A stretch of DNA of 64,000 nt from a virus (IMGVR_UViG_3300024319_000003:64001-128000), one strand, 5' to 3'; counted from the first letter of the stretch, positions 1 through 64,000 are shown. Notes: a model not told the origin generated them from the letters alone. Numbers and translations are program-made.

Positions 1-1
1 C

Positions 2-667
2 GGAAAAGTTTCACAAAAAGGTATATACGCTATATCGTTAGATAGAGCTAGATACAAAGAAAAGTTACTACCGGGTACATTTAACCTTACTTTAATTTCT
101 GGATCTTCTACTAGAGTGTTAACAGACAATAGCGGAATGATATCCACAGTAACATATACTGATGCAGGAAGAGAATACGAAATCATATCAGGATCTAACG
201 GTGTGAGTCACGATGGAGGAACAGGTATCCCAACAGCAGGATCTTACGGTAAGTTTTTACCAGATGTTGGATTAATAATACTAAATGCACAAGTGCTTGA
301 GTCTGAAATAGTTCCATTAGCAGTTCTAACAGGATCAAATGATAACAATGGAGCAAATAACGGTATACTTTTTGAAGCAATTAGAGCTGGTGGTTCTTTT
401 AAAATGAATGCGGAAGAAACGGTTTCTTCAAATTACATTTTCGTTAGAGTTAGAAACAGTGAATTTAACTATTCAAATAACCCTTCTAATATATCCGGCT
501 CAGGAGAACTTAGACATAACTCTATGATAAACAATCCTCAGTCATATATTACAACAGTAGGGTTATACAACGATACAAATGATTGTTTAGGAGTAGCAAA
601 ACTTTCTAAACCTTTATTAAAAGACTTTACAAAAGAAGCATTGGTTAGAATTAAACTTGATTATTAA
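2..667 (+). CDS. Baseplate/tail structural protein, 5'-truncated by the window
   Basis: The frame is open from base 2 (GKVSQKGIYAISLDRARYKEKLLPG...) into the listed ORF 116..667. Its C-terminus YITTVGLYND...GVAKLSKP...KLDY is paralogous to that of the next gene and resembles tail-collar/baseplate attachment domains. Confidence 0.55.
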   Translation, partial: GKVSQKGIYAISLDRARYKEKLLPGTFNLTLISGSSTRVLTDNSGMISTVTYTDAGREYEIISGSNGVSHDGGTGIPTAGSYGKFLPDVGLIILNAQVLESEIVPLAVLTGSNDNNGANNGILFEAIRAGGSFKMNAEETVSSNYIFVRVRNSEFNYSNNPSNISGSGELRHNSMINNPQSYITTVGLYNDTNDCLGVAKLSKPLLKDFTKEALVRIKLDY

Positions 668-670
668 TGA

Positions 671-1729
671 ATGAGCGGCTACAAGAAATTAAACAAACAG
701 GATTCATTTATAACATCCTATACAGCGCATAAACTATTTTTAGCATCTGGTTCACAACACGACGAACTTGGAGTTGAAACATATGTAGGTATATCAGGAT
801 CAACAGCTTTTAATATTACAGGAAGTAATAAGAGGTTAGTAGGTACCGACTATGAACATTACGAAGATTTAGTTTATAGAAGTATTAAACACCTATATTA
901 CTCTGGATTTGAAAATGCAGAACCTTCAACCAGTAGCTACGACATATCAGGATCTTCTGTAGAAAATTACTTACAAAGTAGCTATACTTCTCAACAAAGG
1001 AGAGACGAAGGACAATTTACCGTTATCTCTATACCGAGAAACCTTATAGGAACTAATATACAACCCAGCAGTATACTACTACAACCTGGAAACATACCCG
1101 ATTATGCTACGGATAATTACGCTACCGGATCAACACAGAGTAGTGACGCCCAAGGTTATTTTGAAGATAATGATGAAACCTACCAAGGAGGTGACAGTTC
1201 AAACGCTGCACTAGATCCTACAAAGTATAAAGGTACGTATCTAAATAGTACAGATACTGATTTAACATCTTCCGGATCAACATACAACATACCTTGGGGT
1301 GTAGAATTAATTGATGACGGGAATGGAAACATATTATTAAGCGGATCAGCAGGAGACTATAGAAGAGTAGTAGGAAATGTAATATATTCTCACGGATTAA
1401 TTATATTAACTAACCCGACTATAGCAGACTATTACTCTACTTACTTCTCTGGAAGTATAACATGGAGGGCATCGCACCCTATTTATACACATAACTACCA
1501 CTGTAATATAAAAGAGAATGAATTTAACTTTTCACAACATCCATCTGCAAAAAAAGACACATCCGGGTCAATAGCAGATAATGTTTCAGGAAGTGAATTT
1601 CAACCATATTTTACATCAGTAGGGCTATATAATGAGACAAATGAATTAATCGCCATTGCTAAAATGGCCAAACCTGTACCGGTTTCTGAGAATACAGAAA
1701 TGACGGTAGTAGTAAAACTAGATATATAA
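671..1729 (+). CDS. Baseplate/tail structural protein, paralogue of the upstream gene
   Basis: Same C-terminal block (YFTSVGLYNE...IAIAKMAKP...KLDI); S/T/G-rich; lies next to a tail-collar gene. Confidence 0.55.
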   Translation: MSGYKKLNKQDSFITSYTAHKLFLASGSQHDELGVETYVGISGSTAFNITGSNKRLVGTDYEHYEDLVYRSIKHLYYSGFENAEPSTSSYDISGSSVENYLQSSYTSQQRRDEGQFTVISIPRNLIGTNIQPSSILLQPGNIPDYATDNYATGSTQSSDAQGYFEDNDETYQGGDSSNAALDPTKYKGTYLNSTDTDLTSSGSTYNIPWGVELIDDGNGNILLSGSAGDYRRVVGNVIYSHGLIILTNPTIADYYSTYFSGSITWRASHPIYTHNYHCNIKENEFNFSQHPSAKKDTSGSIADNVSGSEFQPYFTSVGLYNETNELIAIAKMAKPVPVSENTEMTVVVKLDI

Positions 1730-1730
1730 C

Positions 1731-3452
1731 ATGGCTATAGTATTAAGAGCAGACAAAACAACAGCACTAACATACTCGGAGGTAGATAATAACTTTATCT
1801 CATTTTTTTATTCTGCATCAGTGAGTAGTAACCAAGAGTATTTAAACCTTCATTACACAGGAAGTAGTGGTTTAGGGGTTTCAGCAACACAGATACAAAT
1901 ACCATTGAATCCATACACTGGGTCAACCCCACCAGTAGGAGGTAACTCAAGCACAGTACAGTATAATAACGGTGGATCATTTGGTGGAGATGACGATTTT
2001 AGATGGAATGCAGGTACGAATACAATTCTACTAGGTGCAAATGCTCAACCAGAATCAGATAATAGACTATCAATAAGAGACGGAGGAATTAAAATTCAAA
2101 GAACTTCCGCAGCATCCGAACCAGAATTAACAATACAGTTTGATGATGGAGGTACAAACTACAGCAGCAGTTTTAAGTTAAATGAAACAGGAGACGGTAG
2201 TTTTAATATTACTAACCATCATTCAACACCAACAGCAACACCTCAATCTGCAGGTATACATTTTATAGTAAACAGATACAAAACAACCCCTGCTTTAAGT
2301 ATAAACGGAGATGGATCAATTAGTACAAGAAACGCTAATTCATCTCACGGTGATAATAACCTTTCCGGTTCATTGGTTGTGGATGGTAACAATAATAATA
2401 TAAATGCAAAGTTTAGAGTTGCATATGTTGATTCAAACAATACTACAGTTCCTTTTACTAGCGCAATGAATAACGTAGGTAACCAAAGAGGGTTTATGCT
2501 AGACGGACCAGATAAAGGACACGTAATAGTGGGACTTAAATCATTCGGTACTGCTACTACATCACAAACATTCTCAATACTATCAGGACCACCTACATCA
2601 TCTAACTTCGATGTAACTTACAACAAGTTAGTAGCAATGTTTAAAGGTAATGGACAGGTAGGGATAGGAACAGATGCAGTAGGAGGCGGTACGTATAAAC
2701 TAACAGTTGCAGGAGGAATATCAGGATCTTTTATAGATGTAACAGGAACCGCAACAATAGAAGACGATACAGAAATATCTGGATCTTTATATGTGAGTCA
2801 AAGTACTACACTGGATGATACACTTACTTTAAACAGTGTCGCAAATGCTACTAGTGCTACTAACTATAATTACTTAGTTAGAGAGTCAAACGGTGCAGTA
2901 ACTAAACAAGTAAATGCAGCACCAATACCTCAAGGAGGAATTATAATGTGGTCTGGAGTAGTTCAGACACTTCCTTCAGGATGGGCTTTATGTAATGGAC
3001 AAACTCAAAACTCAATAACAACACCGGATTTAAGGAATAAGTTTGTTATAGGGTCTAATAATACAACAGGTACACCAACCACAACAGTACAAGGCAGCGG
3101 AGCTCAATCTACAGGAGGAAGCATAACTCATAATCACGGAGGAAGCACAGGAGATACAACACTGACAACAAATCAAATACCTTCTCACAAACATGATTAT
3201 AAAGATTCATACTATATTGAGATAAATGACCCAGGAGTAGGTCAACATAAAGCAATATCAGGAGTAGACGGACCGATAGCCGGAGGACCTTATAAAGGAA
3301 GTGGAGATAGCGATAATGATAATCAGTACGTATACTATAGAAACGGAGTATCATACTACACCGGTGGTGCAGGAAGTCATAACCACAGTATTACAACCGA
3401 TAGTAACATACCTCCTTACTTTGCTTTAGCATATATTATGTATACTGGATAG
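1731..3452 (+). CDS. Tail fibre with phage tail-collar domain (short-tail-fibre-like)
   Basis: Collar motif IPQGGIIMWSG...LPSGWALCNG...TPDLRNKFVIG, HxH motifs (HNH, HKH, HNH), C-terminal IPPYFALAYIM, one VGIGT motif. Confidence 0.8.
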   Translation: MAIVLRADKTTALTYSEVDNNFISFFYSASVSSNQEYLNLHYTGSSGLGVSATQIQIPLNPYTGSTPPVGGNSSTVQYNNGGSFGGDDDFRWNAGTNTILLGANAQPESDNRLSIRDGGIKIQRTSAASEPELTIQFDDGGTNYSSSFKLNETGDGSFNITNHHSTPTATPQSAGIHFIVNRYKTTPALSINGDGSISTRNANSSHGDNNLSGSLVVDGNNNNINAKFRVAYVDSNNTTVPFTSAMNNVGNQRGFMLDGPDKGHVIVGLKSFGTATTSQTFSILSGPPTSSNFDVTYNKLVAMFKGNGQVGIGTDAVGGGTYKLTVAGGISGSFIDVTGTATIEDDTEISGSLYVSQSTTLDDTLTLNSVANATSATNYNYLVRESNGAVTKQVNAAPIPQGGIIMWSGVVQTLPSGWALCNGQTQNSITTPDLRNKFVIGSNNTTGTPTTTVQGSGAQSTGGSITHNHGGSTGDTTLTTNQIPSHKHDYKDSYYIEINDPGVGQHKAISGVDGPIAGGPYKGSGDSDNDNQYVYYRNGVSYYTGGAGSHNHSITTDSNIPPYFALAYIMYTG

Positions 3453-3483
3453 TTGTAATTCTGTAAAATTATTCTTATATTTA
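3451..3483 (+). promoter_or_regulatory. Putative host-sigma-type (early/middle) promoter AGTTG-N16-TTCKTATATT, copy 1
   Basis: Same spacing in three copies, each directly upstream of a nucleic-acid metabolism gene. Confidence 0.65.
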
Positions 3484-3487
3484 ACAA

Positions 3488-3967
3488 ATGGTAACAACCC
3501 CAGGCTGGACATACAATTCAAAACTCATTACTGACATAAGCGAAATGCCAACAGGCTCTTATGGGTTTATTTACGAAACATTTCATAAACCTTCGGGTAA
3601 AAAGTACTTAGGTAAAAAAGTTCTATTCTTTGAACGTAATAAAAGACTAGGGAAGAGAGCTTTAGAGGCCTTAAGAGAAGAAAGAAAAGCAAAAGGAATT
3701 GGAGGAAGAACACCGTTAAAACAAAAAATAATAACAGAATCAGATTGGAAGACTTATTACGGATCACATAAAGATATTTTAAAGTACGTTAAAGAAGGTT
3801 CCCCAATGGACTTTGAAAGACGTATACTATGTTTTGTACCCAATAAGAAGTTACTTACATACTATGAATGTAAATACCTATTTATAAACGAAGTACTGGA
3901 GAACCAGGATGCATATATTAATGATAATATCCTAGGAAAATTCTACAGAAAAGACTTTACATTATGA
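3488..3967 (+). CDS. GIY-YIG-like nuclease conserved in T4-like phages
   Basis: YGFIY...KKYLGKK, ESDWKTYYGS, a conserved Glu (YYE) and Asn (YINDNI). Confidence 0.6.
   Translation: MVTTPGWTYNSKLITDISEMPTGSYGFIYETFHKPSGKKYLGKKVLFFERNKRLGKRALEALREERKAKGIGGRTPLKQKIITESDWKTYYGSHKDILKYVKEGSPMDFERRILCFVPNKKLLTYYECKYLFINEVLENQDAYINDNILGKFYRKDFTL
3879..3886 (+). promoter_or_regulatory. Putative late promoter TATTTATA at the 3' end of the nuclease gene, ahead of ORF 3964
   Basis: Matches the recurrent intergenic motif. Confidence 0.4.
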
Positions 3968-4380
3968 AATTAAGAGATATTCTACTTAAAGAGGGTAATG
4001 AATCGTGCCCTGCTGCAACTCAAGATTTAATATTAAACACAAAAAATAGAGACTCAGCAATAAAAGCACCCCATATTCAATACGGTCCGTTAAATGTAAA
4101 CGAACCTGGTAATTACTGGAAAGAAATAGCAAAGTACTGGAATACAGAAGAAAAAGCAGCAAAAGGTACTAACTGTAGTAACTGCGTCGCTTTTGATATC
4201 TCCAAGAGGATGGATGAATGTATGCCTGGAGTTACATCTGATGAGGATGGAAGACTAGGTTACTGTTGGATGCATCATTTTAAATGTCATTCCGCAAGAA
4301 GCTGTAGAACTTGGGCTAAAGGAGGTCCAATTGAAAAAGATTCAATATCACAAGAGTGGCAAGAAAGAAATAAAAAGTAA
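3964..4380 (+). CDS. Cys-rich protein with MKL..ILLKE leader and HiPIP-like Cys spacing
   Basis: CSNCVAF...GYC-x12-CRTW. Confidence 0.45.
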   Translation: MKLRDILLKEGNESCPAATQDLILNTKNRDSAIKAPHIQYGPLNVNEPGNYWKEIAKYWNTEEKAAKGTNCSNCVAFDISKRMDECMPGVTSDEDGRLGYCWMHHFKCHSARSCRTWAKGGPIEKDSISQEWQERNKK

Positions 4381-4386
4381 TATAAT

Positions 4387-5556
4387 ATGATTAGATTAAC
4401 TGAAATAATAGGAAAACCATCACTTAAGTACCATATAGATAACAGTCTCTCTTTATATGAGAATGTCTACCGTTATTCTAGCGATAGCTTTATACAATTA
4501 TTTGCTGAAGCAAGAGACGCTTATAGAGACGGTAAAATTCAACTTAACGAAGAAGATTTAAAGTTAATAGAAACAACAGATATAGGGCTATATGGAGTAT
4601 ATGAAGGAATAAAAGTACCATTAGATTTACCTATGTTAGAAGAATCTAAATATGATAAGGAAGAAACTATTCAACAAACAATTGATAGATTAAAAGCGAG
4701 AATAGCCGACCCAAATGATGGAGGGAATGTGCCTTTTTTAACCCAAAAAATAAAAGATTTAGAAAAATCATTAGATGAATCATTTTCTCAAAAAGATTGG
4801 GATGTAAAATGGAAGTTGCCTAAAGACAATTTATTTAATGCAACTAAAACTATAAATGCAACTAATAATAGGTACAAAGCTATACGATCCTTACTAAAGG
4901 CAAAACCTACAGAATTAAAAGCCTTTGATGACACCGATAATCACCCAGCATACGATATGTCTTATGATGAGTTAATGAAATGGTTTAAAAACCTAAAAGA
5001 ACCAGTTAAAGAAGCTAAATCTATACCTGAGTATATTGTAACTAAAGACGATCACCGTAAATCAAAATTCCCTTTCCATAAACTAAGAAACAGTGAATTT
5101 AAAATTAAAATAGCTGGACAAGGTAGAGATCAGGACTACATGATTTTTTGGAAAGAAGGAGACATAGGATACTGGGAATGGGAAGCAGGTAATATGAAAA
5201 GACAGTTAAGAAGCGCTTTGCTGGCCATAGCTAAAAGAAAACTACCTATAAAAGGTCAATTAGATGAAGCAGAATACAAAGGTAAAGATGTACCTCTAAA
5301 TAAACCAAAACGTGGAGGTTCTAAAAAATTCTACGTATACACAAAGAATAAAAAAGGGAATGTTGTAAAAGTATCTTTCGGAGGTACAACAGGTTTAAAT
5401 GTTAAGATAGATGAACCTGGAGCAAGATCATCATTTGCTGCACGTCATAAATGTGCAACTAAAAAAGACAAAACAAAACCAGGATACTGGGCTTGTAATA
5501 TTGGACGTTATTGGAAATCATTAGGTGGAAAAAGAAACTTCTCAGGATATTGGTAG
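4387..5556 (+). CDS. Mosaic hypothetical protein with a basic C-terminal module common in large phages
   Basis: Modules separated by LEE/LDE/VKE/LDE; C-terminal AEYKGKDVPLNKP...SFAARHKC...GYWAC. Confidence 0.5.
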   Translation: MIRLTEIIGKPSLKYHIDNSLSLYENVYRYSSDSFIQLFAEARDAYRDGKIQLNEEDLKLIETTDIGLYGVYEGIKVPLDLPMLEESKYDKEETIQQTIDRLKARIADPNDGGNVPFLTQKIKDLEKSLDESFSQKDWDVKWKLPKDNLFNATKTINATNNRYKAIRSLLKAKPTELKAFDDTDNHPAYDMSYDELMKWFKNLKEPVKEAKSIPEYIVTKDDHRKSKFPFHKLRNSEFKIKIAGQGRDQDYMIFWKEGDIGYWEWEAGNMKRQLRSALLAIAKRKLPIKGQLDEAEYKGKDVPLNKPKRGGSKKFYVYTKNKKGNVVKVSFGGTTGLNVKIDEPGARSSFAARHKCATKKDKTKPGYWACNIGRYWKSLGGKRNFSGYW

Positions 5557-5800
5557 ACCGTACTTAGATGACGGTGATATTAGATTCTTCAATCAAAACA
5601 CAGATGAAGATGAATTTGTTTGGCACAAAGACCGAGAGGATCGGTATGTTGTAGCAATGCATAAAACAGACTGGCAATTTCAATTTGATAATAACCTTCC
5701 CGTTTCTTTAGATGATAACAAGCTATTTATACCAAAGGAAGTGTACCACCGGCTAATAAAAGGCACAGGAGACTTAACCCTTAAAATAGAACGCAAATGA
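5525..5800 (+). CDS. Small cupin-fold protein (start uncertain)
   Basis: WHKDREDR...WQFQFD...FIPKEVYHRLIKG cupin-like motifs; GTG start inside the upstream gene. Confidence 0.55.
   Translation: MEKETSQDIGRPYLDDGDIRFFNQNTDEDEFVWHKDREDRYVVAMHKTDWQFQFDNNLPVSLDDNKLFIPKEVYHRLIKGTGDLTLKIERK
5724..5731 (+). promoter_or_regulatory. Putative late promoter TATTTATA ahead of ORF 5797
   Basis: CTATTTATA about 65 nt upstream of a leader-bearing ORF. Confidence 0.35.
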
Positions 5801-6228
5801 AATTAACTAATATCATATTCGAAGGCTTTAGAGAAGACGCTTCAACTATAAACGGAAAAAAATACTCTGTTAACTGGCTAGGCACAGCTGATACTTTAGA
5901 AGATTTTAAAAAAGCAATAGATAGAATGCCTAGTACTATAAAATCTATAAGTATACCTACTAATACAACCATCTTTAAGACCAGCAAAGATACACAAACA
6001 ATTAAACCGGAAGGTTCTTGGAAAAGTGATGTTATCACAACAGTCGGTAAAGTAGTAAAAGCCCATATGGATAAAGGAGATGATTTAGAAGGTATAAGAA
6101 TTAACTCCTATTACGGAACTGGTCCTAAAGGATCTGACGACCATCCAATTTACATAAGTGTACTTACAAAACAAGCTCGTAAATTTGGAGATGATATGCA
6201 TTCCGGTAAACATGGTTCATTAGATTAA
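5797..6228 (+). CDS. Hypothetical protein with MKLTNIIFE leader
   Basis: ORF coupled by an ATGA overlap; leader motif. Confidence 0.55.
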   Translation: MKLTNIIFEGFREDASTINGKKYSVNWLGTADTLEDFKKAIDRMPSTIKSISIPTNTTIFKTSKDTQTIKPEGSWKSDVITTVGKVVKAHMDKGDDLEGIRINSYYGTGPKGSDDHPIYISVLTKQARKFGDDMHSGKHGSLD

Positions 6229-6233
6229 AAGAT

Positions 6234-6662
6234 ATGAGACTATCACACGTAATATTAGGAGAGATTCTTTACTACGATCCCGGGTTTGAAAAAGAAGTAG
6301 AGAAAGTAAAAGAACTTGGAGGGAAGTATCTAGGCTCAGGAGATTACGGCTCTGCATATCTTCTAAACGGTAGAGTTTATAAAGTAACAACTGATTCAAT
6401 AGAGTTAGAACATGCACATATACTTAAAGGTAAAAAAACAAATAACTTTGCTTTTATATACGATGTAGAAGAGATTAATGAAAAGTTAGGAATAATTCAA
6501 ATGGAAGTGCTAGGAGAATTTAAAGGAGATATTCCTGAAGAATGGATTGAAGCAACTGAAGCTGAAGCACAAAGGATGGGACTCGACCCAGAAGAACTAG
6601 ATATAAGACCATCAAATGTAATGGTAAATCAAAAAAATAAACTGAAATTAGTTGATATTTAG
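6234..6662 (+). CDS. Minimal protein-kinase-like protein with leader
   Basis: Gly loop LGSGDYG, VYK lysine, hinge QME, catalytic DIRPSNVM, terminal KLVDI at the DFG position. Confidence 0.7.
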   Translation: MRLSHVILGEILYYDPGFEKEVEKVKELGGKYLGSGDYGSAYLLNGRVYKVTTDSIELEHAHILKGKKTNNFAFIYDVEEINEKLGIIQMEVLGEFKGDIPEEWIEATEAEAQRMGLDPEELDIRPSNVMVNQKNKLKLVDI

Positions 6663-6681
6663 AATTATTTTTCTTATATTA
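6650..6681 (+). promoter_or_regulatory. Putative early/middle promoter AGTTG-N16-TTCTTATATT, copy 2
   Basis: Same spacing as 3451 and 11532; upstream of the primase gene. Confidence 0.65.
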
Positions 6682-6706
6682 TAAGATAATAGTTACGGAC
6701 AACTAC

Positions 6707-7630
6707 ATGGAATATTCTTTTTTATTAGGTTCTATTGAAAACCTCTTGGGTAAATCTCATAAGAGAGCTAGAGGAAACCACGCTTTTCACTGTCCATTTT
6801 GCAACCATAGAAAACCCAAGTTAGAGATAAACATGGAAACTAACGAGGAGGGACATAACCCTTGGGAGTGCTGGGTATGTCAGACAAGAGGCCGTACTAT
6901 ACGCTCATTACTAAAACAGCTAAGAACACCAAAGGAAGAAGCAGCATTAGTTCTAAAGTACCTACCTAAAGGTTCAAATATAGAATATAAACAGCTATCT
7001 ATAGTAGAGCTACCAAAAGAGTATCAACTACTATATAAAGCATCAAACACATCAGTTGTAGCTAATATAGTTAAAAACTACCTATATGAACGAGGACTTA
7101 CCGACAATGATTTTATTAAATATAGTATTGGATACTGCACAACTGGTGAGTATGGAGGACGAGTTATTTTGCCAAGTTATACTGAGTCCAATAGGCTCAA
7201 CTATTTTGTTGGAAGAAGCTATGATGGAAACTTCTTTAAATACAAAAATCCTGAAGTTTCTAAAGACATAATATTTTACGAAAACCTTATTAACTGGAAT
7301 GCTCCAATCATACTATGTGAAGGAGTGTTTGATGCAATGGCAATTAAAAGAAACGCCATACCGCTTCTTGGTAAAAGTGTATCAACTGAACTATATAAAA
7401 AAATAATAACAAGCCGTCTTACAGACATATATATCGCATTAGACGAAGATGCTCAAGACGCAGCTTTAAAAATAGCTGAAAAATTTATAGCAGCAGGATT
7501 TAAAGTTTATTTAATAGAGCTAAAAGGTAAAGACCCATCACAGTTAGGGTTTAAAAACTTTACTAAATTAGTACAGAACGCAGCAGAACTAGACTTTTCT
7601 AAAATAATGCTGCAAAAATTAAACCTATGA
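6707..7630 (+). CDS. DNA primase (Zn finger + TOPRIM)
   Basis: CPFC...CWVC zinc finger; CEGVFDA and LDED TOPRIM motifs; KDPS. Confidence 0.88.
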   Translation: MEYSFLLGSIENLLGKSHKRARGNHAFHCPFCNHRKPKLEINMETNEEGHNPWECWVCQTRGRTIRSLLKQLRTPKEEAALVLKYLPKGSNIEYKQLSIVELPKEYQLLYKASNTSVVANIVKNYLYERGLTDNDFIKYSIGYCTTGEYGGRVILPSYTESNRLNYFVGRSYDGNFFKYKNPEVSKDIIFYENLINWNAPIILCEGVFDAMAIKRNAIPLLGKSVSTELYKKIITSRLTDIYIALDEDAQDAALKIAEKFIAAGFKVYLIELKGKDPSQLGFKNFTKLVQNAAELDFSKIMLQKLNL

Positions 7631-8409
7631 TAAAGCAAGGAATGAATATTCTTGAACAGAATGAAAAGAAAAGATTAGATTTTAATCCCCAACTAAAGCA
7701 GATTAATTTCTTAGATAGAAGAGTTTATAAGAGAGGCGAAGGAGTATATTACCCGTCCGTAACAACCATACTTCAGTATATGCCCAAAAACAAATTTTTT
7801 GAGTCTTGGCTCAAGGATGTTGGGCATAACGCCGATCTTATTATGAGACGAGCAGGAAAACAAGGAACACAGGTACATGAAGCATGTGAACAATTAGTTC
7901 TAGGTAAAGAAGTTACCTGGATGGATGATTACGGCAATGCAAAATACTCTCAAATAGTTTGGGAAATGATATTAAAGTTTGCTGATTTCTGGAGAACACA
8001 TAAGCCGGAATTAATATCTGCTGAAGATTTTGTATGGTCAGATGAACACAAATATGCAGGAACAGCAGACTTGGTAGTAAAGATGCACGGAGAAATATGG
8101 CTACTGGATATTAAAACATCCAATTCAGTCCACAAGTCTTTTGATTTACAGCTTTCAGCTTATGCAAAAGGTTTAGAAGAAGCAAAAGGAATAAAAATAC
8201 AACGTACAGGGATAATATGGTTAAAAGCTCATTCTAGAGGTCCATCAAAACAGAAAAACGTAATACAAGGTAAAGGGTGGAAAGTATTACAAATAGATGA
8301 AATAGAGGAAAATTTTGAATTGTTTAAAATGATATATAAACTATATTCATTAGAGAACCCTAATACAGAACCTATTTATAATAGTTACCCTACAACTCTA
8401 AAATTATAA
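7627..8409 (+). CDS. PD-(D/E)XK exonuclease (phage exonuclease/Cas4-like fold)
   Basis: YPSVTTIL, GTQVH, YAGTADL, LLDIKTS, QLSAY. Confidence 0.8.
   Translation: MIKQGMNILEQNEKKRLDFNPQLKQINFLDRRVYKRGEGVYYPSVTTILQYMPKNKFFESWLKDVGHNADLIMRRAGKQGTQVHEACEQLVLGKEVTWMDDYGNAKYSQIVWEMILKFADFWRTHKPELISAEDFVWSDEHKYAGTADLVVKMHGEIWLLDIKTSNSVHKSFDLQLSAYAKGLEEAKGIKIQRTGIIWLKAHSRGPSKQKNVIQGKGWKVLQIDEIEENFELFKMIYKLYSLENPNTEPIYNSYPTTLKL
8373..8380 (+). promoter_or_regulatory. Putative late promoter TATTTATA ahead of ORF 8413
   Basis: CTATTTATA about 32 nt before the start, at the end of the exonuclease gene. Confidence 0.45.
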
Positions 8410-8412
8410 TGT

Positions 8413-9249
8413 ATGAAAAAGTTATTATTTTTACTAGTATTATTAACAGGATGCTCTTCTTTACAGGTAAGCACCTTAAATCACGATCCTAACTATAGCA
8501 TACAAGGATCAGATGCAGAAATAATAGTAATAGATAATGAGTTTGAACTTCAACGACTATTAAGAACAGATTTTAATTTTAGATTTGACTTTGCTCAATA
8601 TGCGTTAAGTCAACCCATATCATTTGATTGGAATAATCGTATTCTAGGTAACAGGTACAATAGGTATAATCCATACTACGGGTTAGGTTATAGTCCCTAT
8701 TGGAACAGAACTCAAATGTGGAACGATTGGGCATGGGGTATCACACCTCATAGATGGTCACCATTTGGATACGACAGATGGGGGTATAATAACTACGGTT
8801 GGAATAACTACTACGGATGGCACAATTGGAACTATTATCCTAATTATAATAGAGGATGGAATGCAACATACATGTACGGTAGAAGAAGTGTTAATATAGT
8901 TCCTTCAGGTAGAAGATTAAGACAAACTACAAGAAGAACTCAAACAGTAGACGAGATTGCAGATATAATTAAACTAGAAGTAAGAAACCGAAGAACAAAT
9001 AACACGACAGATGATAAAATTATCAACACTAATACTAGAGGACAGATCCGCACCCAAAGCAATAATAATGGCGGGAGGAGCAGGATCAGGGAAAACGTAC
9101 CTACTCAACCAATTAGGACTAGACAGCCTAGTACAATTCAACCCAGACAAGTACGTGGAGGACAAAGACCACCCGTATTACAACAAACTAGGACCAGCAG
9201 CCAATCAAACGTCCAAAGACGCAATGGCAGCAGCAGAAGAAAAAACTAG
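8413..9249 (+). CDS. Putative lipoprotein with Y/W/N/G-rich middle and R/Q-rich tail
   Basis: Signal peptide II/lipobox MKKLLFLLVLLTGC; aromatic-rich low-complexity region; overlaps the next gene by 239 nt. Confidence 0.6.
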   Translation: MKKLLFLLVLLTGCSSLQVSTLNHDPNYSIQGSDAEIIVIDNEFELQRLLRTDFNFRFDFAQYALSQPISFDWNNRILGNRYNRYNPYYGLGYSPYWNRTQMWNDWAWGITPHRWSPFGYDRWGYNNYGWNNYYGWHNWNYYPNYNRGWNATYMYGRRSVNIVPSGRRLRQTTRRTQTVDEIADIIKLEVRNRRTNNTTDDKIINTNTRGQIRTQSNNNGGRSRIRENVPTQPIRTRQPSTIQPRQVRGGQRPPVLQQTRTSSQSNVQRRNGSSRRKN

Positions 9250-9952
9250 CTTTGTTTGGGATACTACTGCATCCGGAGCAGGCTTCCAAAAAAATCTAGA
9301 TAAATTACTTGCAACAGGCTACCAGGTCTATATGGTTATGGTGTATGCTCACCCTATGATTTCTTACGTTTCTAACTTTATGGCTAGGGAAAGAAATATT
9401 CCTGGCGATTCTGTATTTGCTACCTGGAGAAATGTGTATACTAAAATAGAAGACTTTAACAGACAGTTAAAAGGTAACTTATCTATCTTTGTAAGTGATA
9501 GAGGCGGTAAATATAAAAAAGAAGTTGAAGGATTTGATAAAGCTGCTAAAAGTGGCTTAAGTGGAGTAAAAGATTATTTAGAGAAATTTAATCAAGATAA
9601 TAATGTCGGCGGCTCTTCCTTCTTTGTACCAGTAGAGATGACACCTGAAGAAGAGCAACAATTTATAAAAGATGTTGGTAGTATAGATTGGGATAAAGAA
9701 AATAGATCAGAAGACAAAGCAATTAAAACTGCATTTCTAAAAGCTTACAGAAAGAACGGAGCAGGCCCAGGACAGGATAAGCTTAAAGCAGCAGTTCAAA
9801 AGTATAGAGACAGCAATATAAAAAGAAAAGGAAAAGCAGATGAAGTTCTAGATAATATTGTAGATATGATATACAATCCAACATTTCAAGAAAAATTAAA
9901 TCACTCCTCAGTAGGAGAAATAGACTCTAAAGTACAATCATTTTTAGCATGA
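9011..9952 (+). CDS. Zeta-toxin/AAA_33-like P-loop kinase with MIKLSTLILE leader
   Basis: Walker A AGGAGSGKT, NPD, FVWDTT, GYQVYMVMV...RER. Confidence 0.7.
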   Translation: MIKLSTLILEDRSAPKAIIMAGGAGSGKTYLLNQLGLDSLVQFNPDKYVEDKDHPYYNKLGPAANQTSKDAMAAAEEKTSFVWDTTASGAGFQKNLDKLLATGYQVYMVMVYAHPMISYVSNFMARERNIPGDSVFATWRNVYTKIEDFNRQLKGNLSIFVSDRGGKYKKEVEGFDKAAKSGLSGVKDYLEKFNQDNNVGGSSFFVPVEMTPEEEQQFIKDVGSIDWDKENRSEDKAIKTAFLKAYRKNGAGPGQDKLKAAVQKYRDSNIKRKGKADEVLDNIVDMIYNPTFQEKLNHSSVGEIDSKVQSFLA

Positions 9953-11517
9953 TAGCATTATACCCAGGCGCATATAAACCTCCTCATAGAGGACATTACA
10001 ACGTAGTAAAGTCATTATTAGACGGCTCATATAACGGTTCAATATATAATAAAGATAATTACAAAGAAACTGGTGCTTCACTTCTAGGTGGCAGCAACGG
10101 TGAAAAACCGAATATAGACAAGGTTATAGTTTTCGTAGGAGCAGGTGAGAGAAACGGTATATCTAAAGATGAATCAATGTCTATATGGAATACTTATGCT
10201 AAATACTTAGGTAATGTTGAGATAAAAGACGGAGGGAGCAACCCAATGTTTGCAGCCAAAGATTATGCACAAGCTAACCCTGAACAAGAATTCGCATCAG
10301 TAACAGGAATAAGAGGTGAGAAAGATTTTGTAGATTTAAGGAGAGTTACTACTTATAAAAACGCTCCCAATGTTAAAGGATTAGCACTCGCAGCAAAACC
10401 TGGGTCAACAATTAGAGCAACAGATTTTAGAAACAATATACTATCGGGTAACTTAGATAAGATTTTAGATTTTTTCCCTAAAGAGTTATCTAGAGAAGAA
10501 ATACTATCAATACTTACAGGTTTGAAAGATAAAATAGTAGCAGAAGTAATAAGCTCAAGTCTCAGCGGAATTATAGATGAATATTTTGCTCTTAACGAAA
10601 ATAACGAAGTAGAACAATTAGAGGTAGAAATAAATGAAGAAGCAGGTAAGAAACTAGAATTAAAAGATTATATAACATCTTTGACTGAATATATGTTAGA
10701 CCGTAAAATGAACATATTACCTTTACCGGAAATAAAAATTAAAAGGGACCCAATAGAAGCAAGTAACTTTTTCGGCAGAACTGCATATTACAGTCCATCA
10801 TTAAAAGAGATAGTACTTTTCGCAGAAGGAAGACACGATAAAGATATCGTTAGATCTTTTGCTCACGAAATGATTCACCATATTCAGAACATAGAAGGTA
10901 GGTTAGGGCGTATAGGTACTTCAAATACAAATGAAGATGAGTACTTAATGGAGATAGAAAAAGAAGCGTACCTATTAGGCAACATAACTTTCCGTAACTG
11001 GGAGGATAGTTTAAAAGGTTTAGAAGAAGGTCTCTGGGCTAATATTAATGCTAAGAAAAAGAAAGGAAAGAAAGCTTCTCATAAAAACTCAAAAGCGTAT
11101 AAAGCTGCTAAAAAAGCAGGAGACTCTTTAGAAAAGACTAAAAAGGAATCAATTGTAGGTGAAAATATTACAAAAACAGAATTAAACGCAATAGAAAAAT
11201 ACGCAGATAAACTTTTTATAAAGTTAGGGATAGATATAGAGTTTACAAAACACTTTTTGGACAGAGCTAACGATGACCGGAACGGTAAAACAATAACAGT
11301 ACCAGAACTAATTGGTATGTTTAAGAGGTTACATAGAAAACATGGTAAACCTCTTTCAAGATTAGATACGGATATTAACGCAGTAGTAAAAGATTTCAAC
11401 AATGATATTAACGTTCCTTTTGCAATTGATGTTACAGATGATGGTATAGATATGTACGCAAAGACTATAATGAGAAAGAAAGACTTCAAAACATCTACAC
11501 CGGTTTACACTATATAG
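9949..11517 (+). CDS. Mosaic protein: HxGH nucleotidyltransferase + HEXXH peptidase-like module + C-terminal putative RNase-like module
   Basis: YPGAYKPPHRGH...IRATDFR; AHEMIHH; IEFTKHFLDR...KTIMRK. Confidence 0.65.
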   Translation: MIALYPGAYKPPHRGHYNVVKSLLDGSYNGSIYNKDNYKETGASLLGGSNGEKPNIDKVIVFVGAGERNGISKDESMSIWNTYAKYLGNVEIKDGGSNPMFAAKDYAQANPEQEFASVTGIRGEKDFVDLRRVTTYKNAPNVKGLALAAKPGSTIRATDFRNNILSGNLDKILDFFPKELSREEILSILTGLKDKIVAEVISSSLSGIIDEYFALNENNEVEQLEVEINEEAGKKLELKDYITSLTEYMLDRKMNILPLPEIKIKRDPIEASNFFGRTAYYSPSLKEIVLFAEGRHDKDIVRSFAHEMIHHIQNIEGRLGRIGTSNTNEDEYLMEIEKEAYLLGNITFRNWEDSLKGLEEGLWANINAKKKKGKKASHKNSKAYKAAKKAGDSLEKTKKESIVGENITKTELNAIEKYADKLFIKLGIDIEFTKHFLDRANDDRNGKTITVPELIGMFKRLHRKHGKPLSRLDTDINAVVKDFNNDINVPFAIDVTDDGIDMYAKTIMRKKDFKTSTPVYTI

Positions 11518-11531
11518 AAATAACAGTAAAC

Positions 11532-11563
11532 AGTTGGTAGTTAGAAAAAAAATTCGTATATTA
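11532..11563 (+). promoter_or_regulatory. Putative early/middle promoter AGTTG-N16-TTCGTATATT, copy 3
   Basis: Intergenic, same spacing, upstream of the nucleotidase gene. Confidence 0.65.
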
Positions 11564-11593
11564 AGAAAGAATAGTATAAACTAAAAAAAGGTT

Positions 11594-12184
11594 ATGAATA
11601 CAAGTATAATAGATTTATTAGATGCACACCCACCAACAGTAGCAGAAAAAACATCAAAGTATAAGATATATTGCGATATGGACGGAGTATTAACAGACTT
11701 CGAAAAAAGATTCTTTGATAAAGTAAATGAGGTTGGTCCTGATCACTACCCACTTAAGGACATAAAAAAAGTAATTAAGCCAAAAGATTTTGAGGCAATA
11801 TTCGGCATGACTGAATTCTGGAAATTTATAGACCAAATAGTTGGTGTATCATTCTGGGTAGGAATGGACTGGATGCCAAGAGGAAAAGAACTCTGGAGCT
11901 TTATATCTAAATACAATCCATCGCTTCTTACTTCACCATCAAGAGATAACACATCCAGATTAGGTAAAAACCTCTGGGTTAAGAATCAACTTACTCCAAA
12001 ACCTAAAGTAATATTTGCATACTCAGCATATAAACAAAACTATGCTAACCCTAATGCTATACTCATTGATGATAAAAAGTCAAACATAGAAGAGTGGAGA
12101 GCAAAAGGCGGTATAGCGTTTAGAGTTAAAGGAGGAGACATAACAGAAGCACTAAACGGTCTTAAAGAGTTAGGATATGAGTAA
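11594..12184 (+). CDS. HAD-family 5'(3')-deoxyribonucleotidase-like protein
   Basis: IYCDMDGVLTDF (motif I), LTSP (II), GK (III), LIDD (IV). Confidence 0.8.
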   Translation: MNTSIIDLLDAHPPTVAEKTSKYKIYCDMDGVLTDFEKRFFDKVNEVGPDHYPLKDIKKVIKPKDFEAIFGMTEFWKFIDQIVGVSFWVGMDWMPRGKELWSFISKYNPSLLTSPSRDNTSRLGKNLWVKNQLTPKPKVIFAYSAYKQNYANPNAILIDDKKSNIEEWRAKGGIAFRVKGGDITEALNGLKELGYE

Positions 12185-12752
12185 TAAACTAAAAAAAGAG
12201 TTTAAAAAAGCTGATGTAGAGCGCATGAGAAATCTTATTAAAAAAGATTATACTGCATCTACTAAGTCACAGATAGGGTATAAAAAAACATACACAGTAC
12301 ATAAAGAAGGTGAAGTTTGGGAAGAAAATGGAAAACAATGGGTAATAAAGAACGGGATAAAACAAAACGTTACCAAGTTTGACGCAGCAAAAAAAGCAAT
12401 GCAGACTCCTCTTACCTGTCCTAAATGCAGCGGACCAATGAATTACTACCTGAGTAAAGAGACATATAAGAAATCAAAAATGTGTTTTAACTGTTATATG
12501 ACATATACGGAAGAGCTCAGGAAAAACGGATTATTTGAAGACTACATTAGAAGTGTTAACAAGGGTAATATTAAATACTTTATCAAAGCATTTGAGCAAA
12601 AAATTGAGCATATAAACAACTCATCTAAGCAAACATTTGTAACAGAGCAAGGAGATATAGAGGACTGGAAAAGTAATGAAACGGAAACAAAAAGAAAAAT
12701 TACTAAAGAATTACAGGAGTATATAGAATTTTTAAAACTTAAGCTAGAATAG
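12177..12752 (+). CDS. Hypothetical protein with zinc finger
   Basis: CPKC...CFNC. Confidence 0.55.
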   Translation: MSNKLKKEFKKADVERMRNLIKKDYTASTKSQIGYKKTYTVHKEGEVWEENGKQWVIKNGIKQNVTKFDAAKKAMQTPLTCPKCSGPMNYYLSKETYKKSKMCFNCYMTYTEELRKNGLFEDYIRSVNKGNIKYFIKAFEQKIEHINNSSKQTFVTEQGDIEDWKSNETETKRKITKELQEYIEFLKLKLE

Positions 12753-12756
12753 ACTA

Positions 12757-12764
12757 TATTTATA
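12757..12764 (+). promoter_or_regulatory. Putative late promoter TATTTATA
   Basis: Intergenic, about 31 nt upstream of ORF 12796. Confidence 0.55.
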
Positions 12765-12795
12765 AGATATATATACAAATTCTAGCATAGTTAAT

Positions 12796-13152
12796 ATGAC
12801 ACAAAAAGATTTACTTGAATCAGTACTTAAAGAATTAGTTCACATAAAAAAGCATATGCCTAACGGTGAACTAAAAATTATGCTGAAAGACGTTAAAGGA
12901 CTGAAAGATGATATGTCGGATCTCAAGTATACATTACTAAACCCAGAAGACGGTACTATAGTTAAAACCAATCAAAACTCAGCTTTCCGTAAAAGGATGG
13001 AAGATAATGAAAAAGATTTTTTCAATAAACTTCAAGAAATACAAGATTTAAAAAAATGGAAAGATAGTGTACAGAAAGCTCTTTGGATTATATTTACAGT
13101 TCTCGCTGGTGTAGTAATTAAACTATTATCAGAAGTAATACGTATACAGTAA
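12796..13152 (+). CDS. Coiled-coil protein with a single C-terminal transmembrane helix
   Basis: ALWIIFTVLAGVVIKLL; a lysis role is possible but unproven. Confidence 0.5.
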   Translation: MTQKDLLESVLKELVHIKKHMPNGELKIMLKDVKGLKDDMSDLKYTLLNPEDGTIVKTNQNSAFRKRMEDNEKDFFNKLQEIQDLKKWKDSVQKALWIIFTVLAGVVIKLLSEVIRIQ

Positions 13153-13832
13153 TGAAACAAAGTACAGTAAGAGATATAGTTAAAGAGTCATTAAGAGATT
13201 GGTTTAAAAAAGAAAAATGGGTAAGAATATCATCTTCTGGTAACATAGCAGGAGACTGTGGTACTTCAAAGAATAAAAAAAATCCGGATAGGTGCTTGCC
13301 GAAATCAAAAGCACAGAGTTTAACAAAAGGCCAAAGAGCCGCTACTGCAGCAAAGAAAAAGAAAGCAGGAAGTAAAGGAAAGACAGTCGTGAAGAATACA
13401 AAAAAAGCAAAGGTAACAAAAGAAGATTTAACAAACCTAGTAGTAGGGATGGTAAACGAAATAAAAAACCCTCAAAACTTAATTAGCTTTGGATACGATT
13501 TAGACGCTATTGAGGACGTTGTTAACCACTTAAGAAGTAAATACAAACCTGGCGTAGATTATGAACTCCATATAGGAAGAGGAGACGATTTACCTAACGC
13601 TGTAACTATTTTGAATCCAAAACTTCATAGTGATTACGATTTGAACGATATGTTAAATTATGCACAAAGCGATGAAGATAGATACGATGCTTATACTGAC
13701 GGTAATTTAAACGAGAAGAAAGACGATAGATGTACTAGATTAGCAAAACAGAAATACGACACATGGCCATCAGCTTATGCCTCAGGAGCAGTGGTAAGAT
13801 GTAGACGAGGGGATATATGGAAAGAGAAATAA
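13152..13832 (+). CDS. Basic mosaic hypothetical protein with leader
   Basis: Leader MKQSTVRDIVKE; LRDWFKKEKWV module and WPSAYASGAVVRCR module separated by VNE/LNE. Confidence 0.55.
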   Translation: MKQSTVRDIVKESLRDWFKKEKWVRISSSGNIAGDCGTSKNKKNPDRCLPKSKAQSLTKGQRAATAAKKKKAGSKGKTVVKNTKKAKVTKEDLTNLVVGMVNEIKNPQNLISFGYDLDAIEDVVNHLRSKYKPGVDYELHIGRGDDLPNAVTILNPKLHSDYDLNDMLNYAQSDEDRYDAYTDGNLNEKKDDRCTRLAKQKYDTWPSAYASGAVVRCRRGDIWKEK

Positions 13833-13845
13833 CAGTAATATTAAA

Positions 13846-14043
13846 ATGGCACCAAAACTAAAACCAAGTTCTAAAGAATATAAAAAAGACCGTAACGGTA
13901 GAATGACCAGCAAATGGGAATGGAAGCACTATACAGTTGCAAGTACATCAACAAAGGAGCTGTTAAAGCATCTCGATAGCCCTTCTATGAAGAGAAAAAG
14001 AAAAGTAATTAGTTTGGAACTTAAAAAAAGAAATGCAATATAA
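13846..14043 (+). CDS. Small basic hypothetical protein
   Basis: 65-aa Lys-rich ORF filling the gap, co-oriented. Confidence 0.5.
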   Translation: MAPKLKPSSKEYKKDRNGRMTSKWEWKHYTVASTSTKELLKHLDSPSMKRKRKVISLELKKRNAI

Positions 14044-14048
14044 CTAAC

Positions 14049-14249
14049 ATGAATAGGAACGATTTAAAAGATGTAATACTTGAGGTGCTATATGAAGGTC
14101 CACACGATCCGGTAAAACCGGGTATATTAAAAAAGAGGATTGGAAAACTATCTTGTTCAAAAGTACGTAAAGAAAAAAGTAAATTAAAAGATAAAGGAAC
14201 ACATTTTGCAAAAGCATTACAGAGGTACTTAAACTACCACTGTCAGTAA
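14049..14249 (+). CDS. Small basic protein with leader
   Basis: MNRNDLKDVILEVLYE leader. Confidence 0.5.
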   Translation: MNRNDLKDVILEVLYEGPHDPVKPGILKKRIGKLSCSKVRKEKSKLKDKGTHFAKALQRYLNYHCQ

Positions 14250-14273
14250 TACAGAGATTTAATAAAAAGAATC

Positions 14274-14285
14274 TATTTATTTATA
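14274..14285 (+). promoter_or_regulatory. Putative late promoter (TATTTATTTATA)
   Basis: Intergenic, upstream of ORF 14312. Confidence 0.5.
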
Positions 14286-14311
14286 TAGCTATAAAATTAA
14301 AAAACATTAAC

Positions 14312-16507
14312 ATGACCTATAAAGAGCTTAAAAAACGCTTAATTAAGGTAGAAACTGCTTTAAAAGATTTGAATACAAACACAGATTTAAAGCACTCCAC
14401 TACATTTGTTAAGGAAACAACAGTTAAACTCACAACCCTTAAAGAATCCATTCTTAATAAACTCTCACTACTAAAAGAAGAAGATGGAACAGTCCGCACA
14501 GATGATGAAAGAAAAGCAGAGAAGCTTACTAAACAGGGAGTTAATGTAGACTTAGTAGATAAAATAGAAGAAAACGAAGAGAACAATGTAAACTTCTCAG
14601 TTGACGATATGAGAAGTATGATAACTCAAGTAGGTAGATCACTAACTAAATGTCTAAAAACACTAGGAGATGAAGTTGCAAGAATTAAAGCACATCGTTT
14701 AGAAGAAAATTCATTTGATATACATGTTACATATAAAGGTGAACAAGGAGAAGATGAATTTGCATTTCATATTCAAAACGGTAATCTTCATTTAGCTGAT
14801 TTTTCTTTTAACAAAAAATTAGTTGATATAGGAGTGAAACCATCCGGTGAAGCATTTATAAATCAAGATGTATTAAAAAACGAACTTATTAAACACTTTA
14901 AATCAGTTGCATCGGTAAATGAAACTAAAAATATACTAAAAGAATTTACAGACCACAGCTTTAAAGGATCAGAAGTAATAGATGATGCTAACGAAAGAGG
15001 GCCTGATATGTTCGGTAAAGGTGTATTTGCTGACTTACTTCCTAAAGGAGTAGCAAGTGAAAATGCTGCCGTAGAAGCTTTAAAAGCTCATGATAAGAGT
15101 CCTATTAAAGCTAGAATGGGAAGGTATGCACCAATGTTTGTACACGTTCAGTATCATAATTTAGAGCACGAAGGTGAAAAATACCAAATGCATCAAACAC
15201 AGTACTATAACAGTAACTTTAAAGACAAAGATCCTAACTTTAACCCTGGAGTATCTAAAATTACTTTATTTAAAGACCCAGATGGAGAAGATACTAATCT
15301 AGGTACTATAATTGTTAAGACAGATGAGTACGTTCAAGATCTTAGAAATTTACCTGGATTAGGTAAAAGAGTTAGTGAAAATTTAAACGAATTAGATGCT
15401 GATAACTCAAAAGCTTTAGTAAAGAAAGCAGTAGCAGATATTAATGGAGCAATGTTTAAGTTTAGACATTCAAATCCATTAAAGATGATCGCTGCTAAAG
15501 ATAAAGACTTAAAGGTTAAATTAGATTCAATGCATAATGCTATATTTGACTTAGAAAAAGTATTAAAAGCTAAAGATTTATTCGAAGCTACTAGAAAGGA
15601 CTTAGGAATAGGTTCATCAGTATCTAAACGTAGAGCTAAAGCAGAGCTAAAGAAACCTGGAAATGATGGTTCTAAAGTATACGGATTAGATAAAGACGGT
15701 AAGAGGGTTCATATTAAAAGCATTAATGACGTAGATAAATTTAAGAAGTTTGAATTAGATGCTGATATAGCTGAAGGTAGTATGTTAAAGGAATTTGTAG
15801 GCAAAGAATTAGAAGATAGAAACGAACCTTTATATGATGCATTAGTAGCAGGGCAAGGTAAATCAGAAACAGTAGAAGGTGAAATGCTACGAGCTATAAA
15901 TAGAATAGCTTACCGTTTCTACAATGATGGAGATAAATACTTTCAAGGGTATGGGACAGAAACTGCAGGACCTGCCCACTCATTTTTAGTTAATGCCAAT
16001 CATCCTTTAAAATCAGCAATGATTAAAGTATTAGATGAACCCTCTGGAGATAGTTCTTATGAAAGAATGCTCAAAGATGCTTTAGATATGATTTTAGATT
16101 ATATTGAATCTAGACAAGGTAAATATACTCCTAATAACGTAGGTGATATATTTGATTATGAACCTGAATTTGAAGATGATGAAGATGATTACGATGATGA
16201 TCCTTGGGGATATAATGACGAAGAAGAAGAAGATTACTACAATGAAGTAAAAGGAAAGAAACTAAAAGAGTCTACAGACCTTTATCAAGATTCTTATTTT
16301 ACATTCACAAGATATGCAGGAGGCAAAGTAAACGGACCTAGCTTACAGATTACAGTGCCGAAATTAAATGGCAGTGGTTTTGACTATATACAAATCCCCG
16401 GAAGAGAAGTAAAGAGATTTGCACAAGGTGCAGTAAAATCTGCAATGGAATTCAAAGATATAAACTACCAGGGCATAGACGACAATAAAAATAATACTAG
16501 CAAATAA
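14312..16507 (+). CDS. Large mosaic protein, putative head-internal polyprotein
   Basis: Apparently unrelated modules separated by VNE/LKE/LNE/LFE/IAE/LKE. Confidence 0.5.
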   Translation: MTYKELKKRLIKVETALKDLNTNTDLKHSTTFVKETTVKLTTLKESILNKLSLLKEEDGTVRTDDERKAEKLTKQGVNVDLVDKIEENEENNVNFSVDDMRSMITQVGRSLTKCLKTLGDEVARIKAHRLEENSFDIHVTYKGEQGEDEFAFHIQNGNLHLADFSFNKKLVDIGVKPSGEAFINQDVLKNELIKHFKSVASVNETKNILKEFTDHSFKGSEVIDDANERGPDMFGKGVFADLLPKGVASENAAVEALKAHDKSPIKARMGRYAPMFVHVQYHNLEHEGEKYQMHQTQYYNSNFKDKDPNFNPGVSKITLFKDPDGEDTNLGTIIVKTDEYVQDLRNLPGLGKRVSENLNELDADNSKALVKKAVADINGAMFKFRHSNPLKMIAAKDKDLKVKLDSMHNAIFDLEKVLKAKDLFEATRKDLGIGSSVSKRRAKAELKKPGNDGSKVYGLDKDGKRVHIKSINDVDKFKKFELDADIAEGSMLKEFVGKELEDRNEPLYDALVAGQGKSETVEGEMLRAINRIAYRFYNDGDKYFQGYGTETAGPAHSFLVNANHPLKSAMIKVLDEPSGDSSYERMLKDALDMILDYIESRQGKYTPNNVGDIFDYEPEFEDDEDDYDDDPWGYNDEEEEDYYNEVKGKKLKESTDLYQDSYFTFTRYAGGKVNGPSLQITVPKLNGSGFDYIQIPGREVKRFAQGAVKSAMEFKDINYQGIDDNKNNTSK

Positions 16508-16510
16508 GAT

Positions 16511-18979
16511 ATGCATAAATTAGAAAAACTAATACTAGAAAGCTATGCTGAAGTTTTAAGAGAGGACAAAAAAGTGCTTCGCTTAGACGACTTAACTCCT
16601 GTAATGAGGAAAGCACTAGAAAAGAGATACGGTAAATCGGTAGATCCTGAACAGGATTTTGTTAGTGCAAACTTAGAGACATACTACTTTACTCATAAAA
16701 TTAATAAAGAAACAAACTCGGTTGATCACAAAGTATATGATCTCCCTTCTTTTCAAAGCCTATATTTCGGATACTCAGATATAATAGATGATGTAAGACA
16801 GTTAATGAACAGTGCCGATGTTAGAAGTGATAAAGCTGCAAGAGAGTTATTTGAACTGATCAAATCTAATTTTAGACAGATACAAAAATACCTCAGAACA
16901 GAAAGACCAGATCAATATGAACTTATGAAATCAACTAGGTCTTTAGAGGAGAACATATCAGCTCTAAAGGAATATAGGTTATCAATAGGGAGTAAAGAGG
17001 TAGCTAGAATAAATAAAGTAGGCCTAGACCCCGAAGACTGGACAGTAACTTTTGTAGACGGTACAGAAGAACCTTACATGAACCACTTAAGAGAAGTAAC
17101 TGATATGAATGACCCGGTTATGGTAAAGATAAGGCAAGCTAAGATGCATTCAGATAAAATGAAAAAATTAGATGCTTATTCAAAATCCCCTGAAGGTAGA
17201 GCTGCTGTAAGAACACAAGCTAGTGCAGAAAGAAAAGAACAAAAAGCTAGAGAGATAGTTCGTAAGTTAAAAATCAAAAGAGCACAAGTAGAAAGAGAAA
17301 TGGAAAACGATCCAGGTACCGAACCTCAAGGTGGTCCAGTATCAGATATGTACGGAGATCAATTAAATAAAATTGACAATGCTATTGAAAAAGCAGCAGG
17401 CATATACAATAAGAGAATGACCTACGACCAAGCAGTTGGTAAAGTTACTGAGATATTTGCTGATAGTACGTTTATTGATAAGCATAGAGATAGCGTAGTT
17501 GCTCATATAGAAGAGTTACTAGATGATATGGGAACATCAGAAGTTGCAATGGAATACCTTGGATGGTCTGAGGAAGAAGCAGAAGATGCTGACCACACTG
17601 TAAGAGCAGATGCAGCTAATAAGATTGCTAACGATCCAGCATTAGCTTCAGAGTTCCTAGATAAAGACGATATTGAAAAGATAAAAGCAGCTAACCTAAG
17701 TGAAGGTGAAGGAGATGATCATCACTACATTAAAGTAAAATTACACGATTATAAGAAAGCTATGGCTATCTTAGATCAAAACGTAGATCCAACTTATGTT
17801 AAGATGGAGGTTGTTGACAATGACGGAAACGGTAATGTTATTATCTACTTTATATTTAAACATGAAGCCGGTTTCGACGACATGTATGATGACTCAGAAA
17901 ACCCAGATTCAGAATTTTATCAAGAACCAGACGAAGATCCACAAGCATTCGTTTACGATGTAGTAATGGACTTAGGAGCTAACGATATAACTGTAGTAGA
18001 TTCTTCCACAGAGATGGATGAAATATTAAAGGAAGAAGAAAACAGCGACTCAGGAAAGCTAAATAAAATACAAACTTTTGGAGACCTACAGAAATTTATA
18101 AAACTTACTAAAACTAAAATAGTAGCAAAAAAAGTAGGTGGAGCACTAGATGCAGCAATAGGTTTTATACCTGGGATAGGAAACGTAAAAACAGGTATAG
18201 ATGTTATTAGAGCTTTAGCTAAAAAACAAGATGGTAAAACAACCAATACGTTTTTGGATAAAATGGATGTTGATGATAAAGCATCTGCAATAGTAGACGA
18301 TAAAGTTGAAGCTAACTTTATTAACTACATGCATAAAAGAATAGAAGATCAAGATGCTAATACAAAGTTACCTAGTAACTTTAATATGAACAGTTACTTT
18401 AATGACTTCTTATCAGCTGAATACGATAAGAGAACTATTGACGGAATCAATGAAGAGATAGGATCAGAAACAATTTTAGAAGATGCTACGGATATAATGT
18501 TAGAAAAATTTCCTACACTAAAAGCAGTGTTAATAAGACTTCAAACAGAAGACTTTAAAGAATTTGTTAACAAGATTGATTGGATATCACCGAGACCAAC
18601 GGAATTTAGAATTAACTTAACCAATGGACAGGATTACATTTTGAAGTGGACAGGTAAAGGCTTTGAAGCTCAGATACTGGGTAAAAGATACTTCTTAAAT
18701 AAGATAAATGAATTTCAACAAGCATTGGATAAGTTAGCAATTTTATATAAGGAAGGTCCAATGGGAGAACCAGAAGAACCAGCAGAACCAGCCCCAGAAA
18801 CAGATAGTGGATCATCAAGCGGAAGTGGCGGAGATTTTCCTGGAGAAGAAGGAGGAGGAGATTCCGGAGAAGATACCCCAGATGGAGATGATACAGCAGA
18901 TGCAGGAGAAGAAGAAGGAGCTGATTTAACAGATGAACCTGTTGATTTTGAAGAACCAGCAGAAGAACCAGAAGCATAA
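16511..18979 (+). CDS. Large acidic mosaic protein, putative head-internal polyprotein with leader
   Basis: MHKLEKLILE leader; LRE/LKE/VTE/LSE/INE junctions; E/P/G/D-rich tail. Confidence 0.5.
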   Translation: MHKLEKLILESYAEVLREDKKVLRLDDLTPVMRKALEKRYGKSVDPEQDFVSANLETYYFTHKINKETNSVDHKVYDLPSFQSLYFGYSDIIDDVRQLMNSADVRSDKAARELFELIKSNFRQIQKYLRTERPDQYELMKSTRSLEENISALKEYRLSIGSKEVARINKVGLDPEDWTVTFVDGTEEPYMNHLREVTDMNDPVMVKIRQAKMHSDKMKKLDAYSKSPEGRAAVRTQASAERKEQKAREIVRKLKIKRAQVEREMENDPGTEPQGGPVSDMYGDQLNKIDNAIEKAAGIYNKRMTYDQAVGKVTEIFADSTFIDKHRDSVVAHIEELLDDMGTSEVAMEYLGWSEEEAEDADHTVRADAANKIANDPALASEFLDKDDIEKIKAANLSEGEGDDHHYIKVKLHDYKKAMAILDQNVDPTYVKMEVVDNDGNGNVIIYFIFKHEAGFDDMYDDSENPDSEFYQEPDEDPQAFVYDVVMDLGANDITVVDSSTEMDEILKEEENSDSGKLNKIQTFGDLQKFIKLTKTKIVAKKVGGALDAAIGFIPGIGNVKTGIDVIRALAKKQDGKTTNTFLDKMDVDDKASAIVDDKVEANFINYMHKRIEDQDANTKLPSNFNMNSYFNDFLSAEYDKRTIDGINEEIGSETILEDATDIMLEKFPTLKAVLIRLQTEDFKEFVNKIDWISPRPTEFRINLTNGQDYILKWTGKGFEAQILGKRYFLNKINEFQQALDKLAILYKEGPMGEPEEPAEPAPETDSGSSSGSGGDFPGEEGGGDSGEDTPDGDDTADAGEEEGADLTDEPVDFEEPAEEPEA

Positions 18980-19008
18980 TAAAAAAATAAAAAAATAAAA
19001 CAAATACA

Positions 19009-19371
19009 ATGGACAATTTTGACTTAAGAAAATTTTTAGCTGAAAATAAAAAAACAGTTATTGAAAACCAAGATCATAGTGATGAAGAAGCGTTAGATCT
19101 AGTACCGGACCTTGATAAAGGAGGTAAAAATTATAGCGATAACGGGTACGAATCTTACAAACTGCAAGTTAAAGCAGGCTACCAGATCCCTGAACCTTAC
19201 TCACTGAAGAACTATAAAAATGCTGCCGAGTTAAATAAAGAACAAGCTAAAGACGAAGGACATAGAATAGGTAAATACGTTGTTGAACTTGAAGGTCAAG
19301 AATTAGAACAATTTGTTAACGACTGGATGAAAGCTTGGAATGAAGAAATCTCAGGAGGAGAAAAAGCATAG
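19009..19371 (+). CDS. Hypothetical protein with MDNFDLRKFLAE leader
   Basis: A-rich initiation region; leader ending FLAE. Confidence 0.55.
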   Translation: MDNFDLRKFLAENKKTVIENQDHSDEEALDLVPDLDKGGKNYSDNGYESYKLQVKAGYQIPEPYSLKNYKNAAELNKEQAKDEGHRIGKYVVELEGQELEQFVNDWMKAWNEEISGGEKA

Positions 19372-19390
19372 TAATAGTAACTAGCATAGA

Positions 19391-20791
19391 ATGAATCTTA
19401 TAGATAAAGTTTTATTAGAATGGTCCTATAAGACCAAAAAAGGGTATCCTGACATTAACAGTCAAGAGGATATGGATTTGTTTGAATCTATATTCGGTTT
19501 TAACCTTAATGAAACACCTCTTACACCAGCTGAATTAGATAAAGTAAATTCTAATACAAAAGAAAATAGAATTGATATACTAATAAGAAAAATTAAGAAC
19601 AAAGAACCTCTAGCTATAGATGATTCAGAAGATACTTTTTTAGTATATGATCCAAGAGGTGAAAAAGTAAGTGAATTAGAAAAATGGGATGTATCTAAAA
19701 AGGCAGTGACTCTTTTTAACAGAGAAGGAAATTCTATTACAACATCTAAATTAGCAAAATCAGCAGATTTTGGAGGTGGAGCAGGATCTGGAGCAGGATC
19801 AGCACAAACAGATATACAAGAATCAAGTATGTGTGCAGTTTTAGCTTTATACCAGAAACAAGGCAAATTAGAAGAGAAAGATCTTACCTCAGAAAATATA
19901 AAAAGTATTTCCAAAGATATAGAGACTACATCAAGCGTAGAGGAAATAGTAGATTATATTACTAATTCTCCCGGCTGGGCTTCTACATTTGTTAACACAG
20001 CTTCTTTATTATCTGGCTATTTAGATAAAGGGTACGAATTCCATCGAGGTTCATCATTTGTAGATTCTATATACGAAGTGTGGAAAAAAATAAAGAAAAA
20101 AAATAAATGGAGTATCAAAGATGATAAATGGAATCCATCGGATATTTGGGCAGTAAAACCAACAGGAAAAAATATTAAATTAGATAGTGAAACATTAGAA
20201 GAATATAACAACCAACTGTTAGATTTATTCAATAGTAGAACTTTAATAGGTATTTCGCTAAAGAAACTTGGTAAATCTCCAACTGTAAAAACAGTAAATA
20301 AAGAAAGAGTTTCAGAAATAGAAGTTTTAGATAGTATAATTTCTTCAGGCGGTTCTAAAGATGCTTATGTAAACACTAAATCAGGAAAAATATTACAACT
20401 TAGAACAACCGGTGGTAATTCGTTTCAAGGAGAATTGAAAGGTAAAACTGCCGCTCAAGGAAAAATAGGTGGAGGTGTACTCAAAACGTTTTTAGATAAA
20501 CAAGGATTAGGACCTATACCAACTCAGAAAGAATCTGCTAAGTTAGCTATAGAGTACACACCCTCATTTGTTAACGAATTACTCGAATTATGTAATGAAT
20601 ACTTCAGTATAACTGAAGAAGAATTAAATTCAAAAACTACTGATTGGTTAAATTCAAAGTACCAAGCATTAAAAGTAGCAAAGGTTTTAAAAACAGGTAG
20701 CAAGGATAAAGTAGAAGCAGCATTAACAGACATAGTAAATTATGCTGGTTCAAGAAGCTCTATTTCTGCTGTGTACCTAAAAGTAATGTAG
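19391..20791 (+). CDS. Putative PD-(D/E)XK-like endonuclease with leader
   Basis: QES...KWNPSDIW...IGISLKK restriction-enzyme-like spacing; N-terminal MNLIDKVLLE...FNLNE. Confidence 0.5.
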   Translation: MNLIDKVLLEWSYKTKKGYPDINSQEDMDLFESIFGFNLNETPLTPAELDKVNSNTKENRIDILIRKIKNKEPLAIDDSEDTFLVYDPRGEKVSELEKWDVSKKAVTLFNREGNSITTSKLAKSADFGGGAGSGAGSAQTDIQESSMCAVLALYQKQGKLEEKDLTSENIKSISKDIETTSSVEEIVDYITNSPGWASTFVNTASLLSGYLDKGYEFHRGSSFVDSIYEVWKKIKKKNKWSIKDDKWNPSDIWAVKPTGKNIKLDSETLEEYNNQLLDLFNSRTLIGISLKKLGKSPTVKTVNKERVSEIEVLDSIISSGGSKDAYVNTKSGKILQLRTTGGNSFQGELKGKTAAQGKIGGGVLKTFLDKQGLGPIPTQKESAKLAIEYTPSFVNELLELCNEYFSITEEELNSKTTDWLNSKYQALKVAKVLKTGSKDKVEAALTDIVNYAGSRSSISAVYLKVM

Positions 20792-20793
20792 TT

Positions 20794-22365
20794 ATGGCAA
20801 AAGACATAAAAAAAATAATAGCACAAGAGTATATCAAGTGTGCTAAAGATCCAGCATACTTTATGCGGAAATATTGTTATATACAGCACCCTACTAGAGG
20901 ACGTATCTTATTTAACCTATACCCATTTCAGGACAAAGTATTACATTTATTTAGAGATCATCAATACTTAATTACTCTTAAGTCTAGACAGTTAGGTATA
21001 TCTACCCTAGCAGCAGGTTACTCTCTGTGGCTTATGTTATTTCATAAAGATAAGAACGTACTTGCTCTAGCAACAACTCAAGCTACTGCAAGAAACTTAG
21101 TTTCTAAAACTATGTTTATGTATGATCAATTGCCAAAATGGTTGAAGCTACCTGCTTTAGAGAAAAATAAACTATCTTTAAGACTGAAGAATGGATCAAA
21201 AATTACAGCTAAATCTTCTAACGCCGATGCTGCAAGGTCAGAGGCAGTATCACTACTGCTTATCGATGAGGCAGCCTTTATTGACAACATTCAAGAAACG
21301 TTTACAGCAGCACAACAAACCTTAGCAACAGGTGGACAGTGTATGGCATTATCAACTCCTAACGGAATAGGTAACTGGTTTCATCAAACATGGGATAAAG
21401 CTGAATCAGGAGAAAACAGTTTTGTACCTATTAGACTACCTTGGACAGTTCACCCTGAAAGGAATGAGGAGTGGAGAATACAGCAAGATGCAGATCTAGG
21501 AGCAAGAATGGCAGGACAGGAATGTGATTGTGATTTCTTGGCATCTGGGGATACAGTATTTGAACCTGATGATATGTTATTTTACGAACAAACATACCAA
21601 AAAGATCCACTGGAAAAAAGAGGAGTCGACGGTAATTTATGGATATGGGAAGGAGTAGATTACTCTAAAACCTATATGGTAGTAGCAGATGTTGCGAGAG
21701 GAGACTCTGCAGATTATTCTGCATTTCATATATTTGATATTGAAAACTGTGTACAAGTAGGAGAATATAAAGGTAAACTTTCACCTAAAGATTACGGAAA
21801 CGTACTAGTAGGTATAGCATCAGAATTCAACGATGCTCTATTAGTAGTAGAAAACGCTAACATAGGTTGGGCTACAATAGAACAGATACTAGAAAGAGAA
21901 TATAAAAACCTATACTACAGCTCTAAATCACAAATGGAAACAGTAGAGTCCTACATGACTAAGTACGAAAGAGATAAACTAGTACCCGGGTTTACAATGT
22001 CGGTAAGAACTAGACCATTAGTAATAGCTAAGATGATTGAATACATCAGAGAAAAAGGAGTTACAATACAGTCTAAAAGGTTAATAGGTGAGATGAGAGT
22101 CTTTGTATGGAAAAATGGTAAACCACAAGCACAAATTAATTACAATGATGACTTACTTATAGCATGTGCTACAGCACTTTATGTAAGAGATACAGCACTA
22201 AGGTTAAGACAGCAAGGAATGGATCTAGCCAGAGCTCAACTATCATCATTCCAAAATTTAAACGCTCAAAACAAAGGAGTCATGAGATCAGTTGGAAACC
22301 AGCAAAATAATCCGTATATTGTAGATAATGGCTATGGACCCGAAGATATTTCTTGGTTACTTTAA
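20794..22365 (+). CDS. terL: Terminase large subunit (T4 gp17-like)
   Basis: YPFQ, KSRQLGIST Walker A, LLIDEAAF Walker B, STPNG coupling motif, VADVARG and NDDL nuclease residues. Confidence 0.93.
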   Translation: MAKDIKKIIAQEYIKCAKDPAYFMRKYCYIQHPTRGRILFNLYPFQDKVLHLFRDHQYLITLKSRQLGISTLAAGYSLWLMLFHKDKNVLALATTQATARNLVSKTMFMYDQLPKWLKLPALEKNKLSLRLKNGSKITAKSSNADAARSEAVSLLLIDEAAFIDNIQETFTAAQQTLATGGQCMALSTPNGIGNWFHQTWDKAESGENSFVPIRLPWTVHPERNEEWRIQQDADLGARMAGQECDCDFLASGDTVFEPDDMLFYEQTYQKDPLEKRGVDGNLWIWEGVDYSKTYMVVADVARGDSADYSAFHIFDIENCVQVGEYKGKLSPKDYGNVLVGIASEFNDALLVVENANIGWATIEQILEREYKNLYYSSKSQMETVESYMTKYERDKLVPGFTMSVRTRPLVIAKMIEYIREKGVTIQSKRLIGEMRVFVWKNGKPQAQINYNDDLLIACATALYVRDTALRLRQQGMDLARAQLSSFQNLNAQNKGVMRSVGNQQNNPYIVDNGYGPEDISWLL

Positions 22366-22371
22366 ACGAGC

Positions 22372-22379
22372 TATTTATA
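22372..22379 (+). promoter_or_regulatory. Putative late promoter TATTTATA
   Basis: Intergenic, 28 nt upstream of the portal gene. Confidence 0.6.
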
Positions 22380-22407
22380 ATATAGATACTAATAAAACAG
22401 AGCATTA

Positions 22408-24297
22408 ATGGCTGATACTTCTCTATTTGGGAGATTAAGAACTCTCTTCTCCTCGGACGTAATAATAAGAAATGTAGGTGGCGACCAGCTTAAGGTTGCT
22501 GATATAAACAAGATTCAAACAACAGGAAATTTTGAAACAAACTCACTAGTTGATAGATTTAGTAGGTTGCACATATATAACAATAAAAATATATACAATC
22601 CAAATCTAAATTACCAGACTCTAAGAGTACAGTTATACTCTGATTACGAAGCAATGGATACTGATCCTATAATTGCATCAGCGTTAGATATTTTAGCAGA
22701 TGAAGCAACACTTAAAAGCGATCAAGGAGAAGTTCTATCAATTAAATCATCAGATGAAAATCTACAAAGAGTTCTTTATAATCTATTCTACGATGTACTA
22801 AATATAGAATTTAACTTATGGTCATGGACTAGAAACATGTGTAAATATGGAGACTTTTTCCTAAAACTAGAAGTTGCTGAAACATTTGGAGTATACAACG
22901 TCCTTCCTTATACAGTCTATAATATGGCAAGATACGAAGGATTGGATCCGGAAGACCCAGGAAAAGTTCAATTCGCAATAGACCCAGACGGTATTATGGC
23001 TTCAAATGAACCTACATACGTTCCTAAAAGAGACAGTAATGCGATAGTATTAGACAATTATGAAGTAGCTCACTTTAGGTTACTATCAGATACTAACTAC
23101 CTTCCTTATGGTAGATCATACATCGAACCAGCTAGAAAAATATTTAAACAACTTACATTAATGGAAGATGCGATGTTAATACATCGTATAATGAGAGCAC
23201 CAGAAAAGAGAACTTTCTTTGTAAACGTAGGTTCTATACCTCCTGCAGAAGTTGATCAGTTTATGCAAAAGACTATCAACACAATGAAGAAAACACCTTA
23301 TGTTGACCCTAAAACAGGTCAGTATAATTTAAAGTTCAATATGCAGAATATGATGGAAGACTTCTACGTTCCTGTAAGGGGAGGGGATGCTTCTACTAGA
23401 ATAGAAACAACTAAAGGACTGGATTATGATGGAACAAACGATATAGACTACTTACAGTCTAAAATGTTCGCCGCTCTTAAGGTACCTAAAGCATATTTTG
23501 GATATGAAGGGGATTTACAAGGAAAAGCTACTTTAGCAGCAGAAGATATAAGATTTGCTCGGACTGTAGAAAGAATACAGAGAATATTAGAATCTGAATT
23601 AACTAAGATTGCGTTAGTACATTTATATACACAAGGATTTACTGGAGAAAGTTTAACAAACTTTGAAATATCTTTAACTAATCCGTCTATTATATTTGAA
23701 CAAGAAAAAGTAGCACTGCTTAAAGAGAAGGTTGATTTAGCTAATCAAATGAAAGACTCTAAACTATTTTCAACAGATTATATATACGATAGTATATTTA
23801 ACCTATCAGAAGATAAGTACAACGAAATGAGAGATCTAGTAAGAGAAGACTCTAAACGAATCTTTAGATTAGGTCAATTAGAAGCAGAAGGAAACGATCC
23901 AGCTAAATCTGGACGTTCTTACGGTACTCCTCATGACTTAGCATCTATGTACGGTAGAAGAGCAACATCAACAGAAAAAGGAAACGGCCCAGGAGAAGTA
24001 CCTCCAGGGTATAGCGAAATAGGACCTGAAGGAGGAAGACCAAGAGAAAAAATGTCCGTTTACGGAACTAATAATGACCCATTAGGAGGTAGAGACAGAT
24101 TAGGAGTACATGGAATGCATGGAGGGTATGACTCAGATAATGAAAACGTAATGGAATCTAACAACCTTCTTACACAGAAAGTATACCATCAAATAAAAGA
24201 TTCATTTAAACAAGATAAAGAAATGGTATATGAAACAAAAAATAAAGATGAGTCTAAACTATTAGACGAGAATCAACTTAAAGATTTAGATAACTAG
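22408..24297 (+). CDS. gp20: Portal protein (T4 gp20-like)
   Basis: LMEDAMLIHRIMRAPEKRTF, MMEDFYVP, ALKVPK; follows terminase. Confidence 0.92.
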   Translation: MADTSLFGRLRTLFSSDVIIRNVGGDQLKVADINKIQTTGNFETNSLVDRFSRLHIYNNKNIYNPNLNYQTLRVQLYSDYEAMDTDPIIASALDILADEATLKSDQGEVLSIKSSDENLQRVLYNLFYDVLNIEFNLWSWTRNMCKYGDFFLKLEVAETFGVYNVLPYTVYNMARYEGLDPEDPGKVQFAIDPDGIMASNEPTYVPKRDSNAIVLDNYEVAHFRLLSDTNYLPYGRSYIEPARKIFKQLTLMEDAMLIHRIMRAPEKRTFFVNVGSIPPAEVDQFMQKTINTMKKTPYVDPKTGQYNLKFNMQNMMEDFYVPVRGGDASTRIETTKGLDYDGTNDIDYLQSKMFAALKVPKAYFGYEGDLQGKATLAAEDIRFARTVERIQRILESELTKIALVHLYTQGFTGESLTNFEISLTNPSIIFEQEKVALLKEKVDLANQMKDSKLFSTDYIYDSIFNLSEDKYNEMRDLVREDSKRIFRLGQLEAEGNDPAKSGRSYGTPHDLASMYGRRATSTEKGNGPGEVPPGYSEIGPEGGRPREKMSVYGTNNDPLGGRDRLGVHGMHGGYDSDNENVMESNNLLTQKVYHQIKDSFKQDKEMVYETKNKDESKLLDENQLKDLDN

Positions 24298-24301
24298 CCC
24301 A

Positions 24302-24309
24302 TATTTATA
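24302..24309 (+). promoter_or_regulatory. Putative late promoter TATTTATA
   Basis: Intergenic, upstream of ORF 24327. Confidence 0.6.
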
Positions 24310-24326
24310 TATAGGAACCGTACATT

Positions 24327-25181
24327 ATGAAGATAAAACATTCAAAGTTTAAAAATACCGGCCTGATTTACGAACTATTAGTAAAGCAGATAGCAGCAGA
24401 CACTTTGTCAAAAAGTGAATCACCAGCTTTAGGTATACTCAAAGAGTTTTTTGCAGGTAGCTCTACACTAGCCAAAGAATTGAAACTTTATGAGTATATA
24501 CTTAAAAATACTAATTTAGTTGAAGTAAAAGCTGAAACAGTTTTATCAACTATCACTGAAATTTCTAGAAAGCTAAATCAAAAGGCACTAAAAGAACAGA
24601 AGTATAGATTAATCTCAGAAGTTAAGAAACATTATAATATTGAAGAGTTCTTCGGTATACAAGTTAGAGATTATAAAGCACTAGCAGCTATGTACTGTTT
24701 ATTAGAAGCACAAAATTCTAGCACATTAGTTGCACCAGAATTTTTAATTAATAATAAACTTACTATTCTAGAGCACCTAACTTCTTCTAAAGTAGATAAA
24801 GATGCAGTAAAAGATACACTTATTGAAGAGTATGCTAAATACGATAAGGATTTAAGACTACTTACATATAAAATTCTTTTAGAGAAATTTAATTCCAACT
24901 ATAAAGATTTACTACCAGAACAGAAATACATACTTAAAGAGTTTATAACCTCAGTTGACTCAACTACTAGACTTAGAAACATAGTTAATGAAGAGATAGT
25001 AAAAATTAAAGAGCTTATTAGTGAACTATCTTCTAAAGTAAAGGACGAAGTAGTAAGGATAAAATTAGAGGAAGTAGTTAAATCAATAAAGACTTTAACT
25101 AAGACAGAAAAAATTACAGATAACCACCTTGTTAATCTTATGCAATATTATGATTTGGTAAATGAGATGAAATCAGTATGA
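24327..25181 (+). CDS. Helical head-module protein of unknown function
   Basis: Lies between portal and prohead protease; L/K/E-rich. Confidence 0.55.
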   Translation: MKIKHSKFKNTGLIYELLVKQIAADTLSKSESPALGILKEFFAGSSTLAKELKLYEYILKNTNLVEVKAETVLSTITEISRKLNQKALKEQKYRLISEVKKHYNIEEFFGIQVRDYKALAAMYCLLEAQNSSTLVAPEFLINNKLTILEHLTSSKVDKDAVKDTLIEEYAKYDKDLRLLTYKILLEKFNSNYKDLLPEQKYILKEFITSVDSTTRLRNIVNEEIVKIKELISELSSKVKDEVVRIKLEEVVKSIKTLTKTEKITDNHLVNLMQYYDLVNEMKSV

Positions 25182-25408
25182 AAAAAAGCACAATAAGAAA
25201 AGCTATAAAAGAAGTAATAGAAGAACTTAGCACCTCAGCAGCAGTAGGAGGGTATCAAACTCCATTTGCCTTTAGTAAAAAGAAAGGTGATAATAGAGCA
25301 ACAAAGCAAGCTGAAAAGCTAGGTTTTAAAAAAGTTAAAAATAAAAAAAGACCTTATAACACTAAAATGTTTGATTACTTAGATGAAAACAATACAAGAA
25401 AAATATAA
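25178..25408 (+). CDS. Small basic protein with leader
   Basis: MKKSTIRKAIKEVIEE followed by ...GGYQTPFAF. Confidence 0.5.
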   Translation: MKKSTIRKAIKEVIEELSTSAAVGGYQTPFAFSKKKGDNRATKQAEKLGFKKVKNKKRPYNTKMFDYLDENNTRKI

Positions 25409-27836
25409 CGCAGTTGTAGAGGGTACATTCTCTAAACAACAATTCCTTAAAGATGCTAAGAGAGAGCTATCTCAATTCCTATCTCCCTTTAACGGATTCC
25501 CAGACACAGTATCAATCCTTAAAAGTAAAGGGATTCTTTTTGAAGCTAAAAAAGAAGCTTCATTAGAGTACGAATGCCCAGTATCTCAATACTCGGTAGA
25601 GGACCTAACAAGAGGGGTAGACTTTGAATTAGAAAAAGCTGGAGTAGATTCGGCTGCTACTGTAACCAAAGAGGATAAAGATAAAGCAGAGAAAATTGCA
25701 ATCAAAAACCTTGAAAAAGATAGAATGCACTACCTTAACATACTAGCAGGAGAATCAGCAAAAGTTGATAAGCACGATAAAATGGTAGAACCAACTGATA
25801 AGAATAAAGTAGATACTTTTAACGGCATGAAAAAAGCTGATTTAAAAGAAAACTATACCAAAGAAAAGTTACTGAAAAAATTAGGTGACGCAGACGATGC
25901 TCGTATTCAAACCGGTAACGGAAAAGAATATATAATTTATAATCCTAATTCTAATAATGATGATAATGCTGCAATGTGGCATGACGATACTGTATTTGCT
26001 GTTGACCTAGATGGACAAGAAGAAGAAATAGATTATAGAGATATAGGATTAGTAATGGTAGAAGATATCAAAGAAAGTAATCAAGAAGAATCTATTGCAA
26101 ATTTTATTATAAAGTACTACTCTAACCCCAACACAGGAAAAAGTCTAATAGATGATGATATTATAGGTGACTTTTTCGCAACACACCCTGAATCAAGAGA
26201 TCAAGAACCTCAAGATGCATTAGATAATTTTCAAGAGTTCTTATCAGTAAATTACGAAATGCCTGGGGACTACATGCAAGAAGCAGAAGATTTAACACTA
26301 GAGCCTGAAGATACTGACAATCCAGATGAAACTTTAATAGCTATAGGTAGAGGATATTTAGAGGGTTTTAATAGACCTCATTCTCTAACTAACGGCGATT
26401 TAGAAATTTTAGGGAAAAAAGTAGTAGATAACCTATATAAAGGAGATCTTGAAGCAGCCAAAACACAATTTGTAGCAGAAGCTATGACTGATGATGAAAT
26501 GAAAAAGATTGCTAAGTACGGTAAAGATACAGATATGAAAGCAATTGATAAAATTTATAAATTAGGAGACAAATTTTCAACAGACTTTGACTACGACGGA
26601 ATGCTAAAAGCAGGGCTTAAACTTAAAATAAGTACTCCTTTAGATAAAATGCAAAAACTTTATGACTCTTTTGAAGATGTAAATTACCATAGAGAAAACG
26701 GACATTTAGGTAATGCTATAGACTACATACAAGATGGAGATAAAAAAGGAGCTTTAGATCACTTAAAGATGTTTAGACAAGCAGTACGTAAAACTTTAGG
26801 AGAAATGGACGAAGGAGCTGATAAGGTAAGAAAAGTAGTAGCAGAGGATAGTGATATACAGGAAAGTCGAGGAGCATTTGATTTATGCGTTCAAGGAATT
26901 CAAGATATCGCCACAGATGGAGATGTTAGCGAGAAAGATGCTGCTATGGAAATGATGATAGCAATTGCTGATAAGTATGATTTTAATCTAGCAGGATTAG
27001 AGTCTCAACTGTTCCATGGAGATGATTCAATTAACGAAGGTAGAAGAAGAAAGACTAAAGGAGGTAAAGTAGTAACTGAAAACGACTACGAAACTGGAGG
27101 ATATGTTGAGAGTATGGGACCTTTATTTGATAAAGGAGTTAATATGCTAATCAAGGCTTGGGAAGAATGGAAAATGGGTCCAATGACAGAACCAGGAATG
27201 GTAGAGTTTGCTAAAAAAGATGTATTGACATACCTAGAAACTCAATTTATGGTAGAAAATCTTGAAGAAGCTAAAGGTAAAGATCACGATGGAGATGGAG
27301 ATGTAGATGGAGATGATTATATGGCTAGTAAAGATGCTGCTATTAAAAAAGCAATGGGCAAGGAGAAGGTAGTTAAAGAAAATATTAAATCTATAATTGT
27401 TAAGGTATTAGAAGAAGGGGTAGTAAATGAAGCTGCAACAAATGCATTAGCAGATTTCTCTGAAACATACGGAGGATATGAAGGAATGAAACAATCAATT
27501 ATAAATCTTCAAGATGTTGTAACAGATATTGAAGCATACTACGATAAAACAAGAAGTAAGATTCAGAAAGTATATGACACTTTAGGTGATATTAGGAATG
27601 AAGAAGGTCTAAAAGTAGGAGGATTTTTAGCTCCTGCAATAGAGCAAGCATTTAATAAGGACTTAAGACCAGCAATTAAAGGTGGATTCACAAAAGGACT
27701 AACACAACCTAAAGTAAAAATGATATCACAGAAAGATATTGAAACACAAAATCCTCTAGGAGAAGTAGAAAAAGAAACGGTATACTCAAGACCTACAGTT
27801 AATGGAACTTTACAAGAAAATAAAAAAAGAAAATAA
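25383..27836 (+). CDS. Large acidic mosaic protein, putative prohead core/internal polyprotein
   Basis: MKTIQE start; many hydrophobic-x-E sites; DHDGDGDVDGDDY loop; located in the head module. Confidence 0.5.
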   Translation: MKTIQEKYNAVVEGTFSKQQFLKDAKRELSQFLSPFNGFPDTVSILKSKGILFEAKKEASLEYECPVSQYSVEDLTRGVDFELEKAGVDSAATVTKEDKDKAEKIAIKNLEKDRMHYLNILAGESAKVDKHDKMVEPTDKNKVDTFNGMKKADLKENYTKEKLLKKLGDADDARIQTGNGKEYIIYNPNSNNDDNAAMWHDDTVFAVDLDGQEEEIDYRDIGLVMVEDIKESNQEESIANFIIKYYSNPNTGKSLIDDDIIGDFFATHPESRDQEPQDALDNFQEFLSVNYEMPGDYMQEAEDLTLEPEDTDNPDETLIAIGRGYLEGFNRPHSLTNGDLEILGKKVVDNLYKGDLEAAKTQFVAEAMTDDEMKKIAKYGKDTDMKAIDKIYKLGDKFSTDFDYDGMLKAGLKLKISTPLDKMQKLYDSFEDVNYHRENGHLGNAIDYIQDGDKKGALDHLKMFRQAVRKTLGEMDEGADKVRKVVAEDSDIQESRGAFDLCVQGIQDIATDGDVSEKDAAMEMMIAIADKYDFNLAGLESQLFHGDDSINEGRRRKTKGGKVVTENDYETGGYVESMGPLFDKGVNMLIKAWEEWKMGPMTEPGMVEFAKKDVLTYLETQFMVENLEEAKGKDHDGDGDVDGDDYMASKDAAIKKAMGKEKVVKENIKSIIVKVLEEGVVNEAATNALADFSETYGGYEGMKQSIINLQDVVTDIEAYYDKTRSKIQKVYDTLGDIRNEEGLKVGGFLAPAIEQAFNKDLRPAIKGGFTKGLTQPKVKMISQKDIETQNPLGEVEKETVYSRPTVNGTLQENKKRK

Positions 27837-28462
27837 TGAAAGATAACTTTGACATATATAGTTGGAATCAAAAAAGACGTTTAACAGAAGCACGCAAGCT
27901 AGAAGAAGCACAAGCAGTTAACCTTCCTACAATACCCGACTCAGTACTTAATAACTTTGCAAACCAGATAAAAAACCCACAAACAATGGCATCTGCAGTC
28001 ATTGCTCTGGTAAATAAGTTAGCGGAAAAAGAAAACGAAAATATTCTTAAAAATCCTAAAATAGCAAGAGCAATTGACTTACTAAAAGATATTGATCCTG
28101 CAGATGGAGAAGTTGAAGAAGCTTTAAAAATGACAGCATCAACAGAAACTCTTAGAAAAATAATATTTAAATTATTAGATGACGGACAGATCCAACCAGA
28201 AACAGCTGATGATATACTAAATGCTATTTCAAACTCACCATCAGATAATATATATGAAGCTAGAGTTGATAGAGAAGTAGCGGAACGTATCGAAGGTTTA
28301 TTAAACCAACAATTAAAAGCTAAATTCTTAAACTATTTTCAAGAACTTTACACTGATTTAGTACAGGACGATTTATTTTACGCAGAAGATGTTGTTAACC
28401 ATTTAAATAACGAGATGCATAAAATCATAAAAGTAGCATCTAAAGATGATTTAAATCTTTAA
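27836..28462 (+). CDS. Hypothetical head-module protein with leader
   Basis: MKDNFD...RLTE leader, similar to ORF 19009. Confidence 0.5.
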   Translation: MKDNFDIYSWNQKRRLTEARKLEEAQAVNLPTIPDSVLNNFANQIKNPQTMASAVIALVNKLAEKENENILKNPKIARAIDLLKDIDPADGEVEEALKMTASTETLRKIIFKLLDDGQIQPETADDILNAISNSPSDNIYEARVDREVAERIEGLLNQQLKAKFLNYFQELYTDLVQDDLFYAEDVVNHLNNEMHKIIKVASKDDLNL

Positions 28463-28482
28463 TCTGAAAAAACAAAAATAAC

Positions 28483-29061
28483 ATGGCACAATTACTTATA
28501 GAAGTTACATCATTTAATCCTATTCTAAGAGAATCCAAAGAAAGACCTGGAGTATACGAAGTAGAAGGAGTTATGCAAAGAGCAACTGCAAAGAATCAAA
28601 ATGGTAGAACTTATAGTAAAGCTATTTTAGAAAGAGAAACTAAGAAGTATATCTCTGAATTTGTTTCAAACGGTAATGCATTTGGAGAATTAGATCACCC
28701 TGAGTCTCCCATTGTCTCTCTAAAGAACGCTTCACACATAGTAAAAGACTTATGGTGGAAGGGAAACGACCTTATGGGACGTGTGGAACTACTAAATACA
28801 CCTTCAGGTAATATTGTAAAAGAAATAATTAAAGCAGGACACACTATAGGGATATCATCTAGAGGAACAGGCTCAGTACAACAAACAAATGAAGGAGCAT
28901 TAGAAGTGCAAGATGATTTTGAATTGGTATGTTGGGATTTTGTATCTAATCCTTCTACTCATGGAGCATTTATGAATCCTATTTCACTTAATGAAGGAAA
29001 AGGTAAGGCATCTAAGTTTATTAAGCTGGATGCAATCTTAAACGATATACTAAGAGCTTAA
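28483..29061 (+). CDS. gp21: Prohead core protease (T4 gp21-like)
   Basis: NQNGRTY, GELDHP (His), GISSRG (Ser), DFVSNPS. Confidence 0.92.
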   Translation: MAQLLIEVTSFNPILRESKERPGVYEVEGVMQRATAKNQNGRTYSKAILERETKKYISEFVSNGNAFGELDHPESPIVSLKNASHIVKDLWWKGNDLMGRVELLNTPSGNIVKEIIKAGHTIGISSRGTGSVQQTNEGALEVQDDFELVCWDFVSNPSTHGAFMNPISLNEGKGKASKFIKLDAILNDILRA

Positions 29062-29606
29062 TGAAGTTAGCAAGTATTATTCTAGAAGCAGAAGGTAATG
29101 CTGAACCAGGAATGGGGCAAATGGCAGACCAAATAGCAAAAGCAATAGAAAAAGAGCTAAGACCGCATAAAGGTGAATTAGACGGAGATACAAACGAAGT
29201 CGCTGGAGTAGTAGGTATAATAGGATATATACTTCTATCTAACACAGTAGCACATATGCTTGCTAAGATTGCTAAATCGCTATCTAAGAAATATAATAAA
29301 CCCGGAATACTCAAAAGTGCTGAATGGTGGGAAGACTTCACACATAAGAACGAAGCAGCGTTTATGGCACCTATCAAACGTATAGTGGGCATGTTTACTA
29401 AAGATGAAAAGAAGAAATCAGCAGCAACTAAAATAGTATACGGTATCTTAATTTTCTTAATGGCAGGTCAAGCAGGAGGAGGAGCTCTACAAGCTCTTAA
29501 AACTACTAGATGGGCAGCAGCAGCAGGTCTTTCCGCAAAAGCATTAATTAAAGGCGTGGAAGTAACCTCTCTACTTAAACAGGCAGCATCAGATCTAGTA
29601 TCTTAA
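29061..29606 (+). CDS. Hydrophobic protein with MKLASIILE leader
   Basis: Two to three G/A-rich hydrophobic segments. Confidence 0.5.
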   Translation: MKLASIILEAEGNAEPGMGQMADQIAKAIEKELRPHKGELDGDTNEVAGVVGIIGYILLSNTVAHMLAKIAKSLSKKYNKPGILKSAEWWEDFTHKNEAAFMAPIKRIVGMFTKDEKKKSAATKIVYGILIFLMAGQAGGGALQALKTTRWAAAAGLSAKALIKGVEVTSLLKQAASDLVS

Positions 29607-29649
29607 TGTAACGATAATTCCTCGGACGCTACCGACGAGCAGGAAAGTT

Positions 29650-29680
29650 AACCATCTTTTTTAGGTGGTTTTCTTGTTTT
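29650..29680 (+). terminator. Putative intrinsic terminator
   Basis: AACCATCT-N5-AGGTGGTT stem with G-U pairs followed by TTCTTGTTTT. Confidence 0.45.
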
Positions 29681-29694
29681 ATGAAAAAAGTATA

Positions 29695-29702
29695 TATTTA
29701 TA
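29695..29702 (+). promoter_or_regulatory. Putative late promoter TATTTATA for scaffold/MCP
   Basis: After the terminator, upstream of the scaffold gene. Confidence 0.6.
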
Positions 29703-29789
29703 TAGGAATATGCAGTTCCTTATACTGCATTAACTTTTTATAATTTCCTATTACGATTTAAATAATCGTAGAAATCCAAAAAATTTATT

Positions 29790-30824
29790 ATGGCAAACAA
29801 AGATTTATTCAAGCAAGCTATTGCTGAAGCAAAATCTATTAGAGAAGCCGCAATAACCAACGCTAAAGAAGCTTTAGAAGAGACTTTAACTCCTCACCTA
29901 AAAGATATGTTAGCTGCTAAACTACAAGAGATGGAAGATTCTACTGTAGAAGAAGTGGTTACCGAATCTGAAGATGTAGAAGAAGAAGTAGCAGAAGCTC
30001 AAGGTAATGTAGATGCTCATGATGAGAATCCACACGATCAACTTGAGGAAGTAGAAGAAGACGTTGCAGAAGGCGACTACAAAAAAATGGAAGAAGCTGA
30101 AGAAGAAGCTGACGATGCTGAGGATGATTCAGAAGAATCTGAAGACGACGCAATCGAAGACGAAGAAGAGGTAGAAGTTAAAGACATGGAAGTCGATGAC
30201 TTAAAAAATCTTATTCGTGACATTATTTCTCAAGAAATGGGAGATGGTGCAGAAGAATTAGACAATGCTGACATGGACGCTGGAGAAGAGATGGATGACA
30301 TCGCTGCTGCAGGATCTGAAGAAGAAATTGATCTAGATGAATTATTAGCAGAACTAGAAGCTACTAATGAAGAAACACTAGAAGAAGAAGAAGTAGAAGA
30401 AGCACACTGTAACACTCCTCACGAGGAAGGTGTAGAAGAAGAAGTTAACGAAGATGACTCTGAGTTAAACGAAGCTTTATCGACTATTGGAACTTTACAA
30501 AGTCAACTTCAAGAAGTAAACCTTCTTAATGCTAAGTTAATGTATGTGAATAAAGTGTTTAAGGCAAATAACCTTAACGAATCACAGAAAGTTAACATAA
30601 TCGCTGCTTTCGACAAAGCCGAAACAGTAAAAGAAGTTAAATTAGTATTTGAAACTGTTTCTGATAGTATTGTAGTTAAAAAACCATCTACTACTATTAA
30701 AGAATCAAAATTAGGTATGGCAAGTAAAGCTACTGGAACTACTGCAAGTAAGCCAGAAGTTATTAGCGAAGTATCTGATGCAGTTAGAAGAATGCAAAAG
30801 TTAGCAGGTATTATAACAAACTAA
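29790..30824 (+). CDS. Prohead scaffold/core protein (gp22-like by position)
   Basis: Very acidic, coiled-coil, many L/I/V-x-E sites, directly upstream of the MCP gene. Confidence 0.8.
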   Translation: MANKDLFKQAIAEAKSIREAAITNAKEALEETLTPHLKDMLAAKLQEMEDSTVEEVVTESEDVEEEVAEAQGNVDAHDENPHDQLEEVEEDVAEGDYKKMEEAEEEADDAEDDSEESEDDAIEDEEEVEVKDMEVDDLKNLIRDIISQEMGDGAEELDNADMDAGEEMDDIAAAGSEEEIDLDELLAELEATNEETLEEEEVEEAHCNTPHEEGVEEEVNEDDSELNEALSTIGTLQSQLQEVNLLNAKLMYVNKVFKANNLNESQKVNIIAAFDKAETVKEVKLVFETVSDSIVVKKPSTTIKESKLGMASKATGTTASKPEVISEVSDAVRRMQKLAGIITN

Positions 30825-30859
30825 TTATTTAAAAATTAAAATTAAAAAAACAAACAATC

Positions 30860-32464
30860 ATGGAAATTAATTCTCTTTTAGAAAGCGCTAACGGATACAA
30901 AGCACTCGCTGCTGATGCATCACGTTTAGCTGACAAATGGGCTGCTTCTGGATTGCTAGAAGGATTGAACTCTAAAGATTCGGCAAACATGTCGATGATG
31001 TTAGAAAATCAAGCTAAGCAAATCGTAGCAGAACAATCATCTACAGGTACAGGTGCAATCGGTGCAACTGCTTCAGGTAATGAGCAGTGGGCTGGAGTAG
31101 CTTTACCTTTAGTACGTAAGGTATTCGCTCAAATCTCTGCAAAAGACTTTGTATCAGTTCAACCAATGAACTTACCTTCAGGTCTAGTATTTTACTTAGA
31201 CTTTAAATACGGTTCTGCTGATTCAATCGGTAGAGCAGACGGCGACAACATGCACGGTAACGTGACTGAAGCTGGAACAAAAATGGCAAAAGATGTTGAT
31301 GCTGCAGACGGACTTTACGGAGCAGGTCAATTCGGATACTCTATTAAAGCGTTAACTGGAGCAGCAGACGCTCAAGTAACTGGTTCAGCTACTGAAGCAC
31401 TTATCGATTACGATGATGCTAAAGATCCAGCGAACTACAGAAAAGTAACAGTTGCAGCAGCAACTATACCAGGATTTGACGCAGAAGGTGTAAGAGCATT
31501 TAGACTTTTATCTTCTTCAGTAGATATTACACTTAACCCAGAACTTACTAAGTTTGACGGAACAGATGTAACATTCGTAGTAGAAGATGCACCAGCTGGA
31601 AAAACTTTAGTTTCTCCATTCTCTGCATCAGTTAACTATCACGCACAACCAGCAGACAATTCAAGAGGTGACTTTGAAGATTCATCAGCACCTGCAGCAG
31701 GAGCAGTTTCTTCATTAGCTATTCCAGAAATCAACGTAGAGTTGAAATCTGAAGCAGTAGTTGCTAAAACTAGAAAATTGAAAGCACAATGGACTCCAGA
31801 GTTTGCTCAGGATCTTAATGCTTATCATTCAATTGACGCTGAGGCAGAACTTACTTCTTTATTGAGTGAGTACATCTCAATGGAAATTGATCTAGAGATC
31901 TTAGACATGTTGATCAGTGGTGCAGCTACTACTGAAAGATGGTCTGCACAAAACAACAGAGTATGGAACGGTACTGCTTGGGCAGATGCTGGATCAGACT
32001 TCTACAATACTCAAGGACAATGGTTCCAAACTTTAGGAACTAAAATCCAAAAAGTATCTAACAAGATTCACCAAAAAACATTAAGAGGTGGTGCAAACTT
32101 CCTAGTATGTTCTCCAACAGTAGCTACAATCTTAGAATCAATTCCAGGATATGCTGCTAATACAGATGGTGACTCAGCAGAATTTGCTTTCGGAGTACAG
32201 AAAGTAGGTCAATTAAACGGTAGATTTAAGGTATACAAAAACCCTTATATGACTGAAAACACTATCCTTTGTGGATTTAGAGGTGGTCAGTTCTTAGAAA
32301 GCGGTGCTGTATATGCTCCTTATGTACCATTAATCATGACTCCTCTAGTATACGATCCAGTATCTTTCACACCAAGAAAAGGTATCATGACTCGTTACGC
32401 GAAGAAAATGATCAGACCAGAATTCTACGGTAAAGTACACGTTAGTGGATTAGCTACTATCTAG
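30860..32464 (+). CDS. gp23: Major capsid protein (T4 gp23-like)
   Basis: VSVQPMNLPSGLVFYL, KTRKLKAQWTPEFAQDL, YAPYVPL, PRKGIMTRYA. Confidence 0.95.
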   Translation: MEINSLLESANGYKALAADASRLADKWAASGLLEGLNSKDSANMSMMLENQAKQIVAEQSSTGTGAIGATASGNEQWAGVALPLVRKVFAQISAKDFVSVQPMNLPSGLVFYLDFKYGSADSIGRADGDNMHGNVTEAGTKMAKDVDAADGLYGAGQFGYSIKALTGAADAQVTGSATEALIDYDDAKDPANYRKVTVAAATIPGFDAEGVRAFRLLSSSVDITLNPELTKFDGTDVTFVVEDAPAGKTLVSPFSASVNYHAQPADNSRGDFEDSSAPAAGAVSSLAIPEINVELKSEAVVAKTRKLKAQWTPEFAQDLNAYHSIDAEAELTSLLSEYISMEIDLEILDMLISGAATTERWSAQNNRVWNGTAWADAGSDFYNTQGQWFQTLGTKIQKVSNKIHQKTLRGGANFLVCSPTVATILESIPGYAANTDGDSAEFAFGVQKVGQLNGRFKVYKNPYMTENTILCGFRGGQFLESGAVYAPYVPLIMTPLVYDPVSFTPRKGIMTRYAKKMIRPEFYGKVHVSGLATI

Positions 32465-32487
32465 TATTAACCTAGATTTATATTAAG

Positions 32488-32513
32488 AGAGGCCTTCGGG
32501 CCTCTTTTTTTTT
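32488..32513 (+). terminator. Intrinsic terminator with cUUCGg tetraloop
   Basis: AGAGGCC-TTCG-GGCCTCT followed by a T tract, right after the MCP gene. Confidence 0.9.
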
Positions 32514-32517
32514 GTAC

Positions 32518-32525
32518 TATTTATT
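32518..32525 (+). promoter_or_regulatory. Putative late promoter TATTTATT
   Basis: Immediately after the MCP terminator, upstream of phoH. Confidence 0.5.
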
Positions 32526-32550
32526 AGTATAAATTAAAACGTTTTAATAA

Positions 32551-33237
32551 ATGCCTTCAAAACACCACACTGACGAAGTATTCGTCCAAAAGAGAAGACC
32601 AAAACGCCCAATAAAATTTCAAGTTCAACTTAACGAAGAGCAAAAAGCAGCTAAAGCTATAATAATGGACGCACCTGTCACAGTACTAAAAGGTATGGCA
32701 GGATCAGGAAAGACATTAGTAGCTACACAGGTTGCGTTAGATCTACTCTTTACTAAACAGGTACATAAGATAGTTATCACAAGACCAACAGTATCAAAAG
32801 AAGATATAGGATTTCTACCAGGAGATATTAGAGAAAAAATGGACCCATGGTTAGCTCCAATATACCACAACCTTTATATGTTATATAATAAAGAGAAAGT
32901 TGATAAAGAAGTTGAAGCAGGTAATATTGAGATTGTACCATTTGCTTTTATGAGAGGACGTACATTTGTTGATTCTTTCGTCATAGTAGATGAAGCACAG
33001 AATGTTACCCACAATCAAATGGAAACAGTTGTTGGTAGACTAGGTAAAGGATCTAAAATGGTAATATGTGGCGATATGGCACAGATAGACCTTAAAGATA
33101 AAAGAGAAACTGGGTTTTCATTCTTATCTAGAATAGAAGAAAAGGTAAGTGGATTCAAAACATATGCACTTTTGCATAACCACAGACACAAAATAGTAGC
33201 ACCAATATTAGAGGTATATAAAACCTTCAGAGATTAG
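32551..33237 (+). CDS. phoH: PhoH-family ATPase
   Basis: GMAGSGKT, ITRP, GFLPGD, FMRGRTF, VDEAQN, GDMAQID. Confidence 0.93.
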   Translation: MPSKHHTDEVFVQKRRPKRPIKFQVQLNEEQKAAKAIIMDAPVTVLKGMAGSGKTLVATQVALDLLFTKQVHKIVITRPTVSKEDIGFLPGDIREKMDPWLAPIYHNLYMLYNKEKVDKEVEAGNIEIVPFAFMRGRTFVDSFVIVDEAQNVTHNQMETVVGRLGKGSKMVICGDMAQIDLKDKRETGFSFLSRIEEKVSGFKTYALLHNHRHKIVAPILEVYKTFRD

Positions 33238-33241
33238 TCAC

Positions 33242-33249
33242 TATTTATA
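33242..33249 (+). promoter_or_regulatory. Putative late promoter TATTTATA
   Basis: Intergenic, upstream of the neck gene. Confidence 0.6.
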
Positions 33250-33263
33250 TATAAACTGTAACT

Positions 33264-34406
33264 ATGAGTAATATATCTATATGGGCAGGAACATCTACAT
33301 TTGGTTCTGGCCAAACACCATTCGGATTTTACGACAGTGACTCGGACTTTAGTACTGATGCTGATAAAGTAGCAAGATTTTGTGCTCAAAGACTAGGGTA
33401 CCCGTTAATGGATGTTGAACTACAATCAGGATCTTTTTACGCTTGCTTTGAAGAAGCTGTAACTGTCTACGGGAATGAAGTTTTTCAATTTAAAATTAGA
33501 GAAAATTACTTAAACTTAGAAGGGGCTTCTACCGGTAGTTCATTAAATAATCAATTAGTTGAACCGACTATAACTCGTTTTGTAACCATAGCTAAGAACT
33601 ACGGTACAGAAGCAGGAGTAGGAGGAAATGTAACTAAATATTCTGGCTCAGTAGAATTAACCGGCTCAGTACAAGAATACGATTTAGATTTATGGGCGTC
33701 TGAAAAAGGAATAACAGATGGAATAGAAATTAGAAGAGTATTTTATGAAGCACCACCAGCAATAACAAGGTACTTTGACCCTTATGCAGGAACAGGGACA
33801 GGAATACAGTCACTAATGGACTCATTTGGATTTGGACAATTCAGCCCAGGTATAAACTTTATGTTAATGCCAGCATCATACGACGTTATGAAGATGCAAG
33901 CAATAGAATTTAATGATCAAATTAGAAGATCTACATTTACATTTGAATTAGTGAATAACAAGTTAAAACTATTCCCTATACCTCAAACAGCTGGAAAGCT
34001 ATTCTTTGAGTACTATAAAAATACAGATAAAGAAGCAGTTAACTTTAATAACTCAGTTAACCTTATAACAACTGTATCAGAAGTACCATATGAAAACCCA
34101 ACATACACACATATTAATAGTGTGGGTAGACAGTGGATATTCCAATACACATTAGCCTTAGCTAAAGAATTGCTAGGATACATAAGAGGAAAATACGCAA
34201 CGGTACCAGTACCTGGTGCTGAAGCAACACTTAATCAAGCAGATTTGTTAACAGATGCAAGAAACGAAAAAGACAAACTACTTCTTAATTTAAGAGAAAT
34301 GTTAGAAGAAGCATCAAGAGGTTCTCAAATGGAAGCACAAGCTCAAGAAGCAGACTTCCTAAGACAGACATTATCTCAAGTTCCACTAACAATTCATGTA
34401 GGATAA
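33264..34406 (+). CDS. Neck/head-tail adaptor protein (gp13-like)
   Basis: RLGYPLMDVEL, WIFQYTLALAKELLG.IRGKY...LN motifs typical of gp13-like proteins. Confidence 0.75.
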   Translation: MSNISIWAGTSTFGSGQTPFGFYDSDSDFSTDADKVARFCAQRLGYPLMDVELQSGSFYACFEEAVTVYGNEVFQFKIRENYLNLEGASTGSSLNNQLVEPTITRFVTIAKNYGTEAGVGGNVTKYSGSVELTGSVQEYDLDLWASEKGITDGIEIRRVFYEAPPAITRYFDPYAGTGTGIQSLMDSFGFGQFSPGINFMLMPASYDVMKMQAIEFNDQIRRSTFTFELVNNKLKLFPIPQTAGKLFFEYYKNTDKEAVNFNNSVNLITTVSEVPYENPTYTHINSVGRQWIFQYTLALAKELLGYIRGKYATVPVPGAEATLNQADLLTDARNEKDKLLLNLREMLEEASRGSQMEAQAQEADFLRQTLSQVPLTIHVG

Positions 34407-34705
34407 TGAAACTATTAAGGATATTAGAGCAGATACAGTTCAAAACCTACGAAGGGATGATAAGAGTCCTTTACGAAGACGGTGAAAGTGAAGACTTAGC
34501 TGAACTTCTAAGAGCACTCCCAGGAGTAACAACAGTAACAAATGCAGGTCAATCTACAGAAATGAGCACAATGACGTTTAAAGTAAAAGTTATTACTCAA
34601 AAAGAAGGAATTGAAGCATTTCAATTGTTTAAAAGCAATGCTATGGAGAAGTATCCTAATATAATTAAAATTGAAACAGCGAAAGAAACAATACAAGAGA
34701 AGTAA
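34406..34705 (+). CDS. Small protein with MKLLRILE leader
   Basis: LRALPGVTTV; possible small alpha/beta fold. Confidence 0.5.
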   Translation: MKLLRILEQIQFKTYEGMIRVLYEDGESEDLAELLRALPGVTTVTNAGQSTEMSTMTFKVKVITQKEGIEAFQLFKSNAMEKYPNIIKIETAKETIQEK

Positions 34706-35190
34706 TGCTATTTGGAAGTAAGAAAGATTTTAACCTACTAGTTCATATTAATAGAGAACTGCTTAAAGATGTCATAGAACAGGAAATTCTGATCTATAAG
34801 ATGAATTTAGCAGATACTAATACTAATATATACGGAGAAGCTATGCAAAAAACTTATCTACAACCAGTTAAACTTAATTGTTTGATAACTAGAGGAGATC
34901 AGGTAGTAGATGTAGATGAATTTGGACCTGATTTAGGAAGGGATGCATCATTTGCTTTACTTAAACAAGACTTAGTAGATATATCATTAGTTCCAGAGGT
35001 AGGAGATATAGTAATGTGGCATGAAGATTACTATGAAGTAGATACAGTTAAAGAAAATGAGCTGTTTTATGGAAGAAACAACGACTATAACGTAGAAAGA
35101 ACAGCAGGATTTGGTTCTTCAATATCAATAGTATTAGATACTCATTTAACAAGAGCAGATAGAGTAGGAATAGCAAGACAAAGCTTATAA
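34705..35190 (+). CDS. Neck/head-completion protein (gp14-like)
   Basis: NIYGEA, PEVGDIV, YYEV; synteny after the gp13-like gene. Confidence 0.6.
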   Translation: MLFGSKKDFNLLVHINRELLKDVIEQEILIYKMNLADTNTNIYGEAMQKTYLQPVKLNCLITRGDQVVDVDEFGPDLGRDASFALLKQDLVDISLVPEVGDIVMWHEDYYEVDTVKENELFYGRNNDYNVERTAGFGSSISIVLDTHLTRADRVGIARQSL

Positions 35191-35192
35191 TA

Positions 35193-36422
35193 ATGGCAAA
35201 GAAAAACAGACCAATACCAAAATCACAGAAAGAAATAGCTAATAACATAATTAGCTCACAAGCGTCTGGACCTAAACCAACTATTGCTGACAATACAAAA
35301 AGAGAACTACAGAGATCTGTAAAAAACGATACCACCAAAAGATTACACATTGGTTTAAGGGATATAGATGAAACAATAGTCTACTATTTTAACAATGTTA
35401 TTAAACCCTCTGTAATACAGAATGGCTCTCGTAAGAACGTACCGGTATTATACGGTTCTCCGGAAAGATGGAAAGCAGTACAGAAAGACGGCTTTTACCG
35501 AGATAAGAATGGTAAGATTCAAGCACCTTTACTTATGTTTAAACGCGATAGCGTTGAAAAAAATAGAGGTTTAGGCAATAAGGTAGATCCAAACAACCCA
35601 TTAACGTATGGTATTTTTAAAAAAAGCTTTTCTAGAAAGAATATATACGATAGATTTAGCGTATTAACCAATCGAAGTAAATCAGATGAACTATACGGGG
35701 TAATTGTACCGGATTATGTTACATTATCGTACTCTTGTTTAATATTCACAGATTACATTGAACAAATGAATAAGATAATAGAAGCAATAAACTATGCTTC
35801 TGACTCTTATTGGGGAGATGAAGAAAAATTTAGCTTTAGAGCTAAAATAGACACGTATACTACAGCTACAGAACTAACACAGGGGGAAGACAGGGCCGTA
35901 AAGACCACTTTTACTATACAGATGCACGGATATATTATATCAGACTCAATACAATCACATATTGCGGGTATGAATAAGTATTATTCTAAGTCTAGTGTAA
36001 ACTTTAAACTAGAAACAGCAGGTACTTTAGAAGAGTTAACAGCAAAAGCAGGAACATCTCAAGCAGAAACAACTACAAGGTTTATCGATTCAGCAGGAGG
36101 TGGAATACCGGCACAATCAACACTGACACCCGACGAAATAGCTTATATAGGTACAAATTTAACAGTTACTACAGTAGGATCGTTAAATAACAACTGTATT
36201 ACCTTTAATAACTTAGCATTCGTACCAGCACCAAATGGATTTATACCAGGAGAAGAAAGATTCTCACTATATATTAACGGACAACATATAGCCCCACAAG
36301 ACTACACAGTAGTAGAGGTAGGTAGTAATATAGAGATATGTGTTGACGTAACTAACCTGGGATACAACATAGGATCAGGAGATCAAATTATTTTTACAGG
36401 TAAAATAAAGAACGTAACATAA
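35193..36422 (+). CDS. Tail completion/terminator protein (gp15-like) with C-terminal extension
   Basis: VPVLYGSPERW, QMNKIIE, FTIQMHGYI; synteny. Confidence 0.6.
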   Translation: MAKKNRPIPKSQKEIANNIISSQASGPKPTIADNTKRELQRSVKNDTTKRLHIGLRDIDETIVYYFNNVIKPSVIQNGSRKNVPVLYGSPERWKAVQKDGFYRDKNGKIQAPLLMFKRDSVEKNRGLGNKVDPNNPLTYGIFKKSFSRKNIYDRFSVLTNRSKSDELYGVIVPDYVTLSYSCLIFTDYIEQMNKIIEAINYASDSYWGDEEKFSFRAKIDTYTTATELTQGEDRAVKTTFTIQMHGYIISDSIQSHIAGMNKYYSKSSVNFKLETAGTLEELTAKAGTSQAETTTRFIDSAGGGIPAQSTLTPDEIAYIGTNLTVTTVGSLNNNCITFNNLAFVPAPNGFIPGEERFSLYINGQHIAPQDYTVVEVGSNIEICVDVTNLGYNIGSGDQIIFTGKIKNVT

Positions 36423-36727
36423 TGGCTTTAATACATTGGAAACAGATAGATGGCGATTTAACAGGTTCTAGAGTTCTAACAGGATCTCTAGGTATCTCAG
36501 GGAGTATAAACCTGACAGGTAGTGTTGAACAATCATCAGGGTCATTTACTTTGAACTTCGACGGAGCAGCAGACTATTTTAGTGTTAATGTAAGTGGAGA
36601 AGAAAAGTTAAGAATTAATGAAGAAGGTACTTTACAAATGAAAGCTCAAACAACAACACCAACCGCAGTATCCGGTGGTTTATTTTACTCAGCTTCAAAC
36701 GATTTTTTCTTAGGGTTTAGAGATTAA
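36422..36727 (+). CDS. Small tail-associated structural protein
   Basis: Five [ST]GS motifs in 101 aa; located in the fibre region. Confidence 0.5.
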   Translation: MALIHWKQIDGDLTGSRVLTGSLGISGSINLTGSVEQSSGSFTLNFDGAADYFSVNVSGEEKLRINEEGTLQMKAQTTTPTAVSGGLFYSASNDFFLGFRD

Positions 36728-36731
36728 CCCA

Positions 36732-36739
36732 TATTTATT
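36732..36739 (+). promoter_or_regulatory. Putative late promoter TATTTATT
   Basis: Intergenic, upstream of ORF 36777. Confidence 0.5.
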
Positions 36740-36776
36740 ACTATACGACTCAATTACTTAAACAAAAAATTATAAC

Positions 36777-37904
36777 ATGGCAAATTGGAAAAAGATAATT
36801 GTTAGCGGATCACAAGCTATATTAGCGAATGTTAAAGCTGACAATTTAACAGCAGGAACCGTTCTGATAGGTGGAACTAGCGGGTTAATTCAGAACAGTG
36901 GAATAACATTCGCTTCTTCAACATACTCTTTTGGAGCAACTAGTTTAGTTGCAACTGGAGCCTCTTCAGCACTAACAGGTTCCTTTACAGGTTCCTTCGC
37001 AGGAGAACATACAGGAGATGGATCTGGCTTAACCGGTATAGCATTAGATATTGATGCTTTAGCTAATACAGGTATGAGTAACACCAGTTTAGTAGACGGT
37101 GACTTATTTGTAGTTTCTGATGGTGGAACAGAGAAAAAAATTACTTACGGCCAGTTATATAAAAACATATTTGACGAAGTAGCCGGAGACGTAACAATTT
37201 CAGCAGCAGGAGCATCCGTAATTGGAGCAGGAGCAGTAGAAGGTACAATGTTAAATACAAACGTTGCAGATACCACTACAATAGAAGTTTCTTCAAATAC
37301 ATTATCTGTATTAAAAGTACCTAATGCTTTATCAGCAGGAGCTGGTTTAACTGCACCAGGAACATTTGATGGTGCAAATTCAAGAATATTTAGTGTTGAC
37401 TCAGGATCATTACTTCCTTATATTACAGGATCTACATTTGGTACAGTTACTGGAGATGTTACAATTTCTGCAGCAGGGGTAGCAACAATAGGAGCAAATA
37501 AAGTAGACGGATCTAAATTAACAGACAGTATTACAATCGCCCAAGATTTAACAGTAACAGGGGATTTAATTGTAAACGGAGACACAACCACAGTTAATAC
37601 AGCAAACCTACAGGTAGAAGATAAATTCATATTTGTTAATGCAGGATCAGGATCAGTATCTCCAGTAGGAGAAGGTGGTATAATCGTAGAATCTGGATCA
37701 GCAGGATCTGGATCAGCATTCTACTTTGATGGAAATGCAGATAGATGGTCACTTGCTAACAACTTAGGTAAAGAAGCAACTACAGCAACTCCTGAAGCAT
37801 ATGCAGCAGTAGTAGTTGATATAGATGCATCAATGACAGCAGATGTATACGAACAAGTAGGTAACATTAAACATGAAGGTGGAGACATTTACATCTGGGC
37901 ATAG
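36777..37904 (+). CDS. Tail fibre-like structural protein
   Basis: GDVTISAAG repeated twice; LTVTGDLIVNGDTTTVNTANLQVEDK fibre motif; N-terminus shared with ORF 38220. Confidence 0.65.
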   Translation: MANWKKIIVSGSQAILANVKADNLTAGTVLIGGTSGLIQNSGITFASSTYSFGATSLVATGASSALTGSFTGSFAGEHTGDGSGLTGIALDIDALANTGMSNTSLVDGDLFVVSDGGTEKKITYGQLYKNIFDEVAGDVTISAAGASVIGAGAVEGTMLNTNVADTTTIEVSSNTLSVLKVPNALSAGAGLTAPGTFDGANSRIFSVDSGSLLPYITGSTFGTVTGDVTISAAGVATIGANKVDGSKLTDSITIAQDLTVTGDLIVNGDTTTVNTANLQVEDKFIFVNAGSGSVSPVGEGGIIVESGSAGSGSAFYFDGNADRWSLANNLGKEATTATPEAYAAVVVDIDASMTADVYEQVGNIKHEGGDIYIWA

Positions 37905-37948
37905 TAACACAGTACAATAGTTAATTAAATAATAAAAAAATAAGTTAT

Positions 37949-38134
37949 ATGGGTATATTATCAAAAATTACCAAACCAAAAGGTTCTCAAGAATTGACAG
38001 TAGAAGATCTTAAGTTTCTTCTATCTAAAATGAGAATTGCAACATACACTGGAGAAGAATTTGAACACTTTTACAATGTTTGGGTAAAGCTAACAGAAAC
38101 ATTACACTATTTAGAAAGCAAAAAGGGGACTTAA
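37949..38134 (+). CDS. Small protein, possible fibre assembly helper
   Basis: 61-aa ORF between fibre genes with an A-rich start region. Confidence 0.45.
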   Translation: MGILSKITKPKGSQELTVEDLKFLLSKMRIATYTGEEFEHFYNVWVKLTETLHYLESKKGT

Positions 38135-38147
38135 GGTCTCCTTTGCT
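38117..38147 (+). terminator. Hairpin (possible terminator) overlapping the ORF 37949 stop
   Basis: Imperfect inverted repeat AGCAAAAAGGGGAC-TTAAG-GTCTCCTTTGCT. Confidence 0.4.
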
Positions 38148-38154
38148 ATTTATA
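38147..38154 (+). promoter_or_regulatory. Putative late promoter TATTTATA
   Basis: Upstream of a structured leader and the giant fibre gene. Confidence 0.55.
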
Positions 38155-38159
38155 CGTAT

Positions 38160-38209
38160 ATTATAGGCCCGAAAGGGAAGTGGACTCACATTGAGCAACC
38201 AACCGTAAT
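38160..38209 (+). ncRNA. Putative structured 5' leader RNA (three-way junction)
   Basis: CCC-GAAA-GGG hairpin, TGG..CTCA-CAT-TGAG..CCA arm, closing ATTAT.GG/CCGTAAT stem; GC-rich island in an AT-rich context. Confidence 0.4.
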
Positions 38210-38219
38210 TGTTTAGAAT

Positions 38220-41200
38220 ATGCCAAACTGGAAAAAACTCATAGTTAGCGGGTCTGATGCTAACTTAAATTCGATTGTAGTCAACTCAACTGGTTCCTTT
38301 GGAACTCAAGTTAGGATAGGAACAGACACCTATACAGGAGGATCTTTAATAGCCTCTGAAGGGACAAACTCAAGAGTCGCAAGACTCGGTAATATAGAGG
38401 TTGTTAACAACGCTACCGGTGGAACCTGGACAGGGCAATCAATACACGCTGAAGGTTCAAACAGAACTCTTAGATTCACAGCAGGAGGAGCACTAAATAC
38501 CTCTGATACATCAGCATTTAGACTTAAAGCCTTTTTAAATCAAGCAAGAACTGTAAACTACACTGCATTAAATGTAAATGGAGGTTACAACCAAAATACA
38601 TTAGCTGCTGATTACACCTATATAAAGGTAGACGGAACTGTAAACCAAACAGGGACAAACCAATCAGGATCAATCACAGGTATTGATTATGACCCAGGTC
38701 TTACTAACGCTTTATCCGCAACCCATTATGCTTTTCGTGCTAGATCGGGAAATATTGTATTAGATTCTGGTAAAGTAGGTATAGGAACAACTACACCTAT
38801 AGATAAATTACATGTTGATGGTGGTGATATTAGAATTAGGGGTGCAAACGCAACTTCAGATTTAATTTTAGACCATAATAGCCAATATAGTGGTAGTAGA
38901 ATTAGAGGTATAAGAGATACAGGTCCCGATACTCAAGATTTTGGTAGTAGTGCATTACAATTTTTAACTAATGATAATAGCACTACGTCAGCGGAAGTTC
39001 AAATGACTTTAAGTTCTGAAGGTAAATTACAGATAGGATCTGGTTTTGCCCCAGAAAAACTAACAGTAGCAGGAAATATAAGCGGTAGCGGTAACCTATA
39101 CCTAGGAGGAGATAACTTTTACCTTGGAGGTAGTGAAACAAGAATTAGAACATATTCTAGTTACTTAGGATTTTTTGCATCTGGAGGATCTGCTAAAAAC
39201 ATTAAAGTAGGAGGATTAGGAGTTACCAATGACTTCTCAGATAGCTTCCCTACAAATGGAATATACTCAAAAGGAGATATAGTAACAAGCGGATCAGTTA
39301 CAATACATACAGTAGACAATGCAACATCTGATACAGATAAATTCTTAGTTTCAGATGCAGGTACTGTAAAATATAGATCAGGATCTCAAGTACTAGCTGA
39401 TATAGGAGGGATATCATCTGCTGATATATCTGATATGGTAACCAAAAGTACTAATCAGACAATATCTGGTATAAAAACATTTTCTAATCAAATAACACTA
39501 GACGACGGATCCGGGACAAGCCCAGCAATAAACTTCTTAAACGGTGATGATCATAAATTTACAGTAAGCGCCGGTGATAATAACCGTACACTAAATATAA
39601 CCCACGAAGGTAACGGCGGCAACGATATATCGATAGTTTCTACTCAGAATGATTATAGAGATGCTGTAATAAAGGTAGGAGGAACTTCTACTTACGGTAA
39701 AAATATACAACTATCAGGTTCTTTCACATTCCTACCACAATCCCAAACCGGTAGTATACGAACAACTTCAAACCAGCCATTAGAACTAGTACCTAACGGA
39801 ACAGGAACAGTAAATATAGGGTCTGCTGCTAATGGGACAATTCTATACCATTACTCTCAAGAAGACGATGGAGTACATACATATAGAACTCACGGAGCAC
39901 ATTACTCTTCAACATACACTACTGCTGCATCAGGTTCTAGATTCTTTCAAGACCTTACAAGTAACGGTAATATATATGCTCGTGGCTTTGCTGGAGTAAA
40001 TATAGGACAGGGGAGTAATAGTAATAGGTATGGACTTTGGGGTTACCCACACGGAGCAGGATCAGGTGATGGAAACCTTTACATGGCACCTAGAAATATA
40101 AATTCTTCAAACGGGTCATTTATAAAACTAGGACAAAGAGACTCAGACACAGCAGCAGACAAAGGAACAGTCGTAATAACAGCTGGAGATCCAACCTACC
40201 ATAGTATGACAGGTGATATAGTATTCAACTATAGTTCATCTAGAGTAATGAAATTAGAAGGAGATTCTGGATTCGTTGGTATGGGCGTTCAAGCACCTTT
40301 AGCACCTCTACACATATCAGGTGGTGCAGAATGGAGAACGCTTTACTTAGAAGCTCAAAACCCAGCTGTATACTTCAAAGATCAAGGAAATACAGAAGGG
40401 TACCATATTGGATTAAATAGTGACCATCTATATGTACTTAGAGATAGCGACGGTAACGGAGATTATAATAACATACTAGCCCACTTTAATTCAACTGAAT
40501 TTAAAGTATACGGAAATCAGACAGTAGCAGGAAACTTAACAGTGGATGGCACCGTAACAGCACAGGAATTCCACACTGAATTTGTATCTTCTAGTATAAT
40601 ATACGAATCAGGTTCAACTAAGTTTGGAGATACATCAGATGATAATCACGACTTTACAGGTAGTGTTGGAATTGATGGAGATGTAAGATTAAAAAATAGC
40701 GGTAAGATTTACCTTTGGAAAGATAATAGCAGTAATTATATAAATTATAATAACTGGATATCTTCCACAGGAGCAACACAAACTATTCAAAATACAGGTG
40801 CTGGCGGTATAACATTTAAGACTCTAACAAGTGCTAGAATGTTTATTTCTAGCTCAGGTAACGTCGGGATCGGAACGGATAGTCCTAGTGAAAAACTTCA
40901 TGTAGCTGGAAATATAAGTGCAAGTGGGGATATTAGAGCCGAAGGAGATTTAGAAGTAGGATATAATAACACCAATTACGACCAACGATTGGCACTAAAT
41001 AATGGTGCTAATAAAAATTATATTTACACATCCAATTCAGCATCAATACAAAATGCTCAATTAACAATTAAAGGAGGTAATTATACCCATGTAGTCAATT
41101 TTAAAGACAGTTACAATGGCGTTGGTCAAAACTTTGATGATTTAAACTACGCAACACTGTCAGGTGGGTATACTAATGATTCTAGATTAATACTATTTAA

Positions 41201-44200
41201 CTCTTCTTCCCAATTAACAACAACAATAAGTACAGCAACTTCATCACTTAACCATACAGATGTATATGGGAATATAAGACTTACTGGCACCACTGCTAAT
41301 ACTATAAACTCTATAGTAAATTTAACATTAAATGCAGACAGTGATTCAAACAGTGGAGACGGGTATAGAAATATAATATTTAAAAATAGAGGAACAGAGA
41401 CAGCTAGAATAGATCAAGATGGTCAATTAGGACTAGGAACAGATAGCCCAGAAGCTAAGTTAGAAATTGTAGATACTACACCTACATTAATACTAAGAGA
41501 TAAACGTAACTTAAATGTTGGAGAATGGGACGATGTAACAGTAAGTAGAATACAGTTCAGCACATCAGATACTACATCACCAGGAGCAAGAGCTTTAACA
41601 GAGATTGAAACATACAGTGGGACTGGAGCAGCATCAGGCCCTGAAGGAGAACTGAGATTTAAGACTTCTGAAAATACTGATGCAACTCCTCAAACTAGAA
41701 TGACTATTTCTGCAGAAGGTTATGTAGGTATAGGTACTACTTCCCCTTACACAGGTCTTACAGTAGCCGGAAATATAACTACCTCTGCTAACTCGTACAT
41801 TATATCAACAAGGAAAATATCTGCTAGAGATGGAAACGGACTTGAGGTTGTAAATGATGGAGGAGAGGGTATTAGCGTAAATGATAATAACAGTATAACA
41901 CTTACAGACTACGGATCAGGTACGCACACAGGCACATTAGCAAAATCATTAGGAGTTGATTCTTCAGGTAAGGTTATAGAGGTAGTACCTACTGCTGCCG
42001 GTATAGACGGATCAGGTATATCTCAATCACTAGCAATATGGTCAGATACAGATACTGTAACGGCAACTAGTAACCTTAAGTACTTTAGTAACAAGGTAAG
42101 ACTTAGTAATGCCGGATACGATACATTAGAATTAATAAGCTCGGTAGCAGAACATAGTTCCATGAAATTCCTTTCTGGCTCTGTAGGCTTAGGTAGAATT
42201 GGATGGCACAACTCAGGATACCATTTCCCAGGATCAAATTCACAAGCGTTGATGCTATTGGGTAACAAAGGTATTAACTTCGGTATACCGTCAACAGGGT
42301 CTATTTCAATAATGTCAGGATCAGCTGATGTTATTATGGCATTAAGCTCTAGTGTAGGAATAGGAAAAACACCTAGCCATAAATTAGATGTTAACGGCAT
42401 AATAAGATCAGGAGATACATCTACAACATCAAACTATGTTTTAGTTGAAGGTGCAGCAGATAATGATACATACAAAGTATTTCATGGTAAACGTAAGTAC
42501 CCAAGAATAGATCTTACAGATACTTACAGCGGAGTACATAACACCTTCCAGATTTGGAACCTAGGTAATCAATTAAGGTTCGGACAATCAGCAGGAGGAT
42601 CAAATACTGCCGCTTTCTTTATTAACGGAAGTGGAGCAGCACCCGTTACATTTAATACATCTGTAGGGATAGGTCATCACAGTTTAACTGGCACAAGCTA
42701 CAAACTACACCTATCATCTTCTACTGCTAATCATATAAGATTAGAAAGAGAGAACCACGATTCATATAGAATAGCATTATCTCATAGCGCAGGTTTAGGT
42801 TTCTATAACTTAACTGATAGTAGAGATGAATTAAGATTTAGAGGAAATGGAGATGTACTAATACCTAGTGGAGCATTAGGAATTGGCACTACCACACCAA
42901 CACATAAATTACATATAATAGACGGATCAGACAGCTTTAAATATGGGGCAGATATAGGTAACGGTTTTGACGGAATAAAACTTACCGGAGGAGCTCCAGG
43001 AATAGAGTTTGTAGGAAACGGAGATGATTTTATAATAGGTAAAATAACTGCAGGTCTAGCATTTTTTAATAGCACTGATTCTAACTATAAAATGATTCTT
43101 GATGATGATGGTAATCTTGGTATTGGTACAGGAACATCTGCTATTTCTGAAAAACTAGAAGTTACCGGTAACGTTAAAGCAACTAGGGTAATATCAGATA
43201 CTATAAGAGATACTAATAATAATGGACACCTGGTTACTACTGTTACGAATGCTTCTAACACTACAACAATTGTAGGTAATGTAGCTACAGCAAACACATT
43301 AACTTTAGGTGTAAAAGACTCAGGTATTGTAACTACACAAGGAAGCGTAGGTATTGGAATAAGTACACCAACTTCACCACTACATATATACAAAGAATCA
43401 AACACTTCAACAAGTTCTACCGGTACAACTTTACTAAATTTAGAGAATAATGTAGGATCCGATTTACAGCAACAAAAGAGTTTTATTGACTTTATCTTAA
43501 GAGATGCTAATGACAATGAAACACCACAAGTAAGAATTGGAGCAGAAGTAGGAAGAAACGCCAATGCTGATAGTCAAGAAAAAGAAGGCTCTGGTGCTTT
43601 TGTAGTATATACAAACAACGCCGCCACAGTCAGTGGTTCAACACCTACTACACTTGCTGAAAAATTTAGAGTAGACTACCAAGGTAATGTAGGTATAGGG
43701 ACAACAACTCCAGATAGTTTATTACAGTTGTATAAAGCAACAGGTAATACGACATTAAAAATTACATCAAATACTGATAACGCTTTTCTTTACATTGACT
43801 CTAATCAAGACGGAGCCGGAGGAGAAGAAAGTGGTATAATTCTTGCAGACAATGGTACTGCAAAATGGGAACTATTTAAAACAAGTGGTAACGATTATTC
43901 AATACATGATTATACACGTGGTGCTTCTTCATTTAAGATACAAGATAATGGAAATATGTTCCTTATGGCCAACGGAGGAAATGTTGGTATAGGAACAGAA
44001 ACATTAAGCACTGTTGGAGGTACTGCTAAACTAACTATAAGTGCTGGAAACAGTCCTGTTTCAATAGTTAACGGTACCAATGATGGAATGTACCTTAGAA
44101 GATTTGACGATCAAGATGGGCATTATCAATTACAAACAACCGTAGGTAGTGGTAATTCAGGAACATTATCATTACAGACTTACGGAGGAGATTTAGGAGT

Positions 44201-45005
44201 TGGAACAAGAACACCATCTAGTAAATTTCAAATATCTGGAGGTAATACAAGCACCGCAGCAGATGCATTATTCTCGATTCAAAAGAACGAAGAGGGTTAT
44301 GGTTTATTTGCTGGTATTTTAGGATCCGGAAACTCATGGCTTCAATCTTCTACAAAAACACAATCTGCATACTATGGATTAACATTACAACCTAATGGAG
44401 GAAATGTAGGAGTTGGAACTACTTTAACCCCTCAAAAATTAACAGTTCAAGGAAACATTCAATTAAACCATACATCTGGAAACTCTCAGTCAAGCTACGA
44501 TTTACGATTTAACGCAACTAATTCATCTGGACAGAGTCAAATAAAAGCAGCAATGTATGCTGCACCATATGGTAATAATACTAACGGAGGAAACTTTGTA
44601 CTAAAAACAGCAAATACAGGTAATACGTTAATTGAAAGATTTAGTATCAATGCTCTTGGAGCAGCAAGATTTAACCAGTACGGATCAGGAACACATACAG
44701 GAACAGCTACTAAAACTCTTCAAGTTGATACTAACGGAAATGTAGTAGAAAGTAATATAGTAAAATTTGCACCAAAAGTTGAGTATTCCGCATTAGCTGC
44801 TGATTTAGCAGAAAACGCCGTTGTAACATTACCAAACTCGCTAACATACACAATATCATCAGGAGGATATGAATACCTAGAAATCTTCTTAGATGGAATT
44901 AGACTAAATAGAACAATAGACTTTGAAGAAGTAACAACAACTACTATCAGAGTATTGATGAATATCCCACAAGGATCAGTTTTAACTTATAAATCTTTAT
45001 CATAA
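38220..45005 (+). CDS. Giant tail fibre (2261 aa) built of VGIGT-delimited modules
   Basis: About 15 G-x-[VL]-G-[IVLM]-G-type repeats; G/S/T/N-rich. Confidence 0.8.
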   Translation: MPNWKKLIVSGSDANLNSIVVNSTGSFGTQVRIGTDTYTGGSLIASEGTNSRVARLGNIEVVNNATGGTWTGQSIHAEGSNRTLRFTAGGALNTSDTSAFRLKAFLNQARTVNYTALNVNGGYNQNTLAADYTYIKVDGTVNQTGTNQSGSITGIDYDPGLTNALSATHYAFRARSGNIVLDSGKVGIGTTTPIDKLHVDGGDIRIRGANATSDLILDHNSQYSGSRIRGIRDTGPDTQDFGSSALQFLTNDNSTTSAEVQMTLSSEGKLQIGSGFAPEKLTVAGNISGSGNLYLGGDNFYLGGSETRIRTYSSYLGFFASGGSAKNIKVGGLGVTNDFSDSFPTNGIYSKGDIVTSGSVTIHTVDNATSDTDKFLVSDAGTVKYRSGSQVLADIGGISSADISDMVTKSTNQTISGIKTFSNQITLDDGSGTSPAINFLNGDDHKFTVSAGDNNRTLNITHEGNGGNDISIVSTQNDYRDAVIKVGGTSTYGKNIQLSGSFTFLPQSQTGSIRTTSNQPLELVPNGTGTVNIGSAANGTILYHYSQEDDGVHTYRTHGAHYSSTYTTAASGSRFFQDLTSNGNIYARGFAGVNIGQGSNSNRYGLWGYPHGAGSGDGNLYMAPRNINSSNGSFIKLGQRDSDTAADKGTVVITAGDPTYHSMTGDIVFNYSSSRVMKLEGDSGFVGMGVQAPLAPLHISGGAEWRTLYLEAQNPAVYFKDQGNTEGYHIGLNSDHLYVLRDSDGNGDYNNILAHFNSTEFKVYGNQTVAGNLTVDGTVTAQEFHTEFVSSSIIYESGSTKFGDTSDDNHDFTGSVGIDGDVRLKNSGKIYLWKDNSSNYINYNNWISSTGATQTIQNTGAGGITFKTLTSARMFISSSGNVGIGTDSPSEKLHVAGNISASGDIRAEGDLEVGYNNTNYDQRLALNNGANKNYIYTSNSASIQNAQLTIKGGNYTHVVNFKDSYNGVGQNFDDLNYATLSGGYTNDSRLILFNSSSQLTTTISTATSSLNHTDVYGNIRLTGTTANTINSIVNLTLNADSDSNSGDGYRNIIFKNRGTETARIDQDGQLGLGTDSPEAKLEIVDTTPTLILRDKRNLNVGEWDDVTVSRIQFSTSDTTSPGARALTEIETYSGTGAASGPEGELRFKTSENTDATPQTRMTISAEGYVGIGTTSPYTGLTVAGNITTSANSYIISTRKISARDGNGLEVVNDGGEGISVNDNNSITLTDYGSGTHTGTLAKSLGVDSSGKVIEVVPTAAGIDGSGISQSLAIWSDTDTVTATSNLKYFSNKVRLSNAGYDTLELISSVAEHSSMKFLSGSVGLGRIGWHNSGYHFPGSNSQALMLLGNKGINFGIPSTGSISIMSGSADVIMALSSSVGIGKTPSHKLDVNGIIRSGDTSTTSNYVLVEGAADNDTYKVFHGKRKYPRIDLTDTYSGVHNTFQIWNLGNQLRFGQSAGGSNTAAFFINGSGAAPVTFNTSVGIGHHSLTGTSYKLHLSSSTANHIRLERENHDSYRIALSHSAGLGFYNLTDSRDELRFRGNGDVLIPSGALGIGTTTPTHKLHIIDGSDSFKYGADIGNGFDGIKLTGGAPGIEFVGNGDDFIIGKITAGLAFFNSTDSNYKMILDDDGNLGIGTGTSAISEKLEVTGNVKATRVISDTIRDTNNNGHLVTTVTNASNTTTIVGNVATANTLTLGVKDSGIVTTQGSVGIGISTPTSPLHIYKESNTSTSSTGTTLLNLENNVGSDLQQQKSFIDFILRDANDNETPQVRIGAEVGRNANADSQEKEGSGAFVVYTNNAATVSGSTPTTLAEKFRVDYQGNVGIGTTTPDSLLQLYKATGNTTLKITSNTDNAFLYIDSNQDGAGGEESGIILADNGTAKWELFKTSGNDYSIHDYTRGASSFKIQDNGNMFLMANGGNVGIGTETLSTVGGTAKLTISAGNSPVSIVNGTNDGMYLRRFDDQDGHYQLQTTVGSGNSGTLSLQTYGGDLGVGTRTPSSKFQISGGNTSTAADALFSIQKNEEGYGLFAGILGSGNSWLQSSTKTQSAYYGLTLQPNGGNVGVGTTLTPQKLTVQGNIQLNHTSGNSQSSYDLRFNATNSSGQSQIKAAMYAAPYGNNTNGGNFVLKTANTGNTLIERFSINALGAARFNQYGSGTHTGTATKTLQVDTNGNVVESNIVKFAPKVEYSALAADLAENAVVTLPNSLTYTISSGGYEYLEIFLDGIRLNRTIDFEEVTTTTIRVLMNIPQGSVLTYKSLS

Positions 45006-45283
45006 TGATTAAATATATCTCAGAAAAACAACAAGCACTTCAAATTATAATGGATAACTACAGTAGCTATACCATTGATTCAGTTAATAAGAACGTAACA
45101 CTTAATGTAACAATAGCTTATGATATAGGTGATATAGAAGAAAAAATAACTATGATAGAGACGGAATTAAATATACTAGAAGGTGAAGTCGAAAGGGAAA
45201 ACGAGGAACTAAGTATTAATCAAATCCAAGATTTAAATGACTCTTTAGAGCTTTTAAAAAACCTGTTAATAAAATTAAACTAA
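45005..45283 (+). CDS. Small acidic coiled-coil protein
   Basis: Coupled to the fibre gene by a TAATG overlap. Confidence 0.45.
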   Translation: MIKYISEKQQALQIIMDNYSSYTIDSVNKNVTLNVTIAYDIGDIEEKITMIETELNILEGEVERENEELSINQIQDLNDSLELLKNLLIKLN

Positions 45284-45292
45284 GTAAACTTA

Positions 45293-48200
45293 ATGGCAAC
45301 AATACTTACAGTAAAAAACGCTGGAATAAAACACTGGGATGATCCTACTGCTTGGGTAGGAGGAGTTGTACCCGGCAAAACCGATAGAGCGTATATAGAG
45401 TCCAGTTTTACCCAAATTAATTTTGGAAACGGATATCTCCCATGGGAAGGTACCAAGTCGGAAATAAGAGTAGATACAACCTCAGGATTCCCGGCTACTT
45501 CTGGTTCATTTTATACGTACACTTATTTATCTCAAAACATAATTAAAGTAGATTATGATACAATTAATGGAGATGACTACTTTAACTCATGCTCTATAGA
45601 CCACAGCTTTAGAGAATGGTCTACTTCTGAATCAGGAAGTGTTGACGACGATAAAGCATATGGCTACTTAAAAAATGATGCCCCAGTATTTAGAATGGAC
45701 CATACACATATTTATGTTTCTGGTTCCAGTACCTGGCATGTAGGTAGAGTTTATCTTAGAGACCACGCAAAATTTACCGTAAAAGATACTGCAACTTTAG
45801 CATTAGATTCTGATCCAGAAGATGCTTTTGTAGGAATAGCAGATGCATGTTTTGAAATGTTTGATCAATCAAATGCTATATTAACAGGTTCAACAGAAAG
45901 AAACAGTAGTTTAATACACTTAGAAGACGACGTATACTGCTCAATTAATATATCAGGATCTTCGGACCTTAGAACAAGAACTACAGTTTCTACATCAGTT
46001 AATACAGGAAGCGGAATTATACCAGTAGCAAACGGAAGTAATTTTGAACCAGGAGATTATATATCAATATACGGCAAACATGATGTAGAAGTTCAAGGCA
46101 CACACGGTATTAACACCAACTCAGATTATGAACCATACTACTACACTACAACAGGATCAATTTACCCGTACTTTCATAATAACGTAGTCAAAGATGAAGA
46201 CGAAACTTTTGAAGTTTGTGCAGTAAATGGAAATAATTTAATAGTTAAAAAGAAGTTTACTCCCGTAGGAACTGTAACACATACTCAAGGAGCAATTACA
46301 AGAAGAGTTTATCAAAAAGACCACGGTAGATCAAAAAGTAGATTTACAGGAAATAAAACATCAATAAGTGTAAGATCTGAAAATAACCAATACAAAGCAG
46401 GTGATAGGGTAGCTATTGGCAATAGTGTATACACGGTACTAGAGGTAGCAGATAAATTAATACCATTTAAAACAGTAGACTTTGTAAATGGTGATAATCT
46501 AGACGATTTCTGGGTTGATGAATTTATTGGTTCAGGATCTACTAACGAAATAAAATGCAACTCAGGATTTATAACAGGTTCTACAGGGCTTCAGATGTCT
46601 GGAAGTTTAGTAGGCACAAGTAACTATTATAAATCACTTTTCATGAAAGATATGAAATTGAGAGACTTAAAAGTTACATTAACATGTAGTCAAGTCGACG
46701 ACAGTGGAAATTGGAATGGTGATAGGATGGCAGGAGTAAGTATTTGTGAGGAGCCCTACAATAGGGATAGAGTACTTTCATTCTATAATAGATACACTTA
46801 CGCAAAAGCATCTTATATAGGGATATACTCAGATGATGTTTACTATGGATCTAGAGTAGATCACTGGTCTAGATTAGACGGAGACGATTTAATTAATACC
46901 CCTAATATTAGTAGCGGTATGAGAGAAGGAGAAGTAACTGTAGAGATAAATGCTTTACGTGAGAATGTAGACTTTACATACCAAGGTCAATATTTAAACT
47001 CATCTGTAATTAATAGAAAAGCAGGCTCAGTAGCAATACACCTACGAAGAGAAGGCTCCAGTATAAAAAAACTAATTGTTGAAGAATATGTTCAAGAGCT
47101 GGTATTAGATACAACAGATTCTATAAGTGTAGGCTCTAAAGTACATCTAACAGGAACTGAGGTACTTCACCCAAGTGGGCAAGAAGTAGTAAAAATAGCA
47201 TCAACGATAACAGATATGAGAGGGTATGAAAATATCCCATCTAAATTTGCTAAAGGAAAAGACTTAACAGATTGTGTTGTCCCGGTACTCTGGTCTAATA
47301 ACGGTAACCAAAATAGATATAGAACTAGTAGCACATCTTCGGATAGAGCTAGACTAGACAGTTTATTTTCAGACCTTAACCACTATGATTATTACTTAAG
47401 ACTAGACTCATCAAACCAGTCTTTTATAGATCTGAACCTAGGGAAAGAAGTGGATATAGACGCTGTTGGTTTAGCACATTTCTATAATCTACCAAGTCAC
47501 TATCCTGCTACATATCCCAAAGGTGTTGGAATAGAATACTCAACAGATGGACATACCTGGAGTGTAGCAAGAGCACAGGCAGACGATACAAGATTAAGTA
47601 ACCAAGGAGCAGACTACCGAATATATCAATTTTCAGAAATAACTGCAAGATTTTTAAGAATTAGACTTAATGGAGCAAGTAATACCTCTAATAATAGGAT
47701 TGTTGCTATGGGGTTCTATAAATTTGATGGAAGAGGAAGCAGTATAGAACTAAACAATACATCAGATTTAGCAGTTGGGGATACTATTACATTTATGAAT
47801 CCGCAAGGAATAAGAGCTGGAGGATACATAGCATCACATCATAGAAATAATTACCGATCAGCAGTTCTTGCAGGTACGAAAACCGCAAGTGATTACCCGG
47901 GAGGAATTACATTACACTACACCATCACAGCTAAAACAGGAAATGTTATTACATTAGATAGGCTTATAGAGGGGTATGAAATACATCCTGATACCTTAGT
48001 AGTAAAATTAGATAGAGGGATAACAGTAAAAAGTCAAGCAGGCATAAGCAACTGTATACCTTTTGGAGGATTTTACTCTGATAGTACTAGTAACCCCTGC
48101 TATATTAATATTGAAAATGCTTCATTCTTATCCCTAGGTTCAAATTCTAGAGAGAGAATGTATTTTTACAGACACCCTTACGTAGGTAAGTATAATGTTT

Positions 48201-49402
48201 CTAACAATGCTTTCCACTACATAGAACCAGGCTCACCATACTTCAACAACTCAGGGATGGTTCGTAAAAATAACGCATGGATAAACGCTAGTTCTTTTAG
48301 TAATAGAGGTTCTAGAATGCACAGTGACCATAAAACACATGGTGAAATTTCCACTAGTTATAATTACCAATTTAAAAACGTACACGCAACAAGTGATTAC
48401 TATTCAGGTAATATAATTGATGCAGGAAGGTATATGTACATTAATAGCCACTCAACACCGTATGAAGGAGGTAGCAATAGGTTAACTATAAGAAATAACT
48501 ATTTTACATTTCAAGATTATGTAAATTTCCAATTAGGAGCTGATCACGGTAGAGAAACAGCACCTAAGAATAATACAAATATATACGATAATGTTGAAAG
48601 GCAAGGATCAGGGTATAGAAGAACATACAATGACCACTACGGTGTACATTCTAATCCAAATAATAGAATAGAAAGTACTAAATACTACCCCTTTACTTAC
48701 CCAAATGGATTTAGATGGTATTCAGAAGCAAATATACTGGACTACCAATCTATGGGTACCGATTATCATGAGATGAGCCCAATTATAGGTAAGGATTACG
48801 TTTCTAATAGAAACCTTCTGGTAGACAACGGAAGAAGACTTATTATACAGAATAAAGACAAAAAGAACCAGTATGACATGGTTAACATATCTCTAAACAG
48901 AGCAGCACCAATGATAATGTCAGCTAACTTTTCAGTATATGAGGAACAAGAAATCAGGGTACAGCAAAAAATGACATATAAAACACCATTTGGACAGTAC
49001 TATGATAATTACTTAGGTTCAACAACAAGTACTAATAAAGATATAAAAGGAGTACTGCTGTATCAAGATAGAACAGTAACTATACAAGCAGCCCCGATAT
49101 CATTAACTTTTACTGATTTTACCTTCGATTATTCATTTACAGCCAAACCAGGTAACTATTTATATATGTTATTAAATAGAAATAGAGCATATTGCCAAAC
49201 ACTATTTACTTTCAAAGATATGAGCTTTAACGTAACAGGTACTATACCAAACAAGGTTTTTATATCTCAGAATCTATTTAAAGAACACAAAGTATTGCGT
49301 AGACCAGATAAAATAGCATTAGCAGATTATTCAGGTAAACAGAAAGTACCTAAAAAACTAGGTTCAAGAACAACAGTTAAATTAAGAAAATTTAAGTTTT
49401 AA
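45293..49402 (+). CDS. Large virion protein with discoidin (F5/8 type C)-like domain
   Basis: N-terminal WDDPTAWVGGVVP; FIDLNLGKEVDIDAV...IEYSTDGHTW...TARFLRI discoidin signature. Confidence 0.6.
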   Translation: MATILTVKNAGIKHWDDPTAWVGGVVPGKTDRAYIESSFTQINFGNGYLPWEGTKSEIRVDTTSGFPATSGSFYTYTYLSQNIIKVDYDTINGDDYFNSCSIDHSFREWSTSESGSVDDDKAYGYLKNDAPVFRMDHTHIYVSGSSTWHVGRVYLRDHAKFTVKDTATLALDSDPEDAFVGIADACFEMFDQSNAILTGSTERNSSLIHLEDDVYCSINISGSSDLRTRTTVSTSVNTGSGIIPVANGSNFEPGDYISIYGKHDVEVQGTHGINTNSDYEPYYYTTTGSIYPYFHNNVVKDEDETFEVCAVNGNNLIVKKKFTPVGTVTHTQGAITRRVYQKDHGRSKSRFTGNKTSISVRSENNQYKAGDRVAIGNSVYTVLEVADKLIPFKTVDFVNGDNLDDFWVDEFIGSGSTNEIKCNSGFITGSTGLQMSGSLVGTSNYYKSLFMKDMKLRDLKVTLTCSQVDDSGNWNGDRMAGVSICEEPYNRDRVLSFYNRYTYAKASYIGIYSDDVYYGSRVDHWSRLDGDDLINTPNISSGMREGEVTVEINALRENVDFTYQGQYLNSSVINRKAGSVAIHLRREGSSIKKLIVEEYVQELVLDTTDSISVGSKVHLTGTEVLHPSGQEVVKIASTITDMRGYENIPSKFAKGKDLTDCVVPVLWSNNGNQNRYRTSSTSSDRARLDSLFSDLNHYDYYLRLDSSNQSFIDLNLGKEVDIDAVGLAHFYNLPSHYPATYPKGVGIEYSTDGHTWSVARAQADDTRLSNQGADYRIYQFSEITARFLRIRLNGASNTSNNRIVAMGFYKFDGRGSSIELNNTSDLAVGDTITFMNPQGIRAGGYIASHHRNNYRSAVLAGTKTASDYPGGITLHYTITAKTGNVITLDRLIEGYEIHPDTLVVKLDRGITVKSQAGISNCIPFGGFYSDSTSNPCYINIENASFLSLGSNSRERMYFYRHPYVGKYNVSNNAFHYIEPGSPYFNNSGMVRKNNAWINASSFSNRGSRMHSDHKTHGEISTSYNYQFKNVHATSDYYSGNIIDAGRYMYINSHSTPYEGGSNRLTIRNNYFTFQDYVNFQLGADHGRETAPKNNTNIYDNVERQGSGYRRTYNDHYGVHSNPNNRIESTKYYPFTYPNGFRWYSEANILDYQSMGTDYHEMSPIIGKDYVSNRNLLVDNGRRLIIQNKDKKNQYDMVNISLNRAAPMIMSANFSVYEEQEIRVQQKMTYKTPFGQYYDNYLGSTTSTNKDIKGVLLYQDRTVTIQAAPISLTFTDFTFDYSFTAKPGNYLYMLLNRNRAYCQTLFTFKDMSFNVTGTIPNKVFISQNLFKEHKVLRRPDKIALADYSGKQKVPKKLGSRTTVKLRKFKF

Positions 49403-49404
49403 AT

Positions 49405-52400
49405 ATGAAACAAAGAATCTACAACGGACATCCATTAGAATTTTATGATGATTCTAATAATAAAAAAGCAGAAATTAAAGTATCTGGATCTGATCTTATC
49501 CTTAACCCAGTAGATTCTTCAGGGACTGTTATAATTGGAGAAGACGGAGCAATTAATGATATTGAAGTAGGTGCTGTAGGTACTGCAGTAGACTTTACTT
49601 TTTTAGGTGGAGGAACAATTACGCCAAACGGTAGTACACTTGTATTAGGAGAAGTCGGAGACACTATAGATTTATCGAACGCAACTATAGGAGCAATTAC
49701 AGCATCAGCATTTGTAGGTACATTTATTGGTGACGGTACAGATATTACAAACATCCCAATGGACTTAGAATCCTATACAGGTGATGTAGGGGTAACAGGT
49801 TCATTAGTAGTAACTGGAACCATAACCGCACAAGAATTTAATACAGAAATTGTATCAGCTAGTATTTTGTACGAATCAGGCTCAACTAAGTTTGGAGATA
49901 CATTAGACGATACTCACTCTTTTACAGGTAGTCTACAAGTAAGCGGTGGACTAACCTTACCAGATGGAGTACTTTCAGATTTAGCACTAAACTTTTCATC
50001 TTCTGCTAATACAGGTATATACCTTGGCGATTACAATAGCAGCACAAAGCAGTTTAATATTGTAGTTGATGGAGGAATAAAAGGAGCATTTAATTCCGCA
50101 GGTATTACTTCAACCTCTAACTTATACACAAGCGCTGCAGGTTCGTTTAGAAACTATTCCGGTGTTTGGAAAGCAACCACAGGTCAAGCAGGAGGTGATG
50201 CACAGTTTATCTTAAATGGTAAAACCATTATGCATCTTGATGAAGCTGATGAGAGAGTAGGGATTGGGACAACATCACCAACAGTAGCACTACATGTTAG
50301 TAAATCAACAGGATTTAATATTAAAACAGAGAGAGCAATAGAAGATGGAGGAAGAAACGGACATAGTCATTTCTATACCGCAGGAGGAGCTCATATATTT
50401 GGACGACCTTTAATACTGGAAAGTTCATTTAGATTAGCCCCTACTACTCCTTCAAATACTACAAAGCACTATAGAATAACGAATGACTCAGAAATTCTTA
50501 AAGTAGCTTTAGAGGTAGGAGGTTCGACAACTACAAATAATATACTTACAGTATCAGGTTCAAAGGTAGGTATTGGAACAGCAACACCTGACGAATTATT
50601 TGATATTGCAGGTACAGCTAGATTTGAAACAGGTATAGCTGAAGGAACTATATATGTTGGAAATGATATTCAACATTGGGGAGACGGAGGCACTGGAATG
50701 TTTTTTGGCACTGACACAGTAGCTCTTAAAAATAATTCAGGTGAGACAAGACTTTTTATTAAGTCTGGCGGTAACGTAGGTCTAGGAACTACTAATCCAA
50801 ATCACAAATTAGATATATACTCTAACGAAACCATTCCATTAAGAGTTCATAGACCTAGTAATGCTAACTTAAATTCCACAGGATCTTGGGGTATTGGATT
50901 TTCTACAAGAGGAGATGCAGTTAATAGTACATCAGATACTAGAGCTGGTATATTCAGTTACTATAACGGTAACTTATTCCTAGCTGCTAACAACACTAGT
51001 ATTGCTTCTGATCCTTTTACATATGCTAGGGTAACTATTCAGTCTGCAGGTAACGTAGGTATTGGAACAACTAGTCCTGCTGAAAAGTTAGAGGTAGTTG
51101 GTTATGCAAAAGCTACTACAGGTTTTAAAGCAGGTAGTTACACTTTGCTTAACGAGTCCGGAAATGAAACTTCGCTAAGTAACTCTGCTTATTACCCTAT
51201 GTTCTTTAAAACAAACAACTCTACGAGGATGACAATATCCAACGCGGGTAACGTAGGTATTGGGACTACTAGCCCTAGTTCTAAGCTAGAGGTCTATGAT
51301 TCTCAAAATCCAACATCAGGAGATATTACAACTAGTAAGATCTACAGTAACGGTAACGTCGCAGCAAACGGCAATACTCGAACTGGATTAGATGTAGAAA
51401 CAATCAGAGGCGGGTGGTACAACTCAGATACTACAGCTGGTAATTTTAAAGTTTCCAACGCCAATAGGATAGGAAATTCCGACCTTATAGGTGTTAAATC
51501 ACTTGCTACAATTGATGTTGATAACGTTTACAGCGGAGTTGCTGCTGGTGGTTCCTTAACAGCTCTTCACGGTAAAGTAACTACAACATTCACAGCAGGT
51601 TCAGGCCCGGTTGCTAAAGGATACGGTTTAAGAATTGATGCACCAGAGGTAGCTACAAGTTCAGAAATAGCAACCTACTACGGCGCTTACATAGACGGAG
51701 CTTCTGTATCAGGAACCTTAACCAATAAGTACGCTCTTGTAACTGAAGCTGCTGCAGGTAACGTAGGAATCGGGACCGATAGCCCTAACACAAGACTACA
51801 TCTAAGAGACGTAGACAGCCCTTATCAAATAAGATTACAAAGCACAGGAACAGAAACTTGGAATCTAGGTATAGGTAAAACAAGTTACTACGATAACACA
51901 CTATTATTCCAGTATGGAGGAGATGGTGATAAAATGGCTTTAACAAGCACTGGTAAATTAGGTGTAGGAGATCTCAATCCTACAGCGAGATTAGTGGTAG
52001 TTGATAATACTCAATTTGCCTCAGGACAAGCTTCTGTAGAGGTATTAAGATTACAAAGAAAAAATACCGGTGGGGATATAAAAGCCACAACAGAAGGACA
52101 TATTTCAATGTGGGCTACTGATTCTAATACCAATACAGAATGGGGTAGGATTTCTTGGGTAAATGACAACGCAGGAGATGGTGGACTTGAAACTGAAGGT
52201 GCAATGTCTTTCTGGACTAGTAAAGAAGGAGATCTTACTAGAGCGATGTACATTGATCACGACCAGCAAGTCGGTATCGGAACAACAGCACCAGACGCTA
52301 CATTAAAAATTGTTGATGCTTCAAACTCATCAACTACATCTCTCAGTCTTAATAATAGAATCCTATTTAGAGGCGACGGGGTTATGTCATGGGGATCTGC

Positions 52401-52923
52401 TGCAGGACATGGACAGTTAAATTGGAGTGGAAACTACGCTTTAATAACAGGACTATCTGGGAAAGGATTAAAGTTTAATGTAGGAGGCTCATCTCTTGCT
52501 TTAACTTTAGATACTAACTTAGCTGCAACATTTACAGGAAATGTAATCACACTAGGAGGTTTGACAGTTGGAGACTCAACCGCAGATACAGCTCAAATAG
52601 GACTTAAACATCTACTAGGATACTGTGAAAATACAGATGTTGATACAGGAACTGAAGACATTAAATCTCTAGCACTATCAACATACCAAGCAGTCTTTTT
52701 TGACTATGTAATAAAGAACGGTACAAACTTAAGAGCCGGTACATTAACAGCTGCTCACGACGGAACAAATATTAAATTTAATGAAGTATCAACCGTAGAT
52801 TTAGGTAACACGACAGACGTTAAGTTAAAGGTAGTGATAGATGGAAGTAATATGAAATTACAAGCTACAACATTAACAGATAACTGGACAATAAAAGCAA
52901 ATATTAGAGGTATAAAAGTTTAA
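49405..52923 (+). CDS. Tail fibre protein (1172 aa) with VGIGT repeats
   Basis: About 8 VGIGT-type repeats; shares the TAQEF...YESGSTKFGD block with ORF 38220. Confidence 0.8.
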   Translation: MKQRIYNGHPLEFYDDSNNKKAEIKVSGSDLILNPVDSSGTVIIGEDGAINDIEVGAVGTAVDFTFLGGGTITPNGSTLVLGEVGDTIDLSNATIGAITASAFVGTFIGDGTDITNIPMDLESYTGDVGVTGSLVVTGTITAQEFNTEIVSASILYESGSTKFGDTLDDTHSFTGSLQVSGGLTLPDGVLSDLALNFSSSANTGIYLGDYNSSTKQFNIVVDGGIKGAFNSAGITSTSNLYTSAAGSFRNYSGVWKATTGQAGGDAQFILNGKTIMHLDEADERVGIGTTSPTVALHVSKSTGFNIKTERAIEDGGRNGHSHFYTAGGAHIFGRPLILESSFRLAPTTPSNTTKHYRITNDSEILKVALEVGGSTTTNNILTVSGSKVGIGTATPDELFDIAGTARFETGIAEGTIYVGNDIQHWGDGGTGMFFGTDTVALKNNSGETRLFIKSGGNVGLGTTNPNHKLDIYSNETIPLRVHRPSNANLNSTGSWGIGFSTRGDAVNSTSDTRAGIFSYYNGNLFLAANNTSIASDPFTYARVTIQSAGNVGIGTTSPAEKLEVVGYAKATTGFKAGSYTLLNESGNETSLSNSAYYPMFFKTNNSTRMTISNAGNVGIGTTSPSSKLEVYDSQNPTSGDITTSKIYSNGNVAANGNTRTGLDVETIRGGWYNSDTTAGNFKVSNANRIGNSDLIGVKSLATIDVDNVYSGVAAGGSLTALHGKVTTTFTAGSGPVAKGYGLRIDAPEVATSSEIATYYGAYIDGASVSGTLTNKYALVTEAAAGNVGIGTDSPNTRLHLRDVDSPYQIRLQSTGTETWNLGIGKTSYYDNTLLFQYGGDGDKMALTSTGKLGVGDLNPTARLVVVDNTQFASGQASVEVLRLQRKNTGGDIKATTEGHISMWATDSNTNTEWGRISWVNDNAGDGGLETEGAMSFWTSKEGDLTRAMYIDHDQQVGIGTTAPDATLKIVDASNSSTTSLSLNNRILFRGDGVMSWGSAAGHGQLNWSGNYALITGLSGKGLKFNVGGSSLALTLDTNLAATFTGNVITLGGLTVGDSTADTAQIGLKHLLGYCENTDVDTGTEDIKSLALSTYQAVFFDYVIKNGTNLRAGTLTAAHDGTNIKFNEVSTVDLGNTTDVKLKVVIDGSNMKLQATTLTDNWTIKANIRGIKV

Positions 52924-52933
52924 AACATATTAA

Positions 52934-53689
52934 ATGGCGTTTTCAAGAGGACCAACAGTTATAAAAGATGGTATTGTATTCAGTATTGATCCAGCAAGTT
53001 CAAAAAGCTATCCAGGATCAACAAATGTTTATGAACTAACACGCTACGGCGGCACTACAACAGCAACATTTCCACCCTCTGGGCAACTATCAGGAGGTAC
53101 AACAGTAACTGTACCTACGACAGGGTCGACAACTAAAGTATTCGGTTTCGACGGAACTAACGACAGTCTACTTTTTGCAAATAATAGCGCTACAGCACCT
53201 CTACCTGTTAACTTTACATCTTCAGCATTCTCGATAGAATCTTGGGTAAAACTTCAACAAACAGGTTCAAATACTATAGCAGTTATAGTCACTAGAGGAA
53301 ATCCATTATGTGATGGCTGTGACGGTGGATTTAACACTATGTTTACCAATAGTTCTACAATATCAGTAAGATTTGACGCAACAGGGGGAAGTAATATAGC
53401 AAGTGTTTCTTATAACTCTTCTTCATATGATTTTAGAGATGATAAATTCCACCACATTGTAGGGTTAAGAGATGGAACAAACATTAAACTTTATCTAGAC
53501 GGGGTAGAAGTAGCTACAAATAATAATGACAATAATGTAAACGTTAACATAGAAGACCATCTATACATATCAGGATGGAGTTCATATAGAGGAGAAATGG
53601 AAGTAGGTCCAGTAAGAATATATAATAAAGCACTATCGGCTACTGAAGTAAGCATTAACTATAACGCTCAAAAACATAGATTTATATAA
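52934..53689 (+). CDS. LamG/concanavalin-A-like domain protein, paralogue 1 (no middle insert)
   Basis: FDGTND, FSIESWVK, HHIVG, LYLDG, VRIYNKALS. Confidence 0.8.
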   Translation: MAFSRGPTVIKDGIVFSIDPASSKSYPGSTNVYELTRYGGTTTATFPPSGQLSGGTTVTVPTTGSTTKVFGFDGTNDSLLFANNSATAPLPVNFTSSAFSIESWVKLQQTGSNTIAVIVTRGNPLCDGCDGGFNTMFTNSSTISVRFDATGGSNIASVSYNSSSYDFRDDKFHHIVGLRDGTNIKLYLDGVEVATNNNDNNVNVNIEDHLYISGWSSYRGEMEVGPVRIYNKALSATEVSINYNAQKHRFI

Positions 53690-54870
53690 TGAATACAGGA
53701 CCAAAAATAGATACAGACGCTCTACTGTTTGGGTATGATACTGGTTACCCATTAATTACTACAAGTAATGATTCATATAAATTTAACTTAGGTGAACCAA
53801 CTACCAATAAACTAAACAACAATATACTAGGTCAAGGAAACGGTGCAAGCCTTGACTCAGATGATTTTGGTACCTATATACAATTAGCAGATATAACTTC
53901 CAGCTATTCTAGATTTCAACTACCAAGTATAACGGTTGTATCCAATGAAGTATACACCTGGTCATTTGAATTATATTCAACAGAGACGATAACACAGAGT
54001 GGAAATAAGTATTACTTTGATACAAATGAATATTCTGATCAATTCCCAACTAGTAACGATTTATCAAGAGTAGGATTTACAAACATAAGGCCATCTTCTA
54101 TACCGGCAAATGAGTGGACTAAGTTTAGTTTAACAGTTACTATGAAAGCTAATTTAACTGGAGCTTATACCTATGACTTTTTTAATATGGTATATCCTCA
54201 TTTTCAAAATAAAAAAATATATTATAGAAATATGCAGTTTGAAACTAAACCGCATAATACACCTTACGCAGGGCAAGGTAATACAAGGTCTGTAGAAAAC
54301 TCATTAATTGATTTAAAAAGAAATACAACAATAAACATATCAGATGTATCTTTTGATACTGATGCACAAATGTTTTTTGACGGAACCGATGACCATATAA
54401 CAATAAATAATCCCGGTATATCAAATGATAGATTTACTATTGAGATGGTACTTAAACCAGATAGTTATTCAAATAGCCCTATGTTAATTAATCCAAACAG
54501 TACAGGAATTGATCAATATATAAGAATTTGGAGTAATGGTCAAATAGGAGGAGTTTTTGTGGCAGCAGCAGATACCACAGGAGATACATGTAAAAGCACA
54601 ACTCAATTAAGTACAGCAGAATACACACACTTTGTTATATCAAAAACACAAAGTGCAATAAAGGTATACATAAACGGTGAATTAGAAACAACCGTTACAC
54701 CAACAGTATCAGCAGCACCCTGGACAGGTAATTGGGACATAGGACAAAGAGCAAATAATACATTCAACTACGATGGTGAACTTCCTATACTAAAAGTGTA
54801 TAAAAACGAGATGTCAGCATCAACAGTAAAAAGTAATTTTAAAGGACTTAGGAGTAGGTTTAATATTTAG
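53689..54870 (+). CDS. LamG domain protein, paralogue 2
   Basis: GYDTGYP...GEPTTN N-terminus; FDGTDD; VYING; ends RFNI. Confidence 0.8.
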   Translation: MNTGPKIDTDALLFGYDTGYPLITTSNDSYKFNLGEPTTNKLNNNILGQGNGASLDSDDFGTYIQLADITSSYSRFQLPSITVVSNEVYTWSFELYSTETITQSGNKYYFDTNEYSDQFPTSNDLSRVGFTNIRPSSIPANEWTKFSLTVTMKANLTGAYTYDFFNMVYPHFQNKKIYYRNMQFETKPHNTPYAGQGNTRSVENSLIDLKRNTTINISDVSFDTDAQMFFDGTDDHITINNPGISNDRFTIEMVLKPDSYSNSPMLINPNSTGIDQYIRIWSNGQIGGVFVAAADTTGDTCKSTTQLSTAEYTHFVISKTQSAIKVYINGELETTVTPTVSAAPWTGNWDIGQRANNTFNYDGELPILKVYKNEMSASTVKSNFKGLRSRFNI

Positions 54871-54871
54871 A

Positions 54872-54879
54872 TATTTATA
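54872..54879 (+). promoter_or_regulatory. TATTTATA motif
   Basis: Intergenic but only 4 nt from the next start codon. Confidence 0.35.
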
Positions 54880-54883
54880 TTAA

Positions 54884-56068
54884 ATGGGAATAAATAGAGG
54901 AGCAAATATAGTTAGAGAAGGTCTTGTATACGGATATGATACAGGCTATCCCATAGTGTCGTCTAGTTTTGATTTTTATAGATTTAATTTAGGTGAACCT
55001 ACAACTAATATAGCAAACACAGATACAAAGAGAACAATAGTTGGACACAATGTAGGTGGTTACGGTCATGTAGTAGAGGTATCATCCGCACCTGAAAAAG
55101 GAGATGGGTGGAAAAAGATAAATATTACAACACATGGAACTAATTACAGAATTGCACAATTCCCATATATTACTCATGTAGCTAATACAACAAATACATA
55201 TAGTGTTGAATATGATTTTAATGAACTATCAGGATACTACTGGAAATTAGACGGTTCAACCGGTACTCTTGGAAGTAATATTAAAGATACCGGGTATATA
55301 CATTCGTTAACACATACAAGGTCAAGTAACGGGAGTCAAGCTTTATTTTTAATGAATAATAATGTGAATAGAGCATCAATAGATGATACTATATACTTTA
55401 AAAATTATCAAATTGAAACTAACCCACATAATTCACCATTTACAGAAACTACAAGATCCTCAACAGGTTCATTAATAGATATAACAAGAACAACGGATAT
55501 AGATTTATCCAATGTAACATTTGATAATAATGCACAAATTACTTTTGATGGTTCGGATGACTTTATAGAATTAGATCTAAACTTATCTGACCTTGTAGGA
55601 ACAAATCCTACAGGAATAACTTTTGAATTTGTAGCAAAAGCAGATAACCTAACAAACCCAATAGGAATTAGCGGAGATTATACAGGCCCAGCAGGAACAG
55701 GATTTGGTATCAAAAGATCTTCTTCTAATAATAAACTAGAATTCAGAGTTTACGCTACTGGTGGTATTCCAAGATCAACAACAGATATACCTATAGACAG
55801 GTACTTTTATGGAGTATGCATTTGGGATGGTACCGGCACTGGAGAACTTAGGATTTACTTTAACGGAATACTAGAAACAACCTCATCCACAGGTACAACT
55901 TGGAATCATGGAAATGGTGATTTAAGAATAGGAGATATTTACGGAAGCATGGGCGCCCCTGGTGAATGGCAAGGAGAAATACCGGTATTTAGAATTTACG
56001 ATAGAGCACTTTCATCATCAGAAGTAACACAGAACTTTAACACCTTAAAGGATAGATTTAATATATAA
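54884..56068 (+). CDS. LamG domain protein, paralogue 3
   Basis: GYDTGYP...GEPTTN; FDGSDD; FRIYDRALS; ends RFNI. Confidence 0.8.
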   Translation: MGINRGANIVREGLVYGYDTGYPIVSSSFDFYRFNLGEPTTNIANTDTKRTIVGHNVGGYGHVVEVSSAPEKGDGWKKINITTHGTNYRIAQFPYITHVANTTNTYSVEYDFNELSGYYWKLDGSTGTLGSNIKDTGYIHSLTHTRSSNGSQALFLMNNNVNRASIDDTIYFKNYQIETNPHNSPFTETTRSSTGSLIDITRTTDIDLSNVTFDNNAQITFDGSDDFIELDLNLSDLVGTNPTGITFEFVAKADNLTNPIGISGDYTGPAGTGFGIKRSSSNNKLEFRVYATGGIPRSTTDIPIDRYFYGVCIWDGTGTGELRIYFNGILETTSSTGTTWNHGNGDLRIGDIYGSMGAPGEWQGEIPVFRIYDRALSSSEVTQNFNTLKDRFNI

Positions 56069-57813
56069 TGGCAACAGGAGGAGGACCAAATAACATATCT
56101 AAAGGATTAGTAGCAGGATACGATACAGGGTATCCAGCATCTACTGGTTCTACTCATGAAACTAAGTATTACAAAGGACAGTTTCTACATGAAAACGTAA
56201 TACCCGATACAACAACATTATCCAGATATAACAACCCAGGTTTTTCCGGAACAAACACAAACACAGGTAGATTACATCCAATACATAAAACACCGATTTG
56301 GAAATTAACACACATAGCTGATTCAGGAAAAGAGTCAAGATTATCAAGCGGGGAAGGATTTGGCTGTTACCATAGTTCTGTAACTCAATACGATGCAACA
56401 TCGAAGTACATAGCTTCAATTTCATTTAAAGCAGATTCATCAAGCCCGGTAATTACCGGTAGTTTTAATAACGGGTACTCTAATATTGGTGGATGGAACT
56501 CACACGGTACATCAAAAACAATGGTACCTGAAGGAGATGGTTGGTATAGACTTTATACATTCTTCACCAACTCAACAACTTCATACTCAGCAGACGGCAC
56601 TACCCTTTTATCGGGTAGATATGCAGGTAATACCTATACCACAATTGATCTACCCTCTGGAATAAGTACAGTAACACATTCGGTTGATACTGCTCAATAC
56701 CTTGGCGGAGACGCTAATTATAGAGGCACTTACCAATTAACCAATACAGTACAAAACGATTATGATAATGTAGGCGCATCTATTTTAGATTATGGATTAG
56801 ATGCTTCATATACAAAACCAGTATTTAACCCAGTATGGAACTTCCCAACCAGTAGTGCTAGTGATATAAACCAAACAATATACTTAAGAGTAAACATGCC
56901 TTCAGCAGGTTCAATAAGACTTAGATCATACGTATATTCAGCTACCCCTTATTTAACGGATAGCAAATACTGGAAAATATACTTTGATTCCGCAGGAGTA
57001 TCAACGGGTAAAGAAATGACTACATACTGGAGCGCACCAATGAAATCACGAATAGTCACCACAGATGCTGCAAATGGTAATAATAAAAACTATAAGTTTA
57101 AAAAATACGGAACAGGTAACAGAGGGCATACCGATTTATTAGCTAATCTACCCGATAATGCTTTCAGCTCATCTTACAATGCTATTACATACAGAGGAGC
57201 AAAAACACAGTTTGTCAGTATGGACAGTAACAGACTCCCATATTTTGACGGTACGAATGATCGTATTGAACTCAATAAAGTATATCCTCCAGAGGATTCG
57301 ATACAATTTAGTAGCGATAACAACCACATAACTTTTATTGCGTGGGTTAGGTCCGATGGTCCATCAAACGAAAGAAGAGGTATCTTCAGTTCTTATGCTC
57401 ATCCAGAATTTGATCATGGTGGGATAAACCTATACGGTACGAGCACTGGAGCAATACAAGTTCAGACAATAGATACAGCTCTTGAAAGTCGCCAAGTTTC
57501 ATCATCTAACTTTAGTATATACGATGGAGACTGGAAATGTGTAGGATTCAGATTATCAACACAAGCAATAACAGTGTTCTACTTTGACAGTAATGATGAC
57601 TTAGTAACATCTTCTTTATTAGAAGACGGTACACGAACAGTTAATAGTTCCGGGTACAATGTCATGAAAGACTTGACAATAGGAGCTGAATTTGAGGGCT
57701 CAAATACATACTGGGAGGGTAGTATAGATGGAGTAAGGTATTTTGAAAAAGTAGAAAAGACAGACAAAGATTTAATTGCGTATTATAACTCAACTAAAAA
57801 AAGATTCATATAA
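56068..57813 (+). CDS. LamG domain protein, paralogue 4 (long insert)
   Basis: GYDTGYP; FDGTND; WEGSIDGVRYF; ends KRFI. Confidence 0.75.
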   Translation: MATGGGPNNISKGLVAGYDTGYPASTGSTHETKYYKGQFLHENVIPDTTTLSRYNNPGFSGTNTNTGRLHPIHKTPIWKLTHIADSGKESRLSSGEGFGCYHSSVTQYDATSKYIASISFKADSSSPVITGSFNNGYSNIGGWNSHGTSKTMVPEGDGWYRLYTFFTNSTTSYSADGTTLLSGRYAGNTYTTIDLPSGISTVTHSVDTAQYLGGDANYRGTYQLTNTVQNDYDNVGASILDYGLDASYTKPVFNPVWNFPTSSASDINQTIYLRVNMPSAGSIRLRSYVYSATPYLTDSKYWKIYFDSAGVSTGKEMTTYWSAPMKSRIVTTDAANGNNKNYKFKKYGTGNRGHTDLLANLPDNAFSSSYNAITYRGAKTQFVSMDSNRLPYFDGTNDRIELNKVYPPEDSIQFSSDNNHITFIAWVRSDGPSNERRGIFSSYAHPEFDHGGINLYGTSTGAIQVQTIDTALESRQVSSSNFSIYDGDWKCVGFRLSTQAITVFYFDSNDDLVTSSLLEDGTRTVNSSGYNVMKDLTIGAEFEGSNTYWEGSIDGVRYFEKVEKTDKDLIAYYNSTKKRFI

Positions 57814-59159
57814 TGTTTATAGGTCCAAACACAAACGCAAGCAAAGTTAGCTGGGGATACGACACAGGATATCCAGTAGTTGAATCAAACTTAGATAGTT
57901 ACAGATTTAATGCTGGGGAACCAACTTATAACTATGTTTCAGATAATAATAACCCATTCGGTTCAGTATCAGATTGGACAGAACATGGATGGCCTGGAGA
58001 TGTAGAATGGAGTCAAGCAGAAAATGCAATCGAGTTAACAGCAACAAATGGATGGCATAGCATATATTACGAATTAGGAAACGGTGTAATATCGGAAAAT
58101 ATGTACGTATCATTTGAATATAAACTTAAATCACAACAAACCTCAGGAATATGGGGATTCGTACTTAACGGAACTTCGTTAGGTAATTACAACGTAAGTT
58201 TAGGTAATTTTACATCACCATCTCTTACAGAATGGAAAACCTACACAGGATCGTTTACCGGTGTTAATAGTACAAATGGAACTAGAATATGCATAGGATT
58301 GCGAGGCACAGACAACGGAGGTCTTACAGATACAATTTATATTAGGAGACTACAGGTGGAAAAAAATACCCACCACACACCCTTTGCAGGCTTAGCTTTT
58401 GCATATCCACCTAATGGACATGGATCTAGAGTAGCATATACAGGAAGTCAAGGTAGTAACTCAGGTCAATTTCTACCGACTTCACTAAAAAACATTGTAC
58501 AGCCATATACATACCCTGCTTTTTCTGGAACAGGATTCCCAACAATGGTTAGTAGTGCTGACCAGTTATTAAAGTGGAAGATAAACGTAGAAGATGTAAC
58601 ATTTAATTCAAATGCACAGATGGAATTTGATGGTACTGATGATAAGATGAAAGAGAGCTGGCCTGCATCATTAAATATTGATAATACAGACAAGCCAAGG
58701 ACTTGGGAAGTAGTATTTAAAACAGATACACTTACTGGAGTGCATTGTATATTCGGACATAAATCAGGCGATGGTTGCTCTCACTACTGTAATGGAGGTA
58801 TTCGACAAAGTAGTAATAAAGTACAGTTTGTATGGTATGATAATTCTAACTATCAATTTCTACAAGGAACAACAACACTTACAACAACATCTTATTACCA
58901 TGTAGTAGCAGTATGGGATGAATCAACATTATACCCTAGCCTTTATGTAAACGGAGAACAAGTAGGATCTTGGGGTTCTGCTTCTACTCTAAACTATTCA
59001 TCAGGTATGCAACAATACAATATAGGGTTTAACTCTAAATCAGGAGGAAAGGAATACTTTGATGGAGTTATTCCGATAGTTAAATTTTATAGTAATAGAT
59101 TAACAGAAACAGAAATAAAACAAAACTTTAAAGGAATTAAAAAAAGATTTAATATTTGA
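57813..59159 (+). CDS. LamG domain protein, paralogue 5
   Basis: GYDTGYP...GEPTYN; FDGTDD; YHVVAVWD; LYVNG; ends RFNI. Confidence 0.8.
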   Translation: MFIGPNTNASKVSWGYDTGYPVVESNLDSYRFNAGEPTYNYVSDNNNPFGSVSDWTEHGWPGDVEWSQAENAIELTATNGWHSIYYELGNGVISENMYVSFEYKLKSQQTSGIWGFVLNGTSLGNYNVSLGNFTSPSLTEWKTYTGSFTGVNSTNGTRICIGLRGTDNGGLTDTIYIRRLQVEKNTHHTPFAGLAFAYPPNGHGSRVAYTGSQGSNSGQFLPTSLKNIVQPYTYPAFSGTGFPTMVSSADQLLKWKINVEDVTFNSNAQMEFDGTDDKMKESWPASLNIDNTDKPRTWEVVFKTDTLTGVHCIFGHKSGDGCSHYCNGGIRQSSNKVQFVWYDNSNYQFLQGTTTLTTTSYYHVVAVWDESTLYPSLYVNGEQVGSWGSASTLNYSSGMQQYNIGFNSKSGGKEYFDGVIPIVKFYSNRLTETEIKQNFKGIKKRFNI

Positions 59160-59167
59160 TATTTATA
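59160..59167 (+). promoter_or_regulatory. Putative late promoter TATTTATA
   Basis: Intergenic, upstream of ORF 59185. Confidence 0.5.
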
Positions 59168-59184
59168 ATTAAAACATAATAACA

Positions 59185-59529
59185 ATGAGTAGATTTCCAA
59201 ACAGACGCTGGTTAGTAGTACCAGCAACAGACGTAGAAACTATAGATTTTAATCAGGTTTTAGAACATTCAGCGGAAGGTCTAAGATACTCTATAGATAA
59301 CACAAAAACCTTCGTAAAGTACGAAGTTAATGAAATAACCGCATCATACTCAACAATAGGTATGGATGCTGAAACAGGAGAAGAAATTTCAATTTTACAC
59401 GAAGCAGGTGTATATGGTAGACCGTCTTTTTATTTAGATAGTTACTCTGAATATACACATAGTGAAATACTAGCTTTACTAGCAACAGATGAATGGACTG
59501 ATCAAGATGTATTAGATTCACCATCATAA
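59185..59529 (+). CDS. Small acidic protein within the LamG array, possible assembly chaperone
   Basis: 114-aa ORF; IDFNQV...LRYS...YTHSEIL...EWT. Confidence 0.5.
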   Translation: MSRFPNRRWLVVPATDVETIDFNQVLEHSAEGLRYSIDNTKTFVKYEVNEITASYSTIGMDAETGEEISILHEAGVYGRPSFYLDSYSEYTHSEILALLATDEWTDQDVLDSPS

Positions 59530-59538
59530 ACTTAGTAT

Positions 59539-60681
59539 ATGGCTTCTCATTTAGGACCAAATATAATTGAAGAAGGGTTAGTAGTTGGATATGATACCGG
59601 CTACCCGTTAGTGGGTACTTCTAGAGATGTCTTTAAATTTAATAAAGGTAAACCAACAACAAATTTACTTACACAAACAGGAGCACAATCTTTAGATGTC
59701 CGTACAGATATATACAACAATACAACAAAGACTGATCTTGGAGGCGGTAAATTTAAATTCGTTAATGACGGAACAGGTGGATCAACCATTAGACTATACA
59801 CAAACGTTAATGATCTAACTGATAATGCAATTTACGGATGTAGTGTTAATTATGAAAACTTTAACCCTGGAGTAGGAACTGCCGTTATTTTAGATTGGTG
59901 TGATGTAAACAACACAGCATTTTCAGTAGCAAACTTTGGTTCTTCTAATAGGGTGTTTATGTCAGGTTCTAGATCTGAGTATAACTCTACATATCGGTTT
60001 CTAGATATATCAGTACCAGTAAGTTCATCTATTACGTTATTTAATGCACAAGTAGAATTAGGGGTACCTTCACCATTCACAGATGATATAAGATCAGTAT
60101 CTGGATCGTTGATAGATTTAAAAAGATCAAAAGATATAAACGTAAGTAATGTAAGTTTTAACAGTAATGCACAAATAGCTTTTGATGGAACAAACGATTC
60201 TATAGAAATAGCTGATTCAAACGATTTAGATTTAACATCAAACCTATCTTTTGAATTTATAGTAAAAGCAGATTCATCTCAAAGTAACCCTTACCCGAGA
60301 TTACTAGATAAAAGTGTTTACTTAGTACACCTTAGTGTGTCATCACCATTTTCTATCGCACAAAATATATCAACATCAGATGGTCTGAGGCAGGTAAATG
60401 TAGGGAGTGCGTTTCCATCAGATAAATGGACTCATATAATTACATCATACGACGGACAAAACGGTAGGATATATGTTAATGGAAGTTTAGTAGCAACAAA
60501 TAGCTGGAGTACAACATTGCCCTGTAACACAAACAGTGCTACATTAAAAATAGGAGGAGATGGAGGAACAAATAGACCGCTTAATGGAGAGTTACCCATA
60601 GCTAAGATTTATAACAAAGTATTAACTGCAGAAGAAGTATTAAATAGTTTTAATAGTTTACGACATAGATTTGAATTGTAA
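59539..60681 (+). CDS. LamG domain protein, paralogue 6
   Basis: GYDTGYP...GKPTTN; FDGTND; WTHII; IYVNG; IYNKVL. Confidence 0.8.
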   Translation: MASHLGPNIIEEGLVVGYDTGYPLVGTSRDVFKFNKGKPTTNLLTQTGAQSLDVRTDIYNNTTKTDLGGGKFKFVNDGTGGSTIRLYTNVNDLTDNAIYGCSVNYENFNPGVGTAVILDWCDVNNTAFSVANFGSSNRVFMSGSRSEYNSTYRFLDISVPVSSSITLFNAQVELGVPSPFTDDIRSVSGSLIDLKRSKDINVSNVSFNSNAQIAFDGTNDSIEIADSNDLDLTSNLSFEFIVKADSSQSNPYPRLLDKSVYLVHLSVSSPFSIAQNISTSDGLRQVNVGSAFPSDKWTHIITSYDGQNGRIYVNGSLVATNSWSTTLPCNTNSATLKIGGDGGTNRPLNGELPIAKIYNKVLTAEEVLNSFNSLRHRFEL

Positions 60682-60694
60682 GTATTAATGTAAC

Positions 60695-60702
60695 TATTTA
60701 TT
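60695..60702 (+). promoter_or_regulatory. Putative late promoter TATTTATT
   Basis: Intergenic, upstream of the last fibre gene. Confidence 0.5.
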
Positions 60703-60737
60703 ATAGACCTTTTGGAAAATGAAAAAAGGATATTATT

Positions 60738-63700
60738 ATGGCAAACGAATTTAAAGTAAAAAAAGGACTGATCGTTGATGGATCAGGCTCAGTAGTATTA
60801 GATGTCCGTGGTTCTCATGGACAATTATTTTCTGTAACAGACTCTCTTTCAGGATCGTTATTCGGTATATCAGATATATCCGGTATTCCTATCTTTGAAG
60901 TCTTTTCTGATGACACTATTAAAATGGGTACTCATGGAGCAGAAGCTATAATAATATCCGGTAGTACAGCTACCATATCTAACGGAATTCTTTCTGGTTC
61001 ATTTTCTGGTTCTTTTGTAGGAGATGCATCAGGATTGACAGGTCTTTCATCAGGAGCAGTTACTGCAATTAATAATGCGACTGCTAATGAATTAGTAACC
61101 GTTGGGTCTACCACAACAGAATTAGATGCTGAAGCAAATCTTACTTTTAACGGAACACTATTAGATGTAACCGGTAATATAGCTTCATCAGGAACTGGTT
61201 CATTTGAAAAATTAAATATAGGAGCTACGCAAGGTTCTTACTTATTAAATGTAGGAGGTTACACAAGAGCAGGAGGCGTAGACTTACTAAATGGAGTTGT
61301 ATACACAAACGCTGCTAGGATAACTAGTATAGAGGATAAAGTAAATAATACCTATTCCTCAATATCATTTGCAGGAGCAACAAGAAGTATAACTTTCATG
61401 ACAAGTGGAAGTAATAGAATGGTAATAAACTCCGATGGTGATGTTAATGTATTGGGCGGTGCTTTATCCATATCTGGTGACGGTAGCAACGCGGTAACAT
61501 TTACAGAAAGTAGTGCTGGAATTATGACCATTGCAGCTCCAGACGATATAATATTAGATGCTGGAGGCGATATAGCTTTTGACGCGGCTGGTAACGATAT
61601 TAGATTAAAAGCAGCAGGAACAAATTTCGGTACGTTTACAAAAAGTGGAAATCATTTTTTAATAACTTCTAATGTTACAGATGGTGATATAAAGTTTTAT
61701 GGAAATGATGATGGAACATCTGTAAACGCGCTTACTCTTGATATGTCAGACGGTGGTTCTGCTTTATTTAGCCACAACATAGGTCTTCCTTCTGGTGGTG
61801 AGCTTGATTTTGCTGCAGGCGATGTTAAATTTGTACATAGTAGTAATAAATTAACCTTAAATGGAGGAGAGTTAATGGTTAACTCAACACTCGGGGTTAA
61901 TACAACATCAGTTAATTCTGCGAATAAGCTAGAGGTTCACGGACAAGCCAGAATAGACGGAAAGATGATGATTGGCGATAGCACCCTAAGTAATGCTGTT
62001 AACGCTGCTGTACAATTACAGATTAAAAACGCTGGTCAAGCAGGTATCAGGTTAGAAGACTCAGACAGTAATAATTTAGCGTTTGACCTTATTGTAGACG
62101 AGGGCGTAGGGTTTTTAATAAAAGAAACTGTAGGTGGAGATGCTGGAGATGATATTAGACTTACAATAGCTGAATCTACCGGGGATGCAACTTTTTCCGG
62201 TAAGATAAGCGGTACAGAATTAGAAGGTACTAGCTTAGATATAAACGGTAATGCTGATATAGGAGGCAATTTGACATTATCATCAGGGGGTAATATTTTC
62301 GGTAGCACTGGTGATTTTATAATACAAAATAATGCTGGCGCTCAATTTGATCTTAAATCAAATCAAGGTATAAGATTATTTATTGATGCAAATAATGACG
62401 ACAACACCCGTAAATTTGAAATACTTTCTAATACAGGTAGTTATAATTCTGCTAACGTAGTTGCTAGTGTTAATCAAAGTGGTAATGCAATTTTTGAAGG
62501 AACCATAGATGGAGGAGCTATAACATCGACCGGTAAGATAAGCGGTACGGAATTAGAAGGTACAAGTTTAGACATTAACGGTAATGGTAATTTATCAGGA
62601 ACACTTACAATACCTGGTGGTTTTGCAACTACTATACTAGACGGTGATAATGTTGTTGTTAAAAAACCTGACTACTCAAGTGGTGGTTGGGCAAGAGCAT
62701 TGATGAATTTTAAAGAACACGATAACACATCTTTATATGCGATAGGAGCTTACGGAAGTAATAATACATTTAGCTATGGGTATATAGGTACCGCTTACAA
62801 CGACACTACTATGAGATGGGCAGCTGATAAAACTGTTACTTTTGGAGGTAACGTTACGGCTGGTAGCAACTCTTTAACGGCTGGTGCTTTAGACATAAAC
62901 GGTGATGCCGATATATCTGGAACGCTGACATTGGGAACTGCTTTAGCAGTTGCTGAAGGAGGAACTGGAGCAACAGCAAGTACATTGTGGTTAAACTCAA
63001 ATGCTTTTTCTAATTTTGCAGTATCAACAGCTGATTATGATACCATTACAACTAGAGGTCTTTATAGATTTCAAGGAACCACAAACGGACCTTTCGGCAC
63101 TTCCCATACTACAGGACTAACACTTACAGAAGGTAGTGGTAATTACGGATGGCAGATGACTTCTAACAGTAGTGCTAATAATGGAGAGGGGTTAGCATAT
63201 AGGTATAGAGGTACGAGTTGGGGACCATGGCAAACACTAGTTACTAAAACATTTGGAGATGGCAGGTATGCAACACTAGCTTCAGGAAGTTTAGCAGGAA
63301 CAGCAGTACAGCCGAATACTTCTCCAACATTTGACGACTTAACAGTAACCGGTAACCTTGTAATTACAGGAACAGTAGACACTTATAACGTAAATAATTT
63401 AAATGTAGTTGATAAACTTATTATCCTTGGAGCAGGACAAACAGAAGCAAACTCAGGAGGTTCAGGTATATTTGTATCTGGTTCAAGTGCTAGTATACTA
63501 TGGGATGAAACTAATAATACCTGGGACTTTAATAAAAGCTTAGACATAATCGGTAATCTGACCACTTCAGGAAACATTACAGGAGGGGGATTAACACTTA
63601 ATGGAAGTTTATCTAGAGGAACTTATGTTGCCTCATCTAACTACCATACAGGATCAGATAACATTGTATTAAAAGGAAACTCTGTAGGGATAAGCGGTAT

Positions 63701-64000
63701 ATTCTTCGAATCAGAAAAAGATGGTACTAACATTAACCATAGTACTGATTTTGGATTTATACAATACCATGCCTACGGTACAGGGACATCTGGAGAAAAT
63801 GCTGAATTAATAGTAGGTGTTTCAAACGACAGTACAGATCACGTAATACTTAACGCTCCACACGCAGAAGGATTCAGGGTAAGAGTTGGTGCTAGTGAAA
63901 CAGACTATAAGATCTTCCACGAAGGACATAAACCAGTCTATAGTGAAATATCAGGAACAGTTCCAACTTGGAATCAAGATACAACAGGAACTGCAGATAA
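60738..64000 (+). CDS. Tail fibre-like protein, 3'-truncated by the window (absent from the ORF track)
   Basis: ATG at 60738 gives MANEFKVKKGLIVDGSGSVVLDVRGSHGQLFSVTDSLSGSLF...; the same frame reads ...VPTWNQDTTGTAD at the window end; G/S/T-rich with LDING repeats. Not every codon in between was checked. Confidence 0.75.
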   Translation, partial: MANEFKVKKGLIVDGSGSVVLDVRGSHGQLFSVTDSLSGSLFGISDISGIPIFEVFSDDTIKMGTHGAEAIIISGSTATISNGILSGSFSGSFVGDASGLTGLSSGAVTAINNATANELVTVGSTTTELDAEANLTFNGTLLDVTGNIASSGTGSFEKLNIGATQGSYLLNVGGYTRAGGVDLLNGVVYTNAARITSIEDKVNNTYSSISFAGATRSITFMTSGSNRMVINSDGDVNVLGGALSISGDGSNAVTFTESSAGIMTIAAPDDIILDAGGDIAFDAAGNDIRLKAAGTNFGTFTKSGNHFLITSNVTDGDIKFYGNDDGTSVNALTLDMSDGGSALFSHNIGLPSGGELDFAAGDVKFVHSSNKLTLNGGELMVNSTLGVNTTSVNSANKLEVHGQARIDGKMMIGDSTLSNAVNAAVQLQIKNAGQAGIRLEDSDSNNLAFDLIVDEGVGFLIKETVGGDAGDDIRLTIAESTGDATFSGKISGTELEGTSLDINGNADIGGNLTLSSGGNIFGSTGDFIIQNNAGAQFDLKSNQGIRLFIDANNDDNTRKFEILSNTGSYNSANVVASVNQSGNAIFEGTIDGGAITSTGKISGTELEGTSLDINGNGNLSGTLTIPGGFATTILDGDNVVVKKPDYSSGGWARALMNFKEHDNTSLYAIGAYGSNNTFSYGYIGTAYNDTTMRWAADKTVTFGGNVTAGSNSLTAGALDINGDADISGTLTLGTALAVAEGGTGATASTLWLNSNAFSNFAVSTADYDTITTRGLYRFQGTTNGPFGTSHTTGLTLTEGSGNYGWQMTSNSSANNGEGLAYRYRGTSWGPWQTLVTKTFGDGRYATLASGSLAGTAVQPNTSPTFDDLTVTGNLVITGTVDTYNVNNLNVVDKLIILGAGQTEANSGGSGIFVSGSSASILWDETNNTWDFNKSLDIIGNLTTSGNITGGGLTLNGSLSRGTYVASSNYHTGSDNIVLKGNSVGISGIFFESEKDGTNINHSTDFGFIQYHAYGTGTSGENAELIVGVSNDSTDHVILNAPHAEGFRVRVGASETDYKIFHEGHKPVYSEISGTVPTWNQDTTGTAD
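62197..62586 (+). repeat. Direct repeat inside the fibre gene (62197-62230 and 62530-62563)
   Basis: CCGGTAAGATAAGCGGTACRGAATTAGAAGGTAC with 1 mismatch in 34 nt; encodes GKISGTELEGTSLDING. Confidence 0.75.

Follow-up and report, generated by a model that had tools for sequence, protein, structure and literature searches.

Gene content of the window and its T4-type head module

The window analysed here, a 64,000-nucleotide stretch of viral DNA, comes from a far, marine T4-like myovirus, the nearest isolate of which is Flavobacterium phage immuto. The genome (167.7 kb, 34% G+C) has 201 ORFs, 53 of them in the window, and no Shine-Dalgarno sites were found in it. ORFs are named below by their start positions (Table 1).

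A gp21-type protease, a gp20 portal (Portal_T4) and a gp23 capsid protein are encoded; as in T4, the interval between portal and protease contains small ORFs. An earlier note on this DNA had described 28483 as a gp21-like protease, and this is supported: in addition to its Peptidase_S77 match, the protein is 40% identical to T4 gp21 in a pairwise alignment, where the columns of His85 and Ser140, which we take to be the catalytic residues of T4 gp21, are conserved. A conserved phi-L-R/K-E-S stands ahead of its core domain. In the capsid protein, the place where T4 gp23 is cut has an invariant I-V-A-E and, behind it, a variable run of Gly/Ser/Thr. The scaffold-like 29790 has F-K-Q-A-I-A-E-A within its N-terminus, which is near-invariant in 63 relatives.

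Table 1. Leader-bearing and candidate ORFs, head genes and motif A copies in the window (+, strand as presented)
Feature	Position	Strand	Basis
Promoter-like motif A, TATTTATW	3879..3886	+	enriched ~7-fold upstream of starts
Further motif A copies	5724, 8373, 12757, 14274, 22372, 24302, 29695, 33242		
138-aa Cys-rich ORF, leader MKLRDILLKE (one extra residue before Glu)	3964..4380	+	orthologue N-termini
389-aa ORF, leader-like hydrophobic pattern without Glu, doubtful	4387..5556	+	C-terminal part matches phrog_7595
143-aa ORF, canonical leader MKLTNIIFE, hyperplastic slot	5797..6228	+	orthologue N-termini
142-aa mini protein-kinase-like ORF, leader MRLSHVILGE	6234..6662	+	alignment; weak phrog_15752 match
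313-aa P-loop kinase (zeta-toxin/polynucleotide-kinase type), leader MIKLSTLILE	9011..9952	+	Pfam Zeta_toxin 4e-12
5'-nucleotidase-like ORF, N-terminal extension with Asp where relatives have Glu	11594..12184	+	45 homologues
118-aa ORF, fits loose pattern, probably false positive	12796..13152	+	phrog_937 (XhlA-type 'hemolysin') over residues 3-112
226-aa basic ORF, leader-like N-terminus, weaker member	13152..13832	+	matches phrog_23735
66-aa basic ORF, pI 9.9, MKKSEL..I.E-type leader	14049..14249	+	pattern retained in homologues
822-aa acidic ORF, leader MHKLEKLILE	16511..18979	+	~30 homologues retain L-I-L-E
120-aa acidic ORF, second leader type NFDL-R-K-F-L-A-E-N-K	19009..19371	+	orthologue N-termini
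466-aa ORF, leader MNLIDKVLLE, doubtful	19391..20791	+	matches phrog_1462
76-aa basic ORF, pI 10.1, portal-protease interval (T4 gp67 place)	25178..25408	+	leader conserved
817-aa acidic head-module ORF, conserved E-K-Y-x-A-V-x-E-G N-terminus, weaker member	25383..27836	+	
208-aa acidic head-module ORF, long NFD-type N-terminus, weaker member	27836..28462	+	
Prohead protease, T4 gp21 family	28483..29061	+	phrog_207 3e-54; Peptidase_S77 6.5e-36
181-aa ORF right after protease, canonical leader MKLASIILE, two hydrophobic segments	29061..29606	+	homologues, hydropathy
Scaffold-like protein, 344 aa, acidic, pI 4.1	29790..30824	+	position before capsid gene, composition
Major capsid protein, gp23 family, propeptide-like N-terminus	30860..32464	+	Pfam Gp23 1e-78
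99-aa ORF, MKL..I-L-E N-terminus, weaker member	34406..34705	+	41 homologues

A short leader at the start of unrelated proteins

Many unrelated proteins of this phage begin with a common tag of ~10 residues. We used a strict form of this leader, M-K/R-L-x-x-I-I-x-E (regular expression ^M.{0,1}[KR]L.{2,3}[ILV][ILF].{0,1}E), and a looser class pattern, phi-x-x-phi-phi-x-E inside the first 16 residues. The strict expression was matched by 7/53 window ORFs and by 0/310 windows at internal Met; when residues 2-16 were shuffled 2000 times within each ORF, the mean number of matches was 0.04 (maximum 2). The class pattern was found in 12/201 genome ORFs (2.8 expected), with 9/34 ORFs in the region 3964-34705 against 3/167 in the rest of the genome (Fisher 6e-6); in the T4 control this pattern also picks up unrelated T4 proteins (4/10 matches). 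All firm members have the Glu at residue 8-13, and at least two leader types occur side by side, MKL..IILE / MKKS.L..II.E and NFDL.KFL.ENK. The Leu, Ile and Glu codons differ among copies and the DNA upstream of the copies is unconserved; therefore, the conservation is at the protein level.

These counts bear on the possibility that the leaders have no common function and are AT-rich start regions and ordinary first helices of unrelated folds. The low G+C content and the lack of Shine-Dalgarno sites would favour Lys, Ile, Leu and Glu codons at starts; however, the shuffles keep composition and still fall far short of the observed number, and the class pattern is rare outside the region.

Conservation and portability of the leader

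The 15 N-termini to which the earlier note had assigned the leader were all found at the positions given there, and about 10 of the ORFs hold well when orthologue N-termini are compared. By this comparison 3964, 5797, 6234, 9011, 16511, 29061, 14049, 25178 and 19009 are graded as firm. In relatives the leader is retained on orthologues with an almost invariant Glu, and the residues that follow are hypervariable. No Asp in place of this Glu was found among ~140 unique leader-bearing sequences.

The best-documented case is the kinase 9011. Among 92 unique N-termini of its family, entropy is about zero at K-L and I-L-E, rises at the two polar positions to a high value and peaks in the four residues behind the Glu, with the P-loop strand following. 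Counted from the Glu as position 0, I/L at -2 and the Glu itself are invariant in all 92, positions -6 and -3 are conserved as hydrophobic, and -5 and -4 vary. In the AlphaFold2 model (pLDDT 93 overall, ~49 for residues 1-11) the leader is predicted to be a detached, low-confidence helix, and structure matches of the model give a polynucleotide-kinase/zeta-toxin type fold. The persistence of the leader on deeply diverged kinases, where the next four residues vary freely, and its detachment in the model both argue against ordinary first helices. Those of 19391, 34406 and 13152 do continue into the domain. Overall, we consider an absence of common function very unlikely.

Other firm members show the same behaviour. 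The leader of 3964 is retained in 19 homologues, with Gly for Glu in one, and that of 29061 in 45/48, followed by a variable linker. The 6234 homologues have the Glu at position 9 or 10, and their alignment has as invariants a Gly-rich loop, Lys50, Glu57, a D-x-x-x-x-N loop and a terminal Asp. In 16511 homologues the parts before L-I-L-E vary in length (MHKL, MKRADLKK and MKKSKLQK types); 16511 had no match in Pfam, PHROG, PDB or Atlas. 25178 is present in 62/80 relatives' loci with M-K-K/R-S-x-phi-x-x-phi-phi-K/R-E conserved. The two kinases among the carriers had been recognized in the earlier note, and the domain match and fold of 9011 and the motifs of 6234 agree with this. Two other labels given there, an Fe-S protein (3964) and a nuclease, found no tool support; 3964 has eight invariant Cys, and no Pfam family was matched.

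The leader had also been called portable, which the relatives confirm. It occurs on at least 17 non-homologous body families in the clade, leader-free orthologues exist, and it switches between enzymes of one cluster: in L095 the kinase in the same synteny has no leader, and the NMNAT-like and nucleotidase genes there bear it instead. In relatives the 5797 slot, which lies between two core genes, holds varied cassettes of non-homologous 105-139-aa ORFs, nearly all with the same leader type at the start. The second type (general form NFDL-R/K-K-F-L-x-E-N-K) recurs on several bodies without homology to one another, in relatives as well as in phage immuto. One protein body can occur with two leader types; a body homologous to 29061 bears the MKRSQLVKLIKEE type in other phages.

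Weaker and additional members

Among the 15, 4387 and 19391 are doubtful, and 13152, 34406, 27836 and 25383 are weaker. The 79 homologues of 4387 begin M-I-K/R-L-x-x-I-I-G-x-P-S-L, with an invariant Gly at the expected Glu place. In all homologues of 19391 the N-terminus runs on without a break into a conserved block with a Trp (L-E-W-S-Y-K-T-K-K-G-Y-P-D). In 13152, which has a variable N-terminal extension and leader-free forms, the Glu lies inside a conserved block; in 34406 the Glu position drifts among the homologues and the motif continues into a conserved domain. As conservation runs past the Glu in 16511, 19391, 34406 and 13152, the helix may belong to the fold in these proteins. 25383 is present in all relatives' loci, with the Glu one residue off in some.

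Several N-termini had not been listed before. One is that of 11594, which has Asp where most relatives have Glu; most of its 45 homologues have S-I-V-D/E-L-L-E-A-Y-P, then a linker and the DMDG motif. The N-termini of the scaffold-like and capsid proteins can be added, as can the ORFs 27805, 36293 and 50612 (genome coordinates, all outside the window). 12796 was discarded as a probable false positive because its XhlA-type family match spans the whole length.

Leader ORFs lie behind the motif of structural genes

Motif A lies 85 nt upstream of 3964 and 73 nt upstream of 5797, and it stands ahead of the portal, scaffold, capsid and tail genes and of each unit with a firm leader ORF. Another motif, B, precedes the primase and other early-type genes. 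The firm leader ORFs were behind motif A in 14/14 cases and behind motif B in none (p = 0.001), and relatives follow the same trend. 11594 sits in a motif-B unit. Judged only by the genes behind it, motif A may be a promoter of late genes. The primase, terminase and PhoH are without the leader, as had been noted, and so is the exonuclease, which begins N-I-L-E with a spacing that does not fit.

The leader as a candidate capsid-targeting propeptide

The motif excess, the conservation pattern, the portability, the co-occurrence with a T4-type head module and the link to the structural-gene motif are observed here; the detachment of the leader from the fold is a model prediction. We think it fairly likely, from the analysis as a whole, that the leader serves as a capsid-targeting propeptide of the T4 type, cut off by the gp21-family protease, with an enlarged cargo set. 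Since the tag shares its layout with the T4 capsid-targeting sequence, its bearers probably enter the phage head. The leader would form a short amphipathic N-terminal helix, the hydrophobic face of which (-6, -3) would bind the scaffolding core during prohead assembly, so that any bearer would be enclosed. BLASTP revealed no similarity of 29790 to T4 gp22, and the binding partner is therefore assumed. The 28483 protease would then cut behind the Glu, with the help of the aliphatic residue at -2, and free the mature protein in the head, where it would be retained and delivered with the DNA into the host. The cargo would include the small basic 14049 and 25178, akin to T4 internal proteins, the kinase-like 9011 and 6234, the hydrophobic 29061 and large acidic proteins (16511).

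There is no obvious need to package metabolic enzymes (kinase, nucleotidase and, in relatives, NMNAT-like), which counts against capsid targeting. Carriers such as the P-loop kinase, the 5'-nucleotidase and, in relatives, NMNAT-like enzymes of one gene cluster could instead have an uncleaved docking helix for a non-capsid assembly, such as a nucleotide/NAD multi-enzyme complex or another phage-made scaffold; microcompartment encapsulation peptides likewise consist of an amphipathic N-terminal helix with a variable linker. We regard such docking as unlikely, as the head-module proteins 25178 and 29061 bear the same leader, leader ORFs and structural genes have a common upstream motif, and an invariant Glu never replaced by Asp is more in keeping with a P1 site for a protease than with the surface of a helix. 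An encapsulation peptide with a shell of its own was rejected: no microcompartment shell protein (PF00936) was matched in the complete genome, control genomes being positive, and the capsid is thus the only shell encoded.

The leader could also target the prohead on proteins that are core parts, degraded and expelled like T4 gp22, gp67 and gp68, and not injected effectors. This would suit 25178, 25383, 27836 and 29061, head-module ORFs that show no enzyme signature. We judge it quite unlikely overall, as folded enzymes (the 9011 kinase) and a variable accessory slot suit cargo better than scaffold. In T4 most of the core mass is degraded, but Alt and the internal proteins remain in the head (PMC9958956).

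Under the propeptide reading, we tentatively suggest that the 9-12-residue leader makes the capsid load readable from sequence, as a pre-made enzyme set injected before phage gene expression; this further step is doubtful. If true, an abundant clade of T4-like phages, marine and freshwater and with Bacteroidota-type hosts, would have a tag-swapping load of zeta-toxin-type P-loop kinase, NMNAT-like enzymes, 5'-nucleotidase and mini protein kinase, the targets of which would be NAD or nucleotide pools, or proteins of the host. A role in host takeover or anti-defence, as proposed in the earlier note, is speculative. No virion proteome is reported in the papers on phage immuto or Mel-JY01, and none was found for any relative.

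Comparison with known systems

Microcompartment encapsulation and encapsulin cargo-loading peptides are uncleaved and have no Glu requirement. Like the leader, they are short amphipathic helices with a variable linker, and they direct diverse enzymes into a protein shell, but the shell proteins are not related, or only remotely so. The phiKZ-like giant phages, such as SPN3US and 201phi2-1, have long propeptides on head and ejection proteins (PMC5694885, PMC10052503). In these phages the cut after Glu is made by a prohead protease related to gp21, and the propeptides are believed to direct many internal proteins to the head; however, they are mostly >100 residues with no one short common motif, and P3 of their cleavage motif is a small residue, unlike the leader.

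The closest parallel is T4, whose internal proteins IPII and IPIII both begin MKTYQEFIAE in the T4 record, as had been stated in the earlier note. Their capsid-targeting sequence (CTS) was reportedly described by Mullaney and Black in 1996. Like the CTS, the leader is N-terminal, ~10 residues long and present on otherwise unrelated proteins, with hydrophobics three apart, then an aliphatic, one residue and Glu. Both phages encode a protease of the gp21 family together with a gp20/gp23 head module, the carrier genes are accessory and variable among relatives, and T4 Alt is also an enzyme. Related N-terminal propeptides occur in T4 IPI, Alt and gp24 (PMC9026906, PMC9958956, PMC3012670), and T-even internal proteins with only the CTS in common are already in the literature (PMC3012670, PMC9026906), so one tag on unrelated internal proteins is not new in kind.

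IPII, IPIII, Alt and gp24 fit the class pattern of the leader. When a PSSM trained on the clade was used, T4 gp24 came 2nd of 884 candidates, with IPII, IPIII and Alt unranked. The two sets differ in the hydrophobic residues (aliphatic Leu/Ile here, Tyr/Phe in T4), in the residue before the Glu (bulky here, Ala in T4), and in number, ~10-15 carriers per genome compared to ~5 in T4, with at least 17 body families across the clade. Unlike those of T4, the putative carriers here include P-loop and protein-kinase-like enzymes and proteins >800 aa. In T4 IPIII, mutagenesis placed targeting at residues 4 and 7 and processing at 8 and 10, and Asp in place of the Glu blocks processing (PMC9026906). 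Leader positions -6, -3, -2 and 0 have the same spacing as these residues. With this coincidence, and with the promoter-like motif common to leader and head genes, the T4 analogy is stronger than in the earlier note. The likeness is one of spacing and residue class rather than of sequence.

A recurrent N-terminal leader is a real signal

The earlier note listed 15 ORFs (named here by their start coordinates in the window) that begin with a similar peptide of about 10 residues. The similarity of these N-termini is a real signal. The strict MKL..IILE-type pattern was observed at the start of 7/53 window ORFs, compared to a mean of 0.04 when residues 2–16 of each ORF were shuffled, and at 0/310 internal Met positions. 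A looser class pattern (a hydrophobic residue, two residues, two hydrophobic residues, one residue and Glu, inside the first 16 residues) was matched by 12 of the 201 genome ORFs, against 2.8 expected. These matches cluster in the 3964–34705 region (9/34 ORFs versus 3/167 elsewhere; Fisher test, 6e-6). That the similar N-termini have no shared function is, next to these figures, very improbable.

The list stood in part. ORFs 3964, 5797, 6234, 9011, 16511, 29061, 14049, 25178 and 19009 are firm carriers, and 34406, 13152, 27836 and 25383 are weaker. Two are doubtful: Gly replaces the Glu of 4387 in 79/79 homologues, and the motif of 19391 belongs to a conserved block. ORF 12796, absent from the first list and fitting the loose pattern, is XhlA-like and was therefore excluded from the carriers. 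Some of the functional labels also lacked support, namely 'nuclease' and, for 3964, 'Fe-S protein' (eight invariant Cys, no family match); 29061 does have two hydrophobic segments. No function emerged for 16511 and 19391 from searches of Pfam, PHROGs, PDB sequences and the ESM Atlas, or for 25383, 14312, 19009, 14049 and 25178 from Pfam and PHROGs.

The leader copies use different codons and the DNA upstream of them is unrelated, indicating that selection acts on the peptide and ruling out a DNA-level signal. A signal peptide was also ruled out, as the leader is short and charged, whereas the true lipoprotein or signal N-termini of the same genome have long, uncharged hydrophobic runs.

Head genes and expression units

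The window (bases 64001–128000) belongs to a complete phage genome of 167.7 kb. All genes of the window lie on one strand (G+C 34%), and no Shine-Dalgarno sites were found in it. Its head genes are T4-type (see table). The protease is 40% identical to T4 gp21, the prohead protease, with the His85 and Ser140 columns conserved; the scaffold-like protein had no BLASTP match to T4 gp22. The closest isolate is Flavobacterium phage vB_FspM_immuto (capsid protein identity 69%), Microcystis phage Mel-JY01 and Rhodothermus phage RM378 being farther relatives. Relatives of the protease are present on 435 IMG/VR contigs. Outside the window, 59–61 kb ahead, two adjoining ORFs (genome 2928–4866) have N-termini resembling those of GroES and GroEL.

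Head genes and promoter-like motifs in the window
Feature	Window position	Database match
Terminase	20794	
Portal	22408	Portal_T4, 1.7e-69
Prohead protease	28483	phrog_207, 3e-54; Peptidase_S77, 6.5e-36
Scaffold-like protein, acidic	29790	
Capsid protein	30860	Gp23, 1e-78
Motif A copies	3879, 5724, 8373, 12757, 14274, 22372, 24302, 29695, 33242	
Motif B copies	3473, 6672, 11554	

Two upstream motifs are enriched ahead of starts, A (TATTTATW) and B (TYKTATATT). Behind motif A lie the portal gene, those for scaffold and capsid, and those for the neck, tail fibre, sheath and tube; behind motif B lie the GIY-YIG gene, the primase, the nucleotidase, a GroES-like gene and replication genes. The kinds of genes behind motif A suggest that it is a late promoter. 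When every ORF was assigned to its nearest upstream motif, the firm leader ORFs fell 14 to A and 0 to B, compared with 125 to A and 76 to B in the background (p = 0.001). The two motifs thus divide the genome into two gene classes, structural plus leader genes versus replication-type genes. Short B units alternate with A units in the window; the genes found in its three B units are 3488, the primase and the exonuclease, which are leaderless, as well as the nucleotidase-like ORF 11594, which has Asp where Glu is expected. The relatives follow the same trend (leader ORFs, 224 A and 8 B; other ORFs, 1279 A and 119 B), with a soft p-value because their sequences are akin.

The leader in the kinase family

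We collected 1079 database matches (E <= 1e-5) to the P-loop kinase encoded by 9011, together with a single representative of each 50%-identity cluster; leader presence was checked among the matches listed, of the 1079. A tblastn search against 50,697 cultured phage records gave zero matches. In 92 unique kinase N-termini, K-L and I-L-E are nearly invariant but separated by two variable residues. The protein is most variable in the four residues after the Glu, and the invariant P-loop strand comes next. Asp never replaced the Glu in ~140 unique leader-bearing sequences. Representatives at only ~25–30% identity still carry the leader, while ~10 lack it and start at the P-loop strand. In an AlphaFold2 model of 9011 (34-sequence alignment; mean pLDDT 93), residues 1–11 (~49) form a short helix that is not packed against the body, and the body resembles polynucleotide kinases, zeta/PezT toxins and AvrRxo1.

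One relative (L095) has a leaderless kinase orthologue within the same primase-exonuclease-kinase-NMNAT-like synteny; there, a leader-like extension is found on the NMNAT-like gene and a canonical leader on the 5'-nucleotidase. An NMNAT-like gene of Mel-JY01 and the multi-domain database protein P0185 likewise have leader-type N-terminal extensions.

An NMNAT/cytidylyltransferase-like gene follows the kinase in the window (9949–11517; no Pfam match at 1e-3), in L095 (9683–10864) and in a further locus, L256 (245–2164), and the two products are fused in P0185 (1547 aa). This adjacency and fusion suggest a joint pathway, possibly NAD-related. The kinase ORF (9011–9952) also overlaps, by 239 nt and in another frame, a lipoprotein-like ORF (8413–9249) with a low-complexity Arg/Gln/Thr/Asn tail. 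The overlap is retained in L159 and L160 (~230 nt), and the database proteins P0122 and P0132 are apparent fusions across both frames; the stretch could truly code in both frames, or the overlap could reflect a frameshift site or an artefact of ORF calling. Another carrier, 6234–6662, is a protein-kinase-like ORF (142 aa) conserved in 50 relatives. Its motifs are a Gly-rich loop, a Lys/Glu pair and a catalytic-loop Asn; the ORF stops directly past the DFG-equivalent Asp, thus being without a C-lobe.

The leader is portable among unrelated proteins

Among 240 loci of relatives, centred on the protease, 4387 and 13152, orthologues retain the leader, and at least 17 non-homologous bodies carry its strict form. 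Between the homologues of 5525 and 6234 lies a hyperplastic slot: its small ORFs differ by relative (window 5525–6234; L096–L175) and the flanking genes are conserved. It holds varied cassettes of 105–139 aa in 30 distinct architectures, nearly all with the leader. A 29061-like body was found with either of two leader forms, and a second leader type, NFDL-K/R-K-F-L-x-E-N-K, is on unrelated bodies in the present phage and in phage immuto. The latter has 18 class-pattern matches, 10 of them directly upstream of the head module. In most relatives, the 5'-nucleotidase also has the leader.

The simplest account, which we consider rather likely and whose sequence-level steps are established, is that the leader is a T4-type capsid-targeting propeptide. 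It would bind the scaffolding core and be cleaved off, and the mature cargo would be retained in the head and then injected. The metabolic enzymes among the carriers could instead point to a helix for docking to a different complex; this seems unlikely, as the Glu is invariant, head-module proteins carry the leader, and a search of the complete genome for a BMC shell protein revealed no other shell gene. That the targeted proteins are core material, degraded and not delivered, is a slimmer prospect still.

If the leader works as a capsid-targeting propeptide as in T4, genomes alone would be enough to predict the packaged or injected proteins of a large, uncultured phage group, and a natural tag would be at hand for getting proteins into the heads of Bacteroidota-host phages. 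Counter-defence or takeover factors would be sought first among the variable cassettes that carry the leader, in parallel with T4 IPI, an inhibitor of a restriction enzyme. The T4 targeting code, worked out by mutagenesis in one coliphage, would be ancient, its spacing conserved across very distant T4-like lineages.

Comparison with T4

In the literature we found no description of the leader for the immuto-like clade or other far T4-like phages, and no proteomics for phage immuto, Mel-JY01 or far T4-like virions. T-even internal proteins are diverse, the capsid-targeting sequence (CTS) being their sole common part and perhaps a general loading route in T4-like phages (PMC3012670, PMC9026906). 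Compared to the known CTS, the predicted cargo list is larger and partly enzymatic, and its comparative signature is clean, permitting direct testing in a cultured phage. The hyperplastic slot recalls the internal-protein loci of T-even phages, which are variable too.

As a control, the class pattern was run over 92.6 kb of T4. Matches at annotated starts included the known substrates ipII, ipIII, gp24 and alt, as well as gp2 (a head-internal protein), gp61.1 and four probably unrelated genes. On its own, the loose pattern thus has a predictive value of about one half, and the argument is borne by the strict pattern together with the conservation data. T4 gp61.1 (18966–19130 of the T4 record L086, minus strand; 54 aa, hypothetical) starts with MKTFKEFIKE, nearly identical to the IPI leader, MKTFKEFTST; by its sequence, it may be an unrecognised CTS-bearing protein. 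A PSSM from the clade's strict leaders placed gp24 2nd of 884 ATG-started candidates in the same 92.6 kb and left IPII, IPIII and Alt unranked, so the likeness claimed is one of spacing and residue class only; these three have aromatic residues at positions that are aliphatic in the present clade.

In T4, gp21 trims short N-terminal peptides off internal proteins, Alt and gp24, and 65 residues off gp23 (PMC9026906, PMC9958956). The capsid protein of the present phage has a propeptide-like N-terminus alignable to that of T4, with an invariant I-V-A-E and then a variable Gly/Ser/Thr stretch at the gp23 cut place. The protease has a conserved phi-L-R/K-E-S directly ahead of its core domain, and gp21 has P-M-L-E-S at a comparably short distance ahead of its aligned core. 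The T4 record itself confirmed that IPII and IPIII start with MKTYQEFIAE, as had been stated earlier; Alt starts with MELITELFDE, gp24 with MAKINELLRE and gp22 with MLKEQLIAE. The first 10 residues of IPIII are enough for head incorporation, residues 4 and 7 serving targeting and residues 8 and 10 processing, which is blocked by Asp at 10 (PMC9026906, PMC9958956). Counted from the Glu, these residues are at -6, -3, -2 and 0, and the same positions are conserved in the present leader.

Follow-up and report, generated by a model that had tools for sequence, protein, structure and literature searches.

Two adjacent mosaic reading frames beside the head genes of a marine T4-like phage: probable capsid-targeted polyproteins with prohead protease-type sites between exchangeable modules

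The viral DNA analyzed here (64,000 nucleotides, hereafter the window) derives from a T4-like myophage with genes for a portal (gp20), a capsid protein (gp23) and a prohead protease (S77/gp21); the closest isolate is Flavobacterium phage immuto, and the host of this marine phage probably belongs to the Flavobacteriia. Directly upstream of the terminase (TerL), portal and head genes lie two long reading frames, preceded by a promoter-like motif:

14278..14285, plus strand: promoter-like motif TATTTATA, 34 nt upstream of ORF A
14312..16507, plus strand: ORF A (P0001), mosaic polyprotein, 731 aa
16511..18979, plus strand: ORF B (P0002), mosaic polyprotein, 822 aa, starting 3 nt past the ORF A stop

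Within the window, TATTTATA occurs 14 times on the plus strand and once on the minus strand; 11 copies fall 12-95 nt upstream of gene starts, and the motif also precedes portal, scaffold, neck and tail genes. Many ORFs of the window's upstream non-structural region open with short leaders ending in [LIVM]xE.

A first-pass annotation had described ORF A and ORF B as giant mosaics joined by clustered sites ending in Glu; both frames are present as described, and every motif listed there was located. In ORF A these are SVNE201-204, ILKE208-211, RVSE353-356, NLNE357-360, DLFE422-425, DIAE485-488, MLKE491-494, YYNE642-645 and KLKE650-653; in ORF B they are LILE7-10, VLRE15-18, ALKE151-154, HLRE192-195, KVTE311-314, NLSE395-398, ILKE505-508 and GINE645-648. 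Each chain can be read as a string of modules of 40-200 aa that would fold independently, with one or two hydrophobic-x-Glu sites between them (arrows mark the putative cut points):

14312..14923, plus strand: module A1 (aa 1-204), conserved N-terminal module of every ORF A
14912..14944, plus strand: junction 1, tandem site SVNE↓TKNILKE↓ (aa 201-211)
14945..15379, plus strand: module A2 (aa 212-356), alpha/beta domain
15368..15391, plus strand: junction 2, RVSE↓NLNE↓ (aa 353-360)
15392..15586, plus strand: module A2b (aa 361-425), helical, ending DLFE↓
15587..15775, plus strand: module A3 (aa 426-488), from ATRKDLG to ELDADIAE↓
15764..15793, plus strand: junction 4, tandem site DIAE↓GSMLKE↓ (aa 485-494)
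15794..16270, plus strand: module A4 (aa 495-653), helical core and acidic tail
16271..16504, plus strand: module A5 (aa 654-731)

IMG/VR loci with a TerL 88-100% identical to that of the window were examined, and 15 complete loci (the window and 14 others) were compared. Module A1, which ends in KHFKS-(L/V)-(N/S)-E, always starts from residue 1 in relatives (37-67% identity), and the module that follows it differs at nearly every locus; 13 HSP ends coincide at junction 1. Module A2 holds many invariant His, Tyr and Asn residues (pLDDT >90) and a conserved end, RVSE or HMEE; across 39 divergent clusters, [LIV]-x-E with an invariant Glu always stands ahead of it, the sequence further upstream being unrelated, and it is also found as a complete stand-alone gene of 170 aa with a 20-aa leader ending LKE↓. 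Among the 15 loci, A2b (helices at pLDDT 60-79) occurs only in L031 and L039. Module A3 is preceded by LFE, LKE, MNE, MEE, LTE or MDE in six differing contexts, and sits in ORF B in L018. The core of A4, with invariant NDGD...GYG.ETAGPAH (pLDDT 92-98), leads into a D/E/Y acidic tail ending YYNE↓VKGKKLKE↓; the module appears in ORF B in L055, is inserted into a homologue of window ORF 4387 in P0149, and matches a 595-kb uncultured phage. Module A5 follows LKE, VNE, INE, IYE or MNE, and, judging from tblastn coordinates, appears to be missing from L003 (TerL 100% identical). Each of 1420 clusters (50% identity) contains at least one ORF A module.

ORF B is built along similar lines:

16511..16564, plus strand: B0 leader (aa 1-18), MHKLEKLILE↓SYAEVLRE↓, two sites
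16565..17095, plus strand: modules B1 (aa 19-154) and B1b (aa 155-195), with sites ALKE154↓ and HLRE195↓
17096..17452, plus strand: module B2 (aa 196-314), ending KVTE↓
17453..17704, plus strand: module B3 (aa 315-398), ending NLSE↓
17705..18034, plus strand: module B4 (aa 399-508), from GEGDDHHYIKV to MDE↓ILKE↓
18035..18481, plus strand: module B5 (aa 509-657), ending GINE↓EIGSETILE↓
18482..18976, plus strand: module B6 (aa 658-822), conserved C-terminal module

The B0 segment, a candidate capsid-targeting leader, is kept at the N-terminus in 60 of 156 relatives; similar leaders precede stand-alone A2 modules, and gp079 of immuto holds an internal B0 copy just ahead of its B6 module. Module B1 is found in all ORF B relatives, starting anywhere from position 19 to 186, with pLDDT dips around B1/B1b at 140-155 and 197-202. 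Module B2 belongs to ORF B except in L031, L039, L042, L059, L062 and L081, where it lies in ORF A. Module B3 (pLDDT 85-90) is rare, being found in none of the 14 other complete loci and in 9 of 156 database relatives. Module B4, which lies in ORF B in the window, belongs to ORF A in every other complete locus where it was found, following right after A1 in a few of them. Module B5 occurs in 9 of 156 relatives and is absent from L003. Module B6 (DATD...ILYKEGP, a Gly-rich stretch and a conserved acidic end, EPVDFEEPAEEPEA) is always last in ORF B, with [VI]LE↓ ahead of it in 14 of 15 loci, and shares 44% identity with the C-terminus of immuto gp079.

The A/B pair is present in every relative locus, ORF A ranging from 618 to 1342 aa and ORF B from 338 to 869 aa, and modules have come and gone, changed order and crossed from one frame to the other. 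L018, for example, carries A1, B4, A4 and A5 in ORF A and B0-B2, A3, B5 and B6 in ORF B, and in immuto the pair is fused into one ORF that opens with an A1-like segment and closes with B6. Module families persist across hundreds of 50%-identity clusters, and the same modules also occur as separate small genes. The suggestion that the junctions mark where modules are gained and lost is borne out by these homologues, which are not colinear and break at the annotated sites: in comparisons with 29 relatives, 58% (ORF A) and 65% (ORF B) of homology breakpoints fell within 8 aa of one of these sites, compared with 15-16% under a circular-shift null (p about 0.01 for each ORF).

Structure prediction likewise returned the separate domains and low-confidence linkers anticipated at the sites. 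The AlphaFold (AF2) model of ORF A residues 190-660 comprises four domains, with pLDDT <50 only at 198-206 (junction 1), 354-361 (junction 2), 428-434, 486-492 (junction 4) and the acidic tail. These linkers make up 18% of the residues yet hold seven of the nine [LIVM]xE sites (p=1.7e-4), compared with 0 of 13 [LIVM]xD and 2 of 20 [LIVM]xK control motifs. For ORF B the corresponding figure is 12 of 16 sites in segments of low pLDDT (p=0.017), a weak test given the low confidence of the model (mean pLDDT 58).

The motif itself recurs ahead of nearly all module starts examined, whatever the upstream sequence. A hydrophobic-x-E site stands at the N-terminal boundary of A2 in 5/5 cases, A3 in 6/6, A4 in 5/5, A5 in 8/8, B2 in 14/14 and B6 in 14/15, and the pattern holds in 39 A2 and 39 A4 clusters with 44-80% identity to the window copy (for A4, in most of the 39 and not all), Glu being invariant at P1 and P2 varying. 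When 220 junctions from 31 proteins were scored for a motif no more than 3 aa away, 44% had [LIVM]xE as against 15% of random positions, and [LIVM]xD was depleted (6% versus 15%), which fits the observation that Asp at P1 blocks T4 processing (PMC9026906). Exceptions include a few junctions with no hydrophobic P3 (KKE↓ and KNE↓ ahead of B4) and some [LIVM]xE inside domains (LDE576, LFE115, IEE335). Moreover, as the junction Glu aligns with each module, part of its conservation could reflect shared ancestry. The first-pass caution that such triplets are common in acidic proteins is fair with respect to bulk composition, since LxE is enriched only 1.2-fold, but does not extend to the positions of the sites, which are far from random.

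A rival reading is that the chains are not cut at all. Uncleaved multidomain "polyvalent" virion or early proteins, in which hydrophobic-x-Glu is simply a favored linker or strand-start sequence, would belong to a known class of mosaic phage proteins encoded beside virion genes (PMC5512222), and in the model the Glu of LKE211 does lie at the start of the first A2 strand. This explanation is nevertheless improbable: the motif agrees with the known specificity of the encoded protease, P1 shows specific avoidance of Asp, sites frequently come in pairs a few residues apart, every module family keeps the motif at its start irrespective of fold, and Pfam revealed no embedded peptidase or known conflict domain in either ORF.

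The presumed cutting enzyme, the presumed maturation cut of the capsid protein and a third mosaic frame all lie downstream:

25383..27836, plus strand: third mosaic ORF, 817 aa, starting MKTIQEKYNAVVE↓, between portal and protease
28483..29061, plus strand: prohead protease, T4 gp21 family (PF03420 Peptidase_S77, E=6.5e-36; phrog_207, E=3e-54)
31019..31030, plus strand: IVAE54-57 in the capsid-protein propeptide, QIV(A/S)E↓ invariant in 9 relatives

The PF03420 match is above the cutoff, and the protease itself has such triplets towards both ends, LIE7 on the N-terminal side and LNE on the C-terminal side; the T4 gp21 protease has an L/I-x-E specificity (PMC9026906). The QIVAE site previously noted in the capsid protein was located at residues 53-57, ahead of a Pfam Gp23 match that begins at residue 75, and the scaffold, for which the same type of site had also been noted, is dense in it (7.3 per 100 aa). 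The architecture of the third mosaic ORF varies among relatives, and A-type polyproteins of other phages contain its modules 111-230, 302-373, 390-476 and 492-600.

Taken together, nearly every module starts right after a head-protease signal, and the chains are therefore probably cleaved to numerous small proteins within the capsid; that ORF A and ORF B are capsid-targeted carrier polyproteins cut by the prohead protease is the reading we consider likely. The pair would be transcribed together with the head genes from the common promoter-like motif, and the modules conserved at the ends (A1; B1 together with the B0 leader; and B6, which closes with an acidic C-terminus) would bring each chain into the prohead core. 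There, the protease would cut after each junction Glu to give, from each chain, about 6-8 small proteins together with short spacers, some of which products presumably remain with the DNA and enter the host, like the internal proteins of T4.

An earlier interpretation of the chains as cassette arrays releasing small effectors is partly supported, by the non-colinear homologues, the domain-and-linker model and the S77 protease; the term "effector" is unsupported, as no module has a recognizable function or fold. ORF A and ORF B had no Pfam or PHROG match at E<=0.01, searches assigned none of the modules to a known family or fold, and structural comparison (Foldseek) gave nothing significant, module B4 being probably the source of the weak ferredoxin-like matches.

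Alternatively, the chains could be disposable filler of the prohead core or scaffold, comparable to T4 gp22, gp67 and gp68, and aid in assembling or filling the prohead; their pieces, cut at the same sites, would exit the capsid before DNA packaging, nothing would then be delivered to the host, and module content would drift because only bulk and charge count. The genes do adjoin the head genes and share modules with an ORF that occupies the place of T4 genes 67/68, the chains are highly charged with long acidic tails, and the tandem double sites resemble the redundant propeptide-clearing cuts of phiKZ and SPN3US (PMC9026906, PMC10052503). Filler is nonetheless unlikely, as the modules, unlike low-complexity scaffolds, form compact, globular domains in which many residues stay invariant across hundreds of clusters, these modules also exist as separate small genes, and the genome already includes a scaffold of the usual acidic type (29790-30824) along with a 284-aa protein, rich in sites, that follows the portal.

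Processing might also be placed outside the capsid, with unpackaged polyproteins being cut in the cytoplasm by a Glu-specific phage or host protease that frees small host-takeover proteins in the infected cell. The [LIVM]xE leaders of the upstream non-structural ORFs could point to such a general processing system; however, T4-family prohead proteases are described as active within the prohead during maturation (PMC9026906), the A/B pair has its promoter-like motif and module pool in common with the head genes, and no second protease was found among the subset of window ORFs searched. This scenario is very improbable.

For cleavage within the capsid, a cut site on every module would allow modules to be inserted, deleted or moved between carriers without breaking the others, which would explain their very fast turnover. 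A broader proposal, to which we assign slightly less than even chances, is that of a genome-wide "plug-and-cut" cargo system of this clade in which dozens of small, site-bearing folded modules are swapped among at least five carriers (in the window, 4387, 13152, ORF A, ORF B and 25383/27836) and single genes bearing leaders of the capsid-targeting type. If so, the head protease would act as a universal unpacker, and the capsids of an abundant marine phage clade would deliver a rapidly reprogrammable set of proteins to the host.

Among known systems, the T4 internal proteins IPI, IPII and IPIII and Alt offer a parallel in their protease family (Pfam S77) and, as far as the motif can be read from sequence, in their cut signal (L/I-x-E in T4, L/I/V/M-x-E here). 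T4 internal proteins carry a capsid-targeting sequence of 10-19 aa (PMC9026906, PMC5694885); short N-terminal leaders ending in a cut signal are likewise present in B0 (18 aa, two sites) and in the stand-alone A2 genes, which reproduce the T4 internal-protein layout. ORF A has no clear short leader, and its conserved 200-aa A1 module may stand in for one. T4-type internal protein genes are also hypervariable among close relatives (PMC9026906), as is gene content here. On the other hand, T4 internal proteins are encoded by single small genes with one leader each, whereas up to about 10 modules share a reading frame here, with a site at every joint and movement between several carrier genes; many of these modules are acidic, unlike the basic T4 proteins, and Pfam and PHROG searches revealed no sequence similarity of ORF A or ORF B to IPI, IPII, IPIII or Alt.

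The phages phiKZ, 201phi2-1 and SPN3US similarly combine a gp21-related protease and many post-Glu cuts with redundant sites per substrate and a large head protein cargo (PMC9026906, PMC5694885, PMC10052503). Their motif, however, is S/A-x-E or A-x-E, while here, as in T4, P3 is hydrophobic (L, I, V or M); their cuts mostly strip long propeptides from one mature protein rather than separating a row of folded modules, and no module shuffling of this sort has been described for them. The P3 residue and the module-row architecture of ORF A and ORF B do not match processed ejection proteins of this type.

Finally, the polyvalent proteins are likewise large, mosaic, multidomain products encoded beside virion genes, and their domain combinations turn over fast (Iyer et al., 2017; PMC5512222); ORF A and ORF B share their 2-15 distinct domains, variable architecture and proximity to virion genes. 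Polyvalent proteins, which have been proposed to be packaged and then released as separate domains, have known conflict domains (methylases, ARTs, ArdC, nucleases) as their defining feature, none of which was found here by Pfam, and their release is thought to proceed via an embedded peptidase (MPTase) (PMC5512222), which was not found in these chains either. Here, release would instead occur in trans, through the head maturation protease acting on a motif placed at every joint.

ORF A (protein P0001) and ORF B (protein P0002) are modular chains whose modules adjoin at a hydrophobic-x-Glu motif, and both chains are probably cut by the prohead protease of the phage. They lie among the following features of a window whose large ORFs are all carried on the + strand:

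14312-16507, + strand: ORF A (P0001), 731 aa; terminase shortly downstream
16511-18979, + strand: ORF B (P0002), 822 aa; 3-nt gap to ORF A; terminase shortly downstream
20794-22365, + strand: large terminase (TerL), T4-type
22408-24297, + strand: portal, gp20-type (PF07230, E=1.7e-69)
28483-29061, + strand: prohead protease, gp21-type (phrog_207, E=3e-54; PF03420 Peptidase_S77, E=6.5e-36)
29790-30824, + strand: scaffold-like protein, very acidic
30860-32464, + strand: capsid protein (MCP), gp23-type (PF07068, E=1e-78)

The closest isolate is the cultured Flavobacterium phage vB_FspM_immuto (MCP identity 68.6%), and the phage genome must measure at least 167.7 kb because the exact ORF B protein was found on a 167.7-kb contig. 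Directly 5' of TerL, ORF 19391-20791 (466 aa, phrog_1462, unknown function) is conserved among relatives only over its first 35-53 residues (in one locus, to ~110), with the remainder and the ORF length (325-507 aa) variable.

IMG/VR was scanned by terminase, which gave at least 595 related stretches; the analysis kept the 80 best (TerL 88-100% identical to that of the window). Wherever a locus extends far enough upstream, an adjacent pair of large ORFs occupies the same place, and lengths among loci spread from 618 to 1342 aa for ORF A and from 338 to 869 aa for ORF B, with three ORFs in one locus. Pieces of P0001 and P0002 turn up in the relatives (tblastn) reordered and in the opposite ORF, as in locus L018, where ORF A is made up of A 1-199, B 406-523, A 494-620 and A 649-720, in that order, and ORF B of B 1-318, A 410-488, B 501-648 and B 646-761. 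Even locus L003, whose TerL protein is 100% identical, lacks B 538-643 and, it appears, A 654-731 as well, and the N-terminal parts that it shares with the two window ORFs are just 77-79% identical (89% for the last ORF B module, B6). Segment clustering of 31 complete proteins yielded 18 recurrent families and 34 singletons, with three fixed positions only: ORF A opens with module A1, and ORF B has B1 close to its start and finishes with B6. The homologue in immuto, gp079, is a single ORF of 841 aa that starts like A1 (E=7e-8) and finishes with a B6 module (44% identity, E=9e-32); between the two come a short B2-like stretch and a copy of the B0 leader motif. In a library of 1.84 billion proteins, one or more P0001 modules are matched by 1420 clusters at 50% identity; A1 stands at residue 1 without exception, and A2 and A4 have no set position in their proteins, which measure 106-1486 aa. 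Homologues are thus clearly not colinear, with modules absent, reordered or swapped between ORFs, and the first-pass suggestion that the junctions mark places of module gain and loss holds, since breakpoints cluster at the sites that it had listed. The idea that A and B are paralogues of each other was rejected. A Cys-rich mini-module of 33-36 aa (ATCCG(K/R)CGRVHVKG...), preceded by IKE, VKE, LTE, IDE or LKE, closes ORF A in many relatives (L031, L039, L042, L055, L059 and L062); the window ORF A is without it, and gp079 contains a related THVKGTPC stretch.

All of the motifs that had been listed for the two ORFs were found in place. The accompanying caveat, that x-x-E triplets are common in acidic proteins, is valid for counts, as L-x-E is over-represented only 1.2-fold overall in both ORFs; the argument is therefore built on the position of sites rather than their number. 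In A, 58% of homology breakpoints fall within 8 aa of the listed sites, and in B 65% do, as compared with 15-16% under circular shifts (p about 0.01 each). Across 220 junctions in 31 proteins, [LIVM]xE occurs within 3 aa of the junction in 44% versus 15% at random positions, [LIVM]xD is depleted near junctions (6% versus 15%) and [LIVM]xK is not enriched. In the most telling test, each module family was aligned by its start and the residues directly upstream were compared; the hydrophobic-x-E motif stands immediately 5' of the module start regardless of the sequence further upstream. It precedes A2 in 5/5 copies (LKE or IKE), A3 in 6/6 (LFE, LKE, MNE, MEE, LTE, MDE), A4 in 5/5, A5 in 8/8, B2 in 14/14, B6 in 14/15 (VLE or ILE) and B4 in most, with KKE and KNE as two exceptions. 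The A4 motif is also kept in 39 clusters with 44-80% identity to the window copy, and in 39 clusters of A2 (44-80% identity likewise) the P1 Glu column is invariant, P2 is variable and the upstream sequence is unalignable. Double sites spaced 4-9 residues apart are frequent, including SVNE↓TKNILKE↓, RVSE↓NLNE↓, DIAE↓GSMLKE↓, YYNE↓VKGKKLKE↓, MDE↓ILKE↓ and GINE↓EIGSETILE↓ (arrows, putative cut points).

The same type of site had been noted in the scaffold and at the MCP N-terminus, and both bear it: [LIVM]xE sites number 7.3 per 100 aa in the scaffold, and the MCP propeptide site QIV(A/S)E↓ is invariant in this phage clade, ~40 residues ahead of a conserved VQPMN motif. Its position is presumably comparable to that of the T4 gp23 cut. 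The conserved ORF 24327-25181 (284 aa), directly 3' of the portal gene, has a similar density (7.0 per 100 aa), and its product is probably a prohead core protein that is degraded later. In T4, gp21 cleaves after the Glu of L/I-x-E, processing is blocked by Asp at P1, and internal proteins begin with capsid-targeting sequences (CTS) of 10-19 aa, closed by such a site; the CTS has been proposed as an evolutionary route by which T4-like phages load varied proteins into heads (PMC9026906; PMC5694885). The window protease has LIE at residues 5-7, the counterpart of LIE-9 near the N-terminus of T4 gp21 (PMC9026906), and LNE 21 residues ahead of its C-terminus; by analogy with sites discussed for gp21, both may serve in self-processing. 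A second rival explanation, that the chains are uncleaved proteins of the polyvalent type, is opposed by the selectivity of junctions for Glu and not Asp, by the doubled sites and by the match of the motif to the encoded protease.

Predicted structure agrees with a chain of separate modules. P0001 190-660 was modeled with AlphaFold2 from an alignment with bridging rows that was checked locally, a misaligned MAFFT fragment alignment of P0001 having been dropped. The model has a mean pLDDT of 81.5 and a pTM of 0.43, a combination that would be expected from beads on a string, and comprises four domains: A2 (alpha/beta, pLDDT above 90), A2b (helical), A3 and A4 (helical, 92-98). Values below 50 are confined to residues 198-206, 354-361, 428-434 and 486-492 and the acidic tail 633-657. 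With a 3-aa pad, these linkers account for 18% of residues and hold 7/9 [LIVM]xE sites (p=1.7e-4), as compared with 0/13 [LIVM]xD and 2/20 [LIVM]xK sites. The anticipated pattern of separate domains with low-confidence linkers at the sites is thus seen in P0001 190-660, and the P0002 model, which is poor (mean pLDDT 58) and makes a weak test, points the same way: its dips (14-19, 140-155, 197-202, 302-314, 397-402, 502-518 and 638-697) take in 7/8 of the listed ORF B sites, with LILE10 outside and HLRE195 2 aa ahead of the 197-202 dip, and 12/16 ORF B sites lie in low-confidence segments of this model (p=0.017).

Pfam and PHROG scans gave no family match for ORF A or ORF B, and none of the 120 listed relatives of ORF B (362 found) has a Pfam domain or informative name. 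Against phage genomes, blastn returned zero matches to either ORF, and tblastn matched no more than a single module each in a 595-kb uncultured phage and in immuto. Profile searches with A4 and A2 against PDB sequences gave chance-level matches only (E>=0.03), Foldseek of both models against the PDB gave nothing at E<=0.001 (weak ferredoxin-like rows probably stem from module B4) and the ESM Atlas gave zero usable matches by features and, by shape with the whole model as query, TM<=0.34. The wide VIA-align search retrieved generic helical hairpins and bundles only (Z<=7.4), with the A2 domain barely covered, and Foldseek against BFVD retrieved two unnamed stand-alone viral proteins of 153-176 aa. 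Searches with multi-domain queries have little power, and absent matches are therefore no proof of new module folds.

The module pool extends beyond the two ORFs. ORF 25383-27836 (817 aa), between the portal and protease genes at the place of T4 core genes 67 and 68, has the N-terminus MKTIQEKYNAVVE↓ and a mosaic make-up that varies between relatives; at least four of its modules also occur inside A-type polyproteins from other phages. Pieces of the next ORF, 27836-28462, are likewise common to A-type polyproteins. Residues 98-184 of ORF 13152-13832, bounded by VNE↓ and LNE↓, form a module inside 42 A-type polyproteins; residues 353-405 of ORF 9949-11517 recur in ORF A of L081 and L031; and ORF 4387-5556 has conserved ends and a variable middle, in place of which its homologue P0149 has A4 flanked by LNE↓ and INE↓. 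A2 also occurs as complete stand-alone genes of 170 aa (on an 8.4-kb contig of small phage-like genes) and 281 aa, with short leaders ending in LKE↓. The main rival explanation casts the chains as disposable filler of the core or scaffold; such separate genes count against it, as do the globular, residue-conserved modules. Sites of this type near the N-terminus are widespread in one part of the window, with [LIVM]xE ending at residue 5-18 in 21/29 ORFs in 3964-30860 versus 2/20 among the remaining window ORFs (tail genes and others; Fisher p=2.4e-5) and versus an internal control rate of 0.25 (binomial p=1e-7). Examples are MIKLSTLILE↓ (ORF 9011), MKLASIILE↓ (29061), MKLTNIIFE↓ (5797) and MNLIDKVLLE↓ (19391), and this sequence enrichment suggests that capsid-targeting-type leaders may be present on many of the small proteins encoded in the non-structural region.

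Fourteen copies of the 8-mer TATTTATA lie on the + strand of the window and one on the - strand; the 14 sites include 14278, 22372, 24302, 29695, 33242, 38147, 54872 and 59160. Eleven copies are 12-95 nt 5' of genes, mostly structural ones (those for the portal, scaffold, neck and tail, along with ORF A and ORF 24327), and the 8-mer is a candidate phage promoter element. In the gene direction, the T4 late -10 box TATAAATA shows no enrichment as a late promoter; the motif that lies upstream of the genes is its reverse complement.

Most simply, A and B, probably along with 25383 and others, would be capsid-targeted carrier polyproteins, with targeting supplied by the conserved end modules, cargo by the variable inner modules and cleavage at each joint by the S77 prohead protease. 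ORF A is predicted to give ~6 products (7-23 kDa) and ORF B 8 (2-18 kDa), with mixed charges; whether they are packaged and then delivered could go either way. If they are cut and packaged, a three-residue protease signal at each joint would make protein modules freely portable, which would explain how T4-like phages turn over an injected arsenal at a far higher rate than their structural genes, given that modules differ between phages with an identical terminase protein. Likewise, at least 1,400 clusters with ORF A modules, all without known function, would be candidate proteins of first-minute host take-over or of anti-defence in phages of ocean Bacteroidota, and nature would offer a one-gene design by which several cargo proteins could be loaded into T4-type capsids.

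Full-text literature searches found no description of polyproteins of this kind. Polyvalent proteins differ in having known conflict domains and embedded peptidases (PMC5512222), and the ejection proteins of phiKZ and SPN3US differ in their S/A-x-E motif and in having propeptides before one mature body. The logic is that of the T4 internal proteins, with the same protease family and cut signal and with short leaders in the case of B0 and the stand-alone A2 genes, but the window modules are concatenated and interchangeable and have no sequence relationship to the T4 proteins.
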